From Iphione sp. A-MEVVRFRX5 (taxonomy: Eukaryota), in NCBI GenBank assembly GCA_976226885.1, contig OZ320314.1, positions 120,466,001 through 120,530,000 on the forward strand: 64,000 nucleotides of DNA, written 5' to 3'. A program made the translations under genes and the position numbers. The notes beneath the pieces were generated by a model. It saw nothing but the letters and a program-made list of their open reading frames with translations. It was not told the origin of the DNA and made no database searches. Numbering within the stretch: the stretch's first letter is position 1; every line of letters begins with the position of its first letter. Below, one piece after another: positions 1 to 64,000 of this stretch.

Positions 1-323
1 TCTGTGTTTCCGGTAACATGTAGACAAATAATAGGGTCGGTTGGTAGGTGGTATTTTATTTAATGTTTTACCTTTTTTCAATGTTAATTTATAATGTAAG
101 TTACAAATTTATATTACAATAGCACTTTTAGTGGTTAGACTTTTACAAAACTTATATCATTTGAAAGCTAGTAACCCCCAAAAATACAATGGTGTATTCC
201 ATGACTCTCTATCTTTATTCATTCTAGAGATACTCACAAAACAAGAATAACATAAAAAGTTCCATTGGTACTAAAATAAGGTTCGGTCAGGTTACCAGAA
301 ACCCAGATATTTTTGGTTTAGGC
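1..323. mobile_element. MITE-like element (left end lies outside the window)
   Basis: Bases 1-17 (tctgtgtttccggtaac) are the near-perfect reverse complement of ~290-307 (gttaccagaaacccaga). The element ends ...tttttggtttaggcc. Confidence 0.5.
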
Positions 324-1082
324 CAGACTTTCCTTTATGTACCTTAAATAAAGTCAACCTATTTGCAGATGATACCTTAATATCGGTCGTTTGACGAATT
401 TGAATGATTTAAACAATGTTATTATAAGGGTAGCCGCATTAACATTTCCTCCTGGAGCAAAAATAAAAAATTATATCGTAATGTCAAAACATGGTATAAA
501 GACTGTCAAATCAACAAGAAGTAGAGCAGATAGGCGTTTGGATACTATCTACATGTATCTGGGAGAAGTTCTTTAATATGTACAAACGTACTTTTGGGGT
601 CTTATTTGATGACGACTTAAAATCTGATAAGAAACCCATCAAAGTAAAAAATATTCTGACCAAAAACTGGTCCTCAATAAGGTTTAAGCTTACTTGTGAC
701 CCCAGGATATCAAGTTAATGTATACATTGATTATTCAATGGTATTTCTCAACTTTCTCTCAGAAAATACAAAATAGAGTTCTAGCCATATTTTTTTTGTC
801 AAGAAGGTGCCTCTCATAAAACTATAGCAATTGACAATAACTTCAGTCGACATTTGCATAATAATAAAATATGATGATCATTGCCAGAAGATGTCAACTA
901 TTCATAGTCTTTTGTATAAGATAGCACACCTAAATTTTATTCTTTTTATAGATAACATGAATTTAAGAAATAACGAGGATTTCTGCATTAAAATCACAAT
1001 ACCAAAATATGAAAAAATATTAATAATCATTCATCTATGATGGTTATAAAGTCTGAAATAAATTAGACGCATTATTAAAGAA

Positions 1083-1514
1083 TGTGGCGAGAACATAACT
1101 GTGGTAGCACAGGATGTACTGTTACTAAATGAAGGCATGGTGCAGTCCCTAGGTGTAAATCCATGGCACCGTAAAGCCAAATAAGGAGTGTTGGGGCAAT
1201 TAGTGCAAACTCGTGGCACCACAGGGAACCTAGGTTATAGTGTTGCAAAGCTAGTCTTTAGTGATTGGTCTCCTGTACTAGAGAGGCTATACTGTAGCTG
1301 TTTGCTAGTCTTTCATTGGTCAGAAATATTTGACTGGAGTTGTGAACGACTACTTACTATCTTGTTAGTGTATACCCTATTCTGATTGGTTACACATGGT
1401 GTTAGTCTCGTGACCCTGATATGGCAATAAATACAAGCATTGTGTCGCCAATAAACAGGCTTGAACTGGGACTAGGGGTTGATGGTCCTTTATTGAACCC
1501 AAGCACATACTACA
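1083..1514 (+). mobile_element. Probable solo LTR (second copy 36618-37055)
   Basis: TGT...ACA ends, several ATTGG (CCAAT) boxes and AATAAA signals. No clean TSD. Confidence 0.45.
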
Positions 1515-1814
1515 GTAAAACAGGCTAGAGTGTAACTAGATTCAAGTTGAGTACATGTAATTCATGATATAACTGAAACATTAAATAAAGCAGAGAGAAA
1601 CCTGTAGTTCTGAAATAACTTTTACAAGAGTAAAAAAATCCCATACACACCATAAGAAATATAATGTATTCTTAAACTCTAATAGACTTAAATATAGCAG
1701 GCAATCTTCTGGCACACATTATGAATGTTTTGTTGAGCCTGTAAACTAACGTTTCTCTTAATATTATATACTTCCCTTGTATAAAATGATACATGATTTT
1801 TTGTCCCTACACAC

Positions 1815-2645
1815 TGTAACAACAAAGTGTACACCACATCAGTAGGTTTGATTCTTCAGCCTTTATTTCTGAGCAGCAGATACAGCACTTCAACAATTAG
1901 TGTTGACAGGTCTGGAGAGAATGTTGGAACCCCTGTGTAACAAAGAATACACCACGTGCAGGTTCTTTACGTCTGGCCTTTATTGCGTAGAACAGCAGCA
2001 GCAAGTTACACAGTTGTTCACAAGCGAGTCCCACTAGGGACGCAAACCTCTTTCCTTATATACACCTTAACGATGTAAACACTCTATCGAAAGTATGCAA
2101 AACTTGTGTTATCTCCAACGGATGTCCTTTAGACATTGTGAGATTTACTACCCATTGTGTTAGTTCCATCCAGGGGTAGGATCAAGTATTCATTAATGAC
2201 TTCTATGCGTTAATTGAAATCGTCACCTCGTTAATAAGATAAGGGACAACATGTTTACAATGACGGGTGTCACATACACCAACAAAAAAGTTTTCAACTA
2301 CGTCTCTGTTTAAACGCCCTTCTTAACATCATATAGCTATACCCTTTACATACACAGTACTCCCTTTTGCATGCATACATACTTAACGCTAACAGTACTG
2401 TGTTACACCTGTCGTATAAACCAATGTTTGTAACAAAGAAGTCAAACATCATGCCACTTCAGAGGAACCATGAATTATATGTTGAAGGAATAATACTCCT
2501 TTAGTCAGCTCACGTCTGGTGATGTCACTGTGATGTTTATCTAGGGTACCTCGGTTAGATGGAGATGATAATGCACTTAGTTCTTATGCTTGTAGCAATT
2601 TGTTAACATGCAAAACCTATGCCTAGATTCAGTTCACACATCACA
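1815..2645 (-). mobile_element. Solo LTR (outer) interrupted by a younger solo LTR; uninterrupted copy at 40085-40443
   Basis: TGTAAC...CACA ends with flanks acac/atac. Shares the motifs gtacaccaca..taggtt and ctagggtacct with the LTR-like copies at 14745-15068 and 16778. Confidence 0.6.
1936..2407 (-). mobile_element. Solo LTR, 472 bp, nested in the outer LTR
   Basis: Perfect TGTAACA...TGTTACA ends and a 4-bp TSD CCTG (1932-1935 / 2408-2411). Absent from the paralogous site near 40200. Confidence 0.85.
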
Positions 2646-2729
2646 ATACTTGAGCGGAAGTCAGGTAAGCACTGTTCTCAGAAACACGAGTATCAGTGAA
2701 AAATTTGTTTCTTCCACTTAGATACTTTG

Positions 2730-2900
2730 CAGGCCCGTAGCCAGGGTGTTGTGTGGGGGATATCGTCTGATACCCCCAATAACTCAGAGGTAGAACTAAT
2801 TTTGTTCATCTCTGTGAAGGCATATAGGCATTAATGCTTGTGTGTGTGTGGGTGGGGGGTATCGGACGATACCCCCGATACCCCCTTGGCTACGGGCCTG
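2730..2900 (+). mobile_element. MITE family 'CAGGCCCGTAGCC', copy 1
   Basis: TIR caggcccgtagcc...ggctacgggcctg and 5-bp TSD CTTTG. Empty site (gatactttgtacaa) in the paralogue near 40520. Confidence 0.92.
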
Positions 2901-3089
2901 CTTTGTACAAGGATTCTATGTACTTGGTTACTTATATCTTTACACTTTTCATTACACAGTGGTTCACTGCTTTTCATGACAATCACAATTGTAAAGTTAT
3001 CCTTATATGTTTAGCAGGTCATAATACACACAGTGTAACATCCCTCCCCTCCTAAAGAAGTTTTGCGCCAGCAAATCTGGTGTCCCGTT

Positions 3090-3257
3090 CAGGCCCGTAG
3101 CCAAAGGGGGTATCGGGGGTATGGGGATATCGTCCTATACCCCCATAGCAGTTAATCTCTATTGGCCTTTATAGGGATAGAAACAAAATAGTTCCACCAC
3201 TGTGGTATTAGAGGTATCGTCCGATACCCCCCAGAAAACTTCCTGTCTACGGGCCTG
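3090..3257 (-). mobile_element. MITE family 'CAGGCCCGTAGCC', copy 2 (inverted)
   Basis: Same TIRs and 5-bp TSD CCGTT. Empty site in the paralogue near 40703. Confidence 0.9.
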
Positions 3258-3636
3258 CCGTTACATGAAAGAAAGAGGTTGTCTTGATCCTGTGATGTGA
3301 TGAATGCCAGGCACGACGAGCTGAGCATTGGGAGGGTTGTGAGTCCTGGAAGGTAAATAATTAGTCTGGCAGACCCAGAATCAAGGAACTTGGCAGTCTT
3401 ACTGGAAACCATGGAAGATATACCCACTGTCTTGGCATTCAAGATACTTGCGTGTGCAGCATATGTAAAGGAGGCCAGTGGTAGTAAAGGTAGTACAGTC
3501 AGCCCACTTTTCCAGACAGACAAATTTTTTATTGTGCCAACCTTGGAGGCGGGGACATCAGAAATTATATTTTTTGTTGCCCACACTACTGAGTTTGGGA
3601 ACAGTAAAATGTATTATCATTTATCACTTTTCCAGA

Positions 3637-3859
3637 CAGGGGGGGACACCTATTTTGGTGAAGCGTTATGGGTACATTTTAATTCTTGGTGAAGCGTTAT
3701 TAGCTCCTCCAAATCATGGTGAAGCGTTATTCAACATTTCCTGGTGATTGGGGATCAGGAAATATATTCTTGGTGATGCATTATCTGCTACTTTTTTAAG
3801 TGTTATGTATGATTTTAATTCTTGGTGAAGCGTTACTGACTACCCCCTGTCCCCTCCTG
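3637..3859. mobile_element. hAT-like MITE with internal ggtgaagcgtta repeats
   Basis: TIR cagggggggaca...tgtcccctcctg and 8-bp TSD TTTCCAGA (3629-3636 / 3860-3867). Absent from the paralogue near 40950. Confidence 0.7.
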
Positions 3860-5732
3860 TTTCCAGATGCTCCGAATGACCAGCTGCACAACCAACTGTT
3901 ATTTTCGACATTTAATACCCTATTTCTGGACGATTCTGTGTCTGCAAGTGAAGAAAGGATTTTCTAATGGTGTAAGCTTTTTAAATGTTTCTATTAGGTG
4001 GGAAACACCTTTGACCACTCCTGGAATGCTGTAAGCATATAGAGGTGAGGTTTTGACTTTTGTTTGTAACAAACAGCACGTGTAAACCTGTATGCTGTGG
4101 TGTCCTGAAGTAAAGATCATATTTCTCTGGTAAGCTCGTATAATCTACTAAATCCTACTAAATTTTCCACACCCGAACGAACTCCATATCTGGATTAAAT
4201 TAGCTGAAAGAAGCCCCGTTTGGTAAGAGCACTCAATCCTTTAATAAAGGCTAAAACAGGAAAGCCACTTACAAGTAGAGGGCAAGTGTGATCACAGTTA
4301 ATGCACATGAGAATAATGAAGTAACAGTAACCCAATGGATCATGGCCAAATTCCACGTAAAAAAACTTTTTTGAAAACAAAACATTGAGAAATATATTGA
4401 TGCATTTCCTTGTCTGGATAGAAAATGACTGCTTCAATAGAGCGAAGCACTATTGTAGAGTGACGAAATACATATTTGCTAATAAGGCTGCCTACAAAAG
4501 TATGATGGTTATGTGATAAATAAACTGCATAAGTTCTAATCAAAATGCTATTTAAACAGAAATAAGTTGTTGCCATCAAAATACGGCCTATAGATCCTAG
4601 CATGTTGTTCAGTTGAATCTTTTCCTGCATATAACCTGATGCTTGATAGTTAAGGGTTGTACGTAGGGAGAAGAAGAAAGCGAAGAAGGAGACATTTTTT
4701 GGACTGTCCAATCGTGGCCAAATCGTCTGAAAAAAACTATATTCGATAGAAAAGCATCGATCAGAGTTCTGATCTTAGAGTGAACCAGACATCCCTCTGT
4801 GGACATCATTAGACAAGGTTCATGTTACATCTAAACACTTGAGAGATGCTGGACTCCCTATCCGAACTGAAGCATATGTGTAAGGATTACATCATACTAA
4901 ACAAGTTTTGTTCGGCTTCAATGAACCCGTCGATTGAAAATAAGTGGTGCTAGTGAATTTGACCTATGTATGCCCTTCCTCAACATAGGCTGAGAGTCTG
5001 CAGTAAACCTTATGTAAAATGTGTCACTTTGACATGCTCCAGTTCTCTTATTTCTCTTCAAAAATTTCTAAATATTTGAGTGAGTAATCCCTAACACGAT
5101 ATCTACAGATATGCCGAACAATTTCTTCCTATCCTTCATTGTTGTTTTAACAGTGACAGGAGAAATATCACCCTCTATCTTCTAGTCTGTCAGCTAAGCC
5201 ATGTGAACGTTGTTTGTGGAAGGAGCAGTTCAGTGCCCATGCAGAGAGTATTAGTTGCTATAGCAACAGGCCACTCCCCATCTGGTTGAGTAAAACATGT
5301 GTCGTTGTAATGCAATTATCGACAAGGCTCATTCATTCAGAGGATTTACAGCATAGGCAACATGTATTCTGCAGAGAGCAGATCAGCTCCTGTTCTTCTG
5401 CAACATCAGCAAAACCAGCAAGGGTTTCATAAAGCTGAGCATTGGCATGTAGCTGGTTCATTACCCGACCTACAGTTTGTCTGCATTCCTTTGCTAAATG
5501 TGTCAATATTACATTTGAAGTATCCTGATTCTAAGCAAGATGGCGCTTAGTGTGTAGACGCATAACGCAAGGGGTGGCAAAACAAACCTGGATTTACGAT
5601 GATATTGGACCACTGAGCATGACGAAACCATATTAACTAATGCAATAACACACAAGGAATAGGAATAAGGACCTACCAATCAATGGAAAGCAGCAATCAC
5701 GGAATCACGCAAAAATCCTTACCGAGGGGGCC

Positions 5733-8420
5733 ATGTCTCAGGACAATAACAAACACGAAGAAGCGGGAAAAGACGCGGCACCCCCGAGAACAAGGTCACA
5801 ACGGCTGAAAGCAATAGCGAAGGATTTGATGAACCATGAAATGGAGCATACTCAACTACTAAAGGAAGGAAAACACTGATTGAAAGAGTTGCAAGGGGAC
5901 AAAGGTAGGCGCTTTTCACTTCCAACTGCAATAACATGTCCATTAACTCCACAAATAACCACTGAGCCCGTGGGCATTGCAGAGGGGCTATCATTAATCT
6001 CCGCTAGAAGGGAAGCGTCTACCAAATCAGATATACACAAAACCGACATAACCTCAACCAACCCAAACTCCCAGGAAAGGAATTCTACACAGAAAACACA
6101 GAGTGGATAACATAGACGCCTGCCTTAGTACGAAAAATGCAGCTCAAGGCGGTAGGGCCACAAATGATATTACTGTAGCGCGAAAAACATTGTTGCACAC
6201 ACTACCTTATGCTGAGAACGCGGAGGCCTGTAACAGCACGACTAGGACTGGAAATACCGAAACTGCTCCAATGACACAAACATCGTATGAGACTTTAATA
6301 CACCTACCTACAGATGATGAGGCAATGGAGACATGTGAAGAGGAGCTGGAGGGCGATGAAGACGAAACTACACCCAAAATACAAACCTGACATAAGCGCA
6401 CTGATGCCAAAAAGAGAAAAGCCAATAGCCCATGCAAGGAAGAAATAGACACTGACCAGGAATCTGATGAAGAGTATCAACCTTGCACAGATGCAGCGCT
6501 GACACTAGAAGACGTACGCAAAACGGTGATGGCACAAGGGGCTAAAACAAGAAAAAGTATAAAAACAAAACTGAAAAAACTAGAGGAGAAGATAGAGCAT
6601 GTGGACAAGGATCGGACCAAGATAAAAGAGAGTGTCAAGAAGACTCAGGAGAAGGTATCTTCCTTAGAAGACAAAATTAAAATGCTGGAAGAAGAGAATG
6701 ATCGACTACGTGCAGTAATAGACGAAAGTGAAGACACTAACATGCCAAAGGATGAGACACTGAGAGCAACATTAAATGAATTACAACATGATTTGGCGAG
6801 GTTAGAACGGGTACAAAGACGGTCGAACATCTATGTAGAAGGTCTACCTTTCGATGCTAAAGAAGATGTAAGGAGAAAAATCATGGATCTCGCTGGGGAA
6901 ATGAATGTACGTTTGACTAAATGGTACATGGAAGAATGTAGGAGAACCACGAGGAAAGACAAAAGCAGACATCCAGGCATATTCATAAGACTCAGAAATA
7001 TTGAAAAGAAGACAGAGATCATGACGAACAAGGGTAAACTAAAAAACCACCGAAGATTCAGCAACGTATGGATAAACCATGATCTATCAACAGAGGAAAA
7101 ACGGAAGTGGTCAGACATACATGCAGTAACGAGACTAGCGAAAAACACACAAACTTGACGTACAAGTGAAGGGCGAAACAATAAAAATAGCAGACCACAC
7201 CTACCGGCAAGACCAATTAGCAACACTGCCAAAAGAGCTTTCTCTGATGAAAACACAAGAAGTGGAGACTAACGGCATTCTATTCTACTCGGGTGCTGAA
7301 CACTCACTGTCACACTTGCATACCTCCAATATACACTGGCATGAATCGACCTTCAGTAGCGCAGAACAAGCTTATCAATGGATACGTGCAATAGACTCTG
7401 GAGATAACAGCACGGCTGACGAAGTGAAAATGTAACAACCTGCAACAACTTCGTAGATCAGCCAAGAAAATACGCGACTCGAATGACTGGCCAAAGAAGA
7501 TGGCGGAAGTCATGCATGACATTGTATTACATAAGTTTCTACAAAACCCACACGCAGCCGAGGCACTTCTCGAAACAGGTGAACGCATACTAGTCGAAGC
7601 TACAAGCGACAAATACTGGGGGGCAGGTGCCCTCTTGGGGTCAGACGAGGTGAAGATGGGGAAGTTCTCAGGAGCAAATACATCAGGGGAAATTCTCATG
7701 TCAATATGCAAGATCCTGAGGAACCGCATGCAAACAGCATAATTGACAAGCCAAGGAGACAGCACGGAGATGGCGAAAGGCTGTATATATCTAACGGACA
7801 GCAGAGGCCGACATCTACAGTACTGGTTGAACAAGAAAAACATACCAGGCCAAGTGCACTTTCTACCGGGAGGCACGCTGCGCTCTATGAGCAGATACGC
7901 GTGTAAACATCTACACGGCGAAGCCCCAGGATCGATAATAATATTAGCTGGTATCAACAATGTCACCAAACTTGTGAAGCAGAACGGACAGCGATGGGTA
8001 ATCCCAAGATATACTAGTGTGGACAAGGCCAGAGATCACTTCGCCGATGAAATAAGGTCAGTTGATCGGAAAATTCGTAATACGTTCCAGACAACAAGGG
8101 TGATATACAGTACTGTTTTCAGTATGGATTTGCTATGCTACAACAAGTCCCTAAACGGTGTCACAAAGGACCCAGCAAAATATCATGAATGTCAGAAACT
8201 AGTTGAGGATCTAGTAACAGAGCTAAACTTCCAAATCTGCAAAGTGAACCAGGAGAACGGTGAAACCAGTGTATGGGCAGCCCGAATTATATACTCAAAA
8301 CACCAGGGGAAACCATGCTACCGGTACGGAAAACTGTATGATGGACTGCATCTGAGCTGGGAAAATACGGAGGAACTTGCGGACAGCATTGGAATATGGA
8401 GAGCAAAAAATTCCACATAG
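5733..8420 (+). pseudogene. LINE ORF1p: low-complexity N-terminus, coiled coil, RRM/L1-ORF1-like domain, NADAR domain, SGNH/GDSL esterase
   Basis: Assembled from ORF-track pieces 5880-6110, 6103-6390, 6526-7158, 7166-7435, 7500-7742 and 7743-8420 across point stops and single-base frameshifts. Motifs: heptads KLKKLEEKIEHV; RRSNIYVEGLP; FSSAEQAYQW, KFLQNP..LLETGERILVEATSDKYWGAG, GANTSGEILM (NADAR); LTDSRGR and IIILAGINN (SGNH). Confidence 0.8.
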
Positions 8421-8924
8421 ACATGAAGAATGCCTGACTGTGAAAAGAAATCTAAACAGCGCAGAAAACAACAGAATGAAGGACCTGCCTGGGCACACTG
8501 TCCGGCAGGAGTCTTAAGAATATGGACATGATAGGCATTGGAGTCTGGGCATCCTGTCTGACTCCCCCCTGTAGCGCAACATATACCATATACCATGGAC
8601 ATATACGATAAGAGGTAGAAAGGAAATACGCCGGCTGCCATGGATAAACAGCTAAGTAACTAAACTCACTGTACCATTCCGTTACTGAACTGTCACTGAT
8701 AATATAAACTCATTCTGATATATTTGTCATGTTCATGATGTCCTGTATGATGTACCCATATGAACGAAAACCCCATTGTATAAAGCGTTATTTAATTCCC
8801 ACTGCACACAGTGTTACTCAATTTTCCACTACTTATTCTGGAATCTAACTATCAAGGTGTATATATAAAATCTTTTCATATATTGCTCGCATAACTTGTA
8901 CATATGCAAATTCATACAAATATG

Positions 8925-11755
8925 AACAAGAAGCTATCGATACTACATATTAATACTCGCAGTCTATTGAAAAAGCATGATGAACTACGCTGTCTGGCAA
9001 ACAAGGAAAAGCCGGATATACTCTTGTTGACTGAGACATGGCTGACGCCAGCCATCCTAGACTCAGCCATCCTACTCGAGGACTACAACATAACTCGTTT
9101 AGACAGAACCACTGAAAGAGGCAGCAAAGCGAAAGGAGGGGGACTAATCGCATACATCAGACGAGATGATGGCCTGACGGTACATAAGGAAGAATCGCGA
9201 TCCTGGACAGACAGGAACTTAGAATGCCTCTGGATCAGAGTAACAACCAAAATGGGACCCACACTACACATATGTGTCGCATATAGGCCGCCAGACGGTG
9301 ACCTAACCATTGCTCTAAAACGCCTGAACGAAGACCTAGAATGGGTAGGTGAGAAAGATCGAATTTACATTATTGGAGACCTGAATGTAGACGTAGGAAG
9401 GACAGAGGGTATGTCACGCAAACTACTGGACTGGGTTGCAACGGCAGGCCTTAAACAGATCATAAACAGACCGACTAGAATCACCTCAACAAGAGCCAGC
9501 ACACTGGACCTAATAATAACTAATGATGTTTACGCAGATGGAAACTACCATGTGGACGAGTACATGAGTGACCACTGCCCCATCAAGATGGTAACAACGT
9601 TATATGGAAGGCCCGAACAAGCAGATCATGGAGACAAATCAGAAGGAACGCGAAGAAAAATGGACTTCTTCAAACTCACAAGCAATACCATCAGATTGGG
9701 CATAGCAAAGGTAAAATGGGAAAAATTCTGGAAAATGAGAAATATAGAGGCAAAATGGACATTCATGCTACAAGTTATAAGTAACATAATAACCACAGTA
9801 TGTACCAATAGACGTCAGACAAACATGCAGTGACAAGAAGCCCCCTGGGTAGACGGCGAGGTTAAAGATCAAATCCGAAAAAGGAATAAAGCATTCAGAA
9901 CAGCATATAAAACGAAGAATGAGGGAGACTTTGAGAGGGCAAGAAGGCAAAGAATACATACAAGACGTCTAATACACCAGAAGAAAAGATCGTACATACG
10001 TAATGAGCTGAACATCCATCGGGAAGAACCAACCAAGTTCTGGAGCAAGATGAAGAAATTCTTAGGACTAGAGAACAGAAGCAAACAGGAAATCAAGTTA
10101 ATGCGTGGTGACGAGGAAATAGAAACCAAAGAAGTCGCGACCTACATTAATGACTACTTCACAAATATTGGAAACACCATAGCGTCCAAGCTAGGGAAAT
10201 ATACACCGAACTTGAGAGGTAGGGAAAATGAATTCATCATGCAGCCTATAGACGAATTGGAGCTGGTGAAGACGGTGAAAACGCTGAAAGAAAATAAACC
10301 TTCAGGCTATTCTGAGATACCAACACACTACTTCAAACTATTCATAATGCACTTGATACCACAATTGCTAGACATACTGAATACGTCCCTCAAGAATAAC
10401 ATAGTTCCAAAATCTTGGAAACATGCAATAGTAACACCAATCCACAAAGGAGGCTGTCGCACCACGATAGGGAACTACAGACCAGTAAGTGTTCTGCCCC
10501 TACCGGGGAAAATATTGGAAAGACTGGTACATACAAGACTATACAAATATCTTGAGTCAAAAGGTATGTTAGGTGATGCACAGTTTGGATTCAGAAAAGG
10601 AAGATCAACCAACCAGGCGATATGCAGGCTAACCGATACCAGGCGATATGCAGGCTAACCGACAACATACACTCAGCATTGAATGAGAAGAAAAAGGTAG
10701 TCAGTGTGTACTTTGGCTTTATGAAAGCATTTGATTCAATTTGCCATAATGTAATCATCGAACGTTTATATGACCTAGGGATAATAGAAAATCTAGGATG
10801 GTTCAAGGACTACCTAAGTCACAGAAGCCAGGTTACCATTGCAAATGGTGTAATGTCTACACCGCGACAAATTCAATGCGGCGTTCCACAGGGGTCAATT
10901 TTAGGCCCACGGCTATTCAACATCTTCATAAATCCGATACAGACAATATGCACACACAGCAAAATGATACTATATGTGGATGATATGGTAATCAGCGCCG
11001 CAGCAGAAAGTATCCAGCAACTATTAGCAAAGATACAAATAGATGTGGACGCAATCTGCTGTTGGACAATGAAATACAAGATATGCATAAATGATGTGAA
11101 AACCAAGGCAATGTGGTATAAGTACCGGTACCCACTAAGGGAGGCACCTATGATCAAATACAACAGGACATGGCTAGAGAATGTGACGAAATATAAATAT
11201 CTAGGGGTAATAATGGACAGCTGCCTAAGCCTGGAACTGAACACAGACTCTGTTATAAACAGAGTGAGTCAAAAACTATTTTACTATAGGAAAATAAGAA
11301 GGATACTAACAATCAAGGACAGAGCACTACTACTAAAAAGTACAATACTACCAATAATGGAATACAGCATTGTGCTCCTAACGGATAATCACTCAAGGAA
11401 CTTCCAGCGCATGTTGAAGATGTATAATAAATCCATAAGGACAATATTTCTACAACCACTAAGATCATGTGAAGCAAGAGAACGTAGTGCCTGTAAGCCC
11501 CTGTCACAACGCCGAGACCAAAGACTACTGACGGAAATGTAACACCGACACATCCAGAATGAAACTGAGAGTGACATGTCGAGCAGAACTCATGCTGGGC
11601 GGAAAACCATGTTCAGGATAAAACGTCGGAATTACGAGGCCTATAGAAGAAGCGTGGAATACACAGGAGGCAAATTGTGGAACAGATTACCAGAAAACAC
11701 AAAAATGCTACCACTGGCTCAATTCCTTCGAGAGGCAACAAAGAACTCAATGTAA
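8925..11755 (+). pseudogene. LINE ORF2p: APE endonuclease plus reverse transcriptase
   Basis: Motifs LHINTRSL, LTETWL, YRPP, GDLNVD, SDHCPI (APE); YRPVSVLP, QFGFRKGRST, GVPQGSILGP, YVDD (RT); C-terminal GGKLWNRLP. Disrupted by TGA at 9831, a 26-bp tandem duplication at 10612-10662 and a TAA near 11540. Confidence 0.92.
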
Positions 11756-13306
11756 CATAATGTGGGCAAAGTGTCTCATTATGTTGATGATACCTATAGT
11801 TGAACAGTGTGGGCAACCTGTCTCACTGTACACTGTACAGGGTGCAAAGAGAAATGACCGAATTGTCCCATAATGTACATCCATGACTAGAAGGGATGAC
11901 GATACATCCTAAAAAGAGTAGAACAGAATTGTCAGCACAAGCGAGTAAAACTAGTATAAATCTGTATCTAATGTACATAGGAATCATAACTGTATCTAAT
12001 TATCATAACCATCATTGCCACATATATGTATATACGACTGTTATACTTGTAAATATCATACCACATAGTCATTGTACATCATCATTAGAAGGTAAAGAGC
12101 CCAGACAGAGACCTGAGAAAGCGTACAACATTGTATAAAACTATCAGGATAAATAAAGGTTATTAAAAAAAAAAAAATTCTTGTAATGGAAGTTTTCACG
12201 TGCCAGAGTGACTTCTGTCCCTCCAATTTATCTGGGAGATGCAGACCTCGACCTGCCACCACTTCACCTTGCTAAGCTGGGATGGTAGCATTTCCTGATT
12301 TCCCTTTTTCTTCGAAGTGTTACACAACTCAAGATGACACAAGTTTCTAAGTAAGTTGATCTTTATTGCAGCAGAGTAGACATGTACAGGTGGCATGATG
12401 GAGCTCTCCGAAAAGTCAGGAGAAATCAAGGACATCATATACCAGTAGTTGACAACCCTTATGGCAGAGTTCACAACCTTCCCATCATAGTTCACAATCT
12501 GAGGTACATAGTTTATAACCTGTCATAACCTCAGGTCATAGGACATGTAAACTCTGACCTAGGTATATGGCCTGGGTCACGACAGGTCAATTTTCAAAGT
12601 AACCCCTAGTCTCACCTTAGCACCCTTCATGATACATGTCTTTTCCAGGTGTTTGCTGTCAATATCTTTCCTGGTATCTCGCAAGATCCCCATTATGATG
12701 TATCTTTTTATTATGCCTTGATTTCAGCCTTACATAGCTTCTGGGTGTCTGCTCTGGCTAAAACTGTTGGTGTCCAGACTTTCAGCAGTCCCACTTAGTA
12801 ACATGAAACTGCTGTTGTCTCTACACAGACAGCACTTATAGACTTAAATATGTACACTGTACAAGGAACTCTCTTTCTCCACTTAAAACTTTCTTAATTG
12901 GATATGATGGTTAATTGATCTATTCAATTTCAATTTCAAAAGAATTTTATTCACATATCCGACTGTCACCCTCATAAGGGTGTTTTTGGAGTACAGATAA
13001 AATAATCTAATAAAGTAATTAAGAAACTGTGTTACAAAAGCTGTAACCTCTCCATCAAAGGAGAAGGTCTTGAGAGCAGGACAACCTGTTTAAAAATGAT
13101 ATTCAGAAAAACAATTAAGTAGGATATTCTACTGCTTATTTATCATATTTGGGGCAGTATTTGACATTATAAGTGTATCATCCTATATAAGAATTACATA
13201 CATTATTACCGGAATAATTTTTGTTGTAACTTGTCCATGGAACACTCGGTTTATTTAATTTTTCCTTGCACAGTGAGAGAAACATGTTTTTTGTTGTGTG
13301 TATATA

Positions 13307-13602
13307 AAAGCTGTTTATATAGATACTACACGTGGCAACAGCAGGAATACAAGGTGGTGTATGTACTAGGGAGGGAAGAAGAATGCAAGCATGAAAGGTC
13401 CCACAGATATATTAGTTCCAAAAAGTACAACTCATTACACTTCTTTCCCCCTTCTGGATGAGTTAAAAGACGTGAAGGAAAGAAATTAAGAGACAAAACC
13501 ACATAAGTATACACTGTTTATATAGCCTATATATAGAAACTATACATGGAAATAGTGGGGATACATTATGGTGTTTGGACTAGAGAGGACTGTAGCGTGC
13601 TA
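13307..13602. repeat. Dispersed repeat of unknown class (second copy 45917-46165)
   Basis: Shares caaggtggtgtatgtactagggaggga...gaaaggtcccaca...aactcattacac; both copies end at tgtagcgtgcta. Confidence 0.75.
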
Positions 13603-14330
13603 TTCAAATTCAAATTCAATTCAAATTCAAAAAGAATTTATTTAGGGCATTGTTAATGATACAGAGAGGATACATAGTATGTCAAATAAAACATTTAAAC
13701 TTAAAGTTTACGACAGGAAATGGTTACTGAAAATGATAACAATTTAAGTACACAGTTCTGATAGTATATCAAAAAAGAATTTTAATGCATACATTTCTTT
13801 CCACATAAGAACCTGGCATACAAGCGAAAAAGAATATTATCCAATTCTATCCTATACATACTATCAAGATTATCATATTCTTTTATACCTTTACAACTAA
13901 TAGATCGTTTAATTTTCTCTGTTCTCGGTTTGTACATCATGGCTAATACAATCCCATCTGATGACCTGGTGGCAGTTTCCCTATTTATTGGTAATAGATC
14001 AGCATTTACAAGATTACTGATAATACATAAAGAAAAATAGGATCCTCTTTTATATGTGCTCATGATATTGTTGCTGGTGTGCAGATCATGTGGCTTCATA
14101 TGCATATTTCTATTAGCATGTGAAGATATAATCGCGAGGGCTCTGTTTTGTATTCTCTGTAATCTTTCTACGTCCTTACCTGTATAACATGCCAAGAATG
14201 GTGTGGAATAGTCACCTATAGGTAATATGAAACAATTAAATAGTCAATAAATTTCCAGTATTCAGATACCTTTTTACTTTGTTCATACCATATATCTCCA
14301 GGGACATGCTCTTACATATTCGTCGCAATT
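13603..14330 (-). mobile_element. 5'-truncated CR1/L2-type LINE 3' end with (TTTGAA)n tail
   Basis: ORF 13782-14195 (LQRIQNRAL...KRSISCKGIKEYDNL) resembles a CR1/L2 ORF2 C-terminus. A hexamer tail follows at 13603-13630. Confidence 0.7.
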
Positions 14331-14744
14331 CGGTCATTAAGACACAATTTATTGTCAAATAGTATACCCAGATATTTGAATTTGAATTTGAATTTCATTT
14401 GTATTGGTTAACAAATTCCACTTGGCAACCACTGATATTTACCTCTTTAAACTGTTATCAATGACTGTTCCATTCGGAATTTATGATCTTTGTCTTATTT
14501 ATATTTAAGATTTCCTTAAGTAAGTTCCAATACGCTTTGATGTTCTTTGTATTGTTAGCCAGTTTTTGCTTGATAAACATTTGCTTTTTGTTTGGATCAA
14601 TCTTCTGATCTGATTTTTCATACATTTGGCTAAATGTATCGTATCCTCATCCTTTCTCAATTAAGCTGTCTTAAGAAAATATTTTTTTAGCCTAATCCTT
14701 CTGATCAGATCAGAAGTAATCCATTCACATCCATGTCTGGATGG

Positions 14745-15068
14745 TGTAACAATAAGTTGTACACCACACCAGTAGGTTCAATTATCATCCTTTATTCTTC
14801 ACAGCTTCAAAGTACAGCATCAGTGTTAGTAGGGGTGAGTCCGATGACAGCATTAGAGCAACTCTCTTATATACTCCAAACAATGCATACAAACATAGCC
14901 TGATCAAGATGTAACCATTAACTTAAGTAAGTCGAATAAAAGTTGTAACATGTTTTACCATCCTGACATCACAGTGCCAAGAAACTAGGGTACCTTGAAA
15001 GATAGAGACGATAAAAGCTACCTTGTTTACATGCAACTCAATACCGAAAAAAAGCCAATGTCATTACA
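14745..15068 (-). mobile_element. Solo-LTR-like element related to 1815-2645
   Basis: TGTAAC...ATTACA ends and shared family motifs. Flanks do not give a clean TSD. Confidence 0.5.
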
Positions 15069-15479
15069 CTGTTCTACAAGAAAGGTTTCTGCTACAAGCT
15101 GATTCCAAGAACACAAGTATTTTAAATAAAACATTTTGTTTGAGCACTTAAAAGTACTTTGTACAAATCTTTACTTGACAACTTATAATTGTACACTATA
15201 CATTTCTCAGCACTTTAAAAGCATTATTCCTAACAATACATCTTGTATCACAATTAGTACTGCATTACAGATTGACCTTTCTAGCAGCCTTAGAATTCTT
15301 CAAACCATTGGAAAAGAACTGAACCAACTGGACAGCTGCTTGTCTTATTTCATCCTCCTCAAATGCATCATGAGGTATATCTAACAAGCATACAGAATAT
15401 ACATAGTTTCATCAGATTTCTGTTTACACTTCCTTAACAAACCCCTAGGATGGACAGGGTGAATTAATTCTCAAAATTG

Positions 15480-16990
15480 TGGGACAGTTGAGATTGAAAG
15501 CACTCCCGCTCAATAGGTGTCAGCAAGAAGGCTACATTGGGTTGTAATGGATGCCTCAATCATTCATCTTGCTCTTGGATCTACCGGATAATATTATCGG
15601 CTACAGGTCCTTCCATGGACAACTGGCACCATCACATTGGGTCTTCATCCCACACTCACATGTCAGAAGAAGCAAGCTAGATTTTAAGACAAACTCCCTT
15701 TTTGGTAGGATTGGAGGATTTGGTCTGTCTGCTCTTGTAGCTCAACATCAGTCGAAGCAGTTAAATACATTTTTCGATTGCTGTCCCTCAGCCTATCGGC
15801 CCTTGACATCAGGGCTTAATCCTGATGACAACAATCAAAAAACACATTTAACCGCTGTTCTAACAACAAGCATTAATAATCAATGTTAAATTTATCGGAA
15901 GAAAAATAAACATCTCTTAAAATATGAAACTACAGGTTAGCATGGATAAAACAGCTTTTCTTGGGTTTGTATAATCTAAACAACATTCTAAAGAAATGTG
16001 GCCAATTTAAACTTAAAATTGATGAAAAATATACAGCTAACACCTATATTTACAATTCTGCTATCATGGAATGTTTTTTGGTCCTCAGACTAATGCCCTC
16101 CTTTAGTCATCCTGTCATCGCCCCTTGTTCAGGATGTGTCGCAGGTCATTGGGTCTCTCAGCTCAACCATGCATTGAATGTCAGGCAAGCCCGTCATCCT
16201 ATCCACTTGTATAGGGGGTGTCCAGAGAGAGAAAGCAGCCTTAGAGCTAGCGATTGGTTCCATCAAGCACTGCCAGTTTGCTCTGCACCCCTCATGGTGA
16301 ACTGGCCCTCAGCCGCTCAGGGGACCCTTTAGCTCATGACCCTCTTGGCCGCAGGGTAGGTGCATGACTCTCTGGCCTCTTGTATTCCAACTGCAAGGGT
16401 CCCAATTCCTTGACCGTACACTTTATTGGTTCCAAGACAGGCAGATCATGTAAATGTACTAGCTCAAACCTTGTAGCAGCTCCCAATGATCTGTTGACCT
16501 CCGACACAAGGGTGGGCAGCATCCACTCCTTCACTCAGTGCCTTGAGTTCTGGAAGTCAGCTGTGATGATAAGTGACCTCCACAGTGGTTGGCCTAACAC
16601 ATAACATCTGTACTGGCATGCTCTCAAATGAGCGTGAAGTGGGCAGTAGAGACTCCGTCTATATGGAGTGTAACTGATGTGTTTATTGGTAGCTTCTGCA
16701 AATGCGATGTCCACATCAGGTCAGTGTGAAGAATTCCTTTGGATGATCCTGGTCACAGCAACAAAAGTTGAGATGGGTGTAAAAACAGTGTACACCACAT
16801 TGATAGGTTCGATAACAGCCTTTTCTTATTCACAGCATATAGCATAGCAGCAGAGTTTAGCAATGGCTAGTGCAACAAGAGCGTCAGAGTGTCACAGTTA
16901 GTACTGGGTTACAGCACTCACTCCACATCATAAGCAAGTAAGACTTGCTAGGAACAAATTAACCTGTGTGATAAATTATTACCAAAAACC
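15480..16990 (-). mobile_element. Heavily degraded LTR-retroelement relic (LTR-like part starts at 16778)
   Basis: The LTR-family motif gtgtacaccacattgataggttc is present. Broken minus-strand frames give gag-like bits (LSSGLSPDV, TPIQVDR). Confidence 0.3.
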
Positions 16991-18569
16991 TACCTCTAAT
17001 TGCTAAGTCACTAGTTATTACTGTTTCTTTATTTGACGTTTACTGGAGAACTTGTAATGGCTGGTTGCACAATACACTTGTGCCACTCTTGGCATTGGCA
17101 CCTCAGAAGGTGCTGCAGGCGCCAATTCATTTGTCCTAGCAGCTGTACTATGATGAATTATTTTCTCATACTTCAGTGGATGACATTAGAGCAAACTGTG
17201 TCATTATAAATACAAGCTGTACATCTAGGATATACCAATACACACTGGTCATTTTTCTCACCTAGCTTGATGTGTACATTGGATTACCAATTTTGGAGGT
17301 AAATTTAGATAGTTTAGGACAGAAAGAGATAACAACCAAGAGTATTGTCATATCAAAGGTAAGAATGAGATGTTCTATTCCTTTTGAAGAAGGGATAGTA
17401 TTGACCTTTTACCAAGTTTGACTACTTTTGGGAGGATGTATGATAAGGTAGACTAATTGTGACTGAGCTCTACCTCCACAAGGGTGTATACTTTTAAACC
17501 TTACTTAAGTTTACTTTACAACAGCACATCATAGTACATGGATCCAGAAGGTAATTAAGAATATGCAGAAGATTCTACCATGGATAGCTACCAGCTTGTA
17601 CATAATAGAAATGTGTTTATAGAACATTATATTTTGGTTAGGTTAGGAAAAAAACTTGAGAAAGTCCTACGAACATTTAATCATAACATTTAGCTTATGG
17701 TAGAATGAAGCATCTATAGTATTTGCAGTTGGGTTAGGTTAGAAAAAAACTTTCACATAATGCTGTATAAATGTTAAATCCTAACATTCAGGTAATGCTA
17801 GAATCAAACATTCCTAAAATGTTATGGCTTAATTAAATAAGTAAAAAAAGTCATGATATATTTTTAATTACTTGGTTTGATTGTCGATGGGTGTATGTTG
17901 CCCACAATTCTTCTTCTAGTAATGTGTCGCTAAGCTAAGTTGAGATGTTTCAAGGGGTCAGTAACTTAAAACCTTTCTAGGGGTCAATAACTCAACAATA
18001 AATAAACATCAACTCGTAATATTGAGGGCAAATTCGCTTGATTAGTTATGCACAACTTATAAGTCTTAGTAAAGACTTACATAAAAATGTGTTTTCAAAT
18101 GGATGAACATATTAAAACATATTATTTCAAATTGAACGCACTAACAACACACTGAAGTACATTTTTAGGCGGCTTTATTAACAATCCCAACGTTTCGGCG
18201 AACAGGTTGTGCCTTCTTCAGGTTGTGTCTTTTATATTAAAACATAATATAAAAACTCGGCATATTAGATCCTGGCCCCTTTTCAAGGCGTATGAATCTA
18301 TATTTTCCCTTACAAATAATTTAGAACATAAAGCAAGGTTCCACATACTATATTTTTGTTCTGCATCAGGACTGATATATTTACATACAAGTAAAATGGA
18401 GAATAAGAGATACTCTAACAGACCAAGAGAAAGACTCTATGGAGATACTCTAACAGACCAAGAGAAAGACTCTATGAGCACCATTTCCCCTTGAACCAAT
18501 CCCAGGTGATTATTTGAGCTAGTGGACCACACAGTGATACTTAACTGCCTTGTAAAAAGTCAAAGGTAA

Positions 18570-18782
18570 ATTAGTTACCTTCATTGCTGAGTACCTGCAG
18601 GGACGCAGAGCCAGGGTCACCTTCCAAGGCAAAACTTCCACCTCCTATGACCTACACAATGGAGTACCATAAGGAGGAGTCCTCAGCACCCTCCTATTCA
18701 ACAGCATAATAGACCAGCTACTTGCGTAATATATCCCAGGCATGAGCATGTTTTCCTATGCAGATGACCTTGCTATGCTATG
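18570..18782 (+). pseudogene. LINE reverse transcriptase fragment
   Basis: Translates to YLQGRRARVTFQG...NGVP*GGVLSTLLFN...YADDLA. Confidence 0.75.
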
Positions 18783-18829
18783 ACGTTGCTAATATACACA
18801 GACCAATTTGCTGCCTGGAACACAATGAT

Positions 18830-19330
18830 AAATGTGCTAAAAGAGGTCCTCACCAGATGGTAAGTAAGAGCTATGTTTAGGGATGCTGAGCCAGCCAAAA
18901 GGCAAGTGTAAGTGCAAACAAGTGCACTACTGTGATGCAGATACTGCCCCCTTCTCAACAAATCAGGGAGAATAGAAAATAAAGCAATGAAGAGAACATA
19001 TGAAACAAAAACTCCAATTTCCTGCACCAGCAGTAATGTCCTTTATGCCATAACCTGTAAAAATGTAACATGAGTTATGTAGGACAAACCAAAATGAAAC
19101 TAAAATATCAATTTAGGTACCACCTATGTGACATCAAAAAGAACCCTTATGACAGAACACCTTAAAGGGGATATATCAAACCTAGAGATATCTGTAGTAC
19201 ACGTGTCACAAAACATGAAAACGCGAAACTTACTATGAAACAAACTGGAATTGAAATGGATACATAGACTAAACAAAAACGGTATGAATGTATTAGATAG
19301 AGAATACAGCCAGAAGGGTTGACCTGGCCT
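18830..19330 (+). pseudogene. Penelope-like element GIY-YIG endonuclease fragment
   Basis: CRYCP...SCTSSNVLYAITCK / YVGQTK...WIHRL motifs, with a frameshift. Confidence 0.7.
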
Positions 19331-19364
19331 CATCAATTAAAAAGAACAGCAGGCAGGGACGTTT

Positions 19365-19620
19365 CCCCTTTTGCTCAGATGGTTAGGATTTGTCCTCTCA
19401 TGCTACAGGTCTGGGATTTGATTTCTGGTAGGTGCAAGCTCTCTAAAGAATAAAGCTGGTAGAGAACCCAAATGATCCCAATAATTGAAAAATGCCAAGA
19501 TGAGTGCATATATGTAAAGGCATGAGTGGTACATGCTAGTTTAATTGTGTTAGGGAGAGTGTAAATTAAACAAGTTCAATTCCTGGTAGGTGCTAGCTCT
19601 CAAAAGACCCGAAGTCTTAT
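19365..19620 (+). mobile_element. Degraded tRNA-derived SINE-like sequence
   Basis: A-box-like ttgctcagatggttag and B-box-like ggatttgatttc / agttcaattcc. Confidence 0.3.
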
Positions 19621-21455
19621 TCAACTAAAAATATGTACAAGGATTGATGCCTGGGTTCCTCAACACTGTTACTTTATTAAAACTTTTCTGGTTTTTGCTG
19701 GCTAGAGGTTGGCCTTAATGGCCTCATTAACACATACCTTAGTGAGCATTTTCGACTGTAATGTTATCATCAAAAGCAGCAAAAGTGATATACAAAACAA
19801 ACTGTATATGATTGATAATTTTAACATTTATAGAAGAATCACCCATTTTACCCAATGTGCTTGCTTTATTCTATGGCTACAAATAAGGGAATATAAAATT
19901 TGATTGCTGATGCAAAAGGCGACCCCATTTAGTTCCTGTCTCTCTAGCAGTGCGGTTATCTTATACAGACAGAATGATGAAATCACACTTTTGAGATGGG
20001 CAGGTTTGTCGGGTTCCAGGTGGTTTAGGTAAATTATGACAAGGTTACATGTTGTACATCAAGATTATGATGGTCGAAGCTTGACTAGACTTTCATATCA
20101 CTGGTAACCAATGCCTGCAACAATGGTAGGGAAAATTTTTTATGGCTAGTAAATATGTCTTTCAAGTATCTTCATTTTTGTCTTTTGTAGGTTTTACACA
20201 AGACCTGTACACCTATCAAAATTCACCACAACACTCATCTTTTGGGTAACATTGTCTCTCAGGTTTGTCTCATTCCAGTCTGTCACAGTTTGTCACATTT
20301 TTATGATGATCAAGAGTTTCTAAAAAAATTATTACATAAATCTTCACATTTTTTCGATTTTTTGGATAGGGCTGGCAATAAGCTCTTCTAAGCAGCCTTA
20401 GCAAACAAGTGAATGAAAAGAATTTTTCTATGAAAATATAGTCAGATGAATACAGGAGGTGCAACTTGTTTGATATATGAAAACTACTTGGGATACTCTT
20501 TGACTGTTGGTAATTTATCCAAAAGTCTCATTTTTTACAAATTTTATTTCTGAGCAAACATTATGCCTCAGAAGATTTCAACTTAACACTTAAAACAGCA
20601 GTTGATAAAACATAATAGTATGAAAAAGAATATATAAATTAACTTATGTTTTTCCTAGTGGTGGTTAATCAGATCATTTGCTGGTCATTGTGCTCATTTG
20701 ACCTATCCTTTCCATGGTAATTGTGACATAAACATAAAGGAACTACAGATCCTTACATTATATGCAGTATACTACATTACATTGCAATCATTTGCATGGT
20801 TAAATGATATAATTTATAGTTTGAAGAATACTGTCTGAATCTTGAGAAGATCAACCTTTGTTACATTAAACAATGGCTATGTCAACTATTTTCACTACCA
20901 TGACCTTTCTTTGATTATTCATTACAGTTTCATTATAAATACACCTGATAGACTAGAATTAGCTTTAATCTGATAACAATTTAGGTTTTCAATAAATGCA
21001 TCAAAAATGAGAAAGTAAAATATCAATCCTCAGCTCATGGGGTTTTCTCCTTAGGCCTGGAGAAAAGGATCTGTGTTTTCAGTAACCACACTGACCCTAC
21101 ATTGTAGCCAAGTATAACTTTTATTTTTGATAGTTTTTTCATGTGTCTTCTGCAGGAATAATGCTAGAGACATATACATAAATCTTTTGCTCTTTATACT
21201 TAATTAAAATCTAAGAACTGATGTTACCATATACATTTGTTTTTTTGAGTATTAATTAACAATGATAAAAGAAAAAACAGAAACTTACAGGCCTTATCAT
21301 TTTTGACCATATTACAGGAAACACAGATACTTTTTTATGCCTTAGCTGAGATGATTAGATTGACAGTCTACTCTCAAAACAGTAGATAAATAGACTGCAT
21401 TATATTCTAATGATTTTACTTAATTTCACTGAATACATTTTGTTTTCCAGATGAA

Positions 21456-22616
21456 ATGGCGATGACAATCAGGAAGAGGATATTTCTTGGATTCTTGGCA
21501 ACCTTTGGCTTGGTGATAATGTATTTATTGACAACTGTTGCAGTGCAAGCTTTACAGAGAGCTGTGCCTGACTTTCAATTGGCATTCTGCAGGTTTATTG
21601 GAACACTGATTGTCAGTTTAGCATTTCTAGCTGCGAAAAGGACACCTATGTACATTCCTAAAGAAAAGAGCCATTACATCATACTGATTTCTGTGTTTCT
21701 AATCATTTATAATGTTTCCTACTATGGGTCTGTCACCTTCTTACCAGTGTCACATGCAAGCTGCTTCCTTTTAATCTTTAGGCTGTTTGGTATAACACTG
21801 ATGATGAAATATTTAAATGAGAAAGACTTGGACCTGTTTCTGTTAATTTCTATCATAGGTTGTAGTCTTGGCTTAATAATGTTGGTTCAGCCTTGGCTTT
21901 CATTTAGTGAGGGCTTTAATCTCAAACCTGAGCACAAATTTGAAAATGAAGAAATTGTAAGGGAAAGAGGGAACACAAATGTCAGTGAATCTAGTGTATT
22001 CATGCCTGTCAATTACTTTATTAATGACAGGATATTATACAACTGCTCAACAAGCATCTTAAAAGGCATCAACACATCCACTCTATGTTTCAAAAAGAAT
22101 ACTACAAACACAAGTATTGTGGTAACCAAAGCAAATGTAGAATATAATTCTCTATTTACAATAATATTAGGGTATTGCTTAGCTGCTGTAGGAGGACTGG
22201 CTGATGCTACAGTGGCCTATTTGATTGGTGTAACTTTGTGCAGTTTCTCCCCTGCATTTGTATGCCTTGTGTCAAGCTTTTTCTGTTCACCAGCATCACT
22301 GCTAATATCTTTTTATACAGAAGAAGTGGTGTTTATAACTGATATAAGAAATATTACACTTTGTACAGTGCATGCTTTTGCTGCTGGATTGGGAATAGTA
22401 CTTGAAGCCATAGCTGTTCAACTGATCTCACCCACACATGTCAGCATAGGTATCTGCCTTGTGCCTGTTGGACTGCTCCTGTTACAATATACAGTTTTAT
22501 CCTCTTATTTTTTTGGCAGGGGAAATACACTAGAAATATTTGGTTGCTTTGTAATTTTACTCTCTATAATATTAAGCATTTTGCTGAAAAAAAGCCAGGA
22601 AGAAACAGATCTTTAA
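21456..22616 (+). CDS. EamA/DMT-superfamily transporter, SLC35G-like (host gene, single coding exon)
   Basis: Intact 386-aa ORF with ~10 hydrophobic segments in two halves (VPDFQLAFCRFIG, FLPVSHAS, ISPTHVSI). Preceded by a splice acceptor ttttgttttccag ending at 21450. Confidence 0.8.
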   Translation: MAMTIRKRIFLGFLATFGLVIMYLLTTVAVQALQRAVPDFQLAFCRFIGTLIVSLAFLAAKRTPMYIPKEKSHYIILISVFLIIYNVSYYGSVTFLPVSHASCFLLIFRLFGITLMMKYLNEKDLDLFLLISIIGCSLGLIMLVQPWLSFSEGFNLKPEHKFENEEIVRERGNTNVSESSVFMPVNYFINDRILYNCSTSILKGINTSTLCFKKNTTNTSIVVTKANVEYNSLFTIILGYCLAAVGGLADATVAYLIGVTLCSFSPAFVCLVSSFFCSPASLLISFYTEEVVFITDIRNITLCTVHAFAAGLGIVLEAIAVQLISPTHVSIGICLVPVGLLLLQYTVLSSYFFGRGNTLEIFGCFVILLSIILSILLKKSQEETDL

Positions 22617-22811
22617 AGATATTTGCCAGAAGCAGTTTGATAATGTCCCTATACACATGACTGAAATACTTTAACACTAATAAGAGCAAAAAACACCTCA
22701 TCATATTCTATCTGATGTTGTGTAAAGAAAGTTCATCTGATACACATAAGACATATTTAGGTGGTGAATATAGTAAAGGCTGCCAATTTACATTTTTAAT
22801 TATTACATAGG

Positions 22812-23271
22812 ATATTCAAAAACTGAATGATCTCTGTTTCTGCTGAAATTGTTCGGATTTCTGAAAATTCTGATTTCGAATAATGACCTAAGGCCTCTGT
22901 CATTTCGGTCTGTCAATACTTTACATACCTAGAAAATGAATATATAGAAATATAAGAAAAATTGATATTCTAAAATCAGCAAAAGTCAGCCAAATTCATC
23001 GAAAATTGGCAAAAGTCAGCCAAACTTGTCCAAAAATTGGCAAAAGTCAGCTAAATTTCTCTGAAAATTGGCAAAAGTCAGCTAATGCCAGCCGACTTCA
23101 TTCGGTTTTTGAATATAATTCCAATGTACTTTTATCAACTAACAGCATTCAGATTCAGAAATGGAATATTTCAGTTAGCTGCATCACTAAATACAGGAAA
23201 ACAGTTTATCCCTAGAAAAATTATTCAGAATTCAGAAAATTCAGTTTTCGAGTGTGCGGATTTGGAATATC
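22812..23271. repeat. MITE-like imperfect inverted repeat enclosing ~30-bp tandem repeats
   Basis: About four copies of aaaattggcaaaagtcagc at 22975-23085. The gatattc...gaataat arms are roughly inverted. Confidence 0.4.
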
Positions 23272-25355
23272 TTCTTTATATATATGTTTAACTTAGTTTG
23301 CATATACACATATGTCACAAAGATACTAATAATATAATCCTTCCATTTTACTCTTAGCAATTAAAGTAATCATTTGCCTAAACTTCAGCATTGAAGATTT
23401 ACATTTTATTTTCCCTAAGCATTATTATATAAAATTCACTGGTGTCTTGCTTTGCCCTAGCAGTTAAACATATCATAGAGGGGAACTTCATCTTCAGTGC
23501 ACATCACTGTCTAAGGAATATATTTAGGAATAAATTAAGCCACTACATCCATTGATAATAACAGGTTAAGTGTCTTACAAGAGAGGATAAGCTTTTGGCT
23601 TATATACACGTGACAAAAACCAATTGGATGGCTATGACCAGTAGGTAATTTATTCAATCTTATGTTTGACACAAGGCATTCATGCTTAAATTCTGGACAT
23701 CATATCAAGCATTACTGAGTTAATGTGAAAATAGTACTTTAAGCATTGATAGCAATACTAAAAACTTTATTGCTACAAGGATTGCCCATTGTTACTCTAA
23801 AGATGCATGGACCATCATAATGTCCGCAGGTGGTATGCAGATCAAAGTTATTTTATTATCATTATCATCAAATCACATTAAAACGAAAGATCTTATTGAT
23901 TTTTTATTTAGCCTCTAAATGTCTGTGGTCACTGCTTGATGTAATAGCTTGTAAATGTATCAGTATGACCAGTGTGCACATAAGGGACATTGACACCATA
24001 TGAGGTTGTTAGTAGGAATGGAATCGTATTGATATTGGTCACATCTCTGTGTATTTATTTAACTTGGCGACATGCCATCACATCTACGGGATAATTGATA
24101 AAGAATACTAAGGGTTGATGTCAAGGATTAAAGGAAGAACCTTTAGGGTTGAGTTTGTATTATATATTTGTGTGGTTGAGATTGGTTATACTAACAGTGC
24201 TACTAGAAAATGTGAATTTTATTGGGATATCTGGTTGCAAATACGTTATATTGTGTATGAACTTACCAGAAGAAATAATAATAATAATAATAATTATTAT
24301 TATAGAAATAACTGCTCATGAATGTTGATATATATATAAGGAGGGAACAGAACTACTGTCTTCAGAATCATCTACCTGGTGCCACTGAATCTGTATGACT
24401 TCTGAATAAACCAAGGCTTAACAAGACCCTGACTGATGCAGTGTATTCATTGAATAGCGTTACATGTCAAAGGATACTTTGGGCTGAGAACAGAATAATA
24501 ATCTGGCATTCTTAATATGTAAGCAGACTATATTCTGGATGGTCATTGTGTTGACACTGAACAGTGATTCAGGGTGTATTTAATGATAATTCTGTTACCA
24601 TATCCCAGATAAACCAACCATTATAAATCCTTGACAGGTACTGTTGCATAGAGACAATGCCTGCTGACAATCTATTCTACCATTTAGAGAAAAGCTCCAG
24701 ATGTGTCTTTACAGCTGACTATTCTGCAATTCAGAGCAGCTACACTTACTTAATACCTTTAGTTGTTCCCTGATGGTGTTCCTTTGATATGTGTACTGAT
24801 CTCTACTGTTGTATTAAACTATTCTTATTTGAAGTATTGTAAGGCATGTTTTTATTGTACAATCAACCTTTTGCATACAACCAAAACATACGATGCATGT
24901 GTTCAAGGTAAATTCTGAAAAAATAAATCAAAGATAATATAACTTTGAAGAAATTGGGGGAAGGCATGAAGGAGAGTGAAATAAGAGGCATTTTCAATAC
25001 AGGACCTTTAAGTAATCAAGAGAAGGTACAATGAGAAGAGACCAGATTACTGAATGGTTTACAGATTAGATTGTACAGTGATCAATTTGGTTCGGCTGAA
25101 GTCAGGAGCTAGTTGGATGGATGAGGTGACCACTGAGGAAGATCGAGTCCCTCTATTTGTAAATGTTTTTACATCAGTGATGCTATTATAACTGGGAGAG
25201 TATGAAACCCACATGTTTGTTTATTAATATGGAAGTTGTGTGGTTGATGTGATCTGAGAAACAGCATTGATAAAGTACAACCAACCATCAACCATACAAC
25301 AAGAACACAATATATTTTATTGTAAATATACAGTGAACTCACTCATCATAGATAG

Positions 25356-25632
25356 TGTTACATGTACTCCGCTGAAGCATTGACAAATAAATAAGGTCCA
25401 CAATTAAATCTGGTTCTAATGTTTATTCCATGAAGGTTAACAAGCAACTGACAACTGACACAACAACTTAGCTCTATTAATACCCCTCAGCCCCCATTCT
25501 GTACTGGCCCAATACTATGGTAATACCGGGGAATGCCTCCCCACCGTGTGCCAATACCATGGCAATATAATAATACTCCTTCAACACCGGACATCCAGCC
25601 CACCTGTAAACATCCTTGGATAGCACATTACA
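25356..25632 (-). mobile_element. Possible solo LTR
   Basis: TGTTACA...ATTACA ends, minus-strand AATAAA, and near-TSD atag/atat. Confidence 0.35.
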
Positions 25633-26589
25633 ATATCACAATATTACAATAAAAACGTTCAACAGTACAGGGAAGGGTAATTCCTTGGATTTTGGGAAAT
25701 GAAAGGATACCAAAAAAGACCAGAAACACTCTGTGGATTGAGATCTAAGAGCAAACCTGAAGCTGGCCAAGGAAAAACACTTTAATGCAAAACAATTTGA
25801 ATGACAGTGATTTGGCACAGATGGTAGAGCAGATTAGCATGTGGGGACAGAGATATCTACAATAATTAAGGGAAAGCTGAATGCATTAATTGTTAGGATC
25901 AGGCATTGTCTAAGACATAAAAGTTGCCATGAGGAATGAATATGTATGTACTGAAGAAGTCAGTTTTTCAGGCATCATCTGAAATGAGACTTGATGACAT
26001 TTGCCCAACCTAGTAGTGATTCACCCTGCTACTACCCGACCGAGAATACTGTGAAAGTGTCAAAATTCATGATCCAAAAAAACCTATAGTGTAGAGGGTA
26101 TATAGGAAGACTAAGGGGGGGGGGCTAGCTTGGGCAACAACTGACACAACCTGACACAACTTGGTAGCCATATGAAGCAGGTAGCCTCACCACGCCCTGA
26201 AAACATTGACCACCTTGGGCTACTATAACTGATGACTAGGGGACACAGTGTGCAGTAGTGGGCCGCCCAATGGTGCCACCTAGGGGGAAAATAGGTCACT
26301 AGGTGAAGGCCTTTAGGAGGCCAGTCAGTCTGTCTTCAGCCCTCTCAGGTGCAAGGTGGCCCCAGGCACCAATAGCAATCACAGGATTGTATGTATTTCC
26401 TTGTGGCAACTTTGTGATTTTTTCTTTGGTATTTCTTCTGCATTCTGATTGCCAATCATTGTAATAAAGGGGGGTAACTACCTCTGGCCTCCAGTTGTGT
26501 CCAAATGCCATTACTGTGTCATTGTCTGTGTTATAGTATAAAAACTATTGAAATCACAGGGTGCAGAGAGGTTAATGAGTACAGAGGTG

Positions 26590-27139
26590 TCGGTCCTGAA
26601 CATTATAATGGAAAAGTGACTGGGAAGGCTGGCTAGCACAATTTGAGGAGTGGGCAAGTGCATACAACTGGCTGGATATGACTACCTTGGTGGTCCTACG
26701 CCTTTCACTGACAATACACACTCGGGCCCTCTACAGAGACCTTTCCAAGGCAGAACACACCGCATACAAAGGTAAAGTGTCTGCTTTAAATGAACGTTTC
26801 AGAAGGGGAGAAGACCTTGCTACCACTAGATGGAAGTCTTGGATCAGGTCAGGTGGGTGGTGAAGAATGTGTATGGTGATGTGGACAAAGAAATCAGGGA
26901 AGTGGCCAGTCTCAACCTTCCAGTAGGCTTTGTCTGATGAGCTACAACTGAAATGTTTAGAAAAGGGCTGTAAGACTTTAGAAGGAGCTATCCATATTGT
27001 GGAACTGCAAGAAAGGTTCCGGAGAAGGAAGATTTGTGCCATCCAGGCAGATGCACCAAGGGCAGTGGCACAAGATTCTGTCAGGAAACAAGTAGAGGAG
27101 GCACTCGTGCAAGAAATAGAAAAGCTACACAAAGAATAG
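26590..27139 (+). pseudogene. Gypsy gag relic (separate element)
   Basis: WLAQFEEWASAYNW...LYRDL...ALNERF and LQLKCLEKGCKTLEGAIHIVE are typical Gypsy gag patterns. Confidence 0.6.
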
Positions 27140-27980
27140 CAGCAACAACAACCTTTGTATCAACTGTTTCTAGATCCCTCTGAAAAAATACATGGCTTTA
27201 TCAAGATGGTCAGATGCACTTTAACTTTCCAAATTGAATAAGGCTTTTATGTTATCTATATTAAAGAACTACTTATATCCTAAAGAATTTCCCTAAAAAC
27301 TTATAATGCCTGAGTACTTCTGGAAACGACAGAAGTATCAAGAAAACATGTCTGTAACTGAGAATATTCTAATCATGCTATAATATGAGGAGTCTGTTAA
27401 TAGGCTCATCATATTCACAGCATAATTAGAAAATCATTTCACTTGACTGTAATCTTACTTTATTTACTCAGAGCATCACGCAATAGGAGGCTAGAATTCT
27501 ACTGTCAATATAATATTCTTAAAACACTCTATTCACTAAATGGTTGACAAATAACTTGAATTGCTAAATCAAGTGTCACTTTGAATAAGTAAGTATAAAC
27601 TATATCTTAAATAAATCTTGTATCACTTTGCTTTTATTTTCTTAAAAGTCCCATCGTGACTCAACGCGAGGCACGAGTGAAGGACGAGGACATTGACGAG
27701 AAGACACAACAGTTCCTCCAAGCCGTGTGAAAGGGCAGGAGCTCCTGTGATGAGGCGTACCCGTGGTGGTGCGTGGGGATCGGGTGTGGCAGGAACTTGC
27801 CGCCGGAGCTGCAGAGGCTGGGCTGAGATGCAGATGAGTAAAACCACTGACTGGTGGTTAGGAAGGACTTTGTGCAGCCATAAAGCTAAAAGGTGAGCAG
27901 GGTTTCTGAACAATTCTCTGACAAATCGAAAATGAAACCTTGAGGGTATGGTTATAAGGGTAAGTGCTGCCCAAATTAAA

Positions 27981-28925
27981 ATGGATCTAACCACCTTTGA
28001 ATTTGACTCTCAATCAGTAGGATATATTATCATGATGCTCCTAATTGTAGCAATACTAATGGGGGCGTTAGGTTATCTGGCATGTAAATTAATCCCTGGT
28101 TGTGGGACCCCAGAACTAGTCCTGGTGGGAAAGGGAACAGGACCGTATGCTCTTCCTTAGAAGCACTGAATCCCTTATATTGCAGAACCCCAAGACCCAG
28201 GTCCTATGGAAGTAGGCCCAAACCTCCAGCAGGCCTTTCAAGGAATAGATCGGCACTTAGCTGAGGTGACTGAGAATCTAAGCATCCAAGGCGCTAAACA
28301 GTCAGTTCCCAGTTTTGATGGGAAGCCGAAGAATTTTAAGCCATGGATGAAAGCAATCAAGCATGCCACCTTGGGGTATGTGGTACTGCCCCATACTGCT
28401 GTGCAATTTAAACAGCGTTTAGCACAGTTAATGGCAGAAGGGCGTGTTGCAGATTATATTATCTGTTATATTGAAGAACAAGACAATCGGCTGAGAGGAC
28501 TAGACCCTCAGGCAGGTGAACATGTGCTAACTCCGGTCAAATGGGACGGGTTCAGAGAAAAATTGTCCCGAAGGTTCGGTGAAGTAATCGACCCAGTACA
28601 TGCAAAAGGGCTCTTGCAGAAATGCAAGCAGAAGTCTGATGAGACAATTTACATTTATTCAGAACAATTGCTTGACTTAGCTTGAGACGCTTTTACTGCC
28701 GAGGAAATGAGGCAGGCAGCTGTGCAGCAGCAGCTAGTTGAGTTCTTCACCAATGGGCTAAAGAATCCTAAAGTGGCGAGAAAAATCATTCAAGAAGATC
28801 CTGCTGATTTTGTGGCTGCAGTGACATGTGCGGGAGGTGAAACCGAAGTTCTCCGACACATCTCTCTGAGAGGGCGAGATGAGCACACACCTATGGTGGT
28901 GGATGCCATCGACACTGGTAAGAAG
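27981..28925 (+). pseudogene. Gag with an N-terminal hydrophobic segment
   Basis: One frame with point stops (ORF-track pieces 27948, 28206, 28707). Motifs VPSFDGK..FKPW, LSRRFG, FFTNGL, PMVVDAI. The zinc knuckle and protease appear deleted after PMVVDAI. Confidence 0.7.
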
Positions 28926-31900
28926 CACTTTCAGGGTAATGTCATCGCTGAAATTGAACCAGTGACAGATGAGAGCTGTGTCAAGCTAGGACTTCTTCAG
29001 TTTGACAGGCAACCTGCTCAGCGGACATTAAGACCTGCAGTGTCTTCCTTGGAAGAACTGCTCACCAATAATGAAGATCTATTTGCCACCTCAGATATTG
29101 AGCTGGGATGTACCCATCTTGTCACTATGGAAATCAACCCTGGACACCATGAGCCCATTGCCCAAAAGCCCTACCACACTCCCTTATCCCAACAAGCCGT
29201 AGTGGAAGAAAAGATTCAGGGTATGATGGATGTGGGAATAATTCACACTAGTTGTAGCCCATGGGCCTCACCAATAGTTTTGGTAGAGAAAAAGGATGGC
29301 ACCATGCGATTTTGTGTAGATTACCACTGAGTCAACGATGTGACGGTCAAATTTAACTGGCTGTTGCTTCATATTGACGACATACTGGCAAAGTTGGGAG
29401 GTAGCACATGTTTCTCCACTCTAGATCTTCGTAGTGGTTACCATCAAGTCCTGATGGAAGAGGCCTCTAGGCCCAAAACTGCATTCGCCTGCCATGCGGG
29501 ACTGTTTGAGTTCAATGTAATGCCGTTCGGCTTATGTAATGCCCCTAGTGTGTTTTGTGAACTGATGGCTAAAGTTTTGGATGGAATCACCGGTACCTTT
29601 ACCACCGCATATATCAACAACATTTTGGTCTGGTCACTGGACCAATCCACCCATTTATGCCATCTTCAGATAGTATTTAAACGATTGCATAATGCAGGAC
29701 TTAAACTGAAGCGCAGTAAGTGCGACTTCTTCTGTCCGCAACTACAATATCTGGGACACATCATTACACCAGATGGGGTGCAACCTGATGATGGGAAGGT
29801 GGCTAGCATCTCTGATTTGGAACCACCAACAGAGGTGAAGGACATCCAGTCTTTCACCGGAATGGCCCGCTTCTATAGGAGGTATGTGCCGGCGTTTGCC
29901 CAGATTGCAGAACCACTGATTGCAATGACTCGCAAACGGGCTGAGTTTCAATGGACATCTTAGTGTCAATGCGCCTTTGACAACCTAAAGGAGAAACTCA
30001 CTAATCCACCCTTATTGGCCTTTCCCATGTTTGATAGGGAGTTTATCCTGTATACCGATGCTAGCGACGCATGCATCAGAGCAGTATTCATACAAGACGA
30101 TGGAGAGAAACCAATCCAGTATATGTCGCACCACCTAAGCGAGACTCAACAGAGATGGCCAGTGATTGAGAAGGAGGGCTATGCGATCATCTCTGCTATC
30201 CAGAAGTTCCACGCTTTCCTTTATGGTCACAAATTCATTATTTGTACTGACCATAAACCCTTGAAATTCTTGTTCAAATCAGAACAGAAGAATGCCAAGG
30301 TCTAACGATGGGCCATGCAACTTTCTGAGTATGATTTCGAAATCCAATATATTCCAGGTAGGGATAATATCTTGGCCGATGCACTGAGCCAGTTGTGGTC
30401 AGGTCGCGTGGACCCACAAGTATGCATCCCCGGACAAGAGGATGAGATGGCTCCCCTCGACCGAGCCACTTCGGACGAGGGGTCGGGGCCCTAACAGGAC
30501 CCCGTGGCCGAGCCGGGTGAGCAGAGCATAAATGATAACGCTTCCAGTACCGACTCAGAGGAAGCGGATATGCTACAGACTCAGGAACTAGGTTATCCGG
30601 AAGGCATTGAGGAAGCGCAAGCTAGGGATCTGGAGTGTCAGAGACTCCAGGAAGGGCCGAAATTCATGAAGGTGGAGCAATTGTGGTACTATGTGAGCGA
30701 GTGTCCGGAAGCTTGCTTGCAGTTAGTAGTGCCAAGCGTTTTCCATAGTGTAGTGCTAGATCAGCAACACAATCGGATGGGGCATATGGGGATTGACAAA
30801 ACGTACAACCGAGTACGAGCACTATACTATTGGAAGAATTTGTTTAGAGATGTCGTTGCTCACATTCATGCATGTGTGCCATGCAATACGCGCACCTTGA
30901 AGAGACAATTGAGGCCTCTTCAGGAAATGGAAAGTATCACCTTTCCATTTCAAAAACTGGCAGTCGATATGTGTGGACCGTACTGGGAATCCGAAGCCGG
31001 GTACGTGTACCTCCTGACCCTTATAGACGTTTATTCTGGGAGGCCTGAGATGTTCCCCATGAAAAATAAGCAGGCCCAGATGGTCACAACAATCTTCCTG
31101 AATGAAGTGATACCTCGACACAGGTGCCCCTTGGTGTTGTTGTCCGACAACGGGACCGAATTCCTGAACGAGGTTATGAAGGAGATTTGTGGGCAACTCG
31201 TTGTAGCTCGCATCACCACCAGGCCATATTATCCAGTGGGAAACGGCAAGGTTGAGCGAATGCATTGGGTGTGGAATGACATCGTAGGCAAGTTGACACA
31301 AGGAGATATTGCATGTTTGGGGAAGGCTATACCCTCTGCTTTGTTGGCTCTTCATATGAGTACTAATGAGTCCACAAAGTATACCCCCTTCTATCTCCTC
31401 CATGCGAGGGACCTGATATTGCCCTTGGACACCTTACTCCAACCCGGTTAAGATATTATGGGGAGGAGCATCATAAGATGGCCTTGCAGCAGCATCATCA
31501 AGCCATGACGCTGGTGCGCCGGAACGTTGCAGCGGCTCGGCAACACATGAAAAAGTATCATGATCAGCATGCCACTGAGGTGTCCTTTGAAATAGGTGAT
31601 CCTGTATATGTGCAGAATCCATTGAAGTGCCATAGGGTGGATATTAGGTGGCAGCCTTATGGTCGAATTGTGGAAAAACTTACTCCTGTTAACTTTGTTG
31701 TTAAGGATCAGGTGACAGGGAAATTGGCCAAGGTCTGGTTTGGACGGAAGTTCATCATTGCCGTCGGATGGTTCCAATGGGTTCTCTTCTGGTGATGAAA
31801 TCCCCTTAGCCCCATTGTTCAGAAGAGAATGGCAGCATGAAGTTCGTGATCTGCTGGATGGCCCTGATCTTCAGCAGGAAGAAGGATGGGTCGAGGTGGA

Positions 31901-32174
31901 GGGCCCTGTTGCTGTAAACATTGATCCACCAGATCAGGTGCACAGACCAGACGAGTTGGGACCCGATCCAGTGGCTGAGGATCATGATGAAGGGTTAGAA
32001 GTGTTGCGCGACCAACCGGTCGCCCGTGCGGTACGGCAACACAAGGCTGGAGAAGAGGCCATCGCTCCAGTCAACCCGCCGGAAGCTCCTCTTAGGGAAA
32101 TGGTAGAGAGGGTAGAGGGAGCAGTGGGAGGTCGAGATCTGACTCCGCCACCAACTGTCAACCAGGGGCAGTAA
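28926..32174 (+). pseudogene. Gypsy Pol (RT, RNase H, integrase)
   Basis: SPWASPIVLVEKKDGTMRFCVDY, LDLRSGYHQ, MPFGLCNAP, YINN (mutated YxDD), LYTDAS, TDHKPL, H..MGH..C..C, LSDNGTEF, GKVER. Several stops and frameshifts. Confidence 0.92.
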
Positions 32175-32500
32175 GGGCAGATCAAAGGGACTCCCCAGAT
32201 ATCATACTCGAGCCACAGTGAAAAGGGAGCAGACTTTGCCAACCGAGTTGCCACCTATGTACAAACGACCGTGCCAATTTTGGTCGCAGGGACCCTGGTA
32301 TAAGAGGGATAGAACTGAACCTGGAGAGCAATCTGTTAGTAAGAAAACTAAATAAGTAGAGTTAATGACTGATGAACCTATTGAGCATTTAACGAAGGCC
32401 TTAATCACTTTGCAGACTGTAACTTCGATTTTACGAAGCCTTGCAATGATGGAGAAGAGTGCACCTTAGGGTTAACCCGATGCTCTTTTCTCTGTTGCAG

Positions 32501-34584
32501 CCTGCGTGTGGGCATTGGTGGGATTGATTCTCATCCGTCTGGTCGTCGGAGGGACCCTAGAAAACGTTATCTACAAGAAACGTTTAGATGTGAGGTCTGT
32601 CTTTTCATCGTGGCGTCTGGACTTGATTACCGAGTACGATCAATACAAGCAGGTGGGAAATGAACTATCCACTGAGTTAAACCACACCAGATATGGGTTG
32701 TTGCAGATGACCTATAGTCTTGTACCACCTTGGCAGATCTATGGAAATCGCCCCCGCTCAGAACCTGTTGGTCTACAGATCATGAGGTCACAACTCGATA
32801 GGGCAGAAATTTTACAGGCTTGGATTACGCAGGGAATAACACAATTGAATAACATAGCGAGATTGGGTACTGAGGAACGAGCGAGACGATTTCAGGAGGA
32901 GCGAGTGGAGAGGGTGGATATATTTGGCCAATACAACTGCACTTGTCTCCGACGCAGCCCTTCTGTGGTGTTAGCTGCTGTGGGAGGCGTGGTGTTGGTG
33001 GCTGGAACTGCTACAGGGTTTGGAGTTGTCGGGAACAAAATCCACGTGATCAAACAATGAGTCAATCAGCTGGAAATGCAACAGCTGGAGACATTGACAA
33101 TTATGAAGGACATGATGACCGTGATCAATCAAACTCGGGTAGACACTCGTAGGAACCGCCAACATATCAATGATGTGCTGAGGACACTGAAGATAGTTGA
33201 AATCGATCTGTGGGAGGCTGTGCACACTATAAGTAATATTACCACTGGGGAGATACGGCATATTCATGGTATTCTGAACGCTGAATGATTTTACTTCCGA
33301 TATGAATACTGATTAGATGCGTGGGAGGCCTCTGTGGCTCGTATAGAGGCACAAATTGACCACCTGTTAGGAGGATGGTTAACTCCGGAAGTCCTCCCTG
33401 TCACTGAATTGCAGGGAATCCTCCTCATCATTGAGCGTCAGTTGCCCAGCCCACTGCGTTTGCCGTACCTCGCTAGAGACGTGTGGAGTTATTATAGTGC
33501 ACTTTCCGTCACTACGGTTATCTTCGAAGGACGAATCATTACATCCATTATAATCCCACTCATTGATCCAGTGGCTTCCTATACAATTTACGAAGCCGTG
33601 AATATCCCAGTACCAATGGCCGATGGACGAGCCATTAAGTTTGACCTAGAATTCAAGTACTTTGGGATAACGAGCGATTGGCGTTGCTATGCTATAGTGA
33701 CCCCCGAAGAGTTAGTTCACTGTCGGCTCCAAGAAGACTCGTGTTTGGTATTATCACCCGTTTAGGAACTTAACCTTTATTTGTACTGCGTTCTCACTAT
33801 TTATTGGCAATAGGTAAAATGGGTGTCAACACTGTGTACCTGTAGCATTCTGAATAGGCTTACTATGCCTCAAGCTAAATATCTGGACCAGGGAAGTTGG
33901 GTTGTAACTACGCCAGTCACGTTACCGATGCGCATACAATGTGTTAATGGTAGTACATACTGGCATAACGTCCCTGCCCCATTTGCTCTAGTAAGACTGC
34001 CCAACGGGTGTGGAGCCATGGGAGATAAGATGTCGTTGCCCACTTATTATTATCAACGAAATGAATATGAAGTGGAAAGGGATCCCTTTGAGCTCCCCAC
34101 CAAGTTGTTAGTTATAGAATTGTTAGTCTGGTCGCCAGAAATCCCTCCTACGTTGAACTGGTCGGGGCCGCTGGAACCCCTGCCCGACTTTTCTGAAACT
34201 GACATTGAAGGGATAGTACAACGAATTAACACCCTTCATGATAAGGTTGCTCGAAACCCCTTGATGCCAGGAACATCACCATTGTCAACTGTAATGTGGG
34301 TTATAGGCGGATTGAGCTCGGCATTGACCTTATGTGGTTGTTGCTACTGTTGCTTCTGTAGTAAGGGACGCTGGAGGAGGCTTTTGCCCAATCGAAGGTT
34401 TGCTAATTCTGGACTGACTTCAGATACAGGGTCTGAGGGGTCTTCCCCAATGACCATTATTTTGGGAGGTGGTTCAGGTTCCCCTCATGAGTTCATGAGT
34501 AAAAAAGTTAATTGCTTGCACATGACAAATAAAATATGGCCATGGGACTGTGGCAGTAATATGTATGGTTGCTCAATGTATTGA
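32501..34584 (+). pseudogene. Envelope glycoprotein resembling baculovirus F / errantivirus Env
   Basis: Signal-like hydrophobic start; basic site LRR followed by a Gly/Ala-rich fusion peptide; heptads; LLGGWLTPEVLPVTELQGIL; IIIPL; Cys-rich region; C-terminal TM followed by a CGCCYCCFC cluster. Confidence 0.8.
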
Positions 34585-36294
34585 TGATTACACATGTCAT
34601 TAATTAGGTTAGTTAAGAAGTTCAGAAATAGGGTTTGACTGTATATACCTCATTACTCATGTACACAAGATTTGGATCAACGAGTCTGTTGTGTGGGCCG
34701 AGCAGGGACACGGACCCATGGATGTGGAGTCTTTTAGTCCTTGGAATGCTGTGAGGTGCTTCAGATGTTAATATTCGTTCTGGAAGTGTCTTCCTCATGG
34801 TAGCCCATGGGCTGTGAGATGCCACTCCTAAGCAACGGAGGCGTTTGCTTGGAAGGGCACCTCACGAAACTTGGCAGGGTGTTGGTTATTCTTGTTTAGT
34901 ATAGTAGTGACAGGCCAGAGCTCTGCCGCCTCTCTTCTTTTTTCCTCAATTCTTCTTAAAAGAGTGTGACCACAATGGTAGGCTATGGCAAGGAGGGGAG
35001 GGATGTAACACAGTTGCATGTGTGATGCTGGTACCGTATCAAGACAAACTCTCGCCTTGTAGTCAAATAAAGGGAAAATTGAGCATTGTATAGAGTGACC
35101 GTGCAATAATGTTGGTGTAATAAAGACATTAAATGCATAAAGTCTATAGGACTGATGGAATGATACAATGTATGTATAGTGTACAGATATATGAAATATA
35201 AGTAAAAGCCTTGTGCGAAGTAAATGTAAAGTGCTGCAGGAAAAATTTTGTTTATGCCCTGTAGGAAGTGTCTTTCATGTACTTCGCAATTCTCTCATCA
35301 GCTGTAAAAGTAATCAGACTCTCAAGTCATTAAAAGTATACTTGGTTCACACGGTGTCGTGGCGCCCCAACAAGATAAGATCTGATAGATGCTTGAGCGT
35401 GACCCTGGATTTGGGCATTAGTGACGTCAAGAGTGTAAAACCTTAATGACCCATTGTAAATGTGACATGTGACAGATGACCACGTCCGGTCTAGTTGGTA
35501 TATAAGCTTGGTGGTCCGTCATGATTAGTCAGACTCGCCCCGGTCGCTGTTGATGATGACGGTTGCTGTATCATGATGCTGAAGAAGAATAAAGGCTGAC
35601 TCGAACCTGACTAGCGGTGTTTGCTTTTGTGCTACAAAGTTACCGGAAACCCAGATATTTTTGGTTTAGGCCTGACTTGCCTTTATGTATTGTAAATAAA
35701 GTCAAACTATTTGCAGATGATACCTTAATATCGGGCGTTTGAAGAATTTGAATGATTTAAACAATGTTATTATAAGGGTAGCTGCATTAACATTCCCTCC
35801 TGGAGCAAAAATAACAAACTATATCTGAATGTCCAAAGTAGTATAATGACTGTCAAATCAACAAGAAGTAGAGAAGATAGGCATTTGTATACTATCTACA
35901 TGTATCTGGGAGAAGTTATTCAATATGCACAAAGGTATTCTTGGGGTCTTATTTAATGACGACCTAAAATCCAATAAGAAACCCAACAAAATGACAAATA
36001 TTCTAACCAAATACTATTGGTTCTCAATAAGGTTTAAGCTTACTTGTCACCCCAGGATATCAAGTTAATGTATACATTAATTATTCAATGGTATTTCTCG
36101 ACTACAATAATAAGAAGGGCCTTGTTACGCTTCAGAAAATACAAAATAGAGTTCTAGCCATACTTTATTGTCAAGAGGGTGCCTCTCATAAACTTTAGCA
36201 GTTGACAATAACTACAGTCGATATTTGCATAATAGATAAAATATGAGCATTGTCAGAAGGTGTCAACTATTTATAGTTCTTTTGTATAGGATAG

Positions 36295-36454
36295 CAGGCC
36301 CGTAGCCAGGAACATTTTTGGAGGGTATTGGAAGATACCCCCAATACAACAGAGGTGGAACAAATTTTTTTCCCTCTCTATTGAGGCAAATAGGCATTAG
36401 TGGCTTTGGGGGGTATTGGACGATACCCCCGATACCCCCTTGGCTATGGGCCTG
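36295..36454 (+). mobile_element. MITE family 'CAGGCCCGTAGCC', copy 3
   Basis: TIRs and 5-bp TSD GATAG. Empty site (ataagatagcacacc) at ~915-930. Confidence 0.92.
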
Positions 36455-37272
36455 GATAGCACACCTAAATTTTATTCTCCTTATAGATAACAGAAATTTA
36501 AGAAATATGGAGGATTTCTGCATTAAAATTATAACACCAAAATATGAGAAAATATTAATCATCATTCATCTATGATGGTTATAAAGTCTGAAATAAATTA
36601 GAACCACCACTAAAGAATATGGCGACAACACATGAAGAGCATAACTATAGTAGCACAGAATCTACTGTTACTAAATGAAGGAATGGTACAGTCACTAGGT
36701 GTAAATCCATGGCACCATAAAGCCAAATAAGGAGTGTTGAGGCATTTAGTGCAAACTCGTGGCACCACAGGGAACCTAGGCTATAGTGTTGCAAAGCTAG
36801 TCTTTAGTGATTGGTCGCCTGTTCTTGAGATACTGTGGATGTTTGTTAGTCTCTCATTGGTCAGAAATATTTAACTGGAGTTGTGAATGAATACTTACTA
36901 TCTTGTTAGTGCATACCCTATTCTGATTGCTTACACCTGGTGTTAGTCTCGTGACCCTGATATGGCAATAAATACAAGCAGTGTGTGGCCAATAAACAGG
37001 CTTGAACTGGGACTAGGGGTTGATGGTTCTTTATTGAACCCAAGCACATACTACAGTAAAACAGGCTTGAGTGTAACTAGATGCAAGTTGAGTATTTTGT
37101 GATATAACGGAAACGTATAATAAAGCAGAGAGGAACCTGTAGTTCTGAAATAAATTTTACAAGAGTCAAAAAATCCTGGTCACACTATAAGAAATATAAT
37201 GTATTCTTAAACTCTAATAGACTTAAATATAGCAGGCAATCTTCTGGCACAAGTTTCTCTTGATATTATGTA

Positions 37273-40038
37273 CAGTGAAACCTCGTCTTCTGGACGAGGT
37301 CCAGAATGTGATATTTTGTACGGATACCGATTAATACAGAGTACGAAATGGCGACAATGCGTCTCATGGTGGGGAAAACTGTCATAATAGTAAAGTATGG
37401 GAAGATTATTGAACTTGAATTATATTATTGTTTATCAATCTATATTAATTTTAAAGGCTTCCCATGCACCTCTTGGTGGGAAAAACTGTCATAATAGTAA
37501 AGTATGGATGAAAAATAACATCTACAAGGATTTTTATGAAAGTCTGGAAAATAATGAGACATTCAATGTCAGTTAGGAATAAGGGCATTTATTACAGAAA
37601 AAATGTGTAAAACTAATGCACAATGGATAAAAAACAGTACAATTCAAAATGGAGAGAAAAAATATTTTTAAAAAAATCACTTGGGTTTGAAAAAGTCACT
37701 GATGAATGTTTGTTTGGCACCTCTCTGAGCTTTGTATGTTCTCTCCAAGAGGCCTCTGAGGAACTGGACTCCATGGATATCTTGCTGCTCCTCACAGACC
37801 CTCACCAAGAGATCCACAGATCTGGTCACTTCCTAGAGAGTGACTGGTGGTAGGGCAATGTCCTCAGAGTCCTCCTGTGTCACCTCACCCTCTATCACCT
37901 CAGAGTCAGTCACCAGACTGACAATGGCTCCGTCGGTCATTTCAGCTGCTGTCTCAGCCTCATCATCCACTTTGTTGTATTCTTCAGCTGAGACCACTGG
38001 ATTACCATTGTCAGTGGGCATCTCCTGGAGAAGGGCCTGCAGGTCTGACAATGGCATCTCATCCTCATCTGAGAAGTCATCCTCAGATGAGGTGATCCCA
38101 GGGAGGATCTTCACATGATCCCAGCATTTCTTGATGGTGGTCTGGGTGACAGCCCCCCAGGCCTCATGCAACATGAGGATTGCCCTCCTGAGATCAGTGG
38201 CCATTGGCTCATCCCTATCAAGGCAATCCAGATAATGTTTGATGAGTCTTTTTCTGTATTGCGCTTTGAAGGAGGCAATGATCCCAGCATCCAGAGGTTG
38301 GATATGAGAGGTGGTATTGTGGGGGAGGAATTTGATGGTCAAATGCGAAAAAGTCTCTGACGTCTTGTGAGGCCTGGCCTTGTCGCAGAGCAACACATAT
38401 CTTCTCCCTTGGCTCTTCACCCGTTGATTCAGCATATTTAGGTAGTCCATCCACACGATCGATGTCATCCACGCCTTCTGGTTGTGCCTATAGTGGCAGT
38501 ACATGCCAGGATCAAAACCTCTGGCGAAGCAGCGTGGTTTGGCCAATTTGCCTATCACCATAAGCCTCAGCTTGTCTGTGCCCGTAGCGTTGCAGGCCAA
38601 GACAACCGTGATCTGGTCTTTGTTCTTTTTCTCCCCCTTCACGGGTGCAGTCGCCAGGGTGGAATTTGGCTTGAGCCTATAGAATAGGCCCGTTTCATCG
38701 ATGTTGTAGACGTCCTCAGGATCGAAGCCCTGGAGTGCTTCCTGCAACGCTGTACGAACCTCCTGGACCTGTTCGATATTAACAGAGGCAGCTTCTCAAT
38801 GTTGGCAATAGCATTTGATCCCATTCCTGGCCTTGAACTGACAGAGGCAACCTCTGCTGTAGTTGAAATCGGTGAAACCCAGTTGCCCACCCAGAGCAGT
38901 AGCCCTATCGATAATCAGTTCATCACTGAGTAGGCCGCCTTTGGATCGTACGTCAGCAAACCATATCATCAGAGCCTGTTTTAGCTTGGACTGGGCTGGA
39001 GACCTTGTATGGCATAGGTTACCCTCATCAGTTAACAATCTGATCCAATGATCCGATTTCTTCAACACGTCCGACATTGTTGACCTGGGTATGGCAAACC
39101 CCCATTTCGTGGAGAATTTGGAGCAGAGGTCAGTTTTTTTTATAGATAGTAATTAACTAATGATTCAATTCGTTTTAAAACCAATTTAATCTAATATTTC
39201 CCGCATGCCTCAAAGATCACATCTTGGGCTTCAGTCATTTACTCGTGAAGTAGTTCTAATATTACGTATTACGTATGGGGGGGGGAGTGATCAAGATCAT
39301 TAATGTTTGTATATGTTACACGGTGATGATCACATCATACCCTTTACATTAAGCATTGTCTGGTCATCAGGAAAGCATTGTCTGGTCATCAGTTTGCGAG
39401 ATGGCTGGATTTTGTGCCTTAAATAAGCACAGTTCTTTCTTCTGCACATTGGTAATGCATATTCTGTGACACTTGGCTGGTGGTTGAGACATCTTGGTGT
39501 TTCCAGGAGGAATGGATACCGTCCGCTCAACCCCTCCTGCTTTTAAGCTAAATTCTCAGCCCAGGAGGATGACCCGGCCGGCATGCCTCTACTGCGCATA
39601 GACAATAACCCGGGGGGCACCTGAGGCCCACCAGTGGTAATTTCTTTGTTTCCCTAATGCTTCCTTACACGTACATGTGATAAGGCTTAAGATGTCCCTG
39701 TCCCCTTTGTAGTTAGAGTCACTCAGTGCGTCAACAGATGTCCTGTGTTGTCCGATGGACTGATGCTATGTACTTCAAACAGACCCCTATCCATTGTCGT
39801 TGGGTCGCCCTTGTCACACAGACATGATAAGCCACCTCTGACAACATGCCTCCGGTTAACTGAATGTATTTCCTATGTTAAATGGTCTAAAATGCAGCTA
39901 AATTGTGTACGAATACGGAATGAGAAAAATCTCCGGTTAACTAGTACAATTTATATAGAAAAACAATTGGTAATTTAAAATCGTTATGGTTAATGCGACA
40001 ATACGAATGCCGGGGTTACGGAAGACGAGGCTCCTCTG
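37273..40038 (-). mobile_element. Tigger/pogo DNA transposon
   Basis: TIRs cagtgaaacctcgtcttc...gaagacgaggctcctctg with TA TSD. Empty site (atattatatacttc) near 1761-1775. Confidence 0.9.
37833..39135 (-). pseudogene. pogo/Tigger transposase (CENP-B HTH plus DDD catalytic domain), frameshifted
   Basis: IPRSTMSDVLK, LMIWF, SRGCLCQFKARNGI; IDETGLF, LLCDKARPH, IQPLDAGII. Confidence 0.88.
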
Positions 40039-41707
40039 TACTTCTCTTGTTTAAAATGATACATGAATTTTCGTCCCTACACATCATAACAACAAAGTGT
40101 ACACCACATCGGTAGGTTTGGTTCTTCAGCCTCTATTTCTGAGCAGCAGATACAGCACTTCAACAGTTAGTGTTGACAGGTCTGGTGAGAATGTTGGAAC
40201 CCATGTCTTATATGCTAATGTTTGTAACAGAGAAGTCACACAAACATCATGCCACTTCAGAGAAACCATAAATTACCTGTGGAAGGAACAATACTCCTTT
40301 AGTCAGCTCAAGTCTGGTGATGTCACTGTGATGTTTATCTAGGGTACCTCGGTTAGATGGAGATTATAATGTACTTAATTCTTATGCTTGTAGCAATTTG
40401 TTAACATGCAAAACCTATGTCTAGATTGAGTTCACACATCACAATACTTGAGTGGAAGTCAGGTAAGCACTGTTCTCAGAAACATGAGTATCAGTGAAAA
40501 TTTTGTTTCTTCTAGTTAGATACTTTGTACAATGCCTCTATGTTCTTGATTACTTATATCGATACACTTTTCATTACACAGTGGTTCACTGCTTTTATTG
40601 ACAATCACAATTGCAAAGTTATCCTTATACATTTATCAGGTCATAATACACACTGTGTTACATCTACCCTCCTAAGGAAGTTTTGCACCAGCAAATCTGG
40701 CAACCCATTACATGAAAGAAAGAGGTTGTCTTAACCTAGGATGGGATGAGTGCCTGGCACAATGAGCCTAGCATTAGGAGGGTTGTGAGTACTGGAAGGT
40801 AAATAATTAGTCTGGCAGACCCAGAATCAAGGAACTTGGCAGTCTGGGAACCATAGAAGATATACCCACTGTCTTGGCATTCAAGATACTTGCCTGTCAC
40901 ATGTAAAGGAGGCCAGTGGTAGTAATGGTAGTACAGTCAGCCCATTCTTCCAGACGCTCCGAATGCCCAGCGGCGCAACCAACTCTTATTTTTCACACTT
41001 AATACACTGTTTCTGGACGATTCTGTGTCTGAAAGTGAAGAAAGGATTTTCTAATGGTGTAAGCTTTTTAAATGTTTATATTAGGTGAGAAATACCTTTG
41101 GCCACTCCTGGAATGCTGTAAGCACATAGAGGTGAGGTTTTTGACTTGTGTTTCTAACAAATAGCACGTGTAAACCTGTATGCTGTGGTGTCCTGAAGAC
41201 AAGATCATATTTCTCTGGAAGGCTTGTATCATCTACTAATCCCTACTGAATTTTCCATACCCAAACGAACTCCATATCTGGATGAAATCAGCTGAAACCA
41301 GCCCCGTTTGGTAAGCGTGGGCGATTTTTGTAACAAAGGCAATAGTGTAATAATATTTTGTTTTTGATAATTTTGAATTTGATAAACAGGATAAGAGCAC
41401 TCCATCCTTAAAGGGTCGGTTTCCTTACATGCGTTGAGGTGCGTTCACCTGTCTTTGGTGTCTTTCTGTGTTAGCACGCATTTTACATCAGTTTTCCCAA
41501 CCTCACCTGATGCAACCTCACACCTGTTGAGGTTGCGTTGAAGTTGCGTCATCACTGCAGCAAAAGTATGGATAAAAAAGGAACTTCACTAGTTAAGGCA
41601 AGGTTTCCTTGTGTACGTTTTTTTGCCGTAGTGCGTGTCAGGTGAGGAAAATGAGCTGTTTTCCACACATGCATGTAGACCCAGTGTCATGCTCACATAC
41701 TAATATT

Positions 41708-41709
41708 TC

Positions 41710-41789
<80 letters not shown>

Positions 41790-41790
41790 G
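41708..41790. repeat. Compound microsatellite (CTGT)n(CT)n(CA)n
   Basis: Directly visible in the sequence. Confidence 0.95.
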
Positions 41791-42531
41791 AGATTTTCAT
41801 GGAGGCTGAGGCATATCGGTCAAAATTGTGTGGTTTTTAATGGAGGTTGAGGCACATCCGTCAAAAATGTGCAGTTATTGTCCAACTGATATGATACACA
41901 ACGACTGTATTGTGCTATCACCAAGATCGTAATGATCAAGTTAGTTCCAATCACTTAGTGCTGGTAAGTCACCCCCCTGTCTATGAACAGGGTTTATAAT
42001 TGGTTGCTGATCTGACCTGTGCTATCCTATGAGTGCTCAGTTGGGATAGTAAGTAATATTTTTTTTGTTTCTGAGGTATGCAGAGATTGTGACTACACAT
42101 GACATTCTCCTTGAGGGAGATTGTATGGAAAAGATTCACACTTTGCCTCTGAGTCAGGGTTTTAGGCATCACCAGCCTGAGTGTATTGGTGGGGGGGAGA
42201 GATGTCATTAGCTAGTGGTTTCCACTTGAGGGTCTCATCAGGTGCTAATGTTTGTCATAGGAAGAATATCCTATCCAATGTTTAATGGGCTGGGCAGTCG
42301 ACAGACCACCCTTAATTCTTGTTATTGGTCAATTGACCTGCTTCCCAATGATGTTGATCGGCATCCTCACATGTTGTAGTGATTCATGTGGGCTTGGGAG
42401 ACTGGAGTGTGGTAGGTCCTAATCAAGTGTCTGAGTGGCACTGACATGATCCGCAGGATGTATGGAGTGGTACTCTTTACCTTGTTGGCATGAATAGTTC
42501 ATGACAGATGAGGTTAGAGTGCATCCTAGAG

Positions 42532-44688
42532 CTAGTCTATCAGATTTACACCTTTTGGGGTGACTGTTTTCACTCGGTGTATCCATCATATTTCTTTGAG
42601 CTCTCTAGACATTTTATGTTCTAGAGTTGCAGGCGTTTTGAGAAATTCCAGTATCGAGATGGATACCCCCTGTCATCTTTCTCCTGGGGAGTTTGGACAT
42701 TTATTAAAGTGGTCAGCTACCATTGTGTCCTTTTTGTAGGTAATGTCATTTTTGTGATTCTTGAAGCAATCAATTACTGTTTGTTGTGTTTGGCCTACAT
42801 ATTGGATTTTACAGTTAATGCGATCAGGTAGATACAGTTGTTGCTGTGCAATTTATCTGCTGGTATGTTTTCATCCTCTCACCTGTGCTCCTGCGTATGA
42901 TGCTGCCGGTCTTGTTAAGTCTTGGCAGTGTGTGCAAGATTTGCATCTGTTCTTATGGGAACTTGGAACGATTCTCGTTGATTGTCCAAATAGGTTCACA
43001 TTTTGTGTTCCTATTGGTTGTAATTTAGCTCTGACCAGTAGGTCCCTGAAGTTTTGTTTCTGCATTTGCCGGGAAGTACGGGGGTCTCTCGCAAGTTATG
43101 ACCAGAATTTATCAATGTAATCCGCTATCGGATGGCTTGCTGGATTATGTGTGGTTATTAGTATTACCGGTTCTTTCTGTGTGGTGTCCCTATCTGTATC
43201 AGGTTTTGGCTTTAGTAGTTCCAGACGCGGTATGGCGGATGCCCTCTTCAGGGCGTCTATGATGACATCTGAAGGGTATTCTCGTCATAAGAGGTGCTGT
43301 GTGATTGTTGAACAATTTAGCAAGTAGTCTTTCACACTGGGACAGATTCTTCTGATTCAGAGGAATTGTGAGAATGGTATGGCATTGGTGCAGCTCCTCG
43401 GATGGCAGGAACTGTACAGTATGTAGTTGTGCATGTCTGTAGGTTTTGTGCTTTGGAGGCTACCATTTGGTGATTGGTATATGTAGCGTAGCCATATGAG
43501 TGGTTGTAGGGGATAGGTATACACCCACTCTTCTTCGTATTGACCCATAAATATGTTTGCATATGAGGGGGCCAGCTGTGTGCCCATTGCTGTTCCCCCT
43601 ACTTGTAGGTAATTTTTCCTATTGAAATCAAAATTGTTTCATTTCAGGACCAGCTCCAGTAATGTTATGATGCTGTGTATAGATGGGTTGGCATTGTGGT
43701 CCCTGTCTCAGGAGCATTTCCCTCATTGTTCTGATTGCCTCTGGGTTGGGAATATTCATGTATAGGCTGGTTGCGTCCATTGTGCATAACAGCATATTCT
43801 CCGGATGGGTTGCCAGAGAATCAAGTATTCTCAGGAAGTGGCCAGTATCTTGGACGAAGGATTTATGTTTTGGGACCATAGGGTTTATTATTAGGTCCAC
43901 TAGCTGTGAAATTTTCTCAGTTGGGCTGTCATTTGCGGATACTATTGGTCTGCCCAGTGGGGGCGTTTTATTTTTGTGTATTTTTGGAAACATTTAGAAG
44001 TTTGGTGTGCAGGCATTGTTGGTTGTCAGATATTTGCCAACCTGTTCTGTGATTTCTTTTTCAAGCACCATTTTGTGAACATGTAAGTCGACTAGGGTTT
44101 TAAGTTTCACATTTAGATCTTCTCTAGTTTCCTTATAGAATTTGGTGTCATTTAACTAAGTCCTTCTGGTACATAGGATTTTCTATCCATAACGACTACT
44201 GCTCTACCTTTAGCGGCTTTTTAATCACTATTATTTAACCACTATTCCTTGTCTGGAATTAAATTCAGCCTTCGGGAGGTTTTTTGGTTCGTGGGGCAGA
44301 CGGGTAATAGTTGTCTAACTCATAGAAAATTTTGTAGAACATGTGTTCGACACTTGGTGGTCCCGGTGGGCTCCAATTACTTTTGATGTGGAGTTTTGTG
44401 TGGTCAAAAGGCATTGAGGTTTTTTTTCGGTGACTCTCATGTTTGTTGGGGAGTCCTCTTTATGGAAGAATATCTTTCGTCTGACTTGGTTTTGAAATTT
44501 TTCTAAGTCAGCCCTAAGGGATTCACAATCAGGTGCGCCTGGACATAATTCAGTCCCTTTGAGAGAAGGCTAAGTTCATCTCCATCCAGATTATAATTAG
44601 ACAGATTCACTACACCATCAACAGAGGTAAGGTTTTTACTACTGTTTTTATTTAACAGCTGACAAAGACATAACGTGGTAATTAGCAA
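42532..44688 (-). pseudogene. Penelope-like element ORF (RT plus Cys linker plus GIY-YIG), degraded
   Basis: VVNLS..LSLLSKGL, PKIHK..GRPIVS, MDATSLYMNIP, MGTQLAPSYANIFM, CKSCTHC, CIYLI/QYVGQT, and terminal WIHRVKTVTPKGVNLID*. Confidence 0.88.
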
Positions 44689-45721
44689 GTCAATATAGCC
44701 ACAAAGGTCGAGGTCTGGCCAAAGGCTTTGCTATAGTAACTCTTTAACTGAAAATTTGTGTTGCGTGAGTCCAACATCAGTTAGAATTTATTGTAGATTA
44801 AACATAGGATTAATGTCACTAAGGTCCATGTCTGAATACAACGGAAAGTCACTCATGGCTACTGACGTTCCAGGGTTTTCAGTGGAAATGATATGCAAAT
44901 TACACAATAATTCACATAAGATATGTTATACAATGTTTTTCCTTGTTTAAAGCCCCATTTCTCCATCCTACTCATCCGTGCACATGCACGGTGCAGAAAA
45001 AAATGAATATTGTCCATTTTCTGACTCCAGACCATGGACCATGGACCATGTACACAGATGCATGGAAACACTCCAGTACATTCTCATAGTACCATTCCAT
45101 ACCACATGGTCCATGGTCCGGGGAGAAAATCCATACACAAGGAAGCCGGGCCTAAGTTCCGGTTTCCATACCTGCAGTGATGTGTGTGACAGTGCGTGAG
45201 GCATCCAGGTGCAGTGAGATGCATTTCTATCCTGCACCCTCCCACAGTCCCCCACACAGGGCTGTTCCATACCTGTGGGAAACACAAGGGAAATGCAAGG
45301 GCAATAACATGGGAAAATGGATGTGTGTTGCTGTACGTGTGTGGCAAATTAAGGCCCAGTTTCCTTCCTGGGCTGAAAAGGGGCAATTCACACCAACGCA
45401 CATCAATGCACATGCACACCTCACATGTGTAAGGAAACCCCTTCACTGATTGTCTATTGATTTATAATATTGCACAGAAATGCACAGAATCACACATGGA
45501 CATTGCCACATGTAAGGAAACTGAGCCTAAAGGACAAATTTGATGGGAATAGTGGCAAAAGTAGTGAATTTCACTAGTTAAAGTATAAATAAGGTCAAAT
45601 TTGATGGGAGTGTCTGCTCTGGCTAAGGGGAGAAGGTCTTTTTGTTGTGTGTAGTTGTGTTTAGCTCCATACAGGGGTAAGATCGTATGTTCATTAACAG
45701 CTCTAACGCATTTATCCAAAT

Positions 45722-45916
45722 TGTCACCTCATTATCGAGCACAACAAGATAAGGAACAGCTATGTTACAGACCGATTGGGCGTCACATACTCACACGAAA
45801 ATTTCAACAACTTTTCTGTTAAAGGCCATGCTTACATACTTATACCTATACAATTTACATACACAGTACTCCCATTTTCACACATACAATATTACTACTA
45901 TTAGTACTGTGTTACA
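45722..45916 (-). mobile_element. LTR fragment homologous to 1936-2407
   Basis: Shares gtcacctc..aagataagg, cacatac, tttacatacacagtactccc and the gtactgtgttaca terminus. Confidence 0.65.
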
Positions 45917-47465
45917 AAGGCTATATATAGATATTACACATGGTAACAGCAGGGATACAAGGTGGTGTATGTACTAGGGAGGGAGGAAGCATGCAAGCAT
46001 GAAAGGTCCCACATGTATATCAGTTCCAAGAAGTATAACTCATTACACGTCTTTCCCCCCTTGAGATGAGTTAATAGACGTGAGGAAAAGACATTAAGAG
46101 ACACGTAAGTAGACACACTGTCTCTCTCTATATATGTATGTACTAGGGAGGGATGTAGCGTGCTATTACGAAAGTGTTACGCATACAAGCATAAAATGTC
46201 CTTCAAGTATTTTAGTTTTTAAAAAGGAGAAACCAGTAGACTAGTCGTTACCTACTTCTAAGTCAACAGAAGCAAAGAAAAGAAAAGACAACAGGTCCTT
46301 ACCTGACGATATATTACAAGAGAACTTATTTTGACGCTGATAGGTATACTATCATATCTTCACTTAATAAAATCTACATGTATTGATCTAATTTTAGTTT
46401 CTGATGGCACTAAGTGTAATACCAAAATTGTTAAAAATTTTATAAGTGATCACTACATGGTTGAAGCCTTCCTCGAGTTTGTGAGTTTAGGAATTCATAT
46501 GACATGTTAGTAGTAGATATAGACCGCCAGATAGTATGTTGTTTTATGCAAATCAGGTGTGCGACAGACCGGAACCGAGATGTGTGGGAGCCTGTCCCCT
46601 CTGTAGTAAATACAAAAGCAAACAGCTCCCAACCTAGATTCAAGGTGGGAAGCGTGTGCCCAACCGGAACCGAGGTAGGTGGAAAGCGTGTCACTGGATT
46701 GAGGACTGTGTGTTTATGGATATTTGTATTACTGATCAGGAACAAACCTTGGGCATGTTCAAATACTACCAAATATGTTCTCCAACCTTTTAAATTGGTC
46801 TGGGGATCATTTTCCATTGTTTTAATTTCTTTTTCTGGTTAAGGTGGATAACACGGAGCAGTCTACCTTTGTGCCGTCTGTGTTTGGTCTAAGCAAACTA
46901 CCATTGCGCCATCTGTGTTTGAAGTGAGAAAGTTTTTGGTGGGGTTGTTGTTCAGACTGAATGAGGTTAAGTAAGTGAACTTGAAATAAATGACTCTTCG
47001 AATATATCTTGAGGCAAATAACCACCAAAACAGCTAGAAAACATCCATTCCTATGCATTAGGATAGATTAGAATTGATATCAACTCTTTTTACATTACCT
47101 ATAGTTAGATTTGACAAATTCACGGTTAAAACACCTGTTGTATGGGGTAATGAATTGAGCGACATCACTGTCAAAGCGATCGATCTGCGCATTCAATTAG
47201 GATAAGGGTAAACTTAATTTACCTGACAAATCCAATTTTTTGAAAGAGCCCCTAGGGCTCTAGGAAAGAGTCCCTAGGGGCTCTGACAATGAAAGGAAGA
47301 ATAAAACCATCACCACCGACTGCCCAACAGAGTGGTGTCCAGCGGTAAATGCATTGCGAGGACACACACACACACACACACACAAAGAGACAAAATGAGT
47401 ATATATATTTTACAGTTTACCTTCCATTTCTCACTCGAAGGAGAACCGTCAAAGGAGACAGAGCT

Positions 47466-48164
47466 ATGGAACTGACCCCTACCGAATTTGCTTCAACAAT
47501 GGAACAGAATGGTGGAATCGATCCAGAGACCTGTGAAGAAACTGAATACTATGCCAATTGCTACATAAAAGAAGTCCAGGATGATAAACATAGTATGTCT
47601 AGAATGGACAATGCAGCGGGGATTTTTGATCAAATACGCAATAATTCTGAGACTGTTGAATATTTTCACTGGTGTCTGCGAAATTCCTCTCAAGATATAA
47701 TTTATACTAGTAATACTGTTTATCTTCTGAAGGATCTGTGTACTGCTATGGGTAGACACGCTTTTAATTATGCTCAACTGCATGGCAAGGTTTACGAACA
47801 TTTGGTGAATGAAGTGTTGACTGAGGAAGTAACTAGCTTCGATGTTATCACTGACCTAGAGCTAACTCCTAGTAAGAAAGATATAATGAAAAAAGTGTAC
47901 GTCTATATTCTTGATGATGAGTACCAGAGATTTAGAGCAAAGGAAAAGATAGACGGGGACAACTTTAAGAATCAAATGATAAAGGCGCATTCTCAAATAA
48001 AACCTGCTCGGTTAGCTAATGCTTGTGCATATATAATGACCTTATATGGATTGGATTCGTATTATGACTATGACACTATGTGTGTTTTTCTTGATCAACA
48101 AGATCTGGCTCGCGAGATAGGAGAGCTCAGCTGTTTCATGTTATATGAATTTCTCACAATGTAG
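47466..48164 (+). CDS. Unknown protein, paralogue 1 of a tandem triplet (probable Maverick cargo)
   Basis: Intact intronless ORF followed by AATAAA (~48183). Similar to the degraded frames downstream. Confidence 0.6.
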   Translation: MELTPTEFASTMEQNGGIDPETCEETEYYANCYIKEVQDDKHSMSRMDNAAGIFDQIRNNSETVEYFHWCLRNSSQDIIYTSNTVYLLKDLCTAMGRHAFNYAQLHGKVYEHLVNEVLTEEVTSFDVITDLELTPSKKDIMKKVYVYILDDEYQRFRAKEKIDGDNFKNQMIKAHSQIKPARLANACAYIMTLYGLDSYYDYDTMCVFLDQQDLAREIGELSCFMLYEFLTM

Positions 48165-48281
48165 ACACTTGAAAGTGGATCTCAATAAACATGGACTAAG
48201 CAAATATGTTTGTTGTTTATATGATTCTAACCCTATTTAAAGACCTAGTACGTGTGAATAGCAGTCATCTTTAGAACAGAC

Positions 48282-48850
48282 ATGGAAGGAAACTGTTCAC
48301 GGCGATATTTAGAAGAGGATAGACATGGAATGTCATATAGTGAAGGTGCAACTGGTGTAGTGGACGAGTATTCTTCAGAAACAGTAATGATCCATCATCA
48401 TCGATGGATGTTAAGAAACATTAATATGAAAATAATTTATATTAGTAAGGATGTCTTTCTCTTGAAAGATTTGTGTCATGTTATGGGAAAAAGAGCATAT
48501 AATACCGCAGTATCAAATGATTTTGTATTTGAAGGCTTCATGATTTAAGAGATAATAGAAGAACCACACATCTTCGAGGTAAACACTGACCTGGAAGATA
48601 CTCCAACTAAAACACAACTTATGAAAGATGTTTACAGTTATCTGCTGCATGATAATTTTCAATGGTTGAAAACTATAGAGCTACACACTGAGGAAAAATC
48701 TGAGGAACAAGCCATGCGACTATATCTCCAAGACGTTTAGCTAATGCTATGGCCTATATTGCCACGTTGAGTGAAATGGATTCTTTTTTCACCTATGAAG
48801 ACACTGCTGAGTTTTTAAGTAAGCAAGATCCAGTACACGGTTTATCATAG
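48282..48850 (+). pseudogene. Unknown protein, paralogue 2
   Basis: Frameshifted. VFLLKDLCHVMGKRAYN, VNTDLEDTPTKTQLMKDVYSYLL and RLANAMAYI match paralogue 1. Confidence 0.65.
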
Positions 48851-49370
48851 ATGGCAGTGGGAGATCGTAGATGACAAAGGATGTAGTCTGCATAAATCTG
48901 ATACATGGTTTCTATCTAGAGATAATGCGTCTAATGAAGCCTGTGTTTTTAAAGATGGACTTGAAGAAAAGGACAAGTGTGACATTGAGATCTTTTGTCA
49001 GGAGCTTCTTCTACCAAATTCCAGTGACATAGCTGAAAAGGTATACAGTTACATCCTGAGAAAAGAGTTCGAGTCACGAATAAAACAAGCTTACAGTGGT
49101 TCTAAATATCAGGGTGGTGAAGATGTTGAGAACAAGTCAGCGGATACCAAGGAACAATAGATCAGGGAACATGCGAGGTCTTGTCACCTGCGTATCTCTT
49201 TGGTTCGTTTGATGGAGGCTTGTGAGATAATTACTCAGTATTATGGTTATAAGAAACTTGTGACTTATATGGAGGCTCTTCGCGTACTTAAAACAGCCAA
49301 ACCTGCTGAGGTATTATTGAAGAACAATCCTGAGTTTGAAAATGAATTTGCAGAAATTGAGAAACTCTAA
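48851..49370 (+). pseudogene. Unknown protein, paralogue 3 (diverged)
   Basis: CQELLLPNSSDIAEKVYSYIL and RLMEACEIITQYYG resemble paralogue 1 DLELTPSKKDIMKKVYVYIL and RLANACAYIMTLYG. Confidence 0.4.
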
Positions 49371-49627
49371 GTAAGATTCCATAATGAATTTATTAGTTCA
49401 CATAGGGTACTTAGCACTCTAAAGAGAGGTTAATGGAAAAACTGTATGCATACTTATGGCTAGCACAATATGTAAATGTTTCTATACAAATTGCTGGATA
49501 TTTGACATAATAAACATTCTATATGGAACTAGTGTTATTTTTTTTCTCACAACAGACTAGTATACGAAATATGTTGTAGATGTAATATCAGACTCAGACA
49601 TAATACTTCACAATACTCTGACAGAGC

Positions 49628-50439
49628 TTATACGCTGGATTCATTAATGTTAGGTTCAGCAATGTTTGTTTCAATCATGTTGTAGACATTATTATAAAAT
49701 CCGTAGTAATCAAGTGGAGGAGGTGTGTTCCTTCTTTTTCGCAACTTTCTTATGATGAGAAGGGCAGCCAAAAAAATGGTAACCACAACAAACACAACTG
49801 AGCACGTATATAATACAATGGTTTGAACTGGAAAAGGTCCACCAGAATCCTTACTCGCCGTTGAGGTTGGAGATAGAAAGCTTTGATTATCAGATCGTGG
49901 AACTGATGTTGCAATCATCGTAGATGTCACGGTAACCATCAAGCTAGTGGAATATGTCCCAGCAGAACTCTTCTTTTGTTCACTCTCAATCCATATTGCG
50001 TGTTAGTATTCCCAGACACAGAACTGAATGCAGAAAAAGTAGTACTAACGCTCTCACTCGGTTTTGTAAAATCATCAATGGAGATTCTAGTAGAAGGCAT
50101 AATGGAATGGGAAAATGTACTCTCCAGTTCACAGTTCCATAATATAGAGAAATTCACGTTTGTAGGAAGAGAATTGCAGTTAAAATTTGACCATTGATTG
50201 CGCACATCTAAAAGTTCAAGTACCTGAAATTTCTGCGGAACAGCACTATCCAACTGGGTTATTTTGCACCACCTCCAGTCTAGTTGCCGATATTTTCGAT
50301 TGACCGGAATATAGAGCTGTTAAGGATTTGTCCTCCTACAGGTGATAGTATCCCACGTGCATCTGCATCTTTGACAAATACTGTCCTGAGTAAGTCCACG
50401 TGGTATAAGCATAAACAGAATGAGTAAAATCTTCCTCAT
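49628..50439 (-). pseudogene. Mini LRR type-I membrane protein A
   Basis: Signal MRKILLILFMLIPRGLT, LRRNT-like ICQRCRCTWDTITC, LRR-like YRQLDWRWCKI and LELLDVRNQ, Ser/Thr stalk, TM, Tyr-rich tail. One stop and one frameshift. Confidence 0.65.
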
Positions 50440-51064
50440 GATAGCCTGTGTGCTTGAGCAGTGAACAGCTCGAATTTAGGTCTTGAATTGGAATAACAAG
50501 ATCCTTCTCATTCTAGCTTGACCTCAAGGCTTTGTAGGTTAATGGGACACTAAATCTTTCAGGGAGCGGGGTTGACACAGACATACACAAACACAACCCT
50601 ACCCAAATCAAACACAACCTTAATGTATTGGAGGAACGAATACCAACTGAACGCATTTGGGATATGTAAAAGATCATTCTCTTGTCTAATACCTAAATAA
50701 GAAAGATTATCAGCTAATACAGATAGGTGAATAGAGAGATACATGGAAGTTAAATGGATAATAAGACGTTTTGGGGTAAAAGTCCATTTATTGATTAAAT
50801 TTAGCGCCAAAAAGCTATATCGGTGAACTGTAGAACTACTGTATGGTAGCTCCGGACATCTAGCGGTTAACATTGGTGAGATTAGTATTCGAAACAACAG
50901 CTTAATTTAATTTGAAGAAAAGATTTATCATTGATTAATGTTTATTAAACCTTTATTTTATCTATTTTTTATGTCATTCATTTCTCTTGATTTACACACA
51001 TGTAATTTTATGAAACGCAACTCCAAACGTGTTTACATGAAGCACCGCCGAATGCAACGAGAAC

Positions 51065-51643
51065 ATGTCCAGAGCTCGCGTTGTGGCAGTAATCCTGATA
51101 ATCTTATCCACCTCTGGATACTGTAGTGGACTGTGTGATGAGTGCAAGTGTAAGGGAAATCAGATACAATGTCGCCAGGTATCGATTCCAACTCTCATTC
51201 GTCGTTTGATAGCAACAGGCAAGAAGTTATACGCTTTCCAGAAATTAGATTTCCACTACAGTGACTTAGCAAATTAAAATTTCACATTGCTTCAGCAAGT
51301 ATTTCCTCGTGTTAGTGAAGTCGACATTAGAAATACAGCAATTTCATGTAAGAAAGTATGGGACTTTTGGACGTCAATCATAGAATCTGATTGTCTACCC
51401 TTTACTCGGGTGCCTAAGCAAGAAATTGATGCAAAAACAACACTCGACTCGAACATAACAGATGCGTCGGTGCAAAGACAAGAAGATTCCAAGGATTTGA
51501 GATGGACATGGATAGCCGTTTTGTTTGTGATGATTCTTCTATTACCACCCCTTATCCTACTGATTCGCAGATTTCTCAGAGCTTGTCAGAGGGAAAACAG
51601 TTGCAACTCAGCAATGCATGAGCTGAATGCTTTGATTCAATGA
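51065..51643 (+). pseudogene. Mini LRR type-I membrane protein B
   Basis: Signal peptide, LCDECKCKGNQIQC, FQKLDFHYSDL, VSEVDIRNT, TM WIAVLFVMILLLPPLILLIRR. One in-frame TAA at 51275-51277. Confidence 0.68.
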
Positions 51644-52277
51644 AACCATCAAGAAAATCATCCTGTAGAGGAAAATATTTTCCGTAGCGTGTATGTATTC
51701 TATGTACTCTTTTTTCAAAGGTATAGTAGAAAAAACAGTAAAAGAGTGACTTCTATTTACAATTAGGTTAGTTTAAGTGGACTTAATGCACAAGATTTCT
51801 TGCAATGGGGTTTATTTTCCTGAATATTAAATGATCTAGCTGGCAATATATAAATAGTGAAGTGATAAGACACGAAAACTCTTGAAGGTCAGTTGTAGTT
51901 TAGGTTGTTTTTTATTTGCCAGAAGGTTCCCAACGTTGTGTGTGTGTGTGTGTGTGTGTGTGGGGGGGAAGATAGATAAATGTATTTGATGGTTATGATT
52001 TCTTGCAATGTAAAATTTTATGCTTACAGATCTTTGGAACCTTCGAATGAGGTCCACGGAACATCTTCTAATGGAAGAGCAAGAAGGAAGGCAGGTATAA
52101 TTTCATTTTGCTCTCTCCATTTATAATTATTAGTTTAGTTTAAATCTGAATGAATTTATAGAGAACCTTTGACTCATTGCATGAATATTTTATGTTGCAG
52201 GAGGAAGAAGGAAAGCTCTTATTTATTTTAGTTGATGTTAATGTTATAGAAAATGTCTTTTCCCTTTTTCAGGAGGA

Positions 52278-53597
52278 GTGATAGAATCAATGAAACAACT
52301 AACAGAGAAGATGACGCGAGAGAGGGAATCTTTCATCAAGAAATATCACCTACAACTTCCAACAACCCCAGTCCCACCAACGAGAAAGATGCACGTCCGC
52401 TGTTCAGTGTTTGGTAAAACATTAGCAACCTCTTCAGAATTTAATATCAATAGTAGATGCGAGGAGAAGCTGCACCCTTCAGGGCTTCAAAGAAGAAACA
52501 TCCATGAATGCCCTTCACTGCGTGAGGCACCTTATTCAGAGTTTAATGATGTTTTTGCCCATGCATATGATTTCCAAAAGGCAGATAATAATGATAGTAG
52601 TCATAAAGTAAAGACAGCACTAGAAAATAACAATTTGCATGGTTTGGAACAGACAGACAACAGTGTTGGTGTTAGTAAATGCGAGGGGGAGACAGGTAAT
52701 AATGGTAGTAAGCATGGAAAAAAATAAAAACCAGAGTTTAACAATATTTTTGAACATGTATATGCATTGCGAGAGCTAGATAAGAGTCTTAGTGCTTGTA
52801 AAGAAAAGTCAGTCTCCCCGAGTGTGCAATGTAAAAATAGTATTAAGGAACAACTGGGTCCTTCAGGTATGCAACAGAAAAAGAACTCTAAGCATTATTT
52901 AGACTCTGGTTATTTTTCAGAAGAAGATTTAAACATTGTTTTTGATCGTGCATGCAGTGTCCAAAAGTCAGGGAACAGAGTTAATCATTGCGACAAAACT
53001 TCAGAACCGTCGAGTGACCAGTGGAAAAAGAGCAGTAATCCAAAGCATTGGAAAAATAGTTGTAAATCAACTTTGAAAGGAAATAGTATTACTACCTGTG
53101 AAGATGAGTCAGCTAAGGTGAAAAAGAGTCATCAGGAAGACAGTTGTGAGCAAAAATCGGTACCTTTGAGTGAGCAGAGGGAAAATAGTTGTTCAACCAC
53201 CTCACAGGGGCACAGTAGTATTAGTTATGGGGACGAGGCAGCTAGGGTGAAAAAAGTAACTCAGGAAGACAGTTGTGAGGAAGACTCGCTACCTTTGAGT
53301 CAGCAGAGGGAAAGTAGTTGTAAATCGACTTTGAAAGGAAGTAGTATTACTACCTGTGAAGATGAGTCAGCTAAGGTGAAAAAGAGTTATCAGGAAGACA
53401 GTTGTGAGCAAAAATTGAGACCTTTGAGTGAGCAGAGAGAAAATAGTTGTTCAACCACCTCACAGGGACACAGTAGTATTAGTTATGGGGATGAGGTAGC
53501 TAGGGTGAAAAAAGTAACTCAGGAAGACAGTTGTGAGGAAGACTCGCTACCTTTGAGTCAGCAGAGGGAAAGTAGTTGTAAATCGACTGACAGCTGA
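52278..53597 (+). pseudogene. Ser/Lys/Glu-rich protein with 43-aa repeats, 3' truncated
   Basis: ORFs 52278-52727 and 52767-53597; 129-bp units from 53058. Confidence 0.5.
53058..53589 (+). repeat. Coding tandem repeat: 4 x 129 bp arranged as 2 x 258 bp
   Basis: agttgtaaatc recurs at 53058, 53316 and 53574, with alternating A and B subunits. Confidence 0.9.
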
Positions 53598-55144
53598 ATA
53601 GTCTGAATTTTTCCCTCGTTCTAAATCAAAGACATACAGACAATACCCTCCTTTGTAATCAAAGTATGATATATCAGGAGGTTCTTTCTGTTCAGGGGGC
53701 ATACATTCAAACAGTCTTGCATAGGCAGAGACATAGTTACCATTTTTATAGTCTGGTTGTAAAATTTGTCCTCTGCTACTTTGCCCATTTACTTGAAAGC
53801 CTAGATGATTAAGGTCAAAATGTTGAAAATTGAATGGATTTTTCTCATTATCTCCAGAATAGGCGCTGGCTAGCACAAATCCAACTACTAGCCGTTTTGG
53901 AATAGAATCTTGAAACACATTGTCCATGCTCCAGGTTAGATTGCCTTTAGAAATGTTAAATTACTTTACCTCACTTCGAGTAAATAGATACAACGCCATT
54001 TCCCTTTTTAACATGTCTGCTTGTGCCATGATCATGCCGGGATGAATTCGAGCATAAGGAACTATTAGTTTTGCGTCTATGAAATGGACTTTGTATGATT
54101 TAGACGTTGTGGCTGGTGTAGTGGCTGCCTGTGTCTTGTACAGAAGACGGAATTTTTCTGTGCTGGGATAGAGTTTTATGTTCAAAGGTAAACCATTCAA
54201 GAGCAATTTTTTCTGCTGACAAATATCCATGAAAAGTTTGGTTTTGAGTGTGAATTTCTTCCCAGATTTAGTTCGATCATACCTATCAGTCAAACCGGTA
54301 TTTCCACTGGACTTTGCCTCATGCTGATCCATTAGTAGGGCAATATCTTTATAAAATCCTGCCATTGCCATCCAGCTTTTTTGATCATTTAGTCCTTGTT
54401 TTAACAAAGCATCTAACATTACCTTGTAAGGAAAATTTGACCCAATAGTAGTGGTTATCACCTGTTGTTGAATGGAAAAATCTTGCTGCCTAAAGATTGA
54501 ACAAGCAGCGAAATTGATAAGTGTGACATCATTACTTGCTGTAATTGGTTTGTTTTGATCATTGTACAATTGCACAGTTAACAACAATGATATATCACTT
54601 AAGACTATGTAATCCGGTGAATTATTCACCACATCAAATTCCAAAGTTGATTCACCAGTCAGCTGTCCAAGACAGTGATAGTCCTTGTAATAAATATAAG
54701 GGTGGGGAGTTAGCTCAGTGGTAGAGCACTGGTCCACTGACTGAGAGGTCGCAGGTTCAATCCCGGGCCTGGGACTCCTGATCATGACCAGACAGATTTA
54801 CTGTAGCCCCAACCCAGAGTGGTCCACAACTCGTAAAAAGGCCGTGGGTGTATAGGATTCTGTCCCCTATGCACAAAAAGACCCCAGAAACCTATTCGAA
54901 ATAAGAGTAGGGGGCAACCCCGGGTATTCTGGTCTCTCAATTCTCAACAATAGATGGTAGTATGCTACCCCAGGAGGATATGGAAGATCCCTGTCATATG
55001 ATAGGTGAATATATTCCTGGTAAAAGATACAATGAAATGAAAATGAAATGAAATATCCTGTATTGCAGTTTCCACTGGTGGAGTGTTAAAGAGAGCCAAA
55101 CGATCATCAAACCCTTCTTCAGCCGTGTTCAATATATAGCTCAT
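53590..55144 (-). pseudogene. Polinton major capsid protein (double jelly-roll, PY), interrupted by a SINE and C-terminally truncated
   Basis: After SINE removal: MSYILNT..LALFNTPPVETAIQDIYYKDYH..STLEF; then FPYKVMLDALL, AGFYKD, DNVFQDSIPKRLVVGFV, KNPFNFQHF, GYCLYVFDL. One in-frame TAA at 53961. Confidence 0.85.
54698..55050 (+). mobile_element. tRNA-derived SINE with a Meta-like core and (TGAAA)n tail
   Basis: A-box TAGCTCAGTGG, B-box GGTTCAATCCC, core gtggtccacaactcg..aaaggccgtgg, TSD AAATAT (54692-54697 / 55051-55056). Confidence 0.85.
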
Positions 55145-55470
55145 TTTCTTCCTCTTCGACTCTTTCCTTTTAAACTAGTTTTCCTCAACTTTGAAGTTCT
55201 TCTTTTCTGCTTTGAATTAGAATTCCTCTTCCTTATGTTCTTTCTCCTTGACATCCTTGTTCCCGAGTGAGTCGGTTTTCTTGTTCGAGATGTTTTTAAC
55301 TGTCTCCTAAGCTTTTCTTTGGCTCTTTCCACTACCGCCTCTTCAGGTGTTACAAGTTTTATGTTACTTCCCTTTCCTTTCTGAAGAGTGTAAAAGGATT
55401 TAGCAACCTTTTGATCCGGAAGGTGTTTCCATGCTTCCAAATCTGGGACATAGGGTATAAAACTCATATT
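55141..55470 (-). CDS. Basic Arg/Lys-rich core (pVII-like) protein
   Basis: MSFIPY...KLVTPEEAVVERAKEKL plus an RK-rich tail. Its TGA overlaps the capsid ATG (ATGA). Confidence 0.6.
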   Translation of the reverse strand, partial: NMSFIPYVPDLEAWKHLPDQKVAKSFYTLQKGKGSNIKLVTPEEAVVERAKEKLRRQLKTSRTRKPTHSGTRMSRRKNIRKRNSNSKQKRRTSKLRKTSLKGKSRRGRK

Positions 55471-55532
55471 GAATGAATGTATGTATGTATCTTCTAGCGC
55501 ATCTAGTTTGAAATGACCTCTGCAACCATACA

Positions 55533-55913
55533 TCATTCCTTTTTAAGATGAAAGATGAATCTACACTTTCCCAAACTATGTCCTGATATGTTTTCATTGT
55601 CTGTTTTAATAGTGACATGCATTCTAGAAACACGAGACTTAGAAACTGGAATATAGTATGGGTTCTTAATCTCACCATCCTGATCAATTATTCTGGCTAT
55701 TGGGGCTGTTTTAGCCTGAATAATGCTTGATTGTAATAAATCACAGTAAATATATAATTCCTCATTCGGAATATGTTCTATTTTACATTCCACTAACGCA
55801 CAGCTCCATTTACCAGTCAATGCTAGTGAACTCGGGAGTTCGACTATGAATTCATTAGGTTGGTTGTTTGGATGGAGAGCCTTAGAATCATTCGAACTGA
55901 TGAAGAGATACAT
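55533..55913 (-). CDS. Minor capsid (penton-like, single jelly-roll) protein
   Basis: FISSNDS..HPNNQPNEFIVELP..L..GKWSCALVE motif; position next to the integrase. Confidence 0.7.
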   Translation of the reverse strand: MYLFISSNDSKALHPNNQPNEFIVELPSSLALTGKWSCALVECKIEHIPNEELYIYCDLLQSSIIQAKTAPIARIIDQDGEIKNPYYIPVSKSRVSRMHVTIKTDNENISGHSLGKCRFIFHLKKE

Positions 55914-55942
55914 GTTGAATGCTAGTGTAGGAGTACAGTGAG

Positions 55943-57046
55943 TTAATTTATGTCTTTAATATCATCTGCAGGTACCCATGAGTTATATTTTTCTCCCCAG
56001 CCAAGCCATTTCACTATGTAACCGACTTGTCCATTCATTTTTTTGCTCCGCACAATTCGTTCTATCTTGAATTCACTATCCTCTTTAACAATGACTTTTT
56101 CGAGTTCTTCTTCATAAAACCATCCCAGGGCCGGGTCATTATCCCAAGATTTTATACTATATTGCAGAATTCCTTCCTGTACTTTTCTGGATGTGATGGT
56201 AAAGATTTCTTGAGTCCATTTTTCACCATATGCTCTCTCAAAGGGAGCTCTGTAGCGTGCTAAATGAACACGGTCATTGATATTAAACTTGACCAATGTT
56301 TTATCTCGAGGGGGACGTTTCCTTTTCTTAGGGTTTTTCTCTTTGAATTGCTTTTTCCATATAACAACAGGATTCGCACTTCTTGCCTGATGAGGACTCA
56401 TCTTTATGCTTCTGTGTCTTGCATTATTGTAGCCTAGTGTTACATCAGCTAGCACATCAATCCAACGGTGTGTTTGTTTCTTTTGCATGTAACGCACTAA
56501 CTTTGTTTTTAGGGTTTTAATTATTCTCTCTGCATAATTTGCCTTAACAAGGTTAGTTGTGAAAAAATGAAGAATATCTTCTTGTTCCAAATAAGACTTT
56601 ACGTTTTTGTTCTTAAATTCAGATCCAGAATCCGTTCTCAGCTTGAACGGTTTCTGGTCAGAGAAAACACACTTTAGAGCTGTCACCATTTCCTTTCCCG
56701 TAAGGGATTTCAAAGGAACAGTCCAAACAAAACGAGTAAATATATCAACCAAAACCAAAATATAAGCATACTCATCATTCTTAGCTCTATAGTCATTCAT
56801 ATTCACAGTATCACTGTCCCATTGCTGATCCTTTGAGGAAACCACCACTCTGGGTCTTCTGACTTTCCTATTGACTGGCTTGTGTAACGTGTAAACCTCT
56901 TGTTCTTGCAACCAACTTTTAACATCCTTCTTGCTATAACCAAAAGGTCTTGCAGCTTTGTACAGTTCCTTGATACCTCTAAAAGATGCAGGATGTGAAG
57001 GATCAAAGTAAATTTCTGCTAGCTTGTCGTTCATAGTGCTCTCCAA
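55943..57046 (-). CDS. Retroviral-like integrase with C-terminal chromodomain
   Basis: IYFDP..PASF, YTLHKP, WDSD, LRTDSGSEF, AERII, and YIVKWLGWGEKYNSWVP. Intact 367 aa. Confidence 0.92.
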   Translation of the reverse strand: MESTMNDKLAEIYFDPSHPASFRGIKELYKAARPFGYSKKDVKSWLQEQEVYTLHKPVNRKVRRPRVVVSSKDQQWDSDTVNMNDYRAKNDEYAYILVLVDIFTRFVWTVPLKSLTGKEMVTALKCVFSDQKPFKLRTDSGSEFKNKNVKSYLEQEDILHFFTTNLVKANYAERIIKTLKTKLVRYMQKKQTHRWIDVLADVTLGYNNARHRSIKMSPHQARSANPVVIWKKQFKEKNPKKRKRPPRDKTLVKFNINDRVHLARYRAPFERAYGEKWTQEIFTITSRKVQEGILQYSIKSWDNDPALGWFYEEELEKVIVKEDSEFKIERIVRSKKMNGQVGYIVKWLGWGEKYNSWVPADDIKDIN

Positions 57047-57524
57047 TTATCTTTCCAATTGTTATATTTGTCTCCTTTTGTGATATCCATAGGAGTTTGC
57101 TCGACAGGTAAACCTGGAGGAGGTAAACTTCCACGTCCTGTGAGAATACGTTGCTTGGGATTACGAATCAGTGTTGTTGGAACATCGCGAAGGTTGTTGT
57201 AGAATAGAACATAACCCAAAGGTTCGAAATTTTTATAGTTACATAGAGCATCCTTTATCAAATCCGTGATGTGGCTTACCGAGATAACTTCACCATTGAT
57301 GATGATTTCACCATTCTCATTCCAGTCCATCTTTCTTTCAATGTAGCATAGTAATGTTTCAGCTGATCTCCGCTGGTTTTTTCCAAAGGAGCTAATATTA
57401 TTTCACTTTTTAACTTTTTAGGACTATCTCTTTCCTCTGCTGATTCATTTTCCTTCTTCAGGTTGCTTCCGTTACTAGCATTGTGTAAATACTGATCATA
57501 TGGAATTAATACCATCTTTCTCAT
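57031..57524 (-). pseudogene. Conserved Polinton small protein (PW-like), frameshifted
   Basis: MRKMVLIPYDQY followed by DWNENGEIIINGEVISVSHITDLI. Confidence 0.55.
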
Positions 57525-57591
57525 TCTAAAAGTTTAAGCAATTGGATTTTAATGCTCTGTAAAAGTTTTAGGATCCAGCGTCGGTTTATTC

Positions 57592-57840
57592 TTATGATCC
57601 TTTTCTTATACCTGTCAGATGACTAGTCCTCTTACTCAGACTAACAACCAGTCTCTTATGACGGGCAATCAGTTTCCTCACCTTCTCTGGAAGGGGTAAA
57701 TTTGAGAGGTTTAAGGCTATTTCACCTAGGGCTCGAACTTGAACCCGAGTGATGATATCTAACAAGTGATATGCTCGTTCTTTAGTAGTATCCAATAGCA
57801 AACGTATGAAGCTCGATGCACTCCTCAGTGTCTTTGACAT
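57592..57840 (-). CDS. Small basic Polinton protein (pX/GasderminX-like position)
   Basis: RALGEIALNL..LPL..K..L pattern and position between ATPase and integrase. Confidence 0.4.
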   Translation of the reverse strand: MSKTLRSASSFIRLLLDTTKERAYHLLDIITRVQVRALGEIALNLSNLPLPEKVRKLIARHKRLVVSLSKRTSHLTGIRKGS

Positions 57841-58361
57841 AGTTCAAAAGAGTTCTAAGACTCTAATGCAACTGAATGGAAATTACATCAACATTCATAC
57901 TAACTGGTCAGTCTCATTCATCCAATGATTGTGTAGCTAGCATTGTGCCCTTTGCAATTGATGATATACTAGGAAACAAACTACTAAAGGTGTCGTCACA
58001 CTCAGTGAAACCATTTGGATCAAATTTCACCATCTGTTCCAAAGTATTAACTTTTTTTTCAATTTTTCGCATATGATGACAAATTTTGAGTAGTATTTCA
58101 GTTGGGTATGATAGTATTCCATCAATCTTCCCTTACATAAATTCACATTGGGGGGAAAATTTCATATGTTCGATGTGTGGTTTGTCCTTTTCGCTCCAAG
58201 AATATAACTGAACTCCACAGTGGAAACACTGCACCGTATCTATTCCTCCCAGAAAGAAAAAACCAGATTCCACTCGGCTTGATGGCTGTATTGTTCGTTT
58301 CCATCCTGCAAAGGTCTGGCGTCAAACCTCTTCATCTGCAAACTTCTGAAATTTACTCATC

Positions 58362-58987
58362 TTATACTCTAGGAAGATACACAATCATGCACTGATCTGG
58401 AAAAATGTTGGTTTTCAGTTTAAATTCCTGGATGTTGTGTGGTGAGAGATCAACGAGCAAATAACCATAGGGAGATGTCACGGCATCTTTATAAGCCTCT
58501 TCCAAGGTTTTTTCCAATCCAAGCTGCCACCGAGTAACTTGATTTGCTGAACATCTCGTGGATTTTACATGAGAACAGTATAATGAGTATTCAGCATTAT
58601 AGATCTGGCAAACTTTCCTTGTTGGTATAAATTTTGTAAGATGAAAATAACTGTTATATTCTTGTGATGGGAACCTCTTGTGAATAATAGTTCAGCTAGG
58701 GGTGACTTTACAACTTCATTCATCAAATCATCCAAAATAAGCACTGTATGCCTGTCGTTTACATCATCGGGTATATCCAATCCTTCTCTGAACTCAATAT
58801 TGTCCATATCATGAAACATGCATTGCCAAGAACCATAGCAATAAATTATTTGCCCAGGAGGTATACTAAACATATCAGGATTAGATAACAGTTGTTTCAC
58901 CCAAGTCGTTTTTCCTGATCCCGTTGATCCGCACACCGCTATAGTGCTTGGACAATGAAAAATATAGTCTGGAATATCGTACATCAT
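58362..58987 (-). pseudogene. A32/FtsK-like packaging ATPase
   Basis: Walker A GSTGSGKTT, Walker B LILDD, RGSHHKNIT..QN, M*NPRD, YGYLLVDL. One stop and one frameshift. Confidence 0.9.
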
Positions 58988-59067
58988 GCAACGTAGATTC
59001 TCAACTGAACTTACTAACTCCTTTCATTGTATTATATTACTAAGCCCAGGATGCATTGTTGATCTTA

Positions 59068-62000
59068 TCAGTCTTTATTACATGAAGAACTTAAATAATC
59101 TTCTCGATCTTTCCTAAACTTTACATCGGTTTTTCTGAACATGCAAGATGAACACCGCTCCAAATGGATTTTACATATTTCCTCTGTGTATAATTCACAC
59201 AGCTCTTCCCATATTTTCCCTAACATATTAGCACCACTGTAACTGCTTGACACTGAAACTAAACGCTCCTTCATTCCTACGCCCCAATAGTTATTCATAT
59301 CAGAATATACTAAGGCTAAATCTCTGCTCCTTCTCAGTGCTCTCCTCACTTGATCATTGGTCCTCATTTTTTCCAAATTGATTTGTTTCATTACATTATC
59401 ACGCTGCTCTATCCATCTTTCTGTCAATTTCATTTTCTGTTCATTGATATGTTCGTTCTTTGGTTTATTTGCCAGTTTTAATTGGGAATTATATGCTTCT
59501 CGTCGGTTGGCAAAGTCCTGATTAAAAATATTTAATCGAGATGGAAAATCTAATGACAAAGGATGCTCTGATCTGCTAAACATGTGACAAGGAGGAATGT
59601 TCCAAGGACTCAAAGTTAAATCCAAAGGTTTAGTACTTATACCATCACTCATCACCTCACGTTTACAATAGAAATAGAACAACCCTGCTCTGGTTTGTTG
59701 GTAGGTAAAAATAGTTTTATCTTTAGCACGAAAGCCCTGATTACAGCTAGATTCAGAATGCTCTGTTTCCAACACTGTGTGATACTTTTCCATGGGAGCT
59801 TCAAGAGCATTTTTGTTTATCCCTTTACAGCTTAATTTGTAACCCTTATCATTTTTTAAAATGTAAGTTTTGCTACACAGAGCAATCATTTCATCTCCAG
59901 AAGCCTCCAATTTAAAAAGTCCAGGTGTTCTCTTATCATAAGAGCAATGTCTATCACAACATTCTCGTGGAAACCAATGCTGTGACGTGGAAATCTCCAA
60001 CTCCTTTGTGCACGAGTCATAGAGTTCAGAACTGTACTTTTCCTTCATCTCCTCTTTGATTACCGATTGAAGTGTTTCCCCAGAGATAGCAAAATATGCA
60101 GAATCTGAAAGAAATAGTAAACAGAAATAACTTTTGTAATTATCATCTTGTTAATGAATTGAACAAAAATAGCAAGTCAGATGTAATCTTATCTGTATCC
60201 ATTTCGATGTATTCGAAATCCTTGCGAGCGACCAGTTCATCCAAGCAATCATAGTACCACCTTAATATATGAAGTTTGGCATACTGTAGGATAAAATAGC
60301 CCAGATAAATTGGAAGATTCAAAATTATCTTCTTCTTGACTGATTCAACTTAAAACAAGTCATCATCCAGTTCACACATTTTTCGGAAAACTGATTCATT
60401 AGCTGCCAGGGATGCTTTTCGTTTGCCAGATACATAGGCGACTGACTGGTGTTTCTCTTTGTCCATAATCAGTGAACCATATGCACTGTTTCCTGTAAAT
60501 AAATTAAAACAGAAATGTAAATTAAATTGGATTTAAATGGTTAGCTTATATGAGAGCTCTTCCAATGAACTATATACATATATTGTATCCACCTACCAAT
60601 AAGTTTCATGGTTTCTGCTATAATTGATTTAGACTCATCGACATCCCCCATTCTTCTCGCCTGGGTGACCTCATCTTTGAAGGATTGGAAACAATTTTTC
60701 CTAGTGAATTCAATCACTTGATAAACACAAGTAATCTCCATGCCTTGTTGTAGATACCATTGCAACAAAGGAGTGGACAGTAGCACTTTTTCCGCTCTCA
60801 TACCACCAACCAGTAATCTCCTAGGCTTCTGTAAAATAGAATAGTACCTTTACTCGCAGGTTAATCAAAGGATTAAATAGAATGCAACATAGTGATATTC
60901 TAACATACCTCAGATAATTCACGCCGTCTCACATGATTTTGCATGTGTTCACCAATTTTCTCAAAGGGGATATCTGTAGTACAAAAGAGAGGTGACATCT
61001 CTTCAAAATAGTCTTGAGGCAAACACTCTTTTTCACATCCTGGTGACCATTGATCTGGAACCTATAATAATAAAAATATCAAAGCTATAAGTCACACACA
61101 CACACACATGTCTACTTACCTTATTATCTACTTCTACAGCACCAAAAAGTTCGTCATCCTTAACAGCATGAATAATTCTCTCCTCCATTAAAACACCAGG
61201 GTGTTTCCTTGAAAACGGAGGTAATATGTCCATGTCGTGCAAGCCAGGTTCTGCACGGTGTAGGACCTGGAAATCACACTCCCATATAACTTCCATTCTA
61301 TAGCCCAATGCCTTGATATATTTCTCTCAAAGCTCGCAGCGTTTTAAACATTTCACGCACTCTGTTTCATCCATTCTGCCTTTCTGACATTTTTCACATC
61401 CATGGATATAACAACCCTGAAACTCTAAGGTAATAACTTTACCACCAAGTTTATGTGACCATCTAATTAATACTTAAATGAGAAAAAGAAAAGGAAGTTT
61501 TTTTTTTTCATTCTTACCTCATAAACTGTATTTGTCTCAGAGCAGTAACCATCAACAAGATATGGACCAATTCTTTTCTCCCGTCCTCTGTTCAATTTGT
61601 GAGATATCTCAACTCTGTCGACTTTGGCTCGCCAATCCATCCATTGATACATGCATACATAACATGTCTGTTTTTCTGGGCGAAAACCTGATGATTCAAG
61701 TCGCCTAATGTAAATACCCATGGGCATCTCTTGACCAATTGCCCAGAGGTATAGAGCATTGGCATCAAATCCAACAATTTTCTTGCATTGTTTACCTCCT
61801 CTTATTCTAGAGTAGTTAGTTTTATGATGCCTCTTAAATATAATGGAGGGTCCTCCCATGATATTTTTCTTAAATGTTCTATAAAGGTCTTCATCATCAC
61901 CTCCAAAAATTTGGAAAAATGAATTTGTGGTCTTACAGTTTTGAAAGAGCAATCTCCTTGCAATACCTGGAACCGATATCGCTATTTTGAAGACATCTAT

Positions 62001-64000
62001 TTTTCTCTCGAAGTAAAACCTCTGAAATTTATTAATGGCGCTTACAAAGGGAGTCACGTCCTTGTTATTATACCAAGTTAGAAAATCTCTGAATGTTTGC
62101 ATGTTTTCCTCTTTCCAGATTCTTTGCAAATATATGTAGTCATCTAGTGAAATATTAGAATTTTTTAAAGAAGAATAAAAGGCCTCATTAGGTGGTAAAC
62201 TCATTTCTGTGAGTCTATCATAAGAATCAAAATATTCATAAGGGAAAAAACCTTTTGACTCCTCTATTTCATAGGCTTTTAGAAATTTTGAATAAGAACA
62301 GCCTGGAGCTAAAAATTGAACTATATCCAAGAACCTAAATCTCTCGTTTGTGATATTCAAATATGCATTATTTCTCTTTATAACATAACCATGGTTCTCT
62401 GAGTTCCCAAAGTTGAAGTAGGAGAACAATTTCGATTTGATTAGGTTGATATCATATTTGGATGAACTAAACCCAATTACTGGTAACTGTTCCATGTAAT
62501 CGATAAATCTCCCTTTTAAATTCAGTAATTGTTTATACATTGTAGCATGTCCCTTTGGTGACTCCTCCTCCTCCTCCTCCTCCTCCTCCTCCTCCTCTTC
62601 CTCACCAGGGTTCCATTGTTCGATTAATAAATCCAAATCATCAAGATATTTGCCCCATTTCTTTTTGGATAAACTAGACATAGTTTTTTGAATTTTCTCG
62701 AGGTGTTGAAACATCTGTGTTAAAATCTGAGTTAAATCTGCCTCGATAATGCAATGAGGTTTCTCAAATCCTATTACATTACTAGAAATTGAAACGGAGA
62801 CAGGGCAATGCTTTTGTCGCCAGCATAATTTCTCAGAAATCTGATCATCTACTTTTTCCAACACCGCTTCAAAATCATAAACAGCATACCATGGAAATAC
62901 CCATTCCTCCCTGTTTATATTGTATTCTTCCAACATCTCAAAAATAGTTTGAGGGGGTGAGAAAAACCTACCTGGGAACTGAAACTTGGTTCTGTTGCTA
63001 CAGGTTTGTGAGTGACGTTTGAAATTTGAATGGTGATTGAAATGCTTCTGACAGGTAGTGCATTGAAACTTTGATGCATAGGCATTATAATTATTAATAT
63101 AAGACAGATGAGATTTATATACATTGAGGTACATTATTGTTTTAAATCTAGTATTAGATTTATAATACAAAACTGCAGAGTCATCCGAGCATAATTCATA
63201 AATATAAAGTGATAGATTGAAACAACGCTCGAAATCCGCTAGCTGGTCAAATTGAACACCTTTATATTTCTTCGGATTAGATGGAATACTCTCACTCAAA
63301 TACCCTCTCCATTGGTTATAATACATCTTAACTGAACCAGAAATATTATGATTCTGTCCCTTCTGTAAAGCCAAACATCGGAAAATACAAAGAGAATCCC
63401 TGTAATAACAGCTTCTATTATGTGGTGGATGTTCCAAACCCTCAATACACCTCTTTCTTTTTATAAAATCTGGAAGAATTCCTTTTCCTAACAAGTGTCC
63501 TGTTTTAGTGATAAAGCAAACAATATTTGTAACCAATGTAAGTTTCCATTTCGTGTCTGGTCTCTGTTGTCTAAAGTATAAGCCTAGGTCGAGATCCCTT
63601 AAATGCACTCTCATTGAATCCACATCTGCTAATGTAGATATGCTAACAGGAGCTGGAAACAAAGTTACATTGTGGTAAGGTATGAAATAGTGATATTGGT
63701 TCGTTTCTGAATGCTGTAGAATTATTCCAAATGCAACATTCATTTTAAAAGTTTCTGTTTGTGTATGATAAATCTCATCAAAATGTTCAATCAATTCCCT
63801 AGTTCCATTTTTCAGGTCATTTGTAGGAAAGTTATAAACGGGGTTAATTGTGCCATGATCGTGAGGTGTAAGTATATGACGTTGATTAGCTTGATAAGTT
63901 CCTTGTAACTGATCATTGATTTCTCCATTATCATTAACCCAAGGGGGATTGTGTAGCCATGGCGTATCTTGAAGATGCTCAGATCCTCCGTGTTGGGTAC
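59068..64000 (-). pseudogene. Protein-primed DNA polymerase B, six exons, with C-terminal NADAR domain
   Basis: C2H2 finger; Exo motifs VYDFEA and KYD; GGPS; FDANALY; spliced VYE|FQGCYIHGC, KLIG|NSAYG, MDTD|S; KRTPGLFK; CSKTY. Introns at 61423-61517, 61062-61119, 60829-60908, 60493-60596 and 60105-60192. Stops at 61327 and ~60349. The N-terminus is frameshifted and runs off the window. Confidence 0.9.

What the first reader, a model, noticed from the sequence alone, without database searches (positions are those of the whole stretch)
7270..59589. Two unrelated mobile elements both carry NADAR: candidate counter-defence against nucleic-acid ADP-ribosylation
Seen: a retrotransposon and a DNA virus-like element in the same 64 kb each fuse NADAR to a protein that handles their own genome. 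The two domains share EH.LS near the N-terminus and an insert of similar length followed by (F/Y)SGAN..G.I. Established: guanine-specific DNA ADP-ribosyltransferases exist in animals (pierisins, clam CARP-1), and NADARs reverse guanine ADP-ribosylation. Inference: the host may ADP-ribosylate invading nucleic acids and its TEs may have recruited or exchanged NADAR as an antidote, a eukaryotic analogue of phage anti-DarT defence. This is a hypothesis, not a demonstrated system.
Basis: inference. Interest (0 to 1): 0.85.

Follow-up and report, generated by a model that had tools for sequence, protein, structure and literature searches.

The report
NADAR domains on two decayed transposons
A decayed LINE retrotransposon and a decayed Maverick/Polinton-like DNA element in this window each carry a NADAR domain, but the LINE one looks like a working ADP-ribose-removing enzyme (a fusion already reported in oyster LINEs) while the polymerase-linked one has lost the key catalytic residue, so a shared "antidote" role is only half supported.

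Summary
A six-frame HMM scan finds exactly two NADAR loci. One lies in ORF1 of a poly(A)-tailed APE/RT LINE. [quoted passage not shown]

Both fusions are typical of their families:
- NADAR sits upstream of APE/RT in seven further retrotransposon loci fetched here, and was published for oyster Tx1 LINEs in 2025.
- About 14 full-length and many partial PolB-NADAR proteins form one polymerase subclade. I found no paper describing this.

The two domains are only 29% identical, and each sits with its own group, so a recent exchange is excluded. Both belong to a "long-loop" NADAR subgroup that also includes a spliced cellular animal gene.

ORF1-type NADARs keep the catalytic residues (Glu 12/12, Glu 12/12, Lys/Arg 10/12). 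Polymerase-linked ones replace the last-strand Glu with Tyr or Phe in 31 of 37, and evolve faster than the polymerase.

Both window copies are pseudogenes. I found no ADP-ribosyltransferase in the window, and the host could not be identified. Counter-defence is plausible for the LINE and weak for the Maverick-like element.

The parts
5550..12178 (+). Decayed non-LTR retrotransposon (LINE). The 5' bound is approximate. The 3' end is AATAAA plus a poly(A) run.
   Evidence: A-rich strand skew begins near 5.5-5.6 kb. Polyadenylation signal and poly(A) end near 12178. APE and RT Pfam hits.
6391..7739 (+). LINE ORF1 region: coiled-coil N-terminal part followed by the NADAR domain. Broken gene with two changes of frame.
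   Evidence: Weak coiled-coil-type Pfam hits. NADAR hits. Collinear with residues 191-369 of the intact ORF1 relative P0183, with one frame change in that span. The other frame change is inferred from overlapping open frames.
7274..7724 (+). LINE NADAR domain (YbiA-family type, long loop). Catalytic columns read Glu, Arg (for Lys), Glu, Asp, Trp.
   Evidence: Pfam PF08719 E 8.7e-19 for the C-terminal half. HMM E 2e-5 for the N-terminal half. Catalytic columns. Weak direct hits to PDB 8bau and 2b3w.
7743..8417 (+). SGNH/GDSL-like esterase module between the NADAR and the APE (open frame of 225 aa).
   Evidence: Weak Pfam Lipase_GDSL hit, E 0.01, below cutoff. Homologous (E 5e-12, 25% over 192 aa) to the 249-aa ORF in the same position in the related LINE locus L005.
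8895..11539 (+). LINE ORF2: apurinic-type endonuclease plus reverse transcriptase. Broken gene with one change of frame and one in-frame stop.
   Evidence: Pfam Exo_endo_phos_2 (E 1.2e-10) and RVT_1 (E 7.7e-21). Break counts against the intact ORF2 of L006.
53550..64000 (-). Partial Maverick/Polinton-like element. It runs off the window at 64000, and its low-coordinate bound is uncertain.
   Evidence: Protein-primed PolB, A32/FtsK-type ATPase and rve+chromo integrase lie on one strand. No terminal inverted repeat can be found because one end lies outside the window.
59071..64000 (-). [quoted passage not shown] Broken gene with 5 changes of frame and 1-2 stop interruptions. The window end cuts its N-terminus.
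   Evidence: Collinear with residues 96-1620 of the intact 1628-aa relative P0007. Homologues of P0007 carry PF03175 DNA_pol_B_2.
59176..59616 (-). Polymerase-linked NADAR-like domain, all in one open frame. The last-strand catalytic Glu position is Tyr.
   Evidence: Pfam PF08719 E 2.1e-11. Family HMM E 8.6e-46. AF2 pLDDT 88, and Foldseek finds YbiA 2b3w and NADAR 8bau as the only hits with probability 1.00. Column counts.
58365..59023 (-). Packaging-type ATPase with a Walker A motif. It lies in two overlapping open frames, so it is probably broken at least once (not verified against a reference).
   Evidence: Pfam Pox_A32 E 5.8e-6 (26.4 bits, cutoff 22.8), with weak FtsK_SpoIIIE.
55946..57046 (-). 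Integrase: rve core plus C-terminal chromodomain, an intact 367-aa open frame.
   Evidence: Pfam rve E 3.1e-11 and Chromo E 2.8e-9.
53550..55955 (-). Unassigned open frames of the element. Their position fits capsid or morphogenesis genes, but this is not shown.
   Evidence: No Pfam hit at E 0.01.

Best explanation
These are two separate, family-typical domain captures, not one system.

(1) The LINE belongs to a set of APE/RT retrotransposons whose first ORF combines a coiled coil, a NADAR of the YbiA family and a disordered tail. Here and in one relative, an SGNH-like esterase module follows.
- These NADARs keep the residues that bind ADP-ribose and cleave the base-ribose bond.
- Inferred mechanism: ORF1p carries an active glycohydrolase on the element's ribonucleoprotein, which strips ADP-ribose from guanine or cytosine bases of the RNA template or the new cDNA.
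- That would fit counter-defence if the host has CARP-1-type transferases. It could equally be a repair or RNA-processing role.

(2) One subclade of Maverick/Polinton polymerases acquired a long-loop NADAR at its C-terminus, probably once and long ago.
- In that clade the last-strand catalytic Glu is Tyr or Phe, and the N-terminal Glu and Lys are kept in only about half.
- The fold and several ligand-contact residues persist.
- Inferred mechanism: it is a non-hydrolytic accessory module of the polymerase that binds ADP-ribose, a nucleotide or a nucleic acid, or possibly a transferase.

Both copies in this window are pseudogenes. Their closeness reflects a transposon-rich region.
For: Shown:
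- Exactly two NADAR loci in the window.
- NADAR lies upstream of APE and/or RT in L001, L002-4, L005, L006, L007 and L010, and upstream of an unscanned 972-aa ORF in L008. Oyster Tx1 ORF1 NADARs are published (PMC12477816).
- ORF1-type catalytic columns: Glu 12/12, Lys/Arg 10/12, Glu 12/12, Trp 12/12.
- The model of the closest intact ORF1, P0183, superposes on P. nicotianae NADAR 8bau (TM 0.74, rmsd 2.9 A, 28% identity, E 2.7e-11).
- PolB-NADAR: the window pieces are collinear with P0007. 13 of the 120 best PolB homologues, plus P0025 from the first search, carry a complete C-terminal NADAR, and these lie in one part of the polymerase tree.
- PolB-linked NADARs form one clade: best-split Jaccard 0.97, and at least 0.9 in 44 of 60 bootstraps.
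- Their last-strand Glu column reads Tyr 22, Phe 9, Glu 2 of 37. The other NADARs in the same alignment read Glu in 37 of 39. The profile-to-PDB alignment puts that column opposite the Glu of 8bau and of YbiA.
- Trp89-equivalent 36/37 and GxN Asn 35/37 are retained.
- Mean pairwise identity among 13 fusions is 0.27 for NADAR against 0.42-0.45 for the polymerase.
- The two window NADARs are 29% identical.

From the literature: roles of Glu43, Lys50 and Glu125 (PMC11543638); NADAR activity on G- and C-ADP-ribose in DNA and RNA (PMC11833690, PMC12945103).
Against: - No activity, binding or expression data exist for either domain.
- The N-terminal half of the window's polymerase-linked NADAR has its Glu and Lys one column off the family columns, so its state there is ambiguous.
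- Tyr could take part in an unknown catalytic variant. Phage NADARs use His and DarG1-type NADARs use Asp at this position (PMC11125620).
- The trees are neighbour-joining on 86-127 columns. The sequence sets were gathered with TE-derived queries, which biases which groups appear.
- A single acquisition in the polymerase clade is inferred from clustering, not from a rooted likelihood tree.
- Host and copy numbers are unknown, so 'coincidental closeness' is an assumption.
Confidence: 0.55

Rival explanations
1. One reading: both NADARs are active erasers that protect the elements' own nucleic acids from a host guanine-specific ADP-ribosyltransferase. This would be a eukaryotic analogue of the phage anti-DarT factor.
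For: - Phage orphan NADARs do exactly this (PMC11825919).
- NADARs erase base ADP-ribose on DNA and RNA (PMC11543638, PMC11833690).
- CARP-1 homologues are concentrated in Bivalvia (PMC12945103), and the only named relatives of these elements are from bivalves (PMC12477816).
- Both domains sit on replication proteins.
- The LINE-type domains keep the catalytic set.
- The polymerase-linked NADAR evolves fast, which would fit an arms race.
Against: - The polymerase-linked NADARs lack the last-strand Glu in 35 of 37, and only 2 of 37 keep the full catalytic set.
- No ART was found in the window.
- The host was not identified.
- Co-distribution with ARTs was not tested.
- Both copies here are dead.
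Confidence: 0.15
2. The LINE NADAR serves the element's RNA metabolism rather than a conflict. It would process NAD- or ADP-ribose-derived groups on the transposition intermediate, as proposed for the Ectocarpus Gypsy and oyster Tx1 NADARs.
For: - Proposed in PMC12477816.
- The domain sits in the RNA-binding ORF1 protein next to an esterase-like module.
- The catalytic residues are conserved.
Against: - Tested NADARs do not act on phosphate-end ADP-ribosylated RNA (PMC11833690).
- The only shown nucleic-acid substrates are base-linked ADP-ribose, which is known as damage or a toxin mark.
- No endogenous substrate is known.
Confidence: 0.15
3. One or both NADARs are passenger domains without a present function. 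They would be retained only by descent and be decaying.
For: - Both window copies are pseudogenes.
- The polymerase-linked NADAR has lost catalytic residues and is much less conserved than the polymerase.
Against: - The polymerase-linked domain is kept, with recognisable fold residues, across polymerases that share only about 30-55% identity. These include intact 1500-1780-aa open reading frames.
- ORF1 NADAR catalytic columns are invariant across distinct LINE families.
Confidence: 0.1
4. The two elements exchanged the NADAR directly and recently within this genome.
For: Both have the long-loop form and fall on the same side of the NADAR tree (split Jaccard 0.82).
Against: - They are only 29% identical over 84 aa.
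- Each window domain sits with its own group.
- The long-loop form also occurs in a spliced cellular gene, P0028, flanked by host genes.
- The catalytic make-up differs.
Confidence: 0.03

Closest known systems
ORF1 NADAR of Tx1 LINEs of Crassostrea gigas, and the Pol-N-terminal NADAR of one Ectocarpus Gypsy lineage (PMC12477816, 2025)
   Same: A YbiA-family NADAR domain embedded in a retrotransposon protein. For the LINEs it lies in ORF1, upstream of APE/RT.
   Different: I could not test whether this LINE is a Tx1 element. It also has an SGNH-like module after the NADAR. That paper does not report catalytic-residue conservation or any DNA-element fusion.
Phage anti-DarT factor NADAR (AdfN) and other orphan phage NADARs (PMC11825919)
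   Same: A mobile genetic parasite carries a NADAR without a cognate transferase. The proposed logic of erasing a host mark from the parasite's own nucleic acid is the same.
   Different: The phage proteins are free-standing, shown to be active, and matched to a known host toxin (DarT1). Here the domains are fused to ORF1p or to a polymerase, no host transferase is known, and the polymerase-linked form lacks the catalytic Glu.
Phytophthora nicotianae NADAR (PDB 8bau) and E. coli YbiA (PDB 2b3w)
   Same: Same fold. The ORF1-type model superposes with TM 0.73-0.74 and the polymerase-linked model with TM 0.51-0.57. The ORF1 type keeps the same catalytic residues.
   Different: The solved proteins are single-domain cellular proteins. 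The polymerase-linked domain shares only 13-15% identity with them and has Tyr or Phe in place of the last-strand Glu.
Maverick/Polinton elements (protein-primed PolB plus retroviral-type integrase plus packaging ATPase)
   Same: The polymerase, rve integrase and A32/FtsK-type ATPase lie on one strand.
   Different: The polymerase clade here is long (about 1450-1900 aa) with a C2H2 finger and, in one subclade, a C-terminal NADAR. I found no paper that mentions this together with Polinton, Maverick or adintovirus. Capsid genes, protease and terminal repeats were not shown here.
Macrodomains of RNA viruses that counter host PARP-dependent ADP-ribosylation (my own knowledge, not tested here)
   Same: A replicating parasite carries an ADP-ribose eraser or reader fused to its replication proteins.
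   Different: A different fold and different chemistry: protein- and phosphate-linked ADP-ribose, not base-linked.

Membership tests
NADAR superfamily (Pfam PF08719, YbiA fold) | Sequence match above the curated Pfam cutoff | tested here: met
   LINE C-terminal half 68.8 bits and Maverick-like copy 44.8 bits, against a cutoff of 35.1. Only the C-terminal two-thirds of the profile is matched in each. The LINE N-terminal half is recovered with an HMM built here (E 2e-5).
NADAR superfamily (Pfam PF08719, YbiA fold) | YbiA fold (core helices flanked by small sheets) | tested here: met
   Window polymerase-linked domain: AF2 pLDDT 88, and Foldseek finds only 2b3w and 8bau with probability 1.00. For the LINE type this was tested on the closest intact relative, P0183 (TM 0.74 to 8bau). 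The window copy itself is split between frames and was not modelled.
Catalytically competent YbiA-family NADAR | Glu43, Lys50 and last-strand Glu125 (P. nicotianae numbering, PMC11543638) | tested here: met
   LINE copy: Glu, Arg (for Lys), Glu, with Asp130 and Trp133 present. ORF1-type relatives: 12/12, 10/12 (Lys/Arg) and 12/12.
Catalytically competent NADAR (polymerase-linked domain) | An acidic or His residue in the last strand: Glu in the YbiA family, Asp in BC4488, His in phage NADARs (PMC11125620) | tested here: not met
   The window copy has Tyr. The clade has Tyr 22, Phe 9, Glu 2 of 37. The full Glu-Lys-Glu set occurs in 2 of 37.
ADP-ribosyl glycohydrolase acting on base-linked ADP-ribose | Measured hydrolysis of, or binding to, ADP-ribosylated guanine or cytosine | not testable with these tools
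   Sequence and model only.
Counter-defence factor (orphan-antitoxin type) | A host nucleic-acid ADP-ribosyltransferase that the element meets | tested here: inconclusive
   No ART domain in 40 window ORFs. The host genome is not available and the host was not identified. The literature places CARP-1 homologues mainly in bivalves (PMC12945103).
Non-LTR retrotransposon (LINE) | APE endonuclease plus reverse transcriptase in ORF2, and a poly(A) 3' end | tested here: met
   Clade (Tx1 or other) not determined. No target-site duplication found.
Maverick/Polinton | Protein-primed family-B polymerase and retroviral-type integrase in one element | tested here: met
   The polymerase is assigned by homology to proteins carrying PF03175. 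The window pieces themselves do not reach Pfam significance. Integrase rve+chromo.
Maverick/Polinton | Terminal inverted repeats, double and single jelly-roll capsid genes, adenain-like protease | tested here: inconclusive
   One end lies outside the window. The remaining ORFs have no Pfam hit.

The most novel reading that the evidence does not exclude
In invertebrates that carry CARP-1-type DNA ADP-ribosyltransferases, base ADP-ribosylation of nucleic acids restricts mobile elements, and the elements answer in two ways. LINEs carry an active NADAR eraser on ORF1p. One Maverick polymerase clade carries a catalytically dead, fast-evolving NADAR that reads ADP-ribosylated template or acts as a decoy for the transferase.
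Probability: 0.12. Interest if true: 0.85.

Novelty: new variant of a known kind. Interest (0 to 1): 0.55.

Why it matters
NADARs are the only known erasers of base-linked ADP-ribose, and their role in animals is open (PMC11125620).

Two kinds of selfish element have fixed NADAR on their replication proteins. One keeps an intact active site and the other has a degenerate one. This gives concrete, comparable handles for asking whether nucleic-acid ADP-ribosylation acts on mobile DNA and RNA in invertebrates.

The polymerase-NADAR clade appears not to be described. It adds a domain architecture to Maverick/Polinton polymerases, and a likely pseudo-enzyme branch to the NADAR superfamily.

The window itself holds only dead copies and adds no functional evidence.

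Tried and rejected
Searches that led nowhere:
- Pfam found nothing for the N-terminal halves of either NADAR. A single-sequence PDB search with the polymerase-linked NADAR found nothing; the family profile was needed.
- P0007 against the PDB gave only zinc fingers and a weak Vsr-endonuclease hit, with no polymerase. Polymerase identity therefore rests on homologues carrying PF03175.
- The cluster look-up gave no names or accessions.
- Host identification through the EamA transporter ORF failed. It had only two unnamed homologues, and its exact sequence is not on record.
- No terminal inverted repeats, no LTRs around the Gypsy-like remnant, no Rfam family, and no convincing target-site duplication for the LINE.

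Readings considered and rejected:
- Chance resemblance, rejected on E-values and fold.
- Recent exchange between the two elements, rejected on 29% identity and separate clades.
- 'EH.LS' as a shared derived motif; only Leu-Ser is general.
- The long loop as specific to transposons; it also occurs in a spliced cellular gene.

Introns as the cause of the polymerase interruptions cannot be excluded, but nothing predicts them.

Steps not taken:
- I built no joined, repaired or consensus sequence.

Full report
**Layout of the window**

The window has no N runs. It is rich in transposons.
- A LINE lies on the + strand from about 5.55 to 12.18 kb.
- An intronless EamA-type transporter ORF lies at 21.5-22.6 kb.
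- Remnants of an LTR-retrotransposon pol (RT, integrase) lie at 28.2-34.6 kb.
- A pogo-type DDE_1 transposase ORF lies at 37.8-38.7 kb.
- A Maverick/Polinton-like element lies on the - strand from about 53.5 kb to the window end.

**The observation**

Both NADAR domains are real.
- Read separately, the C-terminal half of the LINE domain scores 68.8 bits against Pfam NADAR (E 8.7e-19). The Maverick-like domain scores 44.8 bits (E 2.1e-11). Both are above the 35.1-bit cutoff.
- The N-terminal halves escape Pfam. The LINE N-terminal half matches a NADAR HMM built here (E 2e-5). The same six-frame scan finds no third NADAR in the window.
- A profile of the Maverick-type relatives hits the two solved NADAR structures, 8bau (E 1.7e-13) and YbiA 2b3w (E 1.7e-11).
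- An AlphaFold2 model of the window's own polymerase-linked domain (pLDDT 88) finds only those two folds in the PDB.

**The LINE**

The element ends in AATAAA plus poly(A). It encodes APE and RT.

Upstream lie, in order:
- a coiled-coil segment;
- the NADAR;
- a 225-aa module with SGNH-type features. It is weak in Pfam but homologous (E 5e-12) to a 249-aa ORF in the same position in the related locus L005.

The copy is defective. The ORF1 region has two changes of frame, and the NADAR domain is split between two frames. ORF2 has one change of frame and one in-frame stop.

The architecture recurs. NADAR-bearing first ORFs lie directly upstream of APE and/or RT ORFs in L001, L002-4, L005, L006, L007 and L010, and upstream of an unscanned 972-aa ORF in L008. 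These loci come from six or more samples.

The closest relatives of the window's NADAR are ORF1 NADARs. P0183 is 45% identical over the C-terminal half.

A model of P0183 shows a long N-terminal helix, a well-folded block with the NADAR, and a disordered tail. The NADAR superposes on P. nicotianae NADAR with TM 0.74, rmsd 2.9 A and 28% identity.

This fusion is not new. A 2025 paper reports YbiA-family NADAR domains in ORF1 of several oyster Tx1 LINE families and in one Ectocarpus Gypsy lineage (PMC12477816).

**The Maverick-like element**

The stop-free stretches on the - strand from the window end down to the NADAR are collinear with residues 96-1620 of an intact 1628-aa protein, P0007.
- The homologues of P0007 (426 at E <= 1e-5) largely carry PF03175, the organellar/viral family-B polymerase.
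- An A32/FtsK-type ATPase and an intact rve+chromo integrase follow.
- The polymerase-NADAR gene has 5 changes of frame and 1-2 stop interruptions. The window end cuts its N-terminus.

A search of 1.84 billion representative proteins with the NADAR alone returned only 52 hits at E <= 1e-3. Most are polymerase C-terminus plus NADAR.

Of the 120 best polymerase homologues, 13 carry a complete C-terminal NADAR, and P0025 from the first search adds a fourteenth. They cluster with the window's polymerase in one part of a neighbour-joining tree.

The only named relative is from the blood clam Tegillarca granosa.

I found no paper linking NADAR, YbiA or DUF1768 with Polinton, Maverick or adintovirus. 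That covers only the searchable library.

**Are the two domains alike?**

They are 29% identical over 84 residues.

On a NADAR-domain tree:
- the polymerase-linked domains form one clade (best-split Jaccard 0.97, and at least 0.9 in 44 of 60 bootstraps);
- the ORF1-type domains form several groups;
- each window domain sits with its own kind.

The spacing between the WGxG Trp and the GxN Asn is 19-22 in all ORF1-type and 35/36 polymerase-linked domains. It is 9-11 in 55/62 standalone NADARs of about 140 aa.

The long loop is not specific to transposons. It also occurs in P0028, a spliced two-NADAR gene flanked by ordinary host genes in a chromosome-scale assembly.

So both elements drew on one NADAR subgroup. 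The data do not separate independent capture from a very old exchange. A recent exchange is excluded.

**Catalytic residues**

The literature gives Glu43, Lys50 and the last-strand Glu125 of P. nicotianae NADAR as the mechanistic residues. The last one is Glu, Asp or His according to subfamily (PMC11543638, PMC11125620).

| Column | ORF1-type | Window LINE | Polymerase-linked (n = 37) | Other NADARs, same alignment (n = 39) |
|---|---|---|---|---|
| Glu43 | 12/12 | Glu | Glu 15/37 | Glu 37/39 |
| Lys50 | Lys/Arg 10/12 | Arg | Lys 20/37 | Lys 33/39, Arg 2/39 |
| Glu125 (last strand) | 12/12 | Glu | Tyr 22, Phe 9, Glu 2 | Glu 37/39 |
| Trp89 / Trp133 | 12/12 each | Trp, Trp | Trp89 36/37 | Trp 39/39 each |

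- Only 2 of the 37 polymerase-linked domains keep the full Glu-Lys-Glu set.
- In that group the GxN Asn is kept in 35/37 and the Asp130 equivalent in 26/37.
- The profile-to-PDB alignment puts the Tyr column opposite the Glu of 8bau and of YbiA. In the model it lies in the strand at residues 110-113.
- The window copy has Tyr there. Its Glu and Lys in the first helix lie one column off the family columns.

Among 13 full-length fusions, mean pairwise identity is 0.27 for the NADAR against 0.42-0.45 for the polymerase.

I read the polymerase-linked domain as a retained but non-hydrolytic module. This is inference.

**The counter-defence idea**

For:
- NADARs erase guanine- and cytosine-linked ADP-ribose on DNA and RNA, but not phosphate-end ADP-ribose (PMC11833690, PMC12945103).
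- Phages use orphan NADARs against DarT1 (PMC11825919).
- CARP-1 homologues are mainly in bivalves (PMC12945103).
- The named relatives of both element types are from bivalves.

Against, or untested:
- The Maverick-type active site is degenerate.
- There is no ART among the 40 window ORFs scanned.
- The host is unidentified.
- There is no distribution test.
- Both copies here are dead.

The idea is a fair hypothesis for the LINE-type NADAR. It is weak, in its enzymatic form, for the Maverick-type.

- I did not look up the DNA of related Maverick copies, because of the bar on fetching virus-like elements of animals. No codon-level selection test was therefore possible.
- The loci I fetched were retrotransposon loci and two host-gene loci. 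I took none of them to be human.
- I built no joined, repaired, consensus or ancestral sequence. Consensus lines that the alignment tools printed were not used.

Two slips to own up to:
That amounts to showing where its frame is interrupted. Later queries used those stretches by reference. This report gives only outer bounds and counts.

**Verdict**

- The LINE part is a new member of a published kind.
- The polymerase-NADAR clade, with its Glu-to-Tyr/Phe change, looks like an undescribed variant.

Noticed in passing
window 21456-22616 (+): An intronless 386-aa EamA-type transporter ORF (Pfam E 7e-13). It has only two homologues at E <= 1e-10 among 5.8 billion proteins, and the best is 33% identical. 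The host lineage therefore seems poorly sampled.
   Followed up: partly
window 28206-34584 (+): Remnants of an LTR-retrotransposon pol (RVT_1, Integrase_H2C2, rve) spread over several open frames. No direct repeats of 80 nt or more flank them.
   Followed up: partly
window 37833-38747 (-): A pogo/Tigger-type DDE_1 transposase ORF of 304 aa (Pfam E 5e-40).
   Followed up: no
window 52767-53597 (+), array 53044-53590: A tandem array with a 129-nt period (copies 72-95% alike) inside a 276-aa Ser/Cys/Glu-rich open frame. It is on the strand opposite the Maverick-like genes and abuts the element's low-coordinate end. It has no Pfam hit.
   Followed up: no
window 59071-64000 (-) and relatives P0007, P0083: The polymerase clade carries a C2H2 zinc finger in its N-terminal part: weak in the window, PF00096 in many relatives. 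One relative is annotated as a Vsr-type G:T mismatch endonuclease, and P0007 residues 962-1030 hit Vsr structures weakly (E 0.011). This could be an endonuclease insert in these polymerases.
   Followed up: partly
proteins P0212, P0017, P0028 (not in the window): Other NADAR architectures turned up among the hits: a NADAR-Macro fusion (327 aa), a 1580-aa protein with three NADAR repeats, and a spliced cellular gene with two NADAR repeats.
   Followed up: partly
window 41700-41789 and 51936-51969: (CT)n/(CA)n microsatellites. They account for all the 'inverted repeats' found in the 40-64 kb region.
   Followed up: no
locus L010 6001-11427: P0037 looked like a standalone 143-aa NADAR. It actually lies upstream of a 964-aa APE/RT ORF. 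Short 'solo' NADAR predictions in eukaryotic assemblies can therefore be fragments of LINE ORF1s.
   Followed up: yes
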